NCBI GenBank assembly: GCA_040954595.2
Contig: CM082580.2
Location: forward strand, 3,400,783 to 3,464,782
DNA: 64,000 nt
Source: Balanoglossus misakiensis
Lineage: Eukaryota; Animalia; Hemichordata
Direction of reading: 5' to 3'
Shown here: one piece after another, positions 1 to 64,000 of the stretch
How positions within the stretch are numbered: position 1 is the first letter of the stretch
How the letters are laid out: the number at the start of each line of letters is the position of its first letter
Notes under the pieces: generated by a model
Databases searched by the model: none
Told to the model about the DNA's origin: nothing
What the model saw: only the letters and a program-made list of their open reading frames with translations
Program-made: the position numbers and the translations under genes

Positions 1-339
1 CAAATCATTCTGAAATTTGGTTTTCCAACTCAATTTGAAAACTTCATGGGTTTTACTTTTAGTGTACATTTGATAAATAAGTAACAACTGCGTCTTGGAA
101 AAACCTGCTGTATCTCACCAGAGTATAAACCTAACTGGGAGGCATGGTACCATTGGCAAGGCATACAAAGTACACAAAAAAGTGGAAATATATTTCTGGA
201 AACCTGTCTATATCGAACATATTTTCCGGACTCTTCACATAGAACCATAAACCAGACTTCTCTGCACACCAAACAATTTCCCTTGTCCTCTTTGTTCAGT
301 GCCTGATTTAAACATTTTTTACTGTACATGGAAATTTAC

Positions 340-473
340 CTGTGTTCTGCTGTTGATGGTGGTGGGCTGGCTATGGCTCCAAGAGGTGCCCATCTCTCTC
401 CTTTCGGTCTTTCCATCATCTGTTCATCCAGGCTGTCGTAGGAGTCATCACCAGGTGCTGTTTCCTCCATCAT
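340..473 (-). CDS. RUNDC1: First coding exon of a gene running off the left edge; probable RUN domain-containing protein 1
   Basis: Exon 481-340 has an AG acceptor (483-482) and a GTAAAT donor (339). ATG at 473 gives MMEETAPGDDSYDSLDEQMMERPKGERWAPLGAIASPPPSTAEH. An acidic N-terminus followed by RWAPLGA resembles the RWAPVGA motif I recall from RUNDC1 N-termini. No RUN domain lies in the window, so the symbol is tentative. Confidence 0.5.
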
Positions 474-2454
474 TTTGTCGTCTACAAAGGACACAAAATA
501 TCACATCATGCCAGAAACAGAAATAATTGTGTAAAGCCTCAAAGGTTACTGCTAATATATTACTGAAAAATTTGGATCAAACATAAACCCCTTACATGCA
601 CAGTAGCATAGCTTCCAACAATTTACTTGGCCATGCTGTGTGTGAATTAAAGGTACTGTTTATTTTCATGTATAATTCACACACATAGTTTTGAGATTAC
701 ATTTAAATCAATAAATACTAGACAGCTGAGTGCTACGATGACAAAGTGCCACGTTTTATTTGGAATACCAGAAATCTGCCAACACTACTTGTATAAATTT
801 GCATTGCCTTGCCACTGCTAGTGGTACCCAAAAATGAACAAGTATTTTCCTCTGTAAAATGTCAACACATCAGCTGTTATTTTGGCTACGACTCATCTGA
901 ATTAAAAGTCACGGAAAAAAAACAGCATTTACATGTTGTATTTCAGAAAATCAGCCGTATGAGTCAAGTTTATTAGTGATGTCACCCCCTCAATTACACC
1001 CACCCATCCTGCTACACATGAAAAACACTCATGAAACAATGAAAGGATACTTTTAACAAAAAAGTGTATTCATGTGTGTGGGGGCAGCCTTGGTATTTTA
1101 TTTAGAAACTTACATGTATGTAGCTACATTATTTAAATGAAGCCCTAGCATGTATTCACTGGAATGGCCTGTAAATTCACACAAGCTTAAATTTCTTTTG
1201 TGAAAATGCAGATCAATTCAAGCTACAACTATAGTATAAGCAGACAAACTGTGATCAAATGCAGACAATTGTTTTACTCCCAGTCACAAGCAATGGAATA
1301 CACCTGTAGCAGTGTAGGGCTTCAGTAATTTAATTATTAAACTCAGTATCATATAAATTTAATTACTGAGTTCTATGGGGGATCATCACTGGACCGACTT
1401 TCATAAAATGTAGTAGTACGTCAGAGATTCTTGTGTCTGTTGTCTTACAGTAATTTCTACTACAATGTGATATTATCTCTCACTAGTCTCAGCTGTATTT
1501 CTGAAGAGTATATTTGTATGTGACCTTGTGCTGACAACAACTTTGCAATGATGAGATTAGCTGCAGATTTGTAGCTTGAGGTTTTATCTGGCATTATAGC
1601 CAGTGGTTTTGCTGTCCACACTCAATACCAGGCAAATCCCGAGCTACGGTTCTGCGGCTAGTTGTGTGATATGTGACCTCTACAATGTACATGCTATTGA
1701 CTGTATCCCCCAACTCAGTCCATTGACAAGTCAAGAGATTGGTGACCACAATTTTTTTACTGGGCTTATTCAATGAACATATTACACATGCCGGTAAAGT
1801 GCACTACGAAATTAATAAACGAAGAAGGCATGTCCCTGACAAATGGTTAGATCATTGGTAGACTGGTATCAAAACACCTGTGTGTGAATCTAAAACACAC
1901 TGCGGTCTGGATACCAGGCTAACTGGATGGGTACCTATCATTATATAAACCATGTCATGGAGATTGAAGTAACAGTTAAGTAGATTTGTGAGATAAGACA
2001 CAACATAAACAAATAAAAGAATGGAACTTAGAAAACAAGTAGACATGTGTACGGTTCCCGTGTCCATAGGCATGGAAATAGCATTGAGAACAGATGTTTA
2101 CCCCCTAACCCCATCCCCACCCCCGCGATTCAGTGTCACTACATTCTCTACTTGGTCTAGCTTGGGTAGGTGTAGTATAATTATCAAATATAACGAAATG
2201 CGGCCGCAAACAACCTAGCACAGATCACAGTCGGTGGACAGATATATGCGTAAATAGCCATTGCCTCCGCGTACATGAATGAACGGCAATAATAACCAAC
2301 GAAAACGATGAGTTCAACACAAACTGCTCTTCATTAACTATGTATGAATAATGCAGTTACATATTTATGACGTACAACACGTACACTGTACAGGCAGAAT
2401 TCCCCTTCCATATGGAAGGAATATTGATAGAAAATGTAACCAACTGCCACGTAC

Positions 2455-2670
2455 CTTTTATCACTCCAAAATATTGGTCGATCCACAGTTTATATAAAGA
2501 CCACAAATACACATAAATCCGGTGATCTAATTATCTGGATACGGCTGGAGTCATATCGCTCGACACGTACACAGTGCAGCGTCACTTGCACTCACTGTTG
2601 CGCCGCCATATTGGAATCGCCGCATCCCACAGCATCCGGGATAGCGTAATCGCTGACGTCACAAGTTCTA
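2455..2670 (-). promoter_or_regulatory. Probable promoter and non-coding first exon of the left-edge gene
   Basis: Locally CpG-rich. It has a perfect CRE palindrome TGACGTCA at 2654-2661, a YY1-like AATATGGCGGCG on - (~2601-2612), and a splice donor AG|GTACGT at 2455/2454. Confidence 0.5.
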
Positions 2671-4440
2671 CGTCGAAAACTGATTTACATTATTTATACA
2701 TGATCCAGTTGGTTCACCCACGCGTACTGAGTACCTCTATCGGCGCATCGCATTCATTGAACTCGACTAGAACTGCATCTTTTGACTTCTCATTGTTTCA
2801 GAATGGTCCAGGAAAGAAGACCAACTTTTTATTAAATAACATGCAAGGGAAAACGCATTCTTGCGTTGTTGTCATTTTGTTGTGTAGGGCCTACGGGGTA
2901 GGGGGGGGGGGGGCGGTGGAAATCAGAAGGGGGTTTACTTTAACAACGCACATGAAGCAGGTCGCGATGTGTAATTAATTTTAAAATACCGAAAATATTC
3001 TCCAAATTTACAGATACTGTGGCTATAAGGTAGGGTGTATTGTTACAAACTGAATGTAATTCTGAAAAGAATCATATGTCAGCAACATCAATAGTCAGTC
3101 TGAGCTGACAAGCAGAATACTGAGTATTTAACAATATGCTATGCGAAGCAGAAGAAACTATAGCTGATTAATTGAACCAGAATAATGAAAAAATAGCCAA
3201 AGGTTTCATGCTATTGTGATATCTTTGATTAAGAACATCATAAGAAGCCTGCAAATAAAATGTCAACGCATTTGACCAGTTACTCTGACGAGTCGCTCTG
3301 ACTCTCCGCGTCACTGAAGTAAACTGCGTCTGTTGTAGGGCCTACCACTCAGTTCTGACGAGTCGTTTTGAGTGCAGGTTTCAAGAAATAAACTCCATTG
3401 AAACACTTTGGTCTGATGAGTCACTTTTGTGTATCTAGTTCACTCACGTCAATTGTTTGTTTCGTACCACTGGGTAAGTTGTCAACATTCAATTTGAACA
3501 AGCGTTCATCATAAAATGGGTTTGAGAACGGTACGTGCAAAATCATTCACTGTAGACTGTTCGCTCTACACATCTGGTGACCGTGATTAAAGGCAGTTGA
3601 GTAATCATAGTCAAAACTTGACACATTTTGGCACATACCACGAATTATACCCATGTACTTTCTGCTAATTAGGCCTAGCAATGATTTTATTTCAATTTTA
3701 TGTTGATACGTGTTAAATACGAAGCTCTACATGCAGGGTTTGAAATTTGCCAAGTCACTAGGGCCCACGCCCCAAATATCCAGGTGGGATATCAAAAACG
3801 CTACGTCAAGAATTTTGCCCCTGAAAACGCCACGTCAGGAATTTCGCCCCTTGAAAAGCAATAACTTACCATACAAGCAAATATGCGTGTGATTTACGAC
3901 GAGAATGCGAAAGTCGAGTAAATAATTGTTTCAATATATGAGTTTTAAAACCTTATTTTTTACGGGTTGTAAATGGTACATAAATCGTACCAGTACACGG
4001 TACACCAGTACCAGCCTGAGTGACGTTGCAGCGTATCAAAATTAATGGTGTAGGCCTATTTCTTGATCAAACAGTAAAGACCTATATTTTATTTGCCCAA
4101 TAAACGAATTAAAAAACACCTTGGATTTAGATACACCAATACTCCTTTGGACTTTTAGTGACTAATACAATATACATGTACACACGCTCAATACATTGGC
4201 TTTGGGCTTAGTTTTGACCCCCAGCCCTGGCTGTACCAAAAGTGCACCCGAGTAAAGGGAGGAAAAATAGATGAAATAGTACACCAGTGTACTTATTTAG
4301 CAGAATATTAACCACCATAGATGTTGGCAATGGTACAAATTCGACGGCCATGTATCTAAATAATTTAAAGCCCCTATAGTTGCCAAATTTCACATATGTT
4401 TTTTCCACAATAAATTACTTCAAATATATTCCCTATCCTC

Positions 4441-4600
4441 TAAAATCCTCACTATTAAGCCATATTACTTGCATTTGCACCAGTTTGTTATCTCTTGGTG
4501 ACGCATACCACGATAGATGTGTGTATGGAGGCCGATTAAATCGATGCGACACCGTTTTAATACATAGCGTGTTCAAATCTCTACATACAGCCACGATAAA
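4441..4600. repeat. Dispersed repeat, second copy at ~56838-56990
   Basis: Both sites share TAAAATC.CAC.ATTAAGCCATATTACTTGCATTTGCA.CAGTTTGT.ATCTC followed by TGTG..GAGGCC.ATTAAA. Confidence 0.6.
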
Positions 4601-5144
4601 GTGTTCATGTATACATATCAGTAATGGCATGGTTAGTGTACAATAACAACAATTGATTGAACTATTAAATGGTGTGAATTTAATTTTAAGTATTAATCGC
4701 AGGCGGAAAAATAGTAAAATGTGACCTTTCCAGCTTTAATTTAAATATGACCTCCATCACCGCGGCAACCCCCGGCGGCCATTTCCCTAGAAGAACTGAA
4801 AACTCTCTAACTCCAGAATGTTGTTTATAAAGTTAACTGTAAGCTTAGTATCGTGATTAAACAGCCGTATGACTTGATCAGGCACTAACTCATTCATCGC
4901 CTGTACAAGCAGAACATACATATTAATTTTATGATACTTTTAATTTATATGACCAACCAGCTTCCAATACACTTTTTCATTAAGCGAGTTAATCAACCGA
5001 ATGTGGGAATTGTTGGCCAAATCACGCATCAATAAGCCAGGTGGTTATAAAAAAAAGAATTTATGTCCTGTCCAGCGGTTAGAGTAATTTACTAAGTAAA
5101 CATAAAGGTATCCGTTAGCTGAACACCCTCTGCGAAATGAAATC

Positions 5145-5151
5145 TATAAAA
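5145..5151 (+). promoter_or_regulatory. TATA box of the BRICHOS precursor gene
   Basis: TATAAAA about 100 bp upstream of the ATG at 5246. Confidence 0.5.
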
Positions 5152-5245
5152 TAAGGTTTGTGTGGAATGAAAAAAACGCCACTACTCAGAGTTCAGTTCT
5201 GAAAGTCATCCATAAGAAGCACCGGAACAGGAAGAAGATTGAAGA

Positions 5246-7442
5246 ATGAAGAACACTACTGTTACACTAGTTTGTCTGGTCGCTCTAAGTGGTCTAATCC
5301 ACTTCACGAAGGTGAGGCGATTTTTCTATCATTATAGGCATGCACAATGCTTTTTGTTTGATGTGATCTGACAAATAGTATAGCATTACTTAAAGGTTTA
5401 CCTGGAACTAGCGTATGATAAAACAAAACGTATACTAAGGAAAAACTCTACATGTTATGGACCGCGATTATAGCATTAAAACTTGTGAAGTATCATCGGT
5501 TGGAATGATATTCATTGATTTCTAGTTTTCTTGTGGGTTTTTATTTCTGTAAAATATATATGACGTTCGCATCGCAAAATAGTTTTTAGACAACGAAGGT
5601 GACCAAACGATTGATTACAACCAATAGCAATTGGTGTACGTTTCTCGAAAGGGTATTGCAGCCATTAATGAGACCAACATTTGTATTTTGTCCTGTTACA
5701 GGCCAAATCTTACACGGTGACAATAGACGACAATGGAGTTGAGAAACAAGAATCGGTGATTGTTGATGAAGACAAGAACGTTGAGATATTTCAAGCGCTT
5801 GATTCAGAGGCACACATTGTCGCCGACTTCGATGCGGTAAGTGGCTTTACAGGCAATAGAAATTTTAACAGCACCAACGAGGCTAACTTGGATTACACCA
5901 AATCTGCCAGTGTATAATATTTGTACTGTAACCTAAAACGTATGGAATTTCTTCGCAATTATCTCTTCTCGAAAAAGTGCTCAGGCTTAGTATCTAGTTT
6001 TTGAATGAGGCAGCATAAACATCTTTCGATGTCATTTATAGTACGGTAAGAATTGATCATTTGCAAAATTCAATTATTTCAAATAATGTTTCTGGACATA
6101 TGCTAATTGTCATTACCTTAACTTGCCACTAGGCGAAAAAGGGGATTCTTGTAGTGTGCTCTCCAGAAATAGGGTGGGGTGTGTCGACAATTATTTTTAC
6201 TTTTCAAAATTATGACTACATGTATGTGTGAATTAGGGTTAGGCGTGAACAAGGGTAGATGATGTTACCGGAAACACAATTTTTATAGGTCTCAAAAGTT
6301 TTATCAGACGTTTTAATATTAACCGTAATTAATAGACTTTTGATAATGAGCATTAAATTCCTTGTTGAAGTTAAAGTGTTTAATATAACGACATTTGGTA
6401 TGTTATTGTGATTCAGGGACTGAAAGCTATAGTCAACGATGAAGAAAATGTATGTTACGTATCGCCGCTGGAAAGCGACAAGTTTGTCAAACCCTCCGAC
6501 CTGAAGTCCATCCTAGAGACAAACGAGGTAATTCCTTTATATCTTTGTTAATAGTTGACTCATTTCAACTTTGTATGAACAATTCGGAAGCGAAATAATA
6601 CACCACCATGCATGAACTGACATAAATGTCAAACTATTATTTTCCTGGAAGAAATTATTCACAAATGGATCATGAATCTGGAGAAACGGGAAATATGACT
6701 TTTGTTTTCTTTGTTTATTCTTGGAATTTTTCTAGAAATTGACAGCCAAGAGTGAGTACTCTGAACAATTCTCTGTAACTGGTGAACCAATAGCCAACAG
6801 AGGCATGGTTGGAGAGACCATTGACGAAGAATGTGAAGGCAAGGCCATCTATTGGTTGACAGCCAGAGAGCGCCAAAATCCAGGTAAATGAAGTTAAGGA
6901 CAAATGTATGACACGTTGGTTCGGCAGGTGCAATGCCTAATGCGCAGGTCAATGAAAAAATACCAAAGTGTGTTCATATGTAAGATTTTCATGTGAGTGT
7001 AATATCATGGTCTCTGAATATGAGACACTCTTTAATAAGGACTGGGCAATAACTGTTCAAAACAACAAAATCAATGGACGAATGGAACTTATAAGACAGG
7101 AGCAAGCTAATCTTACAATTTCCCCTTCTTAATCGTCATGCACACTTACTTAATTTTGTATCGAATTTCGATAAAAGCAAATTAAAGTGGAAGGTTTAAT
7201 TTTCTCGATTTCCCTTGAATATTCCTTCGTGATTTAGTATGTCACCAGTAACAATACTGGCAGTAGGTTCGTGGTGTATCATAGATGCAATTCGGTGATA
7301 TCTTATAAAGATTCTTTTCACTACGATGTTCTGATAGTCAATTATGTCTGTTTGTCCTACAGAGAAACGAAGCCTCGAATGCAGGAAAGTCTGTGGCTAC
7401 ATTGGCTGGTTCAAAGTATGTTATGAAGTTTGCGATGACTAG
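5246..7442 (+). CDS. Secreted BRICHOS-domain precursor with a C-terminal four-Cys beta-hairpin-type peptide (179 aa, 5 exons)
   Basis: Exons 5246-5311, 5702-5836, 6417-6527, 6736-6883 and 7363-7442, all GT-AG with matching phases (0,0,0,1). Signal peptide MKNTTVTLVCLVALSGLIHFTKA. BRICHOS hallmarks IVADFDAGL..VCYV..IDEECEGKAIYWL (conserved Asp and two Cys). A dibasic KR site is followed by SLECRKVCGYIGWFKVCYEVCDD*. AATAAA at 7542. Confidence 0.88.
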
Positions 7443-8997
7443 ACACTAGCTGGAAGAAAAGGCATTCATGTCAGTCTTTATGCCTTTTATCTGAAATGGC
7501 GTCCCACTGTAATGTGACGTCCTTAGCATTCCAGCAAAATGAATAAAATACACAAAGCATATACTCCTGTGCGTAGTTTCTACTTTTGTCAACAAATCAG
7601 ACCCCTCTCCAAATATACTGGCGGTATTTTTTATGGTGGACGCAATTATAGGAACTTGATCAGTTTCTTTAACCATGTGAAGATGGATTGATCTCGTCAC
7701 ACCCCCCTTATGGGTCCTGACTTAAAGATTGACGTTTTGACGTGTTAACCATAACCTTCTCAACCTATGGTTATAGCATTTTATATATGGTGTGTCTAAT
7801 TTTTTTTAAATGGCGTGATTTACTGTCCAACGACTGTCATGGATGACTTCCGCCATCAACCAATACAGCAACATATTTGTAAAGACTTTGTTAATATCAA
7901 TGACGTTTTACAGAGTAAATCACACGGTCTGAGAAAGTACACTATGAAGTCGCGAATTAATTTTCGGTCTTCGAAATTTTGAGTTTGTTCAAGATTTCCT
8001 CCTTCTCGGGAATCCCCAAATATCAGGCTTCACATACCATCACATAAAATATGACACATGTAGTAAAGATCTCAAGAAATGTTAGATCTTTCCCAATCTT
8101 GACAAACTATACATGTATAACTATATGCGAAAGAACGGAAGTTTCGACGGTCGATTATTAAGAGCATTAAAGATTAACGCCCATGTAAAACCATGGCACA
8201 ACAAGAAAACTGAAAAAAGAAGTCACTTGTACCGATAACAGTATTGCACCGGGCGTTTCGACAGATGCACATGAATGAAATATCTTGTTGGAGCTCTCAC
8301 GGGTATATTAAATAGTGTGTTAACGCTTTCTTGGCGCAATCCTACTGCCTCAGCTCATAAGCTATGAACAGTGATGGGCCAATGGAATGCGCGCCAATTT
8401 TGTAAATATACCGTCTCCACATCTTTATGTGGAAAATTTGCAGTGCCTTTTCTGACAAAGGTATGGAGTATATCCTTGGAGAATGTTCAGAAGATAGGAA
8501 GATGCTTGGATGTGTGTTGAAATCAAATGCACACAGAGCGTGCGATTGACTTTTCCGCGGCCATGTTGGTATTTTAAAAGAAACAAAAACATTGTAATAA
8601 TCACATACACACAACTGAAAATAGTTGCTTAAGGGCACCTAAGCTGCAACTGGATAAAAAATTTAACCTTTAAATAATCTCATTATATGCTTTTAATTAT
8701 GTCTATTTGTATACCGTCATTCCTTCATCTGTAGTCTGACATGAACAGATACGAACAATTAAATGAATTTACTGTAAAAATGGACCATACTTTTATGGTT
8801 TCGTAATCAAAGCCCATTAGTGGTACTAACACACGCGCACACACAAACGCGTAAATTTTGATTTTCATATTAATATTAAAGGCACCGAATACAAAAGTGG
8901 ACGGAAAACGGCGATTCTGACACAAACAAACAAAAATGGATGATGTCAATTTCCATGAATGAGACCACGGCGACTTTGCACGAGCGACCATGATCAT

Positions 8998-9065
8998 TAG
9001 TCTTGGTTACCCAGACTCCTCTACTTCGTCCGTAAGAAGCAGAGGAATCTGGGTAACCTAGACTA
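8998..9065. mobile_element. 68-bp palindromic non-autonomous element, AcademH-like
   Basis: TAGTCTTGGTTACCCAGACTCCTCT...AGAGGAATCTGGGTAACCTAGACTA hairpin with TAG..CTA termini, flanked by a 10-bp near-duplication CCATGATCAT (8988-8997) / CCGTGATCAT (9066-9075). Confidence 0.7.
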
Positions 9066-9179
9066 CCGTGATCATGAGATCCATGAAATGTAACCTTCCA
9101 AGATTGTACACAGCTCCAATACGTGTTTTTCTGTTTAAAAAAATCATGAAATTTATCATCTGCCCAATAATATCAGATC

Positions 9180-10094
9180 CTAAGCAGTTTTGACGACGTC
9201 CATAGTAAGGCCTCGTGCCCTGATGTTGAAATTACCACGCATGTGGCTCAAGATGTGACCGATGGACTCGAACACGGGGTCAAAGGTCGCCCTCAAGATC
9301 ACTTCCCATGGCGTTGAAATGATGCGAAGTATGATGAAGAAAACTTTGAGGATGGGTTGTACAATCCACACCACCAGGAAGTTGAGGATTCCGAAGATAA
9401 GACCCCACACCGTTCCTAGCAACCAACCCAGCAGGGCGACTAGTACACGATAGGTGAAATCCTGCAACAGAATATTGAGGCGAAAGTTCAACAGATGATC
9501 AATACATGTATATTGAACAAGTTCAGCTTTTATAATGCTAAGGTTGATTCTGACGTTGTTGTGACGTGCCTTTGTTCTGACACAACGGGGCACGAGAGGC
9601 ATATGACACATAAGTTCACAAAAGATTTGTACCACGGAACTTTCATATGCAAATGAGTACCGTGCCATCTGACTGTACTAGCAACCATCCGCGTCTATAG
9701 TTTCTGACTCATGTTCGTCTGTGTGAGAATATATTACAACGTCGACGGCAGTGCCTAACACATCTTACATTGATACCTACTTACCTGCACAACATTATAC
9801 AGCGTACCATAGGCTCCGACTATTGGCTTCCAATTTCTGGCTGTTTTTGGTTCTTGAAAAACTTCCGAAAACGAGAGCTGAAAATGTGTGGTACTTTGGT
9901 TACGAAAATTAGGACTATACATGCGGCTGAAGTCGTGGGAACCACAAAGCCTTTATAATTATTTATAAATAATAAGTAGCAGGTCGTTTTGTTGTTTTCC
10001 TAATCAAGTGGCCTAATTATGTCTGTCTGCCCACCTGTCATTCCTCCCTTCCTTCATCATTCACCGATCGTTCCAGTCAGTCTGTCTGTATGTA

Positions 10095-10125
<31 letters not shown>

Positions 10126-10168
10126 TGTATGTATGTATGTATGTATGTATGTATGTATGTATGTATGT

Positions 10169-10200
<32 letters not shown>

Positions 10201-10398
10201 TTTGGTGTCAAGTAAAGTCCCTTAATGAGTGAAGCCGCAAAAGCTAATAAATACCTCTACGTGGTTGTCAAAGTTGAATATATTGTCATCATACATTTTC
10301 CTCGAGTTAAATACAAAGTCTTTGACTCCTTCCGCCATTGTACGAGCAATGCCTGGTTCACCAGCAAGTTCAATAACGGAGTCGGAGCTTTTAGGCAT
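9180..10398 (-). CDS. Caveolin family protein (172 aa, 3 coding exons)
   Basis: Exons 10398-10255 (MPKSS...FDNHVE), 9877-9785 (LSFSEVFQEPKTARNW..., a variant of the FEDVIAEP signature) and 9461-9180 (DFTYRVLVALLG...WGLIFGILNFLVVWIVQP...DPVFESIG). All are phase 0, GT-AG. Probable non-coding exon 1 ends at 11786. Confidence 0.9.
10097..10200. repeat. (ATGT)n/(GT)n compound microsatellite in a caveolin intron
   Basis: Directly visible. Confidence 0.95.
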
Positions 10399-11785
10399 TC
10401 TGCAAGGAAAAAAGAGATGTCATGACGACATTATTACGGAAGTCAACAACACCATAGCAACTACACAGGCGTATACTGCGCATCCAAACTATGCCAACTA
10501 GTAAATGACGTAGCCCACGTACACCACAGCGATATCTCTGCACCTTATCAGTTATTCCTCATGTACAATTACGTAATGAATTCTACATCCTGTCTTCGTT
10601 GTCATGGTGATGTAGCAACTGTTTACAGTTCTACAATCGCACTGAGATAAACATTAGAAATGTAGTACGCTAGCAAATTGCTAACTAGTAAATAAATTTG
10701 ATAACTACAACAGACACTGATTCAGTCTTCAAAAGATAGAGCCGTTGGAGCCAATGTCGATTTTTCCTTTAAAATACGAATCTTTGACATCGATTGATTG
10801 GGAAAGGACCGCCACACTCCAACGAATTGAACCTGAATTTTTGAAGATCTTTGCGGTCATGCGATCGAGTTGACTCAATCAGTGCCACAGACACAGTGGC
10901 ACTTCCCTTCAATTGTGGATGCTGATACATGTACAATCACTATACAACAACTTAAAACGTAATTCCCCAATGTATTGACACGACGGTTTGTTGAATGAGT
11001 CAAGTCGTGTGGCAAACACGATTGTGAGTATCTGTCCGTTTATTTGAGATGTTGAATCAAATACTTTGAGTTTGGCGTTTTGTGTCAACCGCTCTCGTTA
11101 TTTGAGAGGAAAGCCACGCCAGTATTGTTTTACTGTCGATGACAGAAACTTTGACAGAGAAAAGCCCCCACCCCGTCACTTCAGAATTCATTCATTTCAC
11201 AACTTACAATTGTCGAAAAAGTTTAGAATTGTGACTTTTTCGTGAAAGCTTTGCTCACATTGGGTGATTTGTCTGACATTGGTGAAATAACCGTCGACCC
11301 TTAAAGCAAATTGTGTACAGTAGGCAAAGGACACAAGATAATGTCGGTCACACTATACTCTGACCGACAAAGGCGTAATTTTCCTAATGATCAGTGGTAG
11401 CCATAGCGACTGAAAATGCGTGAATGGAATAATTTGCATGATGCACGACAGTTATCCAAACACCGCACTAAGTCTAAACACCCATGTTGCCAAAATGACT
11501 GCGGACTCTACAATAAAATTTACGTGTGGCGAACCTTGGCTCCAGGGAGACGTAATTGCACTGAAAAGAATTGAAACTTTTCCAAGCCAACTCTATTTAT
11601 CATGTGAATTGCTGAAAAACGTATATGGGGCGAAAAGATGTACACTAATATCAGATGGTATTTACAAAATGTACATAAATTACATACGCGCAAGTCTATT
11701 ACCTTTTTTCATAATGTAGTTGATTTCAAAAGTTAGAAGAACAAACACCGGTTACACACAAGTTGAAGTGAAATATCAGTCTTAC

Positions 11786-11877
11786 CTGTTTATCGTCTAC
11801 GTTTAATGAAGAAGTTGGTGATCCTCGACCTCGTTTGCGTTCTCCTGACACAGAGAGAGCCCAGTTTTCTTTATATA
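11786..11877 (-). promoter_or_regulatory. Caveolin TATA box and non-coding exon 1
   Basis: TATATAAAG on - at 11877-11869 and a strong donor CAG|GTAAGA at 11786/11785. The next acceptor lies immediately before the ATG exon (10399). Confidence 0.6.
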
Positions 11878-12006
11878 GACTCGCACTACGCGACTGTTGC
11901 TATGGCTAATAAACAAGACCATGGCTGTAATGTTCATTTTCATAATACAAATCAGGTGGGGCTTTGCATACATGCCGAAGAACACACAGCTGATTGTTTG
12001 CTTTTA

Positions 12007-12875
12007 GGGCCTGGTCAGAATTAACAGGGGGGGGGGGAAGGCCGGTGCGATTGGGGGGAGGGTCACCATTTCTCATGCAACGGTTTGGGGGAGGGCTGCT
12101 ACATTTTGGGCACTTGTCAAGGGGAGGGTCACTAATTTTTGTGCAAGGATGACACCGATAATGTCAAAAATTTGAAGTGTTACAGAGAAATCCTGAAAAG
12201 AGACTTGCGCTCATATAGGCACTCCTGTATGGATGTATTGACATCCCTTGTACTACAAAATACATCACACAACTCACAAAACATACACATGTACCAGTAT
12301 GTGATCTTAAATCCCCTAACCCTAACCCTAACCCTAACCCTAACCCAAACCCTAACCCTAATTTCTTAAGGGAAGGGGAGCACAGTACGATATTTTACCC
12401 ATAATTCTCCATGATTTGTATCATCGAGGTTGTCCATTTAATAACTTTTTCTGTTTTAGATACTAACAATGATATGAAGTACATATAACTGTATTTATCT
12501 AGGAAAAGTATGTTGAGGAATAAGAGTGAAAATTTCAAAATAAATATTTAAAAGCCATAGGAATCAAAGTATTCATGTACTGCAAATGTCACACTTTGGA
12601 GGAAACAAGCAAATAACTAACTGAGGTGTATTTAAAAGTGGTCTACAATTTTCTGTACACATGTGAACTTTGCCTAGTTTGACTGAGTAATATCTGATTG
12701 TACAAATCAGAATGAATCATCGGATATTGTGGGGAGGGTCACTTGATTTTGTTCACGGAGAAGGGGGAGGGTCAGCATTTTTTGTGCAAGAAATCGGCGG
12801 AGGGTCAGTATTTTTCATGCATGCGGATTTTGAATCGCACCGGCCTTCCCCCTCCTGTTAATTCTGACCAGGCCA
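12007..12875. mobile_element. PIF/Harbinger-type MITE containing (TAACCC)n
   Basis: About 45-bp TIRs GGGCCTGGTCAGAATTAACAGG..AAGGCCGGTGCGATT / AATCGCACCGGCCTT..CCTGTTAATTCTGACCAGGCC. TTA on both sides (12004-12006, 12876-12878). Internal GGGGAGGGTCA repeats and about 8 telomere-type hexamers at 12314-12360. Confidence 0.75.
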
Positions 12876-14849
12876 TTATCTCTATGTTTACGTGTATATC
12901 TGATAACCAGTTTGTCAACTTATGCCAGATGTACCAGACTGTACCTTGGTTACATAATCGCTGTACGGTACATGCATATATTGAATGAAACTCGCGTCAA
13001 ACCGGCGGTGTATGCGCAAGGCGACTGTAACCACGAGAATCAACATTCTGACGCACGCACAGCAATTGAGAGAAGTCTAATTTTATGGCGATGACAGCTT
13101 AATTTATCAACTGTGAGTAAAATGTTCGGAAACGCTTACTGTCGCATACAAATAGTATTGGAAAAACGTTGCATGTTTACGCGACATCGGCATCAGATTA
13201 TTTTAGTCCCACGTACCGTTTTCAAAGTTAGGATATTTTGTTATTGAACGGTTTTGTGCGAGTTAGACAAAGGGAACCGGTAGACTAGAAGAGCTCATGG
13301 GAGGACCTGGCAGCATTCCAGCGGGAAGCCCAGCAGTCCAGCCGGAAGAGAAACCCAGTGGGGACGCGGTAAAACCACTGCAGCCTTCGGGAGAGGGTCC
13401 ATCGTCTGGACAGATGAGCCCAGGTGACACACCCCGTGGGGTATATAGAGATAGAGCCAGCGACGGCGGCCAGCAACGTAGACCAGGGTAAGCCGAGCAC
13501 CGAAGTCCCCCCCCCCCCCCCCCAAGAAAAGTATGTGGTCACTAGTAATGGAGGCAAGCGCCAACATGCCACCACCACCGCCTATGGTTCCTGCAGGCAT
13601 TAGGGGAGGGAACCGACCTGGAGAAGTCCAGCGTGAGAGTGGATATCTATGGAGTGTAATTCATGCCAAAATTAGCACACAGCTTTTCGATGAGAGTATT
13701 TGCGCTTTTCGATGAGAGTATTCACTTTTCGATCAGAGCACACAGCTTTTCGATCAGAGCACGAAGCTTTTCGATGAGAGTATTCACTTTTCGATCAGAG
13801 CACGAAGCTTTTCGATCAGAGCACGAAGCTTTTCGATGAGAGTATTCACTTTTCGATCAGAGCACGAAGCTTTTCGATCAGAGCACGAAGCTTTTCGATG
13901 AGAGTATTCACTTTTCGATCAGAGCACGAAGCTTTTCGATCAGAGTATTCGCGCTTTTCGATGAGAGTATTCACTTTTCGATCAGAGCACACAGCTTTTC
14001 GATCAGAGCACGAAGCTTTTCGATGAGAGTATTCACTTTTCGATCAGAGCACGAAGCTTTTCGATCAGAGCACACAGCTTTTCGATCAGAGCACGAAGCT
14101 TTTCGATCAGAGCACGAAGCTTTTCGATGAGAGTATTCACTTTTCGATCAGAGCACGAAGCTTTTCGATCAGAGTATTCGCGCTTTTCGATGAGAGTATT
14201 CACTTTTCGATCAGAGCACACAGCTTTTCGATCAGAGCACGAAGCTTTTCGATGAGAGTATTCACTTTTCGATCAGAGCACGAAGCTTTTCGATCAGAGC
14301 ACGAAGCTTTTCGATGAGAGTATTCACTTTTCGATCAGAGCACGAAGCTTTTCGATCAGAGTATTCGCGCTTTTCGATGAGAGTATTCACTTTTCGATCA
14401 GAGCACACAGCTTTTCGATCAGAGCACGAAGCTTTTCGATGAGAGTATTCACTTTTCGATCAGAGCACGAAGCTTTTCGATCAGAGCACGAAGCTTTTCG
14501 ATGAGAGTATTCACTTTTCGATCAGAGCACGAAGCTTTTCGATCAGAGTATTCGCGCTTTTCGATGAGAGTATTCACTTTTCCATCAGAGTATTCGCGCT
14601 TTTCGATCAGAGCACACAGCTTTTCGATCAGAGTTACCACCCCTCTTTTCAATGAGATCACCCCAGACGCCCCAGTTCACCAAAGAGTTTTTACAAGTCG
14701 GCTCGCTGGCGTTTTGCCTACGTCACAACGCGTCATGTCTACGTCACATGACGTCACTGAAATTTCCATTTAATTTATAGTAATATGCTAGGGAGATCAG
14801 TAGACCGGAAGGTCAAACTCTGACCACACGCGCGCACGCTTTGTACATT

Positions 14850-15950
14850 ATGGCGACTCCAGGCTCCTGTTCAGCTGACAAACTGAGACGAGCCAGCAGA
14901 CTTATGCAAATAGCGCAGTACCTCCTTGAAAGTTCTGATCCTGTGTCTGGTGCCGGTGGTTCTGCCAGCGGATCCGCCGGGGAGGCGACTGGAGCCAGTG
15001 GAGCTGGTCAAAGGCAGAGCCGCGCACATTCGCTTGCACCGCCAACACCAAATGCCGGGCCAAATGAAGAGCTAAGAATTCACATTTCTGTTCGTTTGAG
15101 CGTAGCGAATTAGGACAGAAATGTTTTCTTGGCGTTGGCTGTACACACCTGTGAGGGTTAATATGCTAATGTGAGTCCATATATAAATGCCTGTAAGTAG
15201 AGTGTAGTCCATTCTCGGGCGTCTTCGACCCAGCGAAACGTTTTCCCCCGTTTTTTTATGGCTTTTGCAGTTGCTAATGTTATTTTGCATAGTTAGTAAC
15301 TTTTACAGCTTTGTCATTTTTTTTCCGCACGTATTCATACGTGAAGTACCGTTCTCACTTTTGTACGATTTTTAGGTGTTGCCCTTCACCTGTGAGCATA
15401 TCAGCATTGTTTAAGGGTACAGGTTTCCCAGAGTTTTTTCCTTGCGTTAGAGGTTTTTATCTCTGGGTTTTTCCTGGACGGCTATATGCTATATTTTTCC
15501 CGTTTGGCATCAAAGTCTTTCAGTACTGTTCGACCTTTTTCTACTGTACAGGTACCGCCAGTATTGTGTTTAATTTTGGACGGCTGACTACAACTTCTTT
15601 TCGCATTATGCATTTTTTTTGTCTTCAATATGGTGATTAAACAACGGGGGTCACCGGGTAGAGGCGCCACCCCACAGTTAAAATAAAGTCTTTTGTGTTT
15701 TATTGGTCTTAGACCAGAACTTTGTTTCATTTTCCTGGGTCGAGAAGATGTGAGCAAAGCAGACCGTCTTTAAGCAATGCGAAGAAAAGAACAAAGACTA
15801 AACACCTGAGTCGGCCATGGCATACGCCAACATGGACACATAAGTTCTGCTGTTTGTCTGACACGGACTGGGAACACGTGCCCACAATCTCGGAAAAAGA
15901 AGAACTCCGGTCTATTGGACTGGGCATGAAAAAATACGTTTCTACAACGA
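14850..15950 (+). pseudogene. Internal gene remnant of the foldback element
   Basis: ORF pieces MATPGSCSADKL... and ...WTHKFCCLSDTDWEHVPTISEKEELRSIGLGMKK. The W-T-H-x-F-x-C-L...PT..EK..L...GLG-x-K motif resembles N-termini of TE-borne G2E3/HECT-like proteins as I recall them. Truncated. Confidence 0.4.
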
Positions 15951-16374
15951 CGGTGACCGTTTCGAGATCGCTATAAGACCCCCTAAGCTCACCCCAGTAG
16001 ACCTGACATACTCTCATCGAAAAGCTGTGCGTTCTCATCGAAAAGCTTTAGTGCTCTGATCGAAAAGCTGGGTGTTCTCATCGAAAAGCTAGGTGCTCTT
16101 ATCAATAAGCAGGCGCCCTCATCGTAAAGTGGGGGGACGTGGTAACTCTGATCGAAAAGCTGTGTGCTCTGATCGAAAAGTGAATACTCTCATCGAAAAG
16201 CGCGAATACTCTGATCGAAAAGCTGTGTGCTCTGATCGAAAAGTGAATACTCTCATCGAAAAGCTTCGTGCTCTGATCGAAAAGCTTCGTGCTCTGATCG
16301 AAAAGCTGTCTGCTCTGATCGAAAAGTGAATACTCTCATCGAAAAGCGCAAATACTCTGATCGAAAAGTGAATA

Positions 16375-17120
16375 CAGTAGACCCTCGCTAAGTCGCGCCT
16401 CAATAAGTCGCGGTTTCAGCTAAGTCGCGGGTTACAGTATGGCTCCCATTATTTTCTTTGTTTTTCCCCCGACATTTTGCTTTGTCGGCCACATCTCAAA
16501 ATGTTTCAGTAATTTTGTATTTCTTTGCGCGCGGCCGATCGACTGAGGCGCATCACCAGGGCCAATAAAGGTGTGAACGTGTTGCGGTATGTCAAAATGA
16601 TCGAACATGTCAATCACGGGAGTTGAGAAAATACGCAATAAAGTGGTGTCGCGGTTTGCCTTTGACGGTACGGCCAAACAATTAACGGTGCCTTTGATTA
16701 AACGTGTGATGCCAATTTTCACGATTTCTTGGCGGCACGTCTTTGCAAGAGCGCTATAAAATGTCCAAGCAATTGGAATGGTTATCATTCTGACCTCACG
16801 TTTCGAACTGAGCAGTATGTCTAAGCGAAAGTTGGCCAGCGTTTCCGTCCGCGAGAAACTTTCAGCGATCGAGCGAGTCAAGAACGGCGTAGCGAAAGCG
16901 AAGGTTGCACGTGATTTGGGTGTAGGCGAGTCCACTATCCGAGGGTGGATGAAGACCGAGGAAAAGCTGCGACAGTTTGTTTTCGAAGTCGACGAAATCG
17001 CGTTTTCAGTCAATACCCCCCCCCATCCCCCTTTTCATGGCCCCTCGTTAAGTCGCGGCCCTCGTTAAGTCGCGGTTTTCCCGATGGACCCCACACCCGC
17101 GACTTAGCGAGGGTCTACTG
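16375..17120 (+). mobile_element. Internally deleted Tigger/pogo element nested in the right arm of the foldback element
   Basis: TIR CAGTAGACCCTCGCTAAGTCGCG / CGCGACTTAGCGAGGGTCTACTG with TA TSD (16373-74, 17121-22). It retains the CENP-B/psq-type HTH MSKRKLASVSVREKLSAIERVKNGVAKAKVARDLGVGESTIRGW from 16817 but has no DDE domain. Confidence 0.9.
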
Positions 17121-17891
17121 TACTCTCATCGAAAAGCTGTGTGCTAATTTTGGCATGAATTACTCGCTCTGTCAAGTCCCGGGCTGTGGTGTGAGGACCA
17201 GGAAGTTGAAGCTGCATTGTTTTGCTTAGTCTAGAATCTATCCGTTCGTAGTCGCATTCACCCTACTACCGTCTAGGAACGCCTAACCAAAATCTAGTAA
17301 GGCCATAAAAATGGTAATTTGAATGTGAATAGTCTCTAACTGAGCAGTCTGACGTCAGAGAAGTCAATCACTTACGTTGACCGACTACTGATTGGCCGTT
17401 GATGGCATGGGTGTTTCTTCATTATTATTCATATATGCCCAATTATGGCACATGTTGCGGCTGCATTGACAATCGCAGGAAATTCGCACATGATAACAAA
17501 ACTGCGTTCTCTAACAATGTAGCGATTTGGATAAGGATTTAGATTGCTGGCAATTAACATGCTGCGTTTCCTAGAAAAACAAAATTATATACTTGTTGTG
17601 TACTTTAAAAATCCAAACACAAACAGCCATCGTTTGCCGATTTTATCGAGAGACTGAACAGTGAGCTACCTTATGAAGCTTGCCCGTCGATGTTTATATC
17701 TTGATGTTATCAGTCGTACATCCGCATTTTGTAATGTGTGGAATAGGCCGTCACAGAAGGATCGGCACTTTTCATCACGATATCATCTCTAATGAAACAA
17801 ACAGTAAAAATCAAGCGATGAACATGAAATTGATACAGAGACACGCGTGTTGTCAGCCTTTAATAGCTAGTCACTCAGTTGTACGTCAACT

Positions 17892-20241
17892 ATGGCCTCG
17901 ACTCCTACAAAAACCCCCGTGAAAAGCTACACATATCGAGTAAACGACTTCTGCCGATGTTGTGGCGACTACTTGGGTAGAGCACGCGCATGGGAGATAT
18001 TAGGGAGGCGAGATGGTGAGCCGCTCAGCGTTAGACTGGCCAAAGTTACGGGTGCCCCTGTCACTGAATCGATGGATATGCCAATCCATATGTGCGGCAA
18101 ATGTTGGCGAGATTTGCCCAAGATTGAGTACGCGCTCTTGCGACAAAAAGAATGGTACGCAAACATCACTAGACGATCAAAACAGATCGTACCAAGAGAG
18201 GCTGTAGAGAAGAAAGTGGTACAACTCAGTCGCCATTCAGAAAACGTTTGCCTACATGTATATTTCCCAAGCAGGATTTACGGGACGGCAAAACTACAAC
18301 AATCGTAAGTAAAATAATATTGATAATTAAGCCACCTTGAAACCGGTCAGTGTAAATAGACTGTGTCCATGAAAGCGCAGAGAACCCTAAAATAATTAAA
18401 TAAATGTACGAAAATGAAAAAATAAAAAATAAAAAGGGTTTCCTTACTACATGGACTATTTCCTGTAACATGCTATTTTTTTAAAACTAAGCTGAATGAC
18501 ATGCCACATTTCCCCCAAATGATATGCATGACATCATTTAATCAAGAAAATACAATAATTTTATGCAAAATAATGTAGTGTGAAAAATGATAACATAATG
18601 TAATAATGAGTAAAAAAGTTTAGGGTCAGGAGTGGGGGTTGAACTAGGGTAGGTCTGGTTACATGAAACGCACATGTATTTTAGGCCTTTAGGTACTTTA
18701 AAATCACAGTTTATATTTGATAGAGTTTTTGCCAAAAGATAAAACAGAATTTCGGGAGTGTCACTTAGCACTAAAAAAACTTGTTGATATATCATGAAAG
18801 AAAAATTCCATTGTTACAAATATTATAGATGTAGAATAGAATGAGTACTGTTGTTTTCTCTTCTTCGTCATGTCCCATATACCACATTTATAAACACGAA
18901 AAAATATTTTATTCATATTTCTGTTTTCTTCTGTACAGCAACCAACTGCTAGTCTAGAATCTATGGGTACATGGCAAGGGAAATTTGGCAACACTGTAAC
19001 TGACACCCTAGAGAAAAGTGTTGCAACAAAGATAAAACTTATTATCAACAAAGAGTGCCAACAGCTTTCAAAGAGAGACTCTCTCCTCAGGAAAATAAAA
19101 CCAGATAATATCAAGACTATCAAACTGCAACGAATGTGGGATGAACTTGATGTACACGCACCAGTCTTCAGTAGTGTACTACAAAGTGCATGTGGCAAGC
19201 CTGATGAAAATAGTTTGGCACATGTTTGCATGGCTGCATCAGTTTGTTTGAGAAGCAGGGATGCAACCATGTCAGCATTATCCCATGTGGTAAACACAGT
19301 CCTACTCAATGGCAATGCCAAAAAGAAAGTCTTTGACAGGCTTAGTAAGTTTGGTATTTCTACTTCCCATAATAAGGCTATACTAAAACAGAAAGAAATG
19401 GCGGTCGGATTTGATGATGAAATACACAAGTGGAAACAACCATTGTCAGACAAATGGGAACTTTTTCAGTTGAACACAGAACTACAATCATACCTACAAC
19501 AAAATCATCCCAATGGTGTTACACTAGAAGCTACCACAAGACAACCAAATTGTGATGTCAGTTTTGACACTATTGATGTGGATGATCTCCAGGACCTGGG
19601 GCTGTCATTTTTGTATGGTAATGAAATGTGCCATTCAAGTACTGCAGGTGATAACAATCAACAACCTGTACCAATCTACGTGTTGGACAAAAGATCCATG
19701 TTAAACACATTTCAAAGGTTCTCTGACCGCACTGTAGAGACAGCACGGGAAATCCTAGCCAAGAGCCAGTCACCAGAGTTAGTCATCACATCTGCAATTG
19801 TTCAACAGATTCTGAACTCCCTGGAATGCGAGCAGTTGCACTCATACACAATTGTTGGTGACAATTTAGATTTTTATGTCACAACAAGAGATGAAACAAG
19901 TCAACGACAAAATAAATCTATTCACTGGTTTCATCTTTATGCTGTGAAGGATCGTGTCCCATTCATCACTCTATCAACAAATCCTCAGAAACCAATCACT
20001 GAGTTTGACTTCAGTGAGGTATTGCCAGATCTAGATACACAGCAGCAGCTACAGAGAGATTTTATTCCACTGGTTACCAGAGTTATGGTAAAGTACCTAC
20101 CTGCTTTCCAGTGTTTTGCAGATGTAGTTGTCCACCACATACCCCACAAGTATAGTGAAGAAATGATCAAGAAGTCAGAACATGTAAGTAATTAGGGTTT
20201 CGAGACCAGAGGGGTCTCGAAACCCTCTTGAAATCGTGTTG

Positions 20242-20274
<33 letters not shown>

Positions 20275-21960
20275 CTTCCCACTCTTAAAAACAGCCGCTA
20301 TTCGAAGACCGTTGCACCCAATGACTTGAAATTTGGCTCATAGGTAAAACTCAAAGCAAGTAATTTTCTGATCATGTCACTATGGCAACAGGTCACATGA
20401 CCTGGCAGCCATCTTGGATTTAAACTTTTAAATTGGTCTCATTTGCATAACAAATGACGAATCCAAATTCTGTTCAGAAACTTTGTGGACCATATGGCCA
20501 GGGTCCTATATGCCAAATTTCAATGTCTAAGTCCTTGCCGATTTTGAGGAGATGATTTTTAAAGCATTATTTTTCATATTTTCCATGACCATTGGACCCA
20601 GCCATTGGCCTATACTTTCCATGGTTAAGCTATGGCCCCCTAGGATTTTAGATTTATGCCCAATATCTCAACATCCGCTGGGCTGATCAGCTTCAAATTT
20701 TGTGTGCAGCTAGCCTACCTTTCGACAATCAGTTCCAACTGAAAAAAATAATATGAAAAATCGACCGATTTTTTTATATTAATTTTTTTATGAAATCTAT
20801 ACCTATACTTATTCCACTTTACTTAAGCTATGGTCACATAGTTTTGTAGAATTCTGGTCGGTGCAAGTCTGCAGCATAGGACCAAAATAAGAAGCCAAAT
20901 TTAAGGCTCACCTGTGACACCTGCTCAACTCATTAATTATGTGCATACCTAATTCCAGGCAAACCAATAGGGCTACAGGTCTGGTTTTTGTCGGACATGG
21001 ACCAGTATGGGGTCAAATTTTTTTCCCTAACTTTGGATGTCCTTGGGTGACCTTTGACCTACTTTCACATATCTCGGCATCCAGAGCAGGTACAGCTTAG
21101 GTGTTTGGACAGACGGGACCAAAATAAGACGCCAAATTTCAGAGTCACCTATGACACCTGCCTAACTCATTAATTATGTGCATACCTAATTCCAGACAAA
21201 CCAGTAGGGCTACAGGTCTGGTTTTTGTTGGACATGGACCAGTATAGTGTAAAAATTTTCTGCTCATATTAAGCGTGACCTCACGTGACCTTTGACCTAC
21301 TTTTCCACATCTCAGCATCCACAGCACATACACCCTTGGCATTTGGAGTGATAGAACAACTAATGCAGTAATTAAATATGCACAAATCTATCTCCAGGTG
21401 AACCAATAGGGCTAGTAGTGTCTCGAAACCCGCTTATTGCTGTTCACAGCTATATTGTTTAAACTGTAATTAGGTTAGGCAGAATAACAATATGGTCCCC
21501 AGATGAATCACAGCTTCTGCTTCTCTTGACTTGGATTGTGCTACCAAAATATATCTTTTATGACAATGCAATTTCCAGTATATATGTACACTCTAGGGTG
21601 AGTAAATACAAACTAGGATTTCCAGGACCAGTATGTGTAATATCAAATTTGACAAAGATCTCATATTTTTTGTTCAATATTTTGCATTGACAGATACCTC
21701 TAGGACTTGTTTTTAAAAATGAAAATGATTCCGGTGATATGAAAGACATCCTACATGAAGTCCAGGCACATTTTGTACCAGATATACATGTAGATGGGAA
21801 GTGTGACAAATTCCCAATTGTCTTCATTGGAGACCAGCTCACAGAAGAACGGGCAAGGCATGTGCAGTGGTCCTTCACAGATGGTGATAACAGAGAAGAA
21901 AAACTACAAGGTGTTATACCTCAATTTGCTGATTGGCATGCAGTAGTAAACCTGTATGAG
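17892..21960 (+). pseudogene. Truncated intron-containing Academ(H)-type transposase (DUF6589-like) with an N-terminal C4 zinc finger
   Basis: Exon 1 has CRCC...CGKC. Exon 18939-20183 has GDNLDF..RQNKSIHWF..AVKDRV..IPHKYSEEM. It splices in phase to exon 21694-21960 (IPLG..NEN..GDQLTEERA..ADWH). The exon 1/2 phase is unresolved and the 3' part is missing. Candidate TAGTCT terminus at 17227. Confidence 0.75.
20191..21456 (+). mobile_element. Helentron-associated non-autonomous element (HINE/DINE-1-like) in the Academ intron
   Basis: 5' palindrome AGGGTTTCGAGACC..GGTCTCGAAACCCT, (TTA)n microsatellite, internal ~237-bp tandem duplication (20881/21118), 3' sub-TIR TCTCGAAACCC, then a short hairpin GCTG-TTCA-CAGC and TATATT. 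Confidence 0.7.
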
Positions 21961-22209
21961 GTAATTTTTGCTTCCATTTGCTATTGTTTTATAGCAGAGG
22001 GAACATAAGGGATATGTCTCCTTCCTTTGTTTCTCTGTCTGTCTGTCTGTATACATGCATGTCTGTGTGTGTGTGTGTCTGTATGTATGTGTGTATGTGA
22101 GTGTGTGTGTTCATAAGAAGTTCAGAACCAATACATGAATTGACCCGGTTTGCAGATGGGCGCCACCTTACAAGACAAGCCTTGATTTTTACCTTGTTTA
22201 CTTTTACAG

Positions 22210-22510
22210 AGAGTCTGTACGTGACATTATAAACATACTTCAACCAGGAAGACTGGCTGCAAAGAGATATGGGAGATTAAGAAGACGTCAATACAAACTA
22301 AAAAGGCCCTAATCATATAAGTTAAAGCCTTTTGGGATCTGCATTCATGCAGCAATCGATGGCTGGAGTTGTTGAATCGTGTGGGCTGAAGTTGGAATAA
22401 CCAACAACAACCCAATAGTAGTGGCTAAGTACTATAGTGATGCGGTAAAAAAGTTAAAAGGTGTGCCACAAGTAATCAGATTGGATCCTGGTACAGAAAA
22501 TTGTACTATT
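22210..22510 (+). pseudogene. Integrase-core (IS3EU-like) transposase fragment
   Basis: Translates RLRRRQY..GPNHI...LKPFGICIHAAIDGWSC*IVWAEVGITNNNPIVVAKYYSDAVKKLKGVPQVIRLDPGTENC, with internal stops and a deletion. Confidence 0.75.
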
Positions 22511-22843
22511 GTGACAAAACACTTTTAAGGGAACAGCACAATGATAGCTAAAATTTTGAACTGAATTGTAAGAAATTTGTTTAATTGATGAACAGCTAGA
22601 GGTCACGAAGAGTGCACCCTCTACATTTGTTAGTGTTACTCCAATCATGCTTTACTGTTATTGGATTCCCACCATTTTAGCAGTTTCCTTTTTATGGAAG
22701 CATTTTTAATGAGGCACAAATAACAGATAAATGAACGTCAACAACGATCCTGCTTTGTCTGCAAGGTTCCTCTACCAAACCACGAAGGCCCGTCAGGCAA
22801 GAATTGTCATCTGAACAGCAAAAATCCGTTTCGATATACGAAT

Positions 22844-23620
22844 ATGACAACAACTTCAAGTTCCTCTGAGGAAGATACATGTAAGGTAATGCAAACCCCA
22901 CCCACAGCCGCAGCGACCACTCTTTCATCATCGGCATCCCTTTCACCCGCAGAAAAATCGGACATGCTATTGGCCATTAAGAAAGAGAACGAGCAACTTC
23001 AGCTTGATTTACAGCTCGAGGCAGAGATTGCCAAAAGGAATCGCTGAAGCGACAGGCCAAATGTCACAATATGCAGCATCAGACAAAATCCAGTAGTCAG
23101 AAAGAAGTTTTAAGGGCAAGAAAAGCTCTTCATGTTGCCAACACTGGTGGCAAAGAATCTCACAGTTCAACGCCACATTCCACTGATAGTGATACCTCTG
23201 ACGACTCGGATGATGGGCCGAGTACAAAGACAGTCGCATCCAAAGGTAGGCAGCTCGCGTACGATCAATTCACATCTAAAAATAAGAAAAAGAAACCAAA
23301 ACTGGTTCAGCAAGGCGAGCCAGCGACCAAGTCACATACATTGTCCGCTAGCCACACGAATACCACAGTCGAATATCAGGCTCCGATTCCACTGGGGATG
23401 AGTTGACCCTATGCACAGCTGTCATTACCAGCCTTAGTACGTGGGGAACTATTCATTTTATTCAACAAAGAACCTCACCAGTATCGCCAAGCAAGAGCAG
23501 AGCATCTCACAGAAATCCTCCACTTAGCTGAATTATACATGTGGGAAGAAGTTCGTTTATATCATGCAGTGGTTTTGAAGATCATTGAATAAAAGAGTAT
23601 CTCAAGACTGGTGCGGTGAT
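22844..23620 (+). pseudogene. DIRS/Ngaro-type ORF1 (gag-like) fragment
   Basis: A Ser-rich/coiled-coil N-terminus, then YAQLSLPALVRGELFIL..AEHLTEILHLAELYMWEEVRLYHAVVLKIIE*, a pattern typical of tyrosine-recombinase retroelement ORF1. Contains stops and frameshifts. Confidence 0.5.
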
Positions 23621-23834
23621 TTTTCCTGGGTGAAGGCCAGGGAAGGAACACCAGCCAGCCAAGATATTGCGCAGAATAGGTCTGTGGCTAATTGCGGCCA
23701 AGAGAAACGCCTATCTATAATCCAGACCAACCGATTCCTTATTTGACGTTGTTTCCGTCTGTTTCGAATACCGAACCACTATAACGTATTCACTTTCTAA
23801 AATGTCGAGTGAATCTACAAGTTGGCATTTGGGT

Positions 23835-26800
23835 TATCGGAGATGCAAAAACTCTGACCATGAGTCATTTTGAGGATCACAGCTCGGATATTTTGAGCCA
23901 ATCAGAGCTGAGTATTTTAGCCCAATCAGAGGCCTAGTTAATCACCCAATGACATATCTTTCCCACCAAAACAAAATTTGCTACTTTTTGGCTGGCGTTT
24001 TGTGCTTGTGTAATCTCTTCTTGAGTGACCTTCAATAAAGCTGTTTAAAGGTTGTACAGCTGCGTCCCGCTCCTGTAATTTCCCCTGCCATCCCCCAGAA
24101 CCTTGTTCATAAATCCACCCCAGACGTAAAGTACGTCACATTTTTGGTGCCGAGACCAGGATTTACCGGTAATGATGGCAGAACCAGAGGAACAGGAGCA
24201 CCCAGCACCCGCTCAGGCGGTCCCAGGAACAAACTCGCTCAACAGGCTGAAAGGTACACGAAGGGGTCACCGTGGATCCATGACAAGACTTCTCAACAAA
24301 GCAGAGGATATCATCTCATCATTTGAAGAGAACGATGACAAGATCGAAGCTCTCGATACCCTCATCACCACGCGCGAACTGATAAACGCGAAATACGACA
24401 TTCTCGCATCCCTAGACTTGAAGATCATCGAATCCGTTGACGAAGGCGACCTCGAAGGCGTGATCGAGGAAACCGACGACTACTTGCATCAAGTTTTCGA
24501 TAGAAAGCTCAAGATCGGCCGATTCATCGACAGAAATTCGCGAGCGACATCGCCCGACCGATCTTCCCACGAAGAAATCACTTCCGCGGCACCCTCCACT
24601 CAAAGGAAAACTACAAGTTTGCCGAAACTTCAGCTACCCGTCTTTTCGGGTGACATTCTCAAATGGGTCAGTTTCCACGACGCGTTCAAATCCGCTGTCC
24701 ACGACGACAAGAATCTGGGTGACGTCCAGAAATTCCAATACTTACGCGCACAGCTTCAAGGCGAAGCCGCTCGATCGATCGAAGGTCTGTCATTGACAAG
24801 TTCGAACTACGCACACGCGCTTCAACTTCTCACCGAACGTTATGGCAAAACACACAAGATTATAAGCGCCTACATGAAATCGCTGTGGGACATGCCGAGT
24901 CCAGAAGGCGAACTCAGCAGTCTACGAAACTTCTACGACACTCTGGAGAGTAATATTCGCGGTCTCCAATCCCTCGGTAAAAACGAAGACGCGTACGGAG
25001 ATCTACTAGTACCCATAGTCTTGGAAAAACTTCCCGGTAACACTCGCAAACAAATCGCACGAGAACACGGTAATGATGAATGGAAACTCGGCGACCTACG
25101 AAAGGCAATTCTCAAAGAAATCGACGCTCTTCAAGCTGGCCTCTCCACCGCTGAATCCGACAGCGATTCTACATACGACGAATGCAAGCCGTCGATGACC
25201 GCCGCGTTTCACACTAGATCCGCAACCCGTTTCGCAAGGGTCAATAGACCGAAATCGTGTGCGTTTTGCAAAGGGCAACATTTTGCCAATGAATGCACAA
25301 CCATTACCGATAAGAAGAAACGTCTTGACATCGTCAAACGCGACAAACTCTGTTTTAACTGCCTCGGCAGGCATCGAGTACACGATTGCAAATCGAGATT
25401 CAGTTGCCGTTCATGCAACAGAAAGCATCATACCTCGCTTCATACTGATCGAGCTTCAGACAGTTCGAAAACCCCGACGGAAGACGCGCGCACTCCTTCC
25501 GCTACACACGTTCAGTTCGCCCGTACTGAGAACTCGAGTCGCGAGAAAGCGAGAAACGGACCAATTCTCCTGAAAACCGCGGTCGTTCCAGTCTCTACGA
25601 AATTTCAAACGACAATTGACGCCACAGTGTTATTCGACGAAGGCGCGACGCGTTCATTCGTGACCCAAGATTTCGCGACAAGACTCGGTTTAGAACCGAC
25701 CGGTACCGAGGTCATTAGACTGACTTCCTTCGGTGACAAATATCCGCGACAAAGATCGATCAATGCAGCGACCATTGCATTGCACACGCTTTCCGGCGAA
25801 AAGAAAGAGATAAACGTTCTCATCATTCCGCAGATTTCGACGCGAATGAAAAACTTTGTCAAGCAATCAGTTGCTGACTTGCCTCACCTACGCGGACTAA
25901 ACTTTGCTTACCCGGTATCGAACACCGATTCGTTCGAGATTTCCGTGTTAATAGGCGCGGACTACTACTGGGATTTTGTCGAAGATCGAGTTATTCGTGG
26001 CCCAGGCCCAACCGCTGTACGCTCGAAATTCGGTTACCTACTGTCCGGTCCCGTTCACAAGACAAATTCGTCTGATAGCGATGCGACGATTTTTCATGTT
26101 CTCTCAAACACGCACGACGAAGAGATTCAACTCCAAAATTATTGGAACCTCGAGACAATCGGTATTCAAGACGATTCGCAATCTGCTGCTATGGATAACA
26201 ATACCTTTGAAGATTACAGAGACACACATTTGCGCATCGAAAATGGCACATATATCGCGAAGTTGCCATGGAAGTCCAACCACCCGCCACTACCCACTAA
26301 CTACGGGGTCACTGATAATCGCGCGCGTTCTATGGCGCGTAGGCTTTCACCGGACATTCTGAAAGCGTATGACAAAATCATTTCTGATCAGGAATCGCGA
26401 GATTTCATCGAAGAAGTACCAGGCGACATGGACACGCGCCGCACCGGTCACTACTTGCCCCATCGCCCCGTGAAAAAAGATTCAGCCACCACGCCAATCA
26501 GAATCGTGTATGATTGTAGTTGCAGGCAATCTACCGACACACCGAGTTTGAATGACTGCCTGCAAACCGGCCCGCCTCTGCTCAACGACCTCACACAAAT
26601 TCTACTTCGGTTTCGCGCAAACCGCTTTGCCTTTACGAGTGACATAGAAAAGGCTTTTCTGCATGTTCGACTTGACGAAAGCGATCGTCAATTCACGAAG
26701 TTTTTGTGGTTGTCTGATCCGACAGACCCGGAAAGCGACTTCAAAACATATCGCTTCAAAGTAGTTCTATTCGGCGCAGTTTGCTCGCCATTCATTTTAA

Positions 26801-29800
26801 ACGCAGTCGTGAAAACCCATCTCGAGTCCGCTCAATCCACGCCAACTTCCATCGATCTCAAAAATAATATCTACGTTGACAACATACTCAGCGGAGCTGA
26901 TAGCCCGAGCGAAGCAGTTGATTACTACAGAGAGTCAAACCGTCTGTTAGAATCTTGTGGATTCAATCTACGAAGTTGGTCGAGTAACTGTGGAGATGTT
27001 CGCGCACTTGCTGCAAAGGATGATAAACTCGAACGCGCTACTGACGTGAACACACTAGGACTTCGCTGGTTAACCGAAACCGACGAACTCGCCTACGCGA
27101 AGAAGAATCTCCAAATACCGGACAATCTCACTACGAAACGTGAAGTGGTTCGAACCACTGCCAGCTTATACGACCCTCTGGGGTATCTTTCGCCAGTTCT
27201 CATTAAGGCGAAACTGTTCATACAGCAACTGTGGATAAAAGGTCTCGCCTGGGACGAACCGCTAGAAAACGAACTCCATAAACAGTGGACAGACATCGCA
27301 AGAGAAATACGCGAAACGACCACGTTGAAACTCAATCGCCGATATTTTGACAACTCGCCTGTCAATCAAAACTATGAGCTCCACGTGTTCGCCGACTCCA
27401 GCATGAAGGCCTATGGAGCCGTCGCCTACTTACGACATGCCAATCAAACCGCGCTTGTCATGGCAAAGAATCGCGTGGCACCTCTCAAAGAGTTCACTCT
27501 CCCGCGCCTCGAACTGATGGCCGCCTTGATCGGTGCAAGGCTGTTGCAATTCGTCTCAAACTCCCTACAAGGCAAAATTCGCATCACAGAGAAAATTCTG
27601 TGGTCTGATAGTCAAATAGTCCTACATTGGTTGAACAGCGACAAGAAACTTCCGATCTTCGTTGCCAATCGTGTAAGAGAAATAAACGCGAAATACTGTC
27701 CCACGGGGGACAATCCGGCAGATTTGCTGACCCGCGGGATTTCTATCGCTAATCTACGTGAGTCTGGCCTTTGGTGCAACGGCCCAACTTGGCTGAAACA
27801 AGGCGACTGGCCTATAAGCGAAGTGTTCGACAGCGCGATTCACCACGCACCGGTATCGACGGTGAATGAATCGGAACTTCTCCCCGCGAGTAACCCCCTC
27901 GAGACGAGACTTCAAGATGAAAAACTCGCGGACTGTTTGACCGCTAAACCCCAGACAACCGGAATACAACAAGTGATTGACGCGAATCGGTTCAGCACGT
28001 TGAACAAACTTCTCCGTGTCACCGCACAAGTGCTACGATTCGTTTCGAACATAAAACGGAACAGCACTCGGAAATTCGGTCCCCTTACAGCTGAGGAAAT
28101 ACAACATGCCGAAAACACATGGATCAAGGACACCCAACAACAGACTTTCGGCGAAACAGGACAACGAGCCGCTCTGACGAAGCCGCTGAAACTTTTCACC
28201 GATGACAGAGACATCACAAGATGTGATAGCAGACTACATAACGCGCCAATTGGCTTTGACGCCAAATTCCCAATTCTGCTACCGCGAAACCATCGATTCA
28301 CGGAACTCGTCATTCGCGACGCGCATTCGCGTTTACTTCACGCCGGAGTACAATCGACTGTAGCTCATTTACGGCAGAAATTCTGGATACCGAGAATACG
28401 CCGTACCGTGAGAGCTCTACTGAGTAAGTGTGTCACATGCCGCAAAATCAACGGGCACGCCTACAGCTACCCAAGACAAGCACCGCTACAAGCAGATCGT
28501 GTGAAAACAGCCCCGCCTTTCAACGTAACCGGAGTTGACTTCACCGGAGCGTTGTACATCAAATCGCCCAAACCTGTACGAGAGAAAAAGGTGTATGTCT
28601 GCCTGTTCACCTGCGCTGTTACACGCGCCGTGCATTTGGAACTTGTTGACGACTTGTCCGCGAATAGCTTTCTACAAGCATTCCGCCGTTTCGCTGCAAG
28701 ACGCTCGCTACCGAGCAAAATGATATCAGATAACGCGTCTAACTTCGTGTCCGCGGCCGCCGAACTACGCCGTTTATTCGACGCGCCCGAAGTGAAGGCT
28801 CATCTCGCCAACAGACGCTGCCAGTGGAACTTCATCCCGAAACGAGCCCCTTGGTTCGGGGGATTCTGGGAACGGCTAATCGGAATAACTAAGACCACAA
28901 TAAAGAAGGTCTTAGGACGCGCCTACGTGACATTCAATGAACTGTATACCTTGCTGACCGAAGTTGAGGCCGTAATAAACGACCGACCGATCACATATGT
29001 TTCTTCGGATGCTGAAGACGCCGTGCCGTTGACGCCCGCTCATTTATTACACGGACGCCCCTTGACAACGGTACCATATCTCACCGTCGAAGACGATGAA
29101 CTCACCGACCCGACCTACGGTAACCATAGCGATCTAAACAAGCGCTACACTCTGATGACTACGCTCCAGACGCGATTTTGGCGACGATGGGTATCGGAAT
29201 ATTTGCCCGCGCTACGTGAAAACCGCTCGCCAATAGGGAGTCCCGGCAACAAGATACAGGTTGGGGACGTGGTCCTTGTACATGAAGACATCAAACGACG
29301 CCTGGAATGGACCTTGGCTACGGTGGAACGATTGAACTACGGACGCGACAACCTAGTCCGATCAGCGGAAATCAGAACCGCCAAGGGACACACCACAAGG
29401 CCAGTGAGCAAACTCTTCCCGCTGGAAGTGAACTCGCGCTCCGTATCGACATGAAGAGGACATTGACATTGTCTGTGTTTCAATGACAATCGAACAGTGG
29501 ACAATCTGATTTTTCTAGTTTGCATGTATTTCAGGATTTTCTAGTTTATTCTTGATTTCTTGTTCACTTTTGCGGCCCGGGAGAATATCGGAGATGCAAA
29601 AACTCTGACCATGAGTCATTTTGAGGATCACAGCTCGGATATTTTGAGCCAATCAGAGCTGAGTATTTTAGCCCAATCAGAGGCCTAGTTAATCACCCAA
29701 TGACATATCTTTCCCACCAAAACAAAATTTGCTACTTTTTGGCTGGCGTTTTGTGCTTGTGTAATCTCTTCTTGAGTGACCTTCAATAAAGCTGTTTAAA

Positions 29801-29891
29801 GGTTGTACAGCTGCGTCCCGCTCCTGTAATTTCCCCTGCCATCCCCCAGAACCTTGTTCATAAATCCACCCCAGACGTAAAGTACGTCACA
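23835..29891 (+). mobile_element. Full-length BEL/Pao LTR retrotransposon
   Basis: 306-bp LTRs at 23835-24140 and 29586-29891, identical by eye. 5-bp TSD TGGGT (23830-34, 29892-96). PBS TGGTGCCGAGACCAGGATT at 24145 (tRNA-His-like, about 1 mismatch to the sequence I recall). Purine-rich GGGAGAA before the 3' LTR. Confidence 0.97.
24172..29454 (+). CDS. BEL/Pao Gag-Pol polyprotein (1760 aa, uninterrupted)
   Basis: DUF1759-like gag (LPKLQLPVFSGD), three Cys/His knuckles, protease LFDEGA, RT (DIEKAF, YVDN), Pao RNase H (FADSS), integrase HHCC + GVDF/SDNA/WER, and a C-terminal DUF5641-like region. Confidence 0.96.
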   Translation: MMAEPEEQEHPAPAQAVPGTNSLNRLKGTRRGHRGSMTRLLNKAEDIISSFEENDDKIEALDTLITTRELINAKYDILASLDLKIIESVDEGDLEGVIEETDDYLHQVFDRKLKIGRFIDRNSRATSPDRSSHEEITSAAPSTQRKTTSLPKLQLPVFSGDILKWVSFHDAFKSAVHDDKNLGDVQKFQYLRAQLQGEAARSIEGLSLTSSNYAHALQLLTERYGKTHKIISAYMKSLWDMPSPEGELSSLRNFYDTLESNIRGLQSLGKNEDAYGDLLVPIVLEKLPGNTRKQIAREHGNDEWKLGDLRKAILKEIDALQAGLSTAESDSDSTYDECKPSMTAAFHTRSATRFARVNRPKSCAFCKGQHFANECTTITDKKKRLDIVKRDKLCFNCLGRHRVHDCKSRFSCRSCNRKHHTSLHTDRASDSSKTPTEDARTPSATHVQFARTENSSREKARNGPILLKTAVVPVSTKFQTTIDATVLFDEGATRSFVTQDFATRLGLEPTGTEVIRLTSFGDKYPRQRSINAATIALHTLSGEKKEINVLIIPQISTRMKNFVKQSVADLPHLRGLNFAYPVSNTDSFEISVLIGADYYWDFVEDRVIRGPGPTAVRSKFGYLLSGPVHKTNSSDSDATIFHVLSNTHDEEIQLQNYWNLETIGIQDDSQSAAMDNNTFEDYRDTHLRIENGTYIAKLPWKSNHPPLPTNYGVTDNRARSMARRLSPDILKAYDKIISDQESRDFIEEVPGDMDTRRTGHYLPHRPVKKDSATTPIRIVYDCSCRQSTDTPSLNDCLQTGPPLLNDLTQILLRFRANRFAFTSDIEKAFLHVRLDESDRQFTKFLWLSDPTDPESDFKTYRFKVVLFGAVCSPFILNAVVKTHLESAQSTPTSIDLKNNIYVDNILSGADSPSEAVDYYRESNRLLESCGFNLRSWSSNCGDVRALAAKDDKLERATDVNTLGLRWLTETDELAYAKKNLQIPDNLTTKREVVRTTASLYDPLGYLSPVLIKAKLFIQQLWIKGLAWDEPLENELHKQWTDIAREIRETTTLKLNRRYFDNSPVNQNYELHVFADSSMKAYGAVAYLRHANQTALVMAKNRVAPLKEFTLPRLELMAALIGARLLQFVSNSLQGKIRITEKILWSDSQIVLHWLNSDKKLPIFVANRVREINAKYCPTGDNPADLLTRGISIANLRESGLWCNGPTWLKQGDWPISEVFDSAIHHAPVSTVNESELLPASNPLETRLQDEKLADCLTAKPQTTGIQQVIDANRFSTLNKLLRVTAQVLRFVSNIKRNSTRKFGPLTAEEIQHAENTWIKDTQQQTFGETGQRAALTKPLKLFTDDRDITRCDSRLHNAPIGFDAKFPILLPRNHRFTELVIRDAHSRLLHAGVQSTVAHLRQKFWIPRIRRTVRALLSKCVTCRKINGHAYSYPRQAPLQADRVKTAPPFNVTGVDFTGALYIKSPKPVREKKVYVCLFTCAVTRAVHLELVDDLSANSFLQAFRRFAARRSLPSKMISDNASNFVSAAAELRRLFDAPEVKAHLANRRCQWNFIPKRAPWFGGFWERLIGITKTTIKKVLGRAYVTFNELYTLLTEVEAVINDRPITYVSSDAEDAVPLTPAHLLHGRPLTTVPYLTVEDDELTDPTYGNHSDLNKRYTLMTTLQTRFWRRWVSEYLPALRENRSPIGSPGNKIQVGDVVLVHEDIKRRLEWTLATVERLNYGRDNLVRSAEIRTAKGHTTRPVSKLFPLEVNSRSVST

Positions 29892-29960
29892 TGGGTGTTG
29901 ATATTGTATTTCGTTTTTCGATTTTCGAAAACCGGTTACGTGCACTGAATTGAATGGAAA

Positions 29961-31690
29961 ATGTTGATCCGCATCCGTGTATGCGATGAAATTTTTGAAC
30001 TAAAAACGCCGGTTACAGTGGTTCAACTGAACATGCTGTCGGGAAATGTGTTTGATGCGTCGTCAATGTATTTGGTTGAAGATGTATTGGGCCAAAAAGA
30101 ACGTCGCTTGGGGTGTTTTCCCTCAAAACAGAACAAAATGTAACAATGTAGCAATGGGAATGTACTAGCGGAAGTCGTGCATGGGTCCGCAGTCAATCGA
30201 AGGAAACCATCGTCAACACATGATTCCCAGGCTCCGTTAGTAATTCATCAATGTCTATTTTCATTTCACCCTGTAATCCCATTGGTTAAAACTTTTTCAG
30301 GGCGTAATTGATGAAACAAACTCAGCAAACGTTACTTGGAGATCTCCATCTCAGGAGCGAGAGTAGCTGAAGACTTGACCCCCCCCCCCCCCCCCCCCCT
30401 TGGGTGTTTGTTCAAAGCTTGGGCAATTGTCAGGTTCTGTATAGGCCTGAATACGGCATTACGGGTAAGAATAGGCGAGGAGATATTCGAACTAAAAAAT
30501 CCTGACACAGTTATCCAGTTGAATACTCTGTCGGAGAATATATTTGACGCGGAAAGCATGTATCTGGTAAGAAGAAACCACGGACTTTGGGGTACGCCAA
30601 GTTGTTTGGCAAACTGACGGAGTCTTCAGCATCTCAGAGGGGAACTGGCACAACAAAGTATACGAAGTTAGAGGCGTTAAATGCCAGCCACCAACATTGA
30701 GCAGCAGTCCCACCTGGGGGAGAACCATCGCAGGGCGCCGATGGTACCAACCTAAGGGCATGGTCGGTACCGCGTCTCATCAGCAATCTACCTGACCGGA
30801 ATTCTTTTCCACCTTTCCGCGGGAGCAGTGTTAGTCATTCCCGGGGTCTGGGGATACCACCACCTGGGACGACCATGGAAAAAAAACTCCAATTGAACTG
30901 GTGCGCCGTCAGTCTCACGGCATATCCTGCTGGCATTGTTCGGCCCAAAATCGCGGCTAGTGCAAGGCGACTCACTATATACATAAAAGTCACGGAGGGC
31001 AGATGCCGCCCCAGTGAAGTGAGAGTTTTGGTTGCTGGAGAAACTGGCGAAGACGAGGAAAATCTGGTTCTAGTGGACAGTTCTGGCAACGAAATAAAGG
31101 ACTCAGAAGTAACCGCAGGTAAATTATTGTATACTTTTCAATTGTTCCCTTAGTCATAGCCCCCATGTGCTGCAGTTCTGTCGCCCACAACTTTCCTCGA
31201 TGGTGTGTGTGGACGGAGTGGGGTATATATCCGACCCATAGGAGACGGCGTCGACACAGTTGATTTGGCTATCGCTCCGTTTTCGATGCGGAGTGACTGT
31301 CGACGATGTTTATCAACTTAGACCAACATTTTACTTGCTGGACCGGGCTCGGAACTCATTCCGTACCTACTTGGCAAACGATGCCCCGATGTTCGTTAGT
31401 TTCGCTGATAAAACTCTCGTATATTGAATGAATATGTGCTAGTATCCACTGTGTGACGATGGAGATTAATTAAAACTTATTCTACAAATGTAAAATCTTT
31501 AACATTTGTGTTGCCGTATTCGCAGAAATTTCATTTTTGGAGAGGTAATAGAAAAATATACGCAGTCAACAAACAGGAGTATCTAGCCCAGAAGAATTCC
31601 AAGAAGGGAAAGCCATCTGGAGAAAAGAGACGCGCCGACAATGATATCTTTGAGGCTATAGCTGACATAAAAAAACAACTGAGAGAGGTA
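29961..31690 (+). pseudogene. Degenerate spliced orphan gene, probably TE-associated, with a duplicated N-terminal module
   Basis: IRVCDEIFELKTPVTVVQLNMLSGNVFDASSMYLV (~29970) and VRIGEEIFELKNPDTVIQLNTLSENIFDAESMYLV (~30465) are paralogous. Later come LVLVDSSGNEIKDSEVTAG| (donor 31119) and FWRGNRKIYAV (acceptor 31525). Frames are broken. Confidence 0.45.
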
Positions 31691-32160
31691 ATGTAACAGT
31701 AATAACACGGGGTTGTCTTTTGTTAAAATTCAAAAATGAAAGCGGTAAAGAATCTATACTTTTGACAATTTGATATGCACACAGTCGTAAGGTCAGGGAA
31801 GAAAAACTTCATCTGATTTTGGGGTCAAGTTTCAGAAGCAACGAGCGAAATATTTTAAATATTTATTTTCAAACCAGCAAAATGTAGCTCTAGTTACAAC
31901 GGTACTGATAACCTGGTGAAGATTTTGTAGCTCTTCTCAATAACAGAGTGAATTGTGAAGCAAGACAAACGTGCAATAGACGACACATTTGTTTCAAACT
32001 GATGCGAGTATTTATCGAACAGGTAATGCACATGAAGTCTGTGAAATTTGAGGTTGGCGGTAATTGTCCCTTAGAAAAAGCTCACAATTATGGCAAATAT
32101 TGATATCTCCACTTTCATTGAAGTCTAGCTATGAAATACAGTTCGATTTTTAATATTCAT

Positions 32161-32708
32161 CATCGTCGCAAACCACGGCCCTTTTACGGCAGCGCTCTGC
32201 TCCCCCCAAAAAGGCCGTGGTATAATACGGCCATGTATTCAGTATTTGGTCTAGGCACTTTCATAGTACATCCAACAACCAATCAGATTGCTTGTTACAT
32301 CCCATTCACGCATCTCATTCTAAACAACAGTGACAGTGACAGTGCTCTGAGTCTGAGTGAGAGCGAAGAATGTGCAGTTTGCGACGCCTTCGGAATCGAT
32401 TCACTTTATCTGCACCAGAAGAATGTAATATCTGACTTATTAAAAGGGCACGACGTATTTATGAGTACCAGAACAAGCAGCGGAAAGTCGATGTGCTACC
32501 AGTCGCTAACCACGATCTTTCGGCAAAGAAACGTAGCAGCAGTCGTGCTGGTCATTTCACCTCTTAGATTGGCCAGATTATAATGATGTCATCTCATGAA
32601 TATGCATTACCAATATGTTCAAATACCAGCGCGGTACTCCATTTTAACCAGAGTACGTGATTTCGATAGTGAAACGAAAGAAATCCGTAGTCTGGTGGGG
32701 CGAGAATG
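32161..32708 (+). mobile_element. 548-bp deleted AcademH-like element carrying a RecQ-type helicase fragment
   Basis: Termini CATCGTCGCAAACCAC / GTCTGGTGGGGCGAGAATG form an imperfect IR, with 8-bp TSD ATATTCAT (32153-60, 32709-16). A paralogous empty site is at ~39140. Encodes HQKNVISDLLKGHDVF..TSSGKSMCYQ..VLVISPL (SF2 motifs Q, I, Ia). Confidence 0.75.
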
Positions 32709-32825
32709 ATATTCATGTGCCATCCTGGTAATCAGTCAGCAATGTTTGTTTATAGTGGTCGACAAATTCGTGAATGGGAAATGAGATATGCGGCGTTAAG
32801 AACACCGGAGCAGAGAGCACTGGTA

Positions 32826-33140
32826 CAACCACTGGCACCACAACTAGCGACACCACCGCCATCATCACAGCCACAACCACTACCACCACCAGATGAACCT
32901 CCTGCTGCCGATGAGCCCTTGGACCATCACAGGGAGCCAAATCCTGATGATGACGATGTGAGGGCATCCCTGCACCAGAGGACCCCAAAGAGAGACCACT
33001 GCAGGGCAGAAGACGGCTGTTCCATTTAATGCTAGAGGCCCATGAATTGTCTGTGGAATTTTTGAGAAACAGTCTACCTGACATAATGGCGAATGTAAAT
33101 CGCACACTAGATTGCCTCAACTACCATTTAGATAGATTGA
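32826..33140 (+). repeat. Pro-rich orphan coding module, three copies (also 39265-39593 and 46408-46730)
   Basis: The PPPDEP.AADEPLDHHREPNPDDDD...HELYVEFL..SL..TMANLNHTLDRLNDHLDRL sequence is shared by all three loci. Confidence 0.85.
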
Positions 33141-33979
33141 CAAATTGAAAATGGGGGAAAACTTGAAAAGACCATTAAAAAAGAGCTCCTTTTCCATTTC
33201 CGAAGACTGACAAACACAAGTTCTGCAATGAACTTCTCCAGCCCCTGTTTATGGTAACTTACTCGTGTCTGCAATCAAAATTTGCATCATACTTCCGTTA
33301 TGAAAGAAAGATGAGGTGGCAACACAGATGTTCTTTGGAGGACACAGGAAAGCATCTTGACAATATGCTAAGTTCTGAAAGTGGGGGAAGAAATCTATCA
33401 AGGTTCATGGGTGAGCATGGTGCCTTTACAGAAACAGATCTCCCCGTGTGCAGACAGGGAATAGGTGACATACTGTAGAAGCACTGAAGGATAGTGTGTT
33501 GAGAGAGGAAGAAAGGCTACATATACAGATCGAAGGGATAGAATTTTAGATGAAAGTGGTGTAAGTCAAGAGATGGGCACAGAAAGAACAGGCTGCCTAT
33601 AATGAAAGTGCGACGAAGGATGAAAGAATGTGAAGAGAGGCTGAGACAAAATACATCAAGAGTGGCCAATGTAAAACTTCGCCTGGAAAAGAGAAGAAAA
33701 AAGGAAAACAAACACCATCTCCGCACACGAAAACTAGCAAGATTAGAATCATCCAAGCTAAACATAGCTGAAATCCTAGGGTCAACAGTTGTCTGTGGGG
33801 AATATGAACCAGCTATGACTGGCTGTCCCCAACTTGACAGTGACTCCATTGATAAAGATGGTTTGTGGTCTTTGCAAAAAAACAACGTAGTGTTAAACGT
33901 AGCGAATGGAATTACCCACAATTCTCATTCATTAATGGCGTTACAAATTGACACAAGGACATGCACCAAGAAGAATCAA

Positions 33980-34095
33980 TGATGGAGCTCAACCACACTG
34001 ATTTCCTTCGCCAAAAGAATATCACAGGCAGATGTATTTTGAGGAGTTGGATCTTGTTGTAGGGGAAATGGACAGACGATTCAATCAGGAACCAA
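33980..34095 (+). pseudogene. hAT (ZMYM1-like) transposase fragment
   Basis: YFEELDLVVGEMDRRFNQ matches the Y..LD....E...RF motif found upstream of the hAT dimerisation region. Confidence 0.45.
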
Positions 34096-34188
34096 AGGGT
34101 GACATATATATTTATTGGAAAGTAATAGAAGCCAATCATAGATTTTCATCTTCTATTTTGATTCTAAAATACTTAGACATCTTCACTG

Positions 34189-34927
34189 TGTTACGTAGGA
34201 GAAGTTTGCTGTTGTTTTGTGACCAGGTGTGTTTTCGCTTACTTTCGTAATTTGAATATTTGCGTGACCAGGTGTGTTTTCGCTTACTTTCGTAATTTGA
34301 ATATTTGCGTGACCAGGTGTGTTGCGCTTACTTTCGTAATTTGAATATTTGCGTGACCAGGTGTGGTGCATTCATTATTTTCCCCATATAAAAAGCCCGC
34401 ACGTTGTGTTGCGGCGTAGCTACTAATTTGGACTTGCCCGTGTGAGCTGTTCTGTTCCTCGCTGGCTTGGAAGCTGTGCTTTATTTCATGCTGACCTGGT
34501 CTGGAAACCGCGCCCAGAAGCCGTGCTACCTCATGGGGGAATTCGTCCGAAAGCCGTGCCGTCTACCGGGGGAATTGTGCCAGAACGCTACTCGGACTGA
34601 ACGTCGCTGTTGGGACTGCCGTGGTGCTGGTCGTGTTCGTCGTGCGCTACGGAAGCTTGGACTTTAGTTTTTCATTTCCCACACCTGGTCACATTTAAGG
34701 TAGTCATTTATTTTTGTGTGTTTTCTTCCCAGTGTACAATCTTTTTATATTTACCAATGTTTAGTTGTAATTAAAAGTTTCCATAAGCAAGGAAATAACG
34801 TGTGGTGTGCCTATTGTTGACCGTCTTTGTTGCGTGCTGCGCTGGTTGGTTCACCAAAGCGAGCCATTCAGTAAGTCTATTTGCTCACTGCCCTGTTTCG
34901 GAACTGAACGGCCAGCGTGCCGTAATT
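34189..34927 (+). mobile_element. Solo LTR (Gypsy-like) with 45-bp tandem repeats
   Basis: TGTTACG...CGTAATT termini with 4-bp TSD ACTG (34185-88, 34928-31). Three-plus copies of a 44-45-bp unit from 34219, TATATAAAA at ~34387, and ATTAAA at ~34770. Confidence 0.7.
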
Positions 34928-35109
34928 ACTGTTTTCTGAAATAACTTAACCTGCGACGAAAAAAAAATCGATGACATCATTAGTGTTGTTCAGTACGAGT
35001 TATCCATGGGATAGGAAGGTGGTGGTCGCAGCATTTGGTGAGAGGTTCAGAAGCAATGTTTGATGTACAACCTGTCCGTCGTACATATGTGGTAGAAAGG
35101 CACATTAGG

Positions 35110-35966
35110 GTGCCCACGGATCTTACTATATTGGATGGGTTTTCAATATTCAATCCAAAGCACATACCTGACCTACCCCTGTGTGAAATCATGGATAATT
35201 ATGGGCAGGAGAACTTAGAGGTATGTAGTTACAGTAAAGACCCAGTATTTGCAACTTTTGGCTATTTTACAGTATTTTTTTCCTTGTAGCAACAGCAGTT
35301 TTATGCAAGATTCCCCAAAGTATGATTCAAAACAACTGCTGTATGTTCATACAATAAGCATATTGTCGGAAATCAAATTTTCTTCAATAATTGTTTCTTT
35401 TTTCTTTCATTAGGTACTTTTGGACCAGTTCGCCAGTATTGTGGATCATGGTGAGACCAAAGAGGAGTGGAAGTGTCTCCTGCCCACACTCCATGGGAAG
35501 AGAAGAGCAATTACCATGAAAGAAACCCTCCATCTGATGACTGGTGAACTGTCAGCAACATTTCCGAATCTGGCAAAGTTGGCTGAAATATCTCTCACCA
35601 TACCTGTTTCTACTGCTGGTTAGTATTACTTTATTATCTACGAAGATAATGTTGTCTTTAAAATGATTTGTAAATAAGGTGAAAACAAGAACAGATGCTG
35701 TTTTAAAGTTTTACTTTCTTGTATTGTTTTCAGATTGTGAAAGAGGGTTCAGCGCTCTGGCCCGAGTAAAAACCAAGCTACGAAACCGCCTGTCCCAGAA
35801 GATCCTGAATTCATTGATGATGGTTTCAATTGAAGGCCCACCACCTGTGCAGTTTAACTTTCAAAGGGCTGTAAAGTTATGGACGGGTATTAGAAACCGG
35901 AAGATAAAGCTGGTATTGCCAGAGACTAAGTGTACCAAAGACATTGGATTTGTTTGGAATTTTTGA
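35110..35966 (+). pseudogene. C-terminal part of an intron-containing hAT transposase (ZNF862-like dimerisation domain)
   Basis: Exons ~35110-35220, 35414-35618 and 35734-35966 splice in phase: FSIFNP..YG..LE|VLLDQF..EEW..FPNLAKLAEISLTIPVSTA|DCERGFSALARVKTKLRNRL..LMMVSIEGP. The N-terminus is absent. Confidence 0.85.
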
Positions 35967-36269
35967 AATGTGTTATTGATTTGAATTGTAAAAATGATTA
36001 CTTCATGTATTAATATATTGTTTTGTTATTTGTATAAATGTATGGTTTTGTTGTTTAAATAAATCAAACTTTCTTTGTAGTAAATAGTAATTATGTATTG
36101 CCTCGCTCATTACTTCATAGATTGGGTAAGATTTCAATGTTTGTCTCAATCTATGAAGTCAGCCATACTTTCAAATAAATATGCAAATACATGCAAATCA
36201 ATGTGTTCATTTTATCCAAATTAATATGCAAATTAGCCGCCTATCTAAAATTTTCATCCGTGGAGAACA

Positions 36270-36466
36270 CTGGATCATGAAACTAATCCGTTACATATTC
36301 TATGTTGCAGCCACCAATAACTTCCATGTCATGATTACACACATTGATGGCGTTAACAATGACATTGCCGACGCTTTATCCCGCCAACAGATCACCAAGT
36401 TCCGCAAGTTGGTACCGTCAGCAGACTACCAGGCAACCAATCAGCACACCTGTGGAATCCTGGACC
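36270..36466 (+). pseudogene. DIRS/Ngaro RNase H C-terminal fragment
   Basis: IMKLIRYIFYVAATNNFHVMITHIDGVNNDIADALSRQQITKFRKLVP (the H.PG..N..AD.LSR motif). Confidence 0.75.
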
Positions 36467-36859
36467 CAATAGGGAGTCAATTTGCCATATGCCATTCATT
36501 ACGCGACAGCCATGGCTTCAACACGTACTGGTACACCACGCTGTGTTGTAACAGATGAAATTTATCTGATAAGGGCCGGGATGCGAATCCCTAACACAAA
36601 TTATGGAAACATTGTCCACTTCATGAGACAATCAGGTCGTTTGGCCAACAGAGGAATGCCAGCCAATGCAGTAAGGCGCCCTCTATGAAACCGGACTGTT
36701 GAAACCACTGCATCAGCCATTGAAGATCAACACAGGCCTCTCTATTATTCCCTGGTCGTAAGAAATGAAGAAATGAATTTGCCACCAATTTCTCTTGGAG
36801 ATCTAGTCACAACAGACCATACAGTGCCTACAATATGTTTTTTTTTTCTACAAAGACTG

Positions 36860-37440
36860 GTGAGGACAGGAAAGAAACTTACCCAGAAAAGGATCCAGCC
36901 GAGAAAAGTGGAAACAGACTGGAGCTGGTCAATTGTCCAAGGTGTCCTGCTTGCTTTTAACACCTTGTCAGTCATTGGGTACCTCAATGTGGCGATGAAG
37001 ATAAATGATGGGAATTATGGAGAGATTACTTGTCACACTTTACAGCCATCCATTTGTGAACAGCACACATGATGCAGACCTATGCTAGAAGCCTCAAAAC
37101 AACATCTTTGACGGCAAGATATAAAGATCAAAGAAGTTTGCTGATGAAAATGTTTTCAGCAATTGTCAATACCACCAGCCCCCAAGAGGCATTACGGCTT
37201 TTCAAGGTTTGCTGCATGGTTCTCCTATCCCCTCAAATGACCGAGGATGTCCAAAAAGCAGTAAGAAGTATAGAATGCAACAACTTTGAAGAACAAATTG
37301 AAGACCTAGCAGACACCAACACACTTGACAAACTGGCCAAGAATGCTGAGGGAGACCTCTTTCTGACTGAGGGACCATCGCAGAAAAGTCCCCATTTACG
37401 GGGAAATTCCGTGCTGTTGCAGATTCCTTCAAAGTTGACA
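36860..37440 (+). pseudogene. Mutator/NOF-like transposase fragment
   Basis: IQPRKVETDWSWSIVQGVLLAFN..YL followed by a C..H-like segment, resembling the second catalytic Asp region of NOF/MULE-type transposases. Frameshifted. Confidence 0.4.
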
Positions 37441-37975
37441 TGCGAGGTGAGACCATGCCTATCCTACATAGTATTTTAAACAAGTATTTTAACTAAGATT
37501 TTAATGGGTTTCAGATTTCTTATTTATCCAGTAAAATTCTTATATCTTCAATACAATGTTGTTCCAAATCAGTTTTCATTTCATAATCATTGTAATCATA
37601 TAGACCTTTTCGATAGGTACCCAACCATGATTGCACTCAAACACGTGGCGTTTTGAACGCGGGAGTCTGTATGAAAAATACTGGACGCTCATGGACATAA
37701 TAGGGGCGTGGGCAGACGAACTGTATATGTCGAAGAAAAGTGACTTGATGGCCAATGACGGGGTTGTAGTGACCAAAAGGGAAATCATGCCCAAGTGTGT
37801 CTTGGACCAAGTGCGGGCTCTCTACCCTAACCCGTGACACCAGCCATACAGTGGTCATCGATGGTAATGATCACAACAATATACAGGGCTAGCAACACAA
37901 GAGTTTATCGCAGCACCGAATGCATGTTTCTTACCCATTTGGCCTAGCCTGCCTATATGTGGCCACCTTCGTGTA

Positions 37976-38650
37976 CAAGTTGGTACCGTCAGCAGACTAC
38001 CAGGCAACCAATCCACCAGATCTGCACACCTGTGGAATCCTGGACCAGTGAGTACCAGCGACCTGATGGCCAATGCGCACAAATACATGATCTGCAGCAT
38101 CGTGCCAAGTACAAGATCAACCTACCATGCGGCATACACCCACTACATCAACTTTTGTCACACCTATAGATTCCAAGTACTGCCGCTTACGTCGCAGGTG
38201 ACGATCTTATTTATGACCCAATTAGCAACAAGCGGACTCGCCTACAGAACAGAACACTGAAAATATACCTAGCAGAAATCATCAGCATGCACGTTGAAGC
38301 AGGATATCCTAAATACGATAAGAGAAGACTGTCTGCTACCTCAAAGGCATCAAACGTGTACATGGCGAAGTAGCAAACGCAAGGCTACCGATAACAATTG
38401 GAATCATGCGCATCCCACGAGACACCCTCATGGAAAACAGCAATTATACCAAGCCAGATAAATACATGCTATGGGCTGCTTACAAGCTTGCGTTCTCCGC
38501 CTTCCTCCCCATCGCTGTCAAGATTTGACACCCATCGTATGTTGCTTGGATCCGACATCAACCTACACAAAGACCTAGGAGTAAACATCAAGGCATCCAA
38601 AACTGACCCATTCCGCCGTGGATGCACCATTACCATCACACCTTGTGCGA
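37976..38650 (+). pseudogene. DIRS/Ngaro tyrosine recombinase fragment
   Basis: SIVPSTRSTYHAAYTHYINFC..LPL..FMTQLATSGLAYRT, then LKGIKR and IKASKTDPFRRG. It follows a duplicate of the RNase H end seen at 36405. Confidence 0.8.
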
Positions 38651-38996
38651 ATGGCTGAAAAACTTTTCGTACATAGTCACATTTGTGTTTCTGATGTGTG
38701 TATGTGAGCAATGGCTTCTGCTGAAACAGCTTTCCATGGGCTTTCAGGGGCTTAAAACGACATTCTTTTGTATCAAAAGTTCGAGGCACACCGCACACAG
38801 TGCAAGATACTGCCGAAGTTGTGCTGGATGTTACTCCAATGACCCCAGCTGGTTCTGCTGATGTGACACATGTTACAGGTTGCTTGAAAAAATCTACAAG
38901 CGAAACAAAGAATCTGTAGAGTTTCGCGCAGAACTGGAAAAAAGGGCAGATGCAGGAAGTTATTTAGCTAAAAAGAGGAAAAGACAGTCACCTATC

Positions 38997-39075
38997 TAGC
39001 TGCAATTATTGTAGCCTTGGTGGGTTGGTTGATCGCTGACGGGGAGCTTGATCAAGGCTACAATAATTGCAGCTA
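38997..39075. mobile_element. 79-bp hairpin mini-element with TAG..CTA termini
   Basis: Perfect 23-bp IR TAGCTGCAATTATTGTAGCCTTG / CAAGGCTACAATAATTGCAGCTA. No TSD seen. Confidence 0.55.
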
Positions 39076-40287
39076 AAGTATAGCAAATATTGATATCTCC
39101 ACTTTCATTGAAGTCTAGCAATGAAATACAGTATGATTTTAACATTCATGTGCCGTCCTGGCAATTAGTCAGCAATGTTTGTTTATTATAGTGTTCGACA
39201 AATTCGTGAACGGGAAATGAGAGATGTGGTGTTAAGAACACCGGAGCATCGAGAGCACCGGTACAACCACTGGCACCATGACTATCGAACACAACCACCA
39301 CGACACAAGCCCCACCGATACCACCAATACCACCACCAGATGAACCTCCTACTGCCGATGAGCCCTTGGACCATCACAGGGAGCCAAATCCTGATGATGA
39401 CGACCAGAAGGGCATCCCTGCACCAGAGGACCCTCAAGAGAGACCACTGCAGGGCAGAAGACGGCTGTACCATTTAGTGCGAGAGGCCCATGAATTATAT
39501 GTGGAATTTTTGAGGAACAGTCTACGTCCTGACACAATGGCAAATTTAAATCACACGCTGGATCGCCTCAACGACCACTTAGACAGATTGTGAGCACATA
39601 ACACGAATAAAATATTTTTTTTATCTATCACCTAAGATTTGTCATTTATCTGTTTGTTTTTTTAATATTCCCCACCACCAATGCAACAGCCCAAGCTTAC
39701 ATGAAGACTTAGTCCTTTAGTGATAGTATGTTTAATCGATGAAGAGCATATTGCAAACATATTTATTGAAGCAAATGCCAAAACAGTTAGAAACAAATAA
39801 CGAGAGCAGAGAGCACCAACATGAATTGCCAGAATTACGCTGTTGAAGATGCCTTTGTTTTTCAAAGACTCGAGTTTGTTCGGGAAGCTATCATGCGAAA
39901 TGATTGGCTAGGCCTGCAAATTTCGTCACAGTGAGGAGCACATGGAAGAATGAGGTAAGGAACACTCCAAAGTGAGGCAGGGACAAGAACATAAGGCAGT
40001 CAATGAATGAGCTGCATTCGGAACAGTAAATACTGTTATAGGGTGTACTCAGTAACCCAGGTAGTTGCAAGGACCCCCTAAGCTTTGGAATAAAGTTGTA
40101 CTTGTTATGGCAGCCATCTTGTCCAGCTCTATACCTGAGGGCAACAATATATCTGAGCTGCCCTCGAGCAAACATACATTTTATATGCTTATTATATAGC
40201 AATATATCTGAGCTGCACTCAGGGAAAACTTACATTTCTTACGCTTACTCAGCAATGCCTATTTTTCCAGTATTTAATATTTTACAG

Positions 40288-41100
40288 GATGTATTCTTCG
40301 GTACTTTCCGTTGTTGTATCAAGATTACGTAAGGAGCCAACTGGCGTTCAGCGGAAAGTGAATCAGAGGAACAATTTGTCAATAAACATCTTGCCTCCCT
40401 TTCTGAGAGAGGTCTTGGGCTATATACAAGTCTGCGGAAGGAAAAAGATGGGGCCTCCTATCATTTTAAGTGTGAAAGAGGAGGTAAAGCAAAGGGTGAA
40501 TCATCTGGAGCTGCAAATCTGACACGCGCTAATGGCTGCAACTCATACATGTCTTTTAGTTTCACCAAAGTGGGTACCCATCAGGTGTGTGTTGTCAGAT
40601 TACAAAGTCACCATGTGGGACACTATCTGTCTAACAGTGATGACTATCGCGTTAACAAAATATCACCTGAGCTGACTGAACTAATAAGGCTCTCGACCTT
40701 CCAAAATTTGCAGGTCAGTGAAATCATTGTGAAGTGCTCTCAGTGGGCACAAAAAAGAGGGGAGGTTGACATGAAAAACCGCCAGTACTACCCCACACCA
40801 GCAGATGTAAAATATCTTCGAAACAAGACTTTGGCTGAAACCAGGTTTGATCAAAATGATGCCATCAGCGTAGATAAATTATTGAAAAGTGTTCTAGGGG
40901 CAAAAATCATCCACTATCAACCACTCTCCAAAGCTGCCAACCAACCATTAGAAATAGTATACACGAGTCCCTTTCAGAAAGACCAATATCTGAAATTTGC
41001 AAAAAGTATGGTATTTATAGATGCTACATACAGAGGAATAACATATGCTGTAATTGTCAAGAATGGTGAATTCAAGAAATCAGTATTGTCCAGTGCGCGA
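40288..41100 (+). pseudogene. MULE (Mutator) transposase fragment, copy 1
   Basis: YHFKCERGG...GCNSY...HHVGH (WRKY/GCM1-type finger) and MVFIDATY. Interrupted by a Kolobok-like insertion at its 3' end. Confidence 0.65.
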
Positions 41101-41104
41101 TTAA

Positions 41105-41838
41105 GGTGGCATTGCATGAAACCGTCGAGACTTTTTCAGAGGCCTATTTCTCATCAAAGACAAAGTTAAAACCCCCATAAACCATATATATTCTGGAAGC
41201 TGAGATTTTGAACTTTTGTTTGAGTTGCAAATATTATTGATCCCCGGAAATGTCGGCGACTTTGGGTGAAAAAACCCATTTTTTTATATTATGTCATGAA
41301 ATTTAAAATAGGTTAAAAAGTTGACCATGCATCATGCATCTTAATATGTCATTCAAAACTAGAGTACACGTGCAAAAAAACGGTAATTTTGTTTTGCGTT
41401 ATCTGCTTCCATTGAGGAGTAACAGCGTTTGAAAGTTAGATTTTTAGTAAAATTTGATTAAATTCACCGTGAGTTGTATTGAATCAGAGTTTATTCCCGC
41501 CAGGGACACTTTATCGACTAACAAAAATACCGCTTTGTTGGATGGGTCATACACAATCCCCAGTTAAAATTTGAGCAAATTCGGCCAACACAGAGCGAAG
41601 CTATTTTCGTCAGAAGTTGTCAAGAGCAGCGAAAATGCAAACTGAGAAAAACGGCCATTTGCATTGTTGACACCTATTTGATAAGCTGTGAACTCATTCA
41701 GAAAAGTGCTATTTTGGGGTGATTATGCACCATTTCCGCCAAGACGTATTAGTCAGGGTGTGGGTCAGTATTAGGCCTACCGATTTATGTAAAAAAGTAA
41801 AATTTGGCAAAAATCACAACTTTTCATGCAATGCCACC
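41105..41838. mobile_element. Kolobok-type non-autonomous element
   Basis: 17-bp TIR GGTGGCATTGCATGAAA / TTTCATGCAATGCCACC, with TTAA on both sides (41101-04, 41839-42). The duplicate copy has a single TTAA (48223-26). Confidence 0.88.
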
Positions 41839-42149
41839 TTAAATTATCTCAAACGCTCATATGTCGAGGCAGAGTACTCAAAGAAATTGTATACCAAATT
41901 CACTGGTCATTATCACAAGATGATTGCTGGAAGAGGTTTACGAACGGACTAGCTGATTTACATCATATTCATCCAGTATTAGCCCAGACTACCAAAACGT
42001 ACTTCTCGTTAGATCCAGAGAATCCCGGGGCACTACCTTTACAACACGTGTCAAGCGCAAGAACAATGACTCTTTTGAATCATGATCCCAATGTTTTGCA
42101 ACGTTCCAAGCGAAGCCATTCACCTGTGTAATTACTACTGCTTTATCAC

Positions 42150-42510
42150 GTCCAAGTTAGAAGTGTACAAACCTGAAGCTTGGCTAGCATACGACAGACA
42201 TTTCACCTGAACATGGCTTATTTAAATTGCTACCCAGGTCAAAAAAGGTGGAGCACACCAGATTCCCAGCTCAAGTTTATTTCCACTTCTAACAAAACCC
42301 TCACCGCCTGGTACCAAAGTGTTTTGGTAGCGGTCAAAAAGGGCACCTGAAAACTAAATGCCACACCTACGCACGCAATCCATACTGCAGCCAGGGATAG
42401 CTCCATGAACCGAGGTCAACCAAGCAGCACCGTAACTTCGAAACAGCCTCCAGTATGCTGGCAGTTCAACAAGGGGAACTGCAAAAGCCCTAGACTCTCA
42501 CACATGTTCC
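42150..42510 (+). pseudogene. DIRS/Ngaro gag fragment with a CCCH-like finger (second copy ~48540-48830)
   Basis: YKPEAWLAYDRHF and PVCWQFNKGNC. Confidence 0.5.
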
Positions 42511-42619
42511 CTCTGCTTAGCTGTCGACCATGGTGCATTCAACCACCACCAAAAAGCACCCATCAAGCCGCAACAAACTTCACAGCCCTTTTGTGCCAAC
42601 ACTTAACCCTTAAGCCAGA

Positions 42620-43250
42620 GATGGCAGGTATGCAGAGAGCATTAGCTGACACAGTATGCGAAGAAATTTCTCAGACAATTTCTAACTCGCTGCTTGGCAT
42701 ACTTGTCGACAAAACAGTAAATGTCACTGTTCATTAGAAGCTGATAAGATAAAAGAAGATCAAACAATACTCTATCTTGGCCATCACGCATTTGTTGATG
42801 GATGTCTTGCCGATCATGGACCGTTGTAATCTTGTATTTCAACGAGAAGATGTCAACTTGGCTACTATTGAACTGATGGTCCAGTCAACGGTCGCGTCTC
42901 TACAGCTGTTATTAGAACCAGACATCGAGGCGAACATGAGAGCGCGCTAACGAGGGAAATTGATAACAATGTATATCGTGGCCATTTTCTGAGCCACGCA
43001 GCTGCCAATAATATCCAAGGTTACGCTAATGTTATAGGCGTGACTTCATAACGTATCTAATCAACCGAATGCAAGCACGATTTCCCAGTGAATGTACCAA
43101 TCTACTGACATGTCTCGATAAAGTTTTCAATGCCAGCAAATATCCAGATCATGATGTTGAGATCCGTGAATATGGCATGGCACAGAGTCTCTGGCGACAC
43201 TGATTGCCCATTTCGGTGTCATTCGCGTTGAAGATGGCGTGCCAACTAAA
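42620..43250 (+). pseudogene. ZNF862-like hAT transposase fragments (second copy ~48957-49580)
   Basis: Across the two copies: GILVD(K/E)TVNVTV, LAITHLLMDVLPIMDRCNLVFQREDVNL and MQARFP..KVFN...YG...LIAHF, with stops and frameshifts. Confidence 0.7.
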
Positions 43251-44312
43251 TGTGATGAAGTTTATTATTTGTTTTGTTTCATGGCCAGGTGCACCTATGT
43301 TGATTGCTTTATTTAACATATAAGTGTGACAAGGTGTTAATTAGTTTTGGTCGTATAAAAGCCACCCAGTGCCATGTTGTCGCGTGGCTCATTTGATTCT
43401 GGTCTGGTAGCTGTGCCGTCGCCTTGGAGGAGTTTTTGGAGCCCACCGTACGAAGTGTCTGTCTACTGTGGTAGCTGAGGATTGACACTGCTGAAGGGAC
43501 TTGTGAAGTAGTGGTGGATGTTTTCGAGGACGCCGCGTGGAATTTGGGAGCCGTCCTGAGGGAGCACGTTTCCGGGTCACTGTGGAACTGTATTTGAGGT
43601 AATACGTGACTGTCTTTTGAACACTGGCGTAAAACGGACAGAAAGGCCGGAATTGTTGTGCGTCGAGCGAAAAGCCAGTATCGTCGTGCGTCGAGTCACC
43701 GAACTGTTTGTTAGATTTTGAACTGGTTAGGAATTTTGTCGGTCACCAGGTCACGCTCGAGTTTAGTTTGTAGTTTAGTGTAAAAATTATTTAACATATT
43801 GTGAATATTACTCGTATCTGCAATTAAATTAACACTGTAAATAGACTGGTATGTTGTACGTGTGCTGTCTTTGACTATTTCCTTTGCTGCAGCCTGTTGG
43901 CCGGTTCGGATGTAAAACAAGCCACCCGGTCAGGTAAATTGGCCTCTCTATTATCCGCTTATATTTGGCTCGGACGGCCTGCGGGTCGTAACACGATGGA
44001 AGCCCAAAGACATGGGCCCGATTGGAAAGCCGAGTTTACTCAGATGAAACTGACTATGTGCATTGTCGGTTACACCTCTGGTTCAAGACACATTGGAACG
44101 AAAGGGTTTAGATGGGACTTGGCTTGCATAGCCAGTGGAACGAGCGTCTTAAAAGCGACATGCTCGTTGTCGGTGTGGTAGGTTTTGCTGTGCTCAGCTT
44201 CGGACATATTTTTGTGTCACGTGTTTGCATACGTTTGTAGTAAGCATCCGATTAGAGGGAACAACACCTGCGAATGTGCAAGAGTATATAAACGGGTGTT
44301 TCATGGACATTT

Positions 44313-46730
44313 TTGCCATTACCACTACAGACCATGAGTTTGATGGAAAGTTTTCTGAAGGCAACCCGAAGGATTCGGCACCCGGATTCCAGTGGAGCAG
44401 GCAGCAATCGCTATGATGTAGGCACTCCTGTTAGGAAGGGAATGGCCAAGAAAAAGAAGGCAAAGAAACGACTTTTGAGCATCAGATTCAAGATGGAGAA
44501 GAAACCTGGTGGGAAACGTAATCGCAAGTCCGATCGACCCTTTGTCGACTCAGACGGTGAGACAGAAGCTCCACCCAGAAGTGATGAGGTGACTGCGGAG
44601 GCGGGCGAACCAGCCAGTACCCCGACAGAAGCTCCACCCAGGAGTGACGAGGTGACTGCACAGGCTGGCTTACAATCCAGTAAGCAGCAGAAGTCTGGCG
44701 GGAAATGTAATCGCAAGTCCGATCGACCCGTTGTCGACTCAGACGGTGAGACAGAAGTTCCACCCAGGAGTGACGAGGTGACTGCGGAGGCGGGCTTACA
44801 ATCCAGTAAGCAGCATAAGTCTGGCGGGAAACGTAATCGCAAGTCCGATCGACCCGTTGTCGACTCAGACGGTGAGACAGAAGTTCCACCCAGGAGTGAT
44901 GAGGTGACTGCAGAGGCTGACTTACAAGCCAATAAGCAGCAGAAGCCTGGTGGGAAACGTAATCGCAAGTCCGATCGACCCGTTGTCGACTCAGACGGTG
45001 AGACAGAAGTTCCACCCAGGAGTGATGAGGTGATTGCAGAGGCTGACTTACAAGCCAGTAAGCAGCAGAAGCCTGGTGGGAAACGTAATCGCAAGTCCGA
45101 TCGACCCGTTGTCGACTCAGACGGTGAGACAGAAGCTCCACCTAGGAGTGACGAGGTGACTGCGGAGGCGGGCTTACAATCCAGTAAGCAGCAGAAGTCT
45201 GGTGGGAAACGTAATCGCAAGTCCGATCGACCCGTTGTCGACTCTGACGGTGAGACAGAATCTCCACCCAGGAGTGATGAGGTGACTGCAGAGGCTGGCT
45301 TACAAGCCAGTAAGCAGCAGAAGTCTGGCGGGAAACGTAATCGCAAGTCCGATCGACCCGTTGTCGACTCAGACGGTGAGACAGAAGCTCCACCTAGGAG
45401 TGACGAGGTGACTGCAGAGGCGGGCTTACAAGCCAGTAAGCAGCAGAAGTCTGGCGGGAAACGTAATCGCAAGTCCGATCAACCCGTTGTCGACTCAGAC
45501 GGTGAGACAGAAGCTCCACCTAGGAGTGACGAGGTGACTGCAGAGGCGGGCTTACAAGCCAGTAAGCAGCAGAAGTCTGGCGGGAAACGTAATCGCAAGT
45601 CCGATCGACCCGTTGTCGACTCAGACGGTGAGACAGAAGCTCCACCTAGGAGTGACGAGGTGACTGCGGAGGCGGGCTTACAAGCCAGTAAGCAGCAGAA
45701 GTCTGGCGGGAAACGTAATCGCAAGTCCGATCGACCCGTTGTCGACTCAGACGGTGAGACAGAAGCTCCACCTAGGAGTGACGAGGTGACTGCAGAGGCG
45801 GGCTTACAAGCCAGTAAGCAGCAGAAGTCTGGCGGGAAACGTAATCGCAAGTCCGATCGACCCGTTGTCGACTCAGACGGTGAGACAGAAGCTCCACCTA
45901 GGAGTGACGAGGTGACTGCGGAGGCGGGCTTACAATCCAGTAAGCAGCAGAAGTCTGGCGGGAAACGTAATCGCAAGTCCGATCGACCCGTTGTCGACTC
46001 AGACGGTGAGACAGAAGCTCCACCTAGGAGTGACGAGGTGACTGCGGAGGCGGGCTTACAAGCCAGTAAGCAGCAGAAGTCTGGCGGGAAACGTAATCGC
46101 AAGTCCGATCGACCCGTTGTCGACTCAGATGGTGAGACAGAAGCTCCACCTAGGAGTGACGAGGTGACTGCGGAGGCGGGCTTACAATCCAGTAAGCAGC
46201 AGAAGTCTGGCGGGAAATGTAATCGCAAGTCCGATCGACCCGTTGTCGACTCAGATGGTGAGACAGAAGCTCCACGCAGAAGTGATGAGGTGACTGTGGA
46301 GGCGGGCGAACCAGCCAGTACCCCGACAGAAGCTCCACCCAGGAGTGACGAGGTGACTGCAGAGGCTGGCTTACAATCCAGTAAGCAGCAGAAGTCTGGC
46401 GGGAAACAACCACTGGCACCACAACTAGCGACACCACCACCACCACCATCACAGCCACAACCACTACCACCACCAGATGAACCTTCTGCTGCCGATGAGC
46501 CCTTGGACCATCACAGGGAGCCAAATCCTGATGATGACGACCAGAAGGGCATCCCTGCACCAGAGGACGCCCAAGAGAGACCACCACAGGGCAGAAGACG
46601 GCTGTACCATCTAGTGCGAGAGGCCCATGAATTATATGTGGAATTTTTGAGTAACAGTCTACGTCCTGACACAATGGCGAATTTAAATCACACGCTGGAT
46701 CGCCTCAACGACCACTTAGACAGATTGTGA
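44313..46730 (+). CDS. Chimeric 805-codon ORF created at the duplication junction (function doubtful)
   Basis: The piggyBac 5' region and 42-aa repeats are fused in frame at 46406-07 to the Pro-rich module. There is no Met-context or expression evidence. Confidence 0.25.
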   Translation: MPLPLQTMSLMESFLKATRRIRHPDSSGAGSNRYDVGTPVRKGMAKKKKAKKRLLSIRFKMEKKPGGKRNRKSDRPFVDSDGETEAPPRSDEVTAEAGEPASTPTEAPPRSDEVTAQAGLQSSKQQKSGGKCNRKSDRPVVDSDGETEVPPRSDEVTAEAGLQSSKQHKSGGKRNRKSDRPVVDSDGETEVPPRSDEVTAEADLQANKQQKPGGKRNRKSDRPVVDSDGETEVPPRSDEVIAEADLQASKQQKPGGKRNRKSDRPVVDSDGETEAPPRSDEVTAEAGLQSSKQQKSGGKRNRKSDRPVVDSDGETESPPRSDEVTAEAGLQASKQQKSGGKRNRKSDRPVVDSDGETEAPPRSDEVTAEAGLQASKQQKSGGKRNRKSDQPVVDSDGETEAPPRSDEVTAEAGLQASKQQKSGGKRNRKSDRPVVDSDGETEAPPRSDEVTAEAGLQASKQQKSGGKRNRKSDRPVVDSDGETEAPPRSDEVTAEAGLQASKQQKSGGKRNRKSDRPVVDSDGETEAPPRSDEVTAEAGLQSSKQQKSGGKRNRKSDRPVVDSDGETEAPPRSDEVTAEAGLQASKQQKSGGKRNRKSDRPVVDSDGETEAPPRSDEVTAEAGLQSSKQQKSGGKCNRKSDRPVVDSDGETEAPRRSDEVTVEAGEPASTPTEAPPRSDEVTAEAGLQSSKQQKSGGKQPLAPQLATPPPPPSQPQPLPPPDEPSAADEPLDHHREPNPDDDDQKGIPAPEDAQERPPQGRRRLYHLVREAHELYVEFLSNSLRPDTMANLNHTLDRLNDHLDRL
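44499..46405 (+). repeat. 126-bp coding minisatellite, array 1 (~14-15 units)
   Basis: The unit encodes KSGGKRNRKSDRPVVDSDGETEAPPRSDEVTAEAGLQASKQQ. The array is open throughout in ORF 44313-46730. Confidence 0.95.
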
Positions 46731-47399
46731 GCACATAACACGAATAAAATATTTTTTTATCTATCACCTAAGATTTGTCATTTATCTGTTTTTTTTTAAA
46801 TATTCCCCACCACCAATGCAACAGCCCCTTACATAAAGACTTAGTCCTTTAGTGATAGTATGTTTAATCGATGAAGACCATATTGCAAACATATTGAAGC
46901 AAATGCCAAAACAGTTAGAAACAAATAACGAGAGCAGAGAGCACCAACATGAATTGCCAGAATTACGCTGTTGAAGATGCCTTTGTTTTTCATAGACTCG
47001 AGTTTGTTCGGGAAGCTATCATGCGAAATGATTGGCTAGGCCTGCAAATTTCGTCACAGTGAGGAGCACATGGAAGAATGGGGTAAGGAACACTTGAAAG
47101 TGAGGCAGGGACAAGAACATAAGGCAGTCAATGAATGAGTCAATGAATGAGTAGTCCTACTGTATTGCAAGGACCCCCTAAGCTTTGGAATAAAGTTGTA
47201 CTTGTTATGGCAGCCATCTTGTCCAGCTCTATACCTGAGGGCAACAATATATCTGAGCTGCCCTCGAGCAAACATACATTTCATATGCTTATTATACAGC
47301 AATATATCTGAGCTGCACTCGGGGAAAACTTACATTTCCTACGCTTACTCAGCAATGCCTATTTTTCCGTTATTTAATATTTTACAGGATGTATTCTTC

Positions 47400-48225
47400 A
47401 GTACTTTCCGTTGTTGAATCAAGATTACGTAAGGAGCCAACTGGCGTTCAGCGGAAAGTGAATCAGAGGAACAATTTGTCAATAAACATCTTGCCTCCCT
47501 TTCTGAGAGAGGTCTTGGGCTATATACAAGTCTGCGGAAGCAAAAAGATGGGGCCTCCTATCATTTTAAGTGTGAAAGAGGAGGTAAAAGCAAAGGGTAA
47601 ATCATCTGGAGCTGCAAATCTGACACACGCTCATGGCTGCAACTCGTACGTGTCTTTTAGTTTCACCAAAGTGGGTACCCATCAGGTGTGTGTTGTCAGA
47701 TTACAAAGTCACCATGTGGGACACTATTTGTTTAACAGTGATGACTATCGCGTTAACAAAATATCACCTGAGCTGACTGAACTAATAAGGCTCTCGACCT
47801 TCCAAAATTTGCAGGTCAGTGAAATCATTGTGAAGTGCTCTCATTTGGCACAAAAAAGAGGGGACGTTGACATGAAAAACCGCCAGTACTACCCCACACC
47901 AGCAGATGTAACATATCTTCGAAACAAGACCTTGGCTGAAACCAGGTTTGATCAAAATAATGCCATCAGCGTAGATAAATTATTGAAAAGTGATCTACAC
48001 GCAAACATCATCCACTATCAACCACTCTCCAAAGCTGCCAACCAACCATTAGAAATAGTATACACGAGTCCCTTTCAGAAAGACCAATATCTGAAATTTG
48101 CAAAAAGTATGGTATTTATAGATGCTACATACAGAGGAATAAGATATGCTGTAATTGTCAAGAATGGTGTTGGGCACGGTGTACCTATTGCATTCAAGAA
48201 ATCAGTATTGTCCAGTGCGCGATTA
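47400..48225 (+). pseudogene. MULE transposase fragment, copy 2
   Basis: GCNSY..HHVGH and MVFIDATYRGIRYAVIVKNGVGHGVPIAF, with a +1 A frameshift near 47586 relative to copy 1. Confidence 0.65.
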
Positions 48226-50875
48226 AGTTATCTCAAACGCTCATATGTCGAGGCAGAGTACTCAAAGAAATTGTATACCAAATTCACTGGTCATTATCAC
48301 AAGGTGATTGCTGGAAGAGGTTTAAGAACGGACTAGCTGATTTACATCATATTCGTCCAGTATTAGCCCAGACTACCAAAACGTACTTCTCGTTAGATCC
48401 AGAGAATCCCGGGGCACTACCTTTACAACACGTGTCAAGCGCACGAACAATGACTCTTTTGAATCATGATCCCAATGTTTTGCAACGTTCCAAGCGAAGC
48501 CATTCACCTGTGTAATTACTACTGCTTTATCACGTCCAAGACAGAATCGTACAAGCCCGAAGCTTGGCTAGCATATGACAAGGTAATTTCGCCAGCTCAG
48601 TTTTTTTCCACTTCCAACATAACCCTCACCTCCTGGTACCAAAGTGTTTTGGTTGCGGTCAAAAAGGGCACCTGAAAACTAAATGCCACACCTACGCACG
48701 CAATCCATACTGCCAGGGATAGCTCCATGAACCGAGGTCAACCAAGCAGCACCGTAACTTCGAAACAGCCTCCAGTATGCTGGCAGTTCAACAAGGGGAA
48801 CTGCAAAAGCCCTAGATTCTCACACATGCTCCCTCTGCATGCTCAGCTGTCGACCATGGTGCATTCAACCACCAACACCAAAAAGCACCCATATCAATCC
48901 GCAACAGACTTCACAGCCTAAGCCCTTTCGTGCCAACACTTAACCCTTAAGCCAGAGATGGCAGGTATGCAGACAGCATTAGCTGACACAGTATGCGAAG
49001 AAATTTCTCAGACAATTTCTAACTCGCTGCTTGGCATACTTGTCGACGAAACAGTAAATGTCACTGTTCATTAGAAGCTGATAAGATAAAAGAAGATCAA
49101 ACAATACTCGTTCTTGGCCATCACGCATTTGTTGATGGACGTCTTGCCGATCATGGACCGTTGTAATCTTGTATTTCAACGAGAAGATGTCAACTTGGCT
49201 ACTATTGAACTGATGGTCCAGTCAACGGTCGCGTCTCTACAGCTGTTATTAGAACCAGACAGTCGAGGCCAACATGAGAGTGCGCTAACGAGGGAAATTG
49301 ATAACAATGTATATCGTGGCCATTTTCTGAGCCACGCAGCTGCCAATAATATCCAAGGTTACGCTAATGTTATAGGCGTGACTTCATAACGTATCTAATC
49401 AACCGAATGCAAGCACGATTTCCCAGTGAATGTACCAATCTACTGACATGTCTTGATAAAGTTTTCAATGCCAGCAAATATCCAGATCATGATGTTGAGA
49501 TCTGTGAATATGGCATGGCACAGTCTCTGGCGACACTGATTGCCCATTTCGGTGTGATTCGCGTTGAAGATGGCGTGCCAAATGTGATGAAGTTTATTAT
49601 TTGTTTTGTTTCGTGGCCAGGTGCACTAATGTTGATTGCTTTATTTAACATATAAGCGTGACCAGGTGTTAATTAGTTTTGGTCGCATAAAAGCAGTGCC
49701 ACGTTGTCGTGTGGCTCATTTGATTCTGGCCTGGTAGCTGTGCCGTCGCATTGTCGCGGAGTTTTGGGAGCCCACCGTACGGAGTTTGCCTGTCGACTGT
49801 GGTAGCTGAGGATTGACACTGCAGAAGGGACTTGTGAAGTTGTGGTGGATGTTTTCGAGGACGCCGCGTGGAATTTAGGAGCCGTCCTGAGGGTGCGAGT
49901 TTCCGGGTCACTGTGGAACTGCATTTGCAGTAATACGTGGCTGTCTGTGGACTACGCGGTGAAACTGCATTGGAGGTAATAAGTGGCTATCTTTTGAACA
50001 CTGGCGTAAAATGGACAGAAAAGCCAGAATTGTTGTGCGTCGAGTCACCCAACTGTTTGTTAGATTTTGAACTGGTTAGGAATTTTGTCGGTCACCTGGT
50101 CACGCTCAAGTTTAGTTTGTAGTTTAGTGTAAATATTATTTAACATATTGTGAATATTACTCATATCTGCAATTAAATTAACACTGTAAATAGACTGGTA
50201 TGTTGTACGTGTGCTGTCTTTGACTATTTCCTTTATTGCAGCCTGTTGGCTGGTTCGGATGTAAAACAAGCCACCCGGTCAGGTAAATTGGCCTCTCTAT
50301 TATCCACACACTTTTGGCTCGGACGGCCTGCGGGTCGTAACACGATGGAAGCCCAAAAACATGGGCCCGATTGGCAAGCTGAGTTTACTCAGATGAAACT
50401 GACTATGTGCATTGTCGGTTACACCTCTGGTTCAAGACACATTGGAACGAAAGGGTTTAGACGAGACTTGGCTTGCATAGCCAGTGGAACGAGCGTCTTA
50501 AAAGCGACACGCTCGTTGTCGGTATGGTAGGTTTTACTGTGCTCAGCTTCGGACATATTTTTGTGTCACGTGTTTGCATACGTTTGTAGTAAGCATCCGA
50601 TTAGAGGGAATAACGCCTGCACAGGTGACCCTAACACCTGCGAATGTGCAAGAGTATATAAACGGGTGTTTCATGGACATTTTTGCCATTACCACTACAG
50701 ACCATGAGTTTGATGGACCGAAAGTTTTCTGAAGGCAACCCGAAGGATTCGCCACCTGGAATCCAGTGGAGCAGGCAGCAATCGCTATGATGTAGGCACT
50801 CCTCTTAGGAAGGGAATGGCCAAGAAACAGAAGGCAAAGAAACGACTTTTGAGCATCAGATTCAAGGAGATGGAG

Positions 50876-53177
50876 AAGAAACCTGGTGGGAAACGTAATC
50901 CCAAGTCCGATCGACCTGTTGTCGACTCAAACGGTGACACAGAAGCTCCATCCAGGAGTGATGAGGTGACTGCAGAGGCTGACTTACAAGCCAATAAGCA
51001 GCAGAAGCCTGGTGGGAAACGAAAGCGCAAGTCCGATCGACCCGTTGTCGACTCAAACGGTGAGACAGAAGCTCCACCCAAGAGTGATGAGGTGATTGCA
51101 GAGGCTGACTTACAAGCCAATAAGCAGCAGAAGCCTGGTGGGAAACGAAAGCGCAAGTCCGATCGACCCGTTGTCGACTCAAACGGTGAGACAGAAGCTC
51201 CACCCAAGAGTGATGAGGTGATTGCAGAGGCTGACTTACAAGCCAATAAGCAGCAGAAGCCTGGTGGGAAACGAAAGCGCAAGTCCGATCGACCCGTTGT
51301 CGACTCAAACGGTGAGACAGAAGCTCCACCCAAGAGTGATGAGGTGATTGCAGAGGCTGACTTACAAGCCAGTAAGCAGCAGAAGCCTGGAGGGAAACGA
51401 AAGCGCAAGTCCGATCGACCCGTTGTCGACTCAAACGGTGAGACAGAAGCTCCACCCAAGAGTGATGAGGTGATTGCAGAGGCTGACTTACAAGCCAATA
51501 AGCAGCAGAAGTCTGGAGGGAAACGTAATCGCAAGTCCGATCGACCCGTTGTCGACTCAGACGGTGAGACAGAAGCTCCACCCAAGAGTGATGAGGTGAT
51601 TGCAGAGGCTGACTTACAAGCCAATAAGCAGCAGAAGCCTGGTGGGAAACGAAAGCGCAAGTCCGATCGACCCGTTGTCGACTCAAACGGTGAGACAGAA
51701 GCTCCACCCAAGTGAAGCTCCACCCACGGTGAGACAGAAGCTCCATCCAGGAGTGATGAGGTGATTGCAGAGGCTGACTTACAAGCCAGTAAGCAGCAGA
51801 AGTCTGGAGGGAAACGAAAGTGCAAGTCCGATCTACCCGTTGTCGACTGAAACGGTGAGACAGAAGCTCCATCCAGGAGTGATGAGGTGATTGCAGAGGC
51901 TGACTTACAAGCCAGTAAGCAGCAGAAGTCTGGAGGGAAACGTAATCGCAAGTCCGATCGACCCGTTGTCGACTCAGACGGTGAGACAGAAGCTCCATCC
52001 AGGAGTGATGAGGTGATTGCAGAGGCTGACTTACAAGCCAGTAAGCAGCAGAAGTCTGGAGGGAAACGTAATCGCAAGTCCGATCGACCCGTTGTCGACT
52101 CAGACGGTGAGACAGAAGCTCCATCCAGGAGTGATGAGGTGATTGCAGAGGCTGACTTACAAGCCAGTAAGCAGCAGAAGTCTGGAGGGAAACGTAATCG
52201 CAAGTCCGATCGACCCGTTGTCGACTCAGACGGTGAGACAGAAGCTCCACCCAAGAGTGATGAGGTGATTGCAGAGGCTGACTTACAAGCCAGTAAGCAG
52301 CAGAAGTCTGGAGGGAAACGTAATCGCAAGTCCGATCGACCCGTTGTCGACTCAGACGGTGAGACAGAAGCTCCACCCAAGAGTGATGAGGTGATTGCAG
52401 AGGCTGACTTACAAGCCAGTAAGCAGCAGAAGTCTGGAGGGAAACGTAATCGCAAGTCCGATCGACCCGTTGTCAACTCAGACGGTGAGACAGAAGCTCC
52501 ATCCAGGAGTGATGAGGTGATTGCAGAGGCTGACTTACAAGCCAGTAAGCAGCAGAAGTCTGGAGGGAAACGTAATCGCAAGTCCGATCGACCCGTTGTC
52601 GACTCAGACGGTGAGACAGAAGCTCCATCCAGGAGTGATGAGGTGATTGCAGAGGCTGACTTACAAGCCAATAAGCAGCAGAAGTCTGGAGGGAAACGAA
52701 AGCGTAAGTCCGATTGACCCGTGTCGACTCGGACGGTGAGACAGAAGCTCCATCCAGGAGTGATTAGGTGATTGCAGAGGCTGACTTACAAGCCAGTAAG
52801 CAGCAGAAGTCTGGAGGGAAACGTAATCGCAAGTCCGATCGACCCGTTGTCGACTCAGACGGTGAGACAGAAGCTCCACCCAAGAGTGATGAGGTGATTG
52901 CAGAGGCTGACTTACAAGCCAATAAGCAGCAGAAGTCTGGAGGGAAACGAAAGCGTAAGTCCGATCGACCCGTTGTCGACTCAGACGGTGAGACAGAAGC
53001 TCCATCCAGGAGTGATGAGGTGATTGCAGAGGCTGACTTACAAGCCAGTAAGCAGCAGAAGTCTGGAGGGAAACGTAATCGCAAGTCCGATCGACCATTT
53101 GTCGACTCAGACGGTGAGACAGAAGCTCCACCCAGGAGTGATGAGGTGACTGCAGAGGCTGGCTTACAAGCCAGTAC
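50876..53177 (+). repeat. 126-bp minisatellite, array 2 (~18 units)
   Basis: Same unit, with array-specific variants (PPKS/PSRS, EVIAEADLQ) and a few stops and frameshifts (~51713, ~51848, ~52715). Confidence 0.95.
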
Positions 53178-53179
53178 CC

Positions 53180-54790
53180 GTTCTGTTACCCCAAGTGCAA
53201 CAGATGAAAGCCGTGAGACCCCCCCCTCTCATAAGATCCATCTGCTGCTCAGATGAGCCCTCATCAGGCAGCTGCTTTGACTTCCACTGGGAAGGTGTCT
53301 TTCGCAGCATGAGGACAGCGAGATATTTTCCGAACCCCTGTTCAAGAAAGAGCGTGGACCCACGTTTACTATGCCAACACAAGCACGGGAGTTGGAATAC
53401 TTTCTGAATTTCATATCACCGACCATTATCACTTTGGCAGTGTAGGAGACGAAAAAGTATGCCCGTATCACCCATGGTTCATCGCAAAAAGAATCGACTC
53501 TGAGTGGCGAGCCACCTCTTACCGAGAGATGCAAGCCTTTCTGGGTGTTGTCATCATCATCATGGGCCTTGACCGCAAGCATGCTGAGGGCGACTATTGG
53601 TCCAGCGACATTTTCCTGCATAATGTTGGCATATCGTCAGTCATGACCCGTCAACGCTACCATAGGTTGATGTGGTATTTCCACTTGGCCGACACCCAGG
53701 AGGATCCAAGACGAGACGCTGACCCGAACATACGGTCACGCCGTTGTCAGGACGATCCACTGTGCCCCTTGTAAACAGTTGCGTACACAACTATCAGATG
53801 GTACAAGAAAATCTCCATCGATGAAGGCATGGTGAAATTCAAAGGACGTTCGAAATTAAAACAGAGGCTTCCCCACAAGCCAGACAGGTTTAAGATATGG
53901 CAGTTGGCGGAATCGACCACATCTTATGTGGCAAACTTTGCTCCCTACCTGGGGGTGAAGTACCTCGACAGGAATGACGGCCAGGAAAAAACAGGAGAGG
54001 GGAGTGGTGAAAAGAATAACGATTGAACTTGTTCAGCCGTTCTGCGGGTACAACCACATCCTCTTCTGTGACAGCCTCTTCACAACTGTGTTAACTGCGA
54101 GAGAACTGATGGAGACGGGCATGTATATGGTTGGAAGCTTCAACCGACGTAACCGTCGGAGTATGCCGCCCATGCTTATTCCCCCTGGGAAAAAGAAGAA
54201 GCTTCCACTGAAGGTCGGTGAAATGAAGGCAGCCACCCGAGTCGATTGCCGAATCAACCTGACAGCTTATCAGGATAGCAATGCACAGGTGTTGATCCTG
54301 AACACCGTTTATCCACCACTTGACACGGAGACGGTTGGCAGTGGTGAAGAACAGAGAAAATGTGCCCCCGAGTTTGACGAAGTACCGCCACTACATAGGA
54401 GGCATTGGCAATGCTAACCAGAAGCGAAAATACTACCACTGTGGGCGAAAGAACAACCGCTGGTGGGTATACATGGACTGGTACCAGATGGATGTAGAAA
54501 TGCGAATGCATACATATGTTTCAAAAACCTGAATCCCCAGACCAAGGTGAAGGACAAGTTCTTCAACCTACGTGTTTGGAAGCCAGCTCATTGCCAGATT
54601 CACCAGTCGTGGTCAAGGCAACGGACGCGAAATAGAAAATACCGTTACTGCCAGCTCTTTAATTTTTCCCAGGAAACATACCCCAGCACGTCGCCAGTAG
54701 ATTACCTTGATGGCAGAAAACCTGCAAGCTATGCAGCAGGGAAGGCAAGAGGACCTATTCTGGAGGCGGTCTCAAAACGACTGGGCAGCC
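53180..54790 (+). pseudogene. piggyBac (PGBD4-like) transposase pseudogene
   Basis: EMQAFLG..MGL..DYWS..VMTRQRY..YFHLAD, SIDEGMVKFKGR..QRLPHKP..FKIW, HILFCDSLFT, YRHYIGGI...Q...YY..RK..RWW. Multiple frameshifts and stops. It directly follows array 2. Confidence 0.9.
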
Positions 54791-57363
54791 CAACGGACTA
54801 CCGGGTAGGTGGTCCGGTAGCGTTAGGTTAAGAATCTATAAAACATGAATTCTACCCAATGAATGAATTACCTTAGAATTTCACAACTGTGACATAATTC
54901 GCGGGTTATGCAAAAAAGTATGTATTATTGACCATAAGAAATTTTTCGTATGCATTTTTCTGTTGGCAATGCATAACTGTAAACAAATAATGACGTCTGT
55001 CAGTAGCACTATTTTGTCAGTGAAATGGCTTCATTGTTTTCCCTCCAACCAAAGTTGAAACAGAGTTAAATATGCACAGCTTGAAATCGTAAAATGTTGC
55101 AAAATCAAACCAACAGTTAGGTCAATGATAACGTTCTTACAGCTATTATTAGAACCAGATAGTCTCAGGGAACAAGAACCATGGGCCTGATTTGCAAGCA
55201 GAGTTGGAACTGAGTTTGCCTGCACATGGACGCGCAAGTTTCAGTGAATATTATTGTATTAAGATATGAATATTAAGAACTGTTCTCTGTGTTCCGATTG
55301 TTAGCCTATAGCTCTGGTCATTCCCTTTTTTTTCTGTGCCATGTGAACAGGATTTCAGTTGCGAGAACTGCCGGTTCTAAAATAAAAGCACAAAAGTGTG
55401 CCTAAATTGCCTGGGCGACGAGCACGCCGAATTAACATGATGCCTCTTACCGACAGAGAGACCACCAGTAGCCGATTTTTTTCGAGAAACTTTGCGTACA
55501 AATATAGATCCCAGTAAATTTTACTATACATTCTTAATAATAATTAATTTACTGTCATATATACACGCTTTTGCACATACAATGAAAAGTGTCATGGTTT
55601 TTCAAGATAGAAAAGAACATGGAAAGGTTTGAGAAAAAACGTACAAACAGAATGTAAAGAACAGTGTCTAGGAATAACGCAAAGACTCCAGATCTTTAGA
55701 ATGAAAAAGCTATGGGAGACGAATTTGGTGAACTTCCACAGCACACGGTTTGAATAAGAGCCGACAATAATTAGGAGTTTTCTTATCTAGGAACTGAGGA
55801 ACACAGGATCAACAACCGATCTATTTGCTCAATAATCGAATACATATGGATATAAAGAGGCGGGAATATTCAATTGAATGTTTTTCCTAACAATGGTTTC
55901 TAAGCATTTTATAACAATTGATGTAAGAGCTATTCGGCGGTAATCATTTCAGCCATTGACTGGTGAAAGTTTTGGAACAGGAATCATAATAGACTTTTTG
56001 AATATATTAGGAACATGATGAATTTTCAAGACAAGTTAAATATCGTACTTAAGATTTCACACAATTCTGGTTTACATGAATTGTGTTCAAAAGTATTATG
56101 ACTGATAGTGTTTGTTAGAGCACCTGTATTCCAAATAAGCATGCTGTCAGTGTATGTACGATTGTGATTAATTTTTTTTCTTCAAAATTTGCTTCTCTTA
56201 ATGATTATGAATACCTATTAATTCATGCTTCAAAATTTTATCCTTTTACCTGAAATTTTATAAAATTTTGGAGGGTTGCATGTATTTTGAAGTTCTTGAG
56301 CAATATTTTAGCCATAAAGTAGGTGCAATACCCAAAAATTGGTAGCTATGAATTCAGAAAACATGCCCCAAAAATACAAAATTTTCATTTTCAGCACAAT
56401 TTTGATATATCACAGTAAGAATTCCCCTGGAAACTGCAAACTAAATTGCAAAGCAATCAGACAAAAATGGCAAAAATTGCCGACAAAAAACAATATTGAC
56501 ACTTCCATCATAGGGTTTGTTAAATCGTCATGAAAACACATCTAGCAAACCAAATTTTAAAGAAATGTCGTTAGAGATTTCTGAGTATTTGACAAAAACG
56601 GCAACAATCTCCCTAAAAATGTACTTCAAAAAATGAAATAAAATCTGAAAAAGGTCTGCATAAACAAAAACACACCAATTTCTAAAGCAATCTGACCAGT
56701 AAATTTATGAGTTGCTGTGTTTTGACCAATTTCACAAAACGGGACCCAAAGAGTAAAAGACATTTCAAAGATTGAACAATTAAAGTCTCACATATCTTTT
56801 TCCAACAGTAAAATTTTTCAAATCTTCTCTCAATACTTTAAAATCACCACCATTAAGCCATATTACTTGCATTTGCATCAGTTTGTCATCTCACATACCA
56901 CACTAGTTGTTTACCACCTTTGTGTGGAGGCCAATTAAACAGCACCCATTTAATATCTGACTTCTTTAAATTGAAACATACAGCCACAATGTATACCTAT
57001 CATTAAGCTTATTTAGAAGGACCAATTTAAAATGGAAAGTAAACTCATGAAAATAATGAAAAAGTTGCAACTATTGGGATTTTAACTAGCTGAGTGCGAG
57101 TCTAATGATATAATGTTGACGGTGAGGTTTGGTTGTAACAACATAGCTATGAAAAACTTCCTTCTTTCTGTAAAAGTTCTTTATGTATACGTGTATGTTC
57201 TACTCTGAGACAAAAAATGTGTTGCCACGTTTCTTAGCCCTTTCAACAAATGTCAGGGACCAGATTTTTTTAAAGTAAAATTTCGAATGACTTTGGGGTA
57301 ACTTTTTACCTACTTTACCATGTATCAGCATATTGGGTAGCATGGAACACCGAATGGCTTACC

Positions 57364-58823
57364 AGTAGGGTTAGAGATAATGTTTTATATTAACATGCAT
57401 ACAATTTTGGGGGGATGAAATTTTGTTGGCAAAATTTTGGGTGACCTTGGGGAAACTTTGACCAACATTCCTATATCTTGACATCCAGAGCACATTCATC
57501 CTTGACACTTGGCGTGATGGAACTATGTAATGGAATATTATGTCTAACCTCATTAATTATGTACACACCTAATGCTAGTCTAACCAATAGGGCTAGAAGT
57601 CTCGCTTTTCTTGGATATGGATCAGAAAGGATCGACTTTTTGTGACTAATATTTGGGTGACCTTAGGGTGACCCTAGACCTACATTTCCATATCTCAGCA
57701 TCCTGAAGATACAGCCTTGGCATCCCCTAAATTCACAAATTTAGATTTTTTATTAAGGTCTGAATTTTAGCTGCTATTATTCTCTTGCTTTGAATGACAG
57801 ATTGATATAAAGATGCCAGATTATGAACTGCCAGCTGTGTTTTTATGTCTTTTATTCAGTCAAATTAGATGTTTTTTTCACCACATTGGCTGTCTTTGCC
57901 AGTACTTTTAGCTGGTCACACTGTTTTCAAAATACCATGCGATCATTATGAAGCATATACAGCAGACAAAGTTGTGGTATGACTGAACTTGCCCTTGTTT
58001 GTTCGAAAAGCATGACTGGCCTGTCTTAGGTTGTCTCCTCATTGGAGGCCTTACCCGTCATGGGCTCACAGTCTGAGAAATCAGCTCTGCAGGGAAGTTA
58101 ACGATGTAACCCACCATTAAAGCTTGTATTTCCGCTTTCTTTTTATTTGATGCCTGGCTGAGGCCTGTCTTAGGTTCTACCCAACTTTGAGTAAACTTAC
58201 CCGTCATTGGCACACAGACTCAGGAAGGGAAGCAAACAGTTCAGCATACCATTGAAGCCTTTCTATTTTCCATTCTTTTTGATGTAGACAAATGTTGATC
58301 TCAAATATTTCAAGAGAATAATAGCAGCTAAAATTTAGACTTAAATAAAAAATCTAAATTTGTGAATATAGGGGATGCCAATGCTGTATCTTCAGGATGC
58401 TGAGATATGGAAATATAGGTCGAGAGTCACCCCATGGTCACCCAAAAATTTATCAGAAAAAGTCAACCCCCTTCTGATCCACATCCAAGAAAAGCGAGAC
58501 TTCTAGCCCTATTGGTTAGTCTAGCATTAGGAATGTACATATTTAATGAGGTAAACATAATACTCCATTGCGTAGTTCCATCACTCCAAGTGTCAAGGAT
58601 GAATCTGCTCTGGATGCAAAGATATAGGAATGTAGGTCAAAGTTTACACAGGGTCACCCAAAATTTTGATCCCAAAGTTGTCCATGTCCACCTCGATAGC
58701 CTAGAATTAGATATGCACATATCGCGAGAGGTCACCATAGATCAAGGGAGTCCTAAATTAACATCAAATCTTATTTTCATATTAATGCATGTTAATATAC
58801 GACACTGTATCTCTAACCCTACT
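57364..58823. repeat. Foldback: ~420-510-bp inverted arms around one satellite core
   Basis: 57364-57787 is the imperfect reverse complement of 58312-58823 (AGTAGGGTTAGAGATA / TATCTCTAACCCTACT at the outer ends). The loop equals the satellite core. Confidence 0.8.
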
Positions 58824-59265
58824 TGTAATGTAAGCCTGAAATTAGATATATGCATAAGTTTTTGACAAGACAGTTGAGTCGTTAGACATGTACATGAACC
58901 GTGACAATTGACTTAAAATAACATAAAGCCAGAATTGATACTGATTGGAGATCGATATTAATTACAACAGTGATGATAATTACACCAGGGATGTTTGTGT
59001 TATTATAGCTAATTCAGTAATTGACTGCTTGAGGTAAAGTACACATGTAATGAAAGTGACCGCTTTTCCTCCAATGATTGGACAAAGGATATATATACCT
59101 GTAATGTATGTTAACATTTTCAATGTAATAAGCCCTGCCTTCATTATAATCTTTACACCAAATGAACACTGTTCAGTTTATGTGATTGACTTCAAAGGGG
59201 CACAAGTTACATCACAATTCCCGGCAAGGGGTAGGAGTTTATTGGGCCAGTGGCATGCATGCCAC

Positions 59266-62200
59266 TTAGCTGCTATCATTCTCTTGCTTTGAATGACAGA
59301 TTGATATAAAGATGCCAGATTATGAACTGCCAGCTGTGTTTTTATGTCTTTTATTCAGTCAAATTAGATTTTTTTCACCACATTGGCTGTCTTTGCCAGT
59401 ACTTTTAGCTGGTCACACTGTTTTCAAAATACCATGCGATCATTATGAAGCATATACAGCAGACAAAGTTGTGGTATGACTGAACTTGCCCTTGTTTGTT
59501 CGAAAAGCATGACTGGCCTGTCTTAGGTTGTCTCCTCATTGGAGGCCTTACCCGTCATGGGCTCACAGTCTGAGAAATCAGCTCTGCAGGGAAGTTAACG
59601 ATGTAACCCACCATTAAAGCTTGTATTTCCGCTTTCTTTTTATTTGATGCCTGGCTGAGGCCTGTCTTAGGTTCTACCCAACTTTGAGTAAACTTACCCG
59701 TCATTGGCACACAGACTCAGGAAGGGAAGCAAACAGTTCAGCATACCATTAAAGCCTTTCTATTTTCCATTCTTTTTGATGTAGACAAATGTTGATCTCA
59801 AATTTATCAAGGAAGAGAATAATAGAAGCTAAAATTTAGACTTGAATAAAAAATCTAAACTTGTGAATGTAGGGGATGCCAAGATTGGCGTGATGGAACT
59901 ACGTAATGGAATATTATGTCTTACCTCATTAAATATGTACATACCTAATGCAAGACTAACCAATAGGGCTAGAAGTCTCGCTTTTCTTGGATATGGATCA
60001 GAAGGGATCGACTTTTTGTGACTAATATTTGGGTGACCCTAGACCTACATTTCCATATCTCAGCATCCTGAAGATACAGCCTTGGCATCCCCTATATTCA
60101 CAAATTTAGATTTTTTATTAAGGTCTGAATTTTAGCTGCTATTATTCTCTTGCTTTGAATGACATGGATTGATATAAAGATGCCAGATTATGAACTGCCA
60201 GCTAATCACAGTGCTCTTGCTGTGTTTTGTGTCTTTTATTCAGTCAAATTAGATGTTTTTTCACCACATTGGCTGTCTTTGCCAGTACTTTTAGCTGGTC
60301 ACACTGTTTTCAAAATACCATGCGATCATTATGAAGCATATACAGCAGACAAAGTTGTGGTATGACTGAACTTGCCCTTGTTTGTTCGAAAAGCATGACT
60401 GGCCTGTCTTAGGTTGTCTCCTCATTGGAGGCCTTACCCGTCATGGGCTCACAGTCTGAGAAATCAGCTCTGCAGGGAAGTTAACGATGTAACCCACCAT
60501 TAAAGCTTGTATTTCCGCTTTCTTTTTATTTGATGCCTGGCTGAGGCCTGTCTTAGGTTCTACCCAACTTTGAGTAAACTTACCCGTCATTGGCACACAG
60601 ACTCAGGAAGGGAAGCAAACAGTTCAGCATACCATTAAAGCCTTTCTATTTTCCATTCTTTTTGATGTAGACAAATGTTGATCTCAAATTTATCAAGGAA
60701 GAGAATAAGAGCAGCTAAAATTTAGACTTAAATAAAAAATCTAAATTTGTGAATGTAGGGGATGCCAAGATTGGCGTGATGGAACTACGTAATGGAATAT
60801 TATGTCTTACCTCATTAAATATGTACATTCCTAATGCTAGACTAACCAATAGGGCTAGAAGTCTCGCTTTTCTTGGATATGGATCAGAAGGGATTGACTT
60901 TTTGTGACTAATATTTGGGTGACCTTAGACCTACATTTCCATATCTCAGCATCCTGAAGATACAGCCTTGGCATCCCCTATATTCACAAATTTAGATTTT
61001 TTATTAAGGTCTGAATTTTAGCTGCCATTATTCTCTTGTTTTGAATGACATGGATTGATATAAAGATGCCAGATTATGAACTGCCAGCTAATCACAGTGC
61101 TCTTGCTGTGTTTTGTGTCTTTTATTCAGTCAAATTAGATGTTTTTTCACCACATTGGCTGTCTTTGCCAGTACTTTTAGCTGGTCACACTGTTTTCAAA
61201 ATACCATGCGATCATTATGAAGCATATACAGCAGACAAAGTTGTGGTATGACTGAACTTGCCCTTGTTTGTTCGAAAAGCATGACTGGCCTGTCTTAGGT
61301 TGTCTCCTCATTGGAGGCCTTACCCGTCATGGGCTCACAGTCTGAGAAATCAGCTCTGCAGGGAAGTTAACGATGTAACCCACCATTAAAGCTTGTATTT
61401 CCGCTTTCTTTTTATTTGATGCCTGGCTGAGGCCTGTCTTAGGTTCTACCCAACTTTGAGTAAACTTACCCGTCATTGGCACACAGACTCAGGAAGGGAA
61501 GCAAACAGTTCAGCATACCATTAAAGCCTTTCTATTTTCCATTCTTTTTGATGTAGACAAATGTTGATCTCAAATTTATCAAGGAAGAGAATAATAGAAG
61601 CTAAAATTTAGACTTGAATAAAAAATCTAAACTTGTGAATGTAGGGGATGCCAAGATTGGCGTGATGGAACTACGTAATGGAATATTATGTCTTACCTCA
61701 TTAAATATGTACATACCTAATGCAAGACTAACCAATAGGGCTAGAAGTCTCGCTTTTCTTGGATATGGATCAGAAGGGATCGACTTTTTGTGACTAATAT
61801 TTGGGTGACCCTAGACCTACATTTCCATATCTCAGCATCCTGAAGATACAGCCTTGGCATCCCCTATATTCACAAATTTAGATTTTTTATTAAGGTCTGA
61901 ATTTTAGCTGCTATTATTCTCTTGCTTTGAATGACATGGATTGATATAAAGATGCCAGATTATGAACTGCCAGCTAATCACAGTGCTCTTGCTGTGTTTT
62001 GTGTCTTTTATTCAGTCAAATTAGATGTTTTTTCACCACATTGGCTGTCTTTGCCAGTACTTTTAGCTGGTCACACTGTTTTCAAAATACCATGCGATCA
62101 TTATGAAGCATATACAGCAGACAAAGTTGTGGTATGACTGAACTTGCCCTTGTTTGTTCGAAAAGCATGACTGGCCTGTCTTAGGTTGTCTCCTCATTGG

Positions 62201-64000
62201 AGGCCTTACCCGTCATGGGCTCACAGTCTGAGAAATCAGCTCTGCAGGGAAGTTAACGATGTAACCCACCATTAAAGCTTGTATTTCCGCTTTCTTTTTA
62301 TTTGATGCCTGGCTGAGGCCTGTCTTAGGTTCTACCCAACTTTGAGTAAACTTACCCGTCATTGGCACACAGACTCAGGAAGGGAAGCAAACAGTTCAGC
62401 ATACCATTAAAGCCATTATATTTTCCATTCTTTTTGATGTAGACAAATGTTGATCTCAAATTTATCAAGGAAGAGAATAAGAGCAGCTAAAATTTAGACT
62501 TAAATAAAAAATCTAAATTTGTGAATGTAGGGGATGCCAAGATTGGCGTGATGGAACTACGTAATGGAATATTATGTCTTACCTCATTAAATATGTACAT
62601 TCCTAATGCTAGACTAACCAATAGGGCTAGAAGTCTCGCTTTTCTTGGATATGGATCAGAAGGGATTGACTTTTTGTGACTAATATTTGGGTGACCTTAG
62701 ACCTACATTTCCATATCTCAGCATCCTGAAGATACAGCCTTGGCATCCCCTATATTCACAAATTTAGATTTTTTATTAAGGTCTGAATTTTAGCTGCCAT
62801 TATTCTCTTGTTTTGAATGACATGGATTGATATAAAGATGCCAGATTATGAACTGCCAGCTAATCACAGTGCTCTTGCTGTGTTTTGTGTCTTTTATTCA
62901 GTCAAATTAGATGTTTTTTCACCACATTGGCTGTCTTTGCCAGTACTTTTAGCTGGTCACACTGTTTTCAAAATACCATGCGATCATTATGAAGCATATA
63001 CAGCAGACAAAGTTGTGGTATGACTGAACTTGCCCTTGTTTGTTCGAAAAGCATGACTGGCCTGTCTTAGGTTGTCTCCTCATTGGAGGCCTTACCCGTC
63101 ATGGGCTCACAGTCTGAGAAATCAGCTCTGCAGGGAAGTTAACGATGTAACCCACCATTAAAGCTTGTATTTCCGCTTTCTTTTTATTTGATGCCTGGCT
63201 GAGGCCTGTCTTAGGTTCTACCCAACTTTGAGTAAACTTACCCGTCATTGGCACACAGACTCAGGAAGGGAAGCAAACAGTTCAGCATACCATTAAAGCC
63301 ATTATATTTTCCATTCTTTTTGATGTAGACAAATGTTGATCTCAAATTTATCAAGGAAGAGAATAATAGAAGCTAAAATTTAGACTTGAATAAAAAATCT
63401 AAATTTGTGAATGTAGGGGATGCCAAGGTTGGCGTGATGGAACTACGTAATGGAATATTATGTCTTACCTTATTAAATATGTACATTCCTAATGCTAGAC
63501 TAACCAATAGGGCTAGAAGTCTCGCTTTTCTTGGATATGGATCAGAAGGGGTTGACTTTTTGTGACTAATATTTGGGTGACCTCAGGGTGACCCTAGACC
63601 TACATTTCCATATCTCAGCATCCTGAAGATACAGCCTTGGCATCCCCTAAATTCACAAATTTAGATTTTTTATTAAGGTCTGAATTTTAGCTGCCATTAT
63701 TCTCTTGCTTTGAATGACAGATTGATGTACAGATGCCAGATTATGAACTGCCAGCTGTGTTTTTATGTCTTTTATTCAGTCAAATTAGATGTTTTTTTCA
63801 CCACATTGGCTGTCTTTGCTAGTACTTTTAGCTGGTCACACTGTTTTCAAAATACCATGCGATCATTATGAAGCATATACAGCAGACAAAGTTGAGGTAT
63901 GACTGAACTTGCCCTTGTTTGTTCGAAAAGCATGACTGGCCTGTCTTAGGTTGTCTCCTCATTGGAGGCCTTACCCGTCATGGGCTCACAGTCTGAGAAA
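59266..64000. repeat. 886-bp tandem satellite running off the window edge
   Basis: An identical 68-codon ORF recurs at 60159, 61045, 61931 and 62817 (period 886). Each monomer has 71-bp inverted repeats (e.g. 60081-60151 / 60699-60769). Confidence 0.97.

What the first reader, a model, noticed from the sequence alone, without database searches (positions are those of the whole stretch)
13290..54830. 40-kb mosaic of co-oriented fragments from many transposon superfamilies: candidate uni-strand piRNA cluster
Seen: every TE coding piece I could recognise reads on the + strand. These are the foldback cargo, Tigger, Academ, IS3EU-like, DIRS gag, BEL, RecQ, solo LTR, several hAT pieces, DIRS RNase H and recombinase, NOF-like, MULE and piggyBac, roughly 15 independent pieces. 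I recognised none on -. Most are 0.2-1-kb coding scraps without termini, abutting one another. Established: this orientation bias characterises uni-strand piRNA clusters such as Drosophila flamenco, where TEs lie antisense to one long transcript. Inference: a TE-memory locus transcribed on the - strand, unusually rich in DNA-transposon and DIRS fragments.
Basis: partly seen in the sequence, partly recalled or inferred. Interest (0 to 1): 0.85.

Follow-up and report, generated by a model that had tools for sequence, protein, structure and literature searches.

The report
One-way transposon archive beside caveolin
A 41-kb stretch of what is likely an acorn-worm genome is packed with pieces of many unrelated jumping genes whose recognisable coding parts all face the same way, a layout that likely marks a locus read from the opposite strand to make transposon-silencing small RNAs (piRNAs), although no RNA could be examined.

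Summary
The orientation bias is real. In a strand-blind Pfam scan of 352 ORFs (166 +, 186 -), all 10 ORFs with transposon-type domains were on +. With homology searches, 12 of 12 tool-supported pieces read on + (p=0.0005; 9 of 9 after merging possibly related pieces, p=0.004). Corrections: the BEL element is intact and young (identical 306-bp LTRs, 5-bp target duplication); 39.3-53.2 kb is a 7-kb tandem duplication; several pieces keep termini and introns; some labels stayed unverified. The neighbouring caveolin (closest named hit Ptychodera flava) lies wholly outside the block. Best reading: a uni-strand, transposon-antisense piRNA source locus transcribed on -, like the slug clusters in PMC11615739 (0.62). 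Defining features (piRNAs, precursor) were untestable: no RNA run was listed and no genome is held. Against: poly(A) signals are not depleted on -, there is no in-genome background, and the window was picked for its bias. The scan noted similar loci in this genome (e1-10617498) and in at least 7 genomes. A new candidate member of a known kind.

The parts
9183..11880 (-). Caveolin gene, left neighbour (not part of the block); coding exons 10398-9183, predicted TATA box near 11877 and first donor near 11787
   Evidence: Pfam Caveolin 6.9e-17; P. flava caveolin-1-like 79%; residues 1-172 all map within 10398-9183; promoter predicted from motifs
13656..17163 (.). Foldback-type element: 43-bp perfect terminal inverted repeat, 21/62-bp arrays in both arms, unidentified internal sequence; no target duplication seen
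   Evidence: cargo ORF 14784-15110 had no Pfam match
16373..17122 (+). pogo/Tigger-type deletion derivative nested in the foldback right arm, with CENP-B N-terminal HTH
   Evidence: Pfam 2e-13; inverted ends with TA flanks; family name recalled
17871..21990 (+). DUF6589 gene fragment with zf-AD-like N-terminus (Academ-like by recall); keeps a 1.5-kb intron 20186-21690
22139..22600 (+). rva_4 integrase-core fragment (IS3EU-like by recall)
   Evidence: Pfam 1.3e-6, above cut-off
22724..23830 (+). gag-like fragment, by eye only
   Evidence: HMM E 0.55, not significant
23835..29891 (+). Intact BEL/Pao LTR retrotransposon: identical 306-bp LTRs, 5-bp target duplication TGGGT, one stop-free frame of 1,774 codons
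29950..31700 (+). Unidentified exon-like pieces, possibly with a ubiquitin-like fold
   Evidence: Atlas scores under 0.9, lead only; no Pfam match
32160..32708 (+). RecQ/DEAD helicase N-terminal fragment between 8-bp direct repeats; absent from the paralogous junction near 39149
   Evidence: Pfam DEAD 2.6e-7
34189..34927 (+). Solo LTR with 4-bp target duplication ACTG; TATA box near 34386 precedes ATTAAA near 34770
   Evidence: sequence; orientation inferred from motif order
34984..35963 (+). hAT transposase C-terminus with retained intron 35620-35735
   Evidence: Pfam weak; tblastn 1.3e-13; splice sites
36200..36540 (+). DIRS-type RT/RNase H C-terminus
36713..37490 (+). Fragment of an unnamed DDE-like family (NOF/MULE-like by recall)
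   Evidence: tblastn 8e-36 to P0073; homologues carry no convincing Pfam family
37940..38655 (+). Frameshifted DIRS-type tyrosine recombinase
   Evidence: homologue P0054 is from Glandiceps talaboti
39263..46406 (+). Duplication copy A: MULE piece, DIRS gag C-terminus, hAT-like piece (by eye), LTR-like 43326-43994, 126-bp array; carries a TTAA-flanked MITE (41105-41838) absent from copy B
46406..53176 (+). Duplication copy B, 3.8% diverged outside the arrays; MULE frame 47257-48333, gag C-terminus 48487-48826, 126-bp array
53200..54827 (+). Frameshifted piggyBac-type transposase with right end followed by TTAA; matching left end not found
   Evidence: Pfam DDE_Tnp_1_7
55451..55563 (-). Speculative promoter and first exon: TATA-like box at 55563 and splice donor at 55451 in a CpG-intact patch (55.2-55.9 kb)
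   Evidence: 61 of 1000 shuffles give such a pair, and the test was post hoc

Best explanation
The 13.3-54.8-kb block is a dense, one-way patchwork of transposon DNA that is likely transcribed as one long RNA on the - strand, which would be antisense to every captured piece and is predicted to be cut into piRNAs that silence the matching active elements. Shown: co-orientation, diversity, capture as genomic DNA (introns and some termini kept), continued insertion (intact BEL; a MITE in one duplicate only) and local duplication. Inferred: elements insert in either direction, selection keeps the antisense ones, and deletion and duplication compact them. Untested: the transcript, its promoter (weak candidate near 55.56 kb) and the piRNAs.
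For: 12 of 12 tool-supported pieces on +, two-sided p=0.0005; 9 of 9 after merging the three DIRS pieces and RecQ with DUF6589, p=0.004; 14 of 14 with two LTRs oriented by motif order, p=0.0001. About 34.4 of 41.5 kb assigned to mobile-element pieces, by-eye pieces and arrays included; no host exon recognised on - among 186 ORFs. In loci of another animal, transposon ORFs beside DIRS were mixed: 9 same, 6 opposite, 7 with DUF7869, among 59 ORFs scanned. The youngest insertion follows the bias. Same layout as a top slug cluster (PMC11615739 section 9); orientation scans were validated in Drosophila where small-RNA data existed (PMC10643416).
Against: AATAAA on - is not depleted: 22 seen against 14.1 +/- 3.6 expected over the block, 16 against 12.1 +/- 3.4 in unique sequence. 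No strand asymmetry of transitions between the duplicates (48 A/G, 49 C/T). Codon-model test weak. No background from this genome, and the window was selected for its bias, so the p-values are optimistic. About 7 kb is unassigned and non-coding pieces cannot be oriented. An intact BEL with two forward LTRs could transcribe the + strand.
Confidence: 0.62

Rival explanations
1. The block is a long intron of a - strand transcript (for example a distal first exon near 55.5 kb spliced to caveolin's first coding exon at 10401, or a lncRNA); sense insertions were purged for disturbing transcription and no piRNAs are made.
For: Caveolin is on - just left of the block and its first coding exon starts at a splice acceptor; a TATA-donor pair lies on - at 55563/55451. 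Repeats are antisense-biased in transcribed regions (PMC1391917).
Against: All caveolin coding exons and a proximal TATA-donor pair lie left of the block. [quoted passage not shown] Density and diversity are far above the flanks, where Pfam found no transposon family.
Confidence: 0.13
2. An ordinary heterochromatic transposon nest; the one-way look comes from chance, local duplication and picking the most biased window.
For: 14 kb is a tandem duplication and three smaller segments recur; only 9 strictly independent pieces remain; 87 windows of this genome were read.
Against: p=0.004 at the strict count and 0.0001 at 14 pieces; neighbours were mixed in control loci; many unrelated coding scraps abut with little spacer.
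Confidence: 0.1
3. A relict or converted cluster: once uni-strand, now silent or producing piRNAs from both strands.
For: Most pieces are frameshifted; uni-to-dual conversion is proposed in Drosophila (PMC10643416 discussion); poly(A) signals are plentiful on -.
Against: The newest insertion, a BEL with identical LTRs, still follows the bias (one case).
Confidence: 0.08
4. One giant composite mobile element (Helitron-like or Pack-type) that captured transposon pieces in its own orientation.
For: Co-oriented capture is known for Helitrons (recalled, not read here); the block starts at a foldback and ends at a piggyBac end.
Against: No paired ends enclose the block: the piggyBac end has no partner and the foldback closes at 17163. 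No Rep/helicase gene was found; nested insertions have their own target duplications; the scan's index holds no look-alike stretch.
Confidence: 0.07

Closest known systems
Uni-strand transposon-antisense piRNA clusters of the slug Arion vulgaris (PMC11615739; read: abstract, sections 9 and 15, passages)
   Same: Densely packed transposon fragments on one strand; piRNAs come from the other.
   Different: piRNAs are shown there and untested here; the passages read do not list the transposon classes; different phylum.
Drosophila flamenco and flam-like clusters (PMC10643416; read: abstract, sections 8, 13, 24)
   Same: Transposon-dense block with strong co-orientation that can be found from sequence alone.
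   Different: Those capture Gypsy/ERV remnants for ovarian somatic cells and were sought in 100-kb windows; this 41-kb block is mostly DNA-transposon and DIRS pieces, with one BEL and two LTR remnants.
Lymnaea and Crassostrea piRNA clusters (PMC6128900; read: passages)
   Same: Enrichment for DNA transposons (Kolobok, hAT), BEL and young elements.
   Different: The passages read give no orientation tally.
piC-DoG read-through clusters of mammals (PMC11615739, section 15)
   Same: Dense fragments next to an intact host gene.
   Different: On - this block lies upstream of caveolin, not downstream; no gene was recognised in the right flank to drive read-through.

Membership tests
Uni-strand transposon-antisense piRNA cluster | High density of transposon remnants over tens of kb | tested here: met
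   about 34.4 of 41.5 kb assigned, by-eye pieces included; flanks show none by Pfam
Uni-strand transposon-antisense piRNA cluster | Remnants share one orientation | tested here: met
   12 of 12 tool-supported pieces, 9 of 9 on the strict count
Uni-strand transposon-antisense piRNA cluster | Long single-strand precursor antisense to the remnants | not testable with these tools
   no reads available; indirect footprints were negative or weak
Uni-strand transposon-antisense piRNA cluster | Abundant 24-32-nt 1U PIWI-bound RNAs from one strand | not testable with these tools
   no small-RNA data available
Uni-strand transposon-antisense piRNA cluster | Bias exceeds the genome's own background | tested here: inconclusive
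   no genome held; control only from another animal, 9 same against 6-7 opposite
flamenco-like cluster in the strict sense | Dominated by Gypsy/ERV LTR elements | tested here: not met
   no Gypsy coding piece detected; two LTR remnants and one BEL among mostly DNA-transposon and DIRS pieces
piC-DoG | Lies directly downstream of a host gene on the transcribed strand | tested here: inconclusive
   no exon recognised in 52 ORFs of 40 aa or more at 54.8-60.2 kb; sequence beyond the window unseen
Composite transposon | Paired ends and a target duplication around the whole block | tested here: not met

The most novel reading that the evidence does not exclude
A hemichordate piRNA archive driven from a promoter near 55.56 kb whose first exon splices 45 kb away onto caveolin, so the cluster is the 5' intron of an alternative host transcript (upstream of a gene rather than downstream). 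It still traps active elements and compacts DNA-transposon and DIRS genes into short antisense scraps. This would be a first cluster for the phylum and a new host-gene geometry.
Probability: 0.07. Interest if true: 0.7.

Novelty: new member of a known kind. Interest (0 to 1): 0.42.

Why it matters
If piRNAs are confirmed, this is a compact, mappable uni-strand cluster in a hemichordate. Five full-text searches (listings only) showed no paper describing piRNA clusters in that group. It has defined edges, a promoter candidate and datable events (young BEL, 3.8%-diverged duplication, MITE in one copy), so the trap model and the open question of cluster promoters (PMC11615739 section 15) could be tested with one small-RNA and one stranded RNA library. 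The mechanism itself is established in other animals.

Tried and rejected
No genome is held, so no species repeat library or background tally. No RNA holder was listed for 29900-39800; this says nothing about expression, and no reads were laid. Homologue search for the MULE frame: none among 1,582 candidates. A BEL stretch found no relative in viral contigs. tblastx of 15 unassigned or flanking stretches against the 80 loci gave 1 low-complexity hit. Stop-read-through Pfam scans added only rva_4 (1 of 24 frames with a transposon family; 0 of 18 window frames). Rfam: no match. Poly(A)-signal depletion, splice-donor bias and mutation asymmetry as transcription footprints: no support. A LINE-like RT scrap on - at about 55.8-56.0 kb, seen by eye outside the block, was not confirmed by Pfam, PDB or tblastx, so it is not used as evidence. 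Coding intron of caveolin: rejected. cDNA capture: not supported, since introns are kept in two pieces. Composite piggyBac: no left end. The AcademH paper (PMC7165386) is not held, so the Academ label is unverified. No supplements were read.
Full report
Setting. No genome is held for this window. The left flank has BRICHOS-like exons on + (weak Pfam match) and a caveolin gene on -. The closer of two caveolin homologues found is Ptychodera flava caveolin-1-like at 79%, and a recombinase homologue is from Glandiceps talaboti, so the animal is likely an acorn worm. All 172 residues of the P. flava protein map within 10398-9183, left of the block. The right flank is AT-rich with an 886-bp tandem array from about 57.5 kb.

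Orientation, strand-blind test. I scanned 352 stop-to-stop ORFs of 50 aa or more between 12 and 56 kb (166 +, 186 -; array-internal ORFs left out, 7 shortened) against Pfam. Ten ORFs carried transposon-type families and all were on +; three of the ten were weak (zf-AD 0.0024, hAT 0.002 and 0.013). No - ORF matched such a family. An outside library of 595 ORFs from 80 DIRS-anchored loci hit 15 of 15 bins on +; 8 are BEL, and the library favours DIRS. Its phmmer hits on - inside the block were microsatellites, also seen in a reversed control, and one shadow ORF. A loose search gave 6 of 16 rows on - at E 0.004-0.04, expected with 595 queries. A codon model trained on the BEL frame favoured + in 100 of 165 windows against a mean of 89 of 167 in shuffles, a weak signal.

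Orientation, targeted tests. Reading stops as X gave an rva_4 integrase on + at 22.1-22.7 kb. A search with one + frame of 36.2-38.7 kb returned RT/RNase H proteins, tyrosine recombinases and an unnamed family, which map back to 36259-36460, 38040-38640 and 36713-37490 on +; 1 of 12 bins was on - (E 0.002). The Atlas placed 47257-48333 with MULE-clan clusters, though Pfam and a homologue search were blank. A gag profile hit 48487-48826 on + (E 1.5e-4). The tally is 12 of 12 tool-supported pieces (p=0.0005), 9 of 9 after merging possibly related pieces (p=0.004), and 14 of 14 with two LTRs oriented by TATA-then-ATTAAA order (p=0.0001). These values ignore that the window was chosen for its bias. 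In loci from another animal, transposon ORFs beside DIRS were 9 same-strand and 6-7 opposite among 59 ORFs scanned.

The BEL element (23835-29891) is whole: identical 306-bp LTRs, target duplication TGGGT and one open frame. The stretch 39263-53176 is a tandem duplication of about 7 kb with 167 substitutions in 4,355 aligned columns; 32 of 97 transitions are at CpG, which suggests germline methylation. Termini survive on the pogo-type derivative, the solo LTR, a MITE and the right end of the piggyBac. The foldback cargo, the gag-like piece at 22.7-23.8 kb, two hAT-like pieces and a zf-AD-like piece were not confirmed by any tool. Academ, IS3EU, NOF and Tigger are recalled names; PMC10799480 passages only support that DEAD helicases occur in AcademH, KolobokH and Helitron elements.

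How it was built. Shown: pieces are genomic DNA, since the DUF6589 gene keeps a 1.5-kb intron and the hAT piece a 115-bp intron with canonical ends. Insertion continues: the BEL is young, and a TTAA-flanked MITE sits in copy A only. Local duplication and deletion reshuffle the pieces. Inferred: antisense insertions are kept because a - strand RNA turns them into guides.

Transcription footprints. AATAAA on - is not depleted (22 seen, 14.1 expected). Transitions between the duplicates are symmetric (48 and 49). A TATA-like box at 55563 and a donor at 55451 lie on - in a CpG-intact patch beside a CpG-poor region; 61 of 1000 shuffles give such a pair and the test was post hoc, so it is only a lead. 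The same rule picks out a predicted caveolin promoter.

Comparison. It would work like slug uni-strand clusters, where piRNAs come from the minus strand over densely packed plus-strand fragments (PMC11615739 section 9), and like flam-like clusters found by orientation scans and validated by small RNA where data existed (PMC10643416). It fails the strict flamenco test of Gypsy dominance. DNA-transposon-rich clusters are known from the pond snail (PMC6128900). [quoted passage not shown] Five searches listed no paper on hemichordate piRNA clusters (listings only). Earlier notes of this scan describe a similar locus in this genome and 14 findings in at least 7 genomes; these are unchecked and are not counted as support, but they supplied the acorn-worm lead and two papers.

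Verdict. The co-oriented mosaic is real, with the corrections above. A uni-strand piRNA source locus is the most likely function (0.62), but its two defining RNA features could not be tested. Novelty: new candidate member of a known kind. Interest 0.42.

Noticed in passing
window 44292-46406 and 50714-53253: 126-bp arrays (13.5 and 17.9 copies) read as 42-residue basic/acidic repeats in long + frames; copy B runs into the piggyBac piece, so they may be an expanded transposase N-terminus.
   Followed up: partly
window 32711-33139, 39144-39590, 46406-46727: Three copies (87-93% alike) of an unidentified proline-rich coding-like segment on +; no Pfam match.
   Followed up: partly
window 32155-32238 and 38997-39075: Two hairpins at fragment edges: one at the start of the RecQ piece, one a perfect 23-bp stem.
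   Followed up: no
window 34189-34927 and 43326-43994: Both LTR-like pieces share a layout: a repeated motif before the TATA box and its reverse complement after it.
   Followed up: partly
window 55790-56032 (-): LINE-like reverse-transcriptase scrap on the opposite strand just outside the block, by eye only; not confirmed by three tools. No LINE piece was recognised inside the block.
   Followed up: yes
window 12008-12874: MITE-like element with 45-bp inverted ends carrying eight telomere-type hexamer repeats, between caveolin and the block.
   Followed up: no
window 57509-64000 and 20879-21347: 886-bp CpG-poor tandem array with one inverted piece; the same repeat family lies in the DUF6589 intron.
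   Followed up: no
window 37560-37860: Coding-like + strand piece not covered by the neighbouring family's homologues; unidentified.
   Followed up: partly
window 5672-7200: BRICHOS-like exons on +, converging on caveolin.
   Followed up: partly
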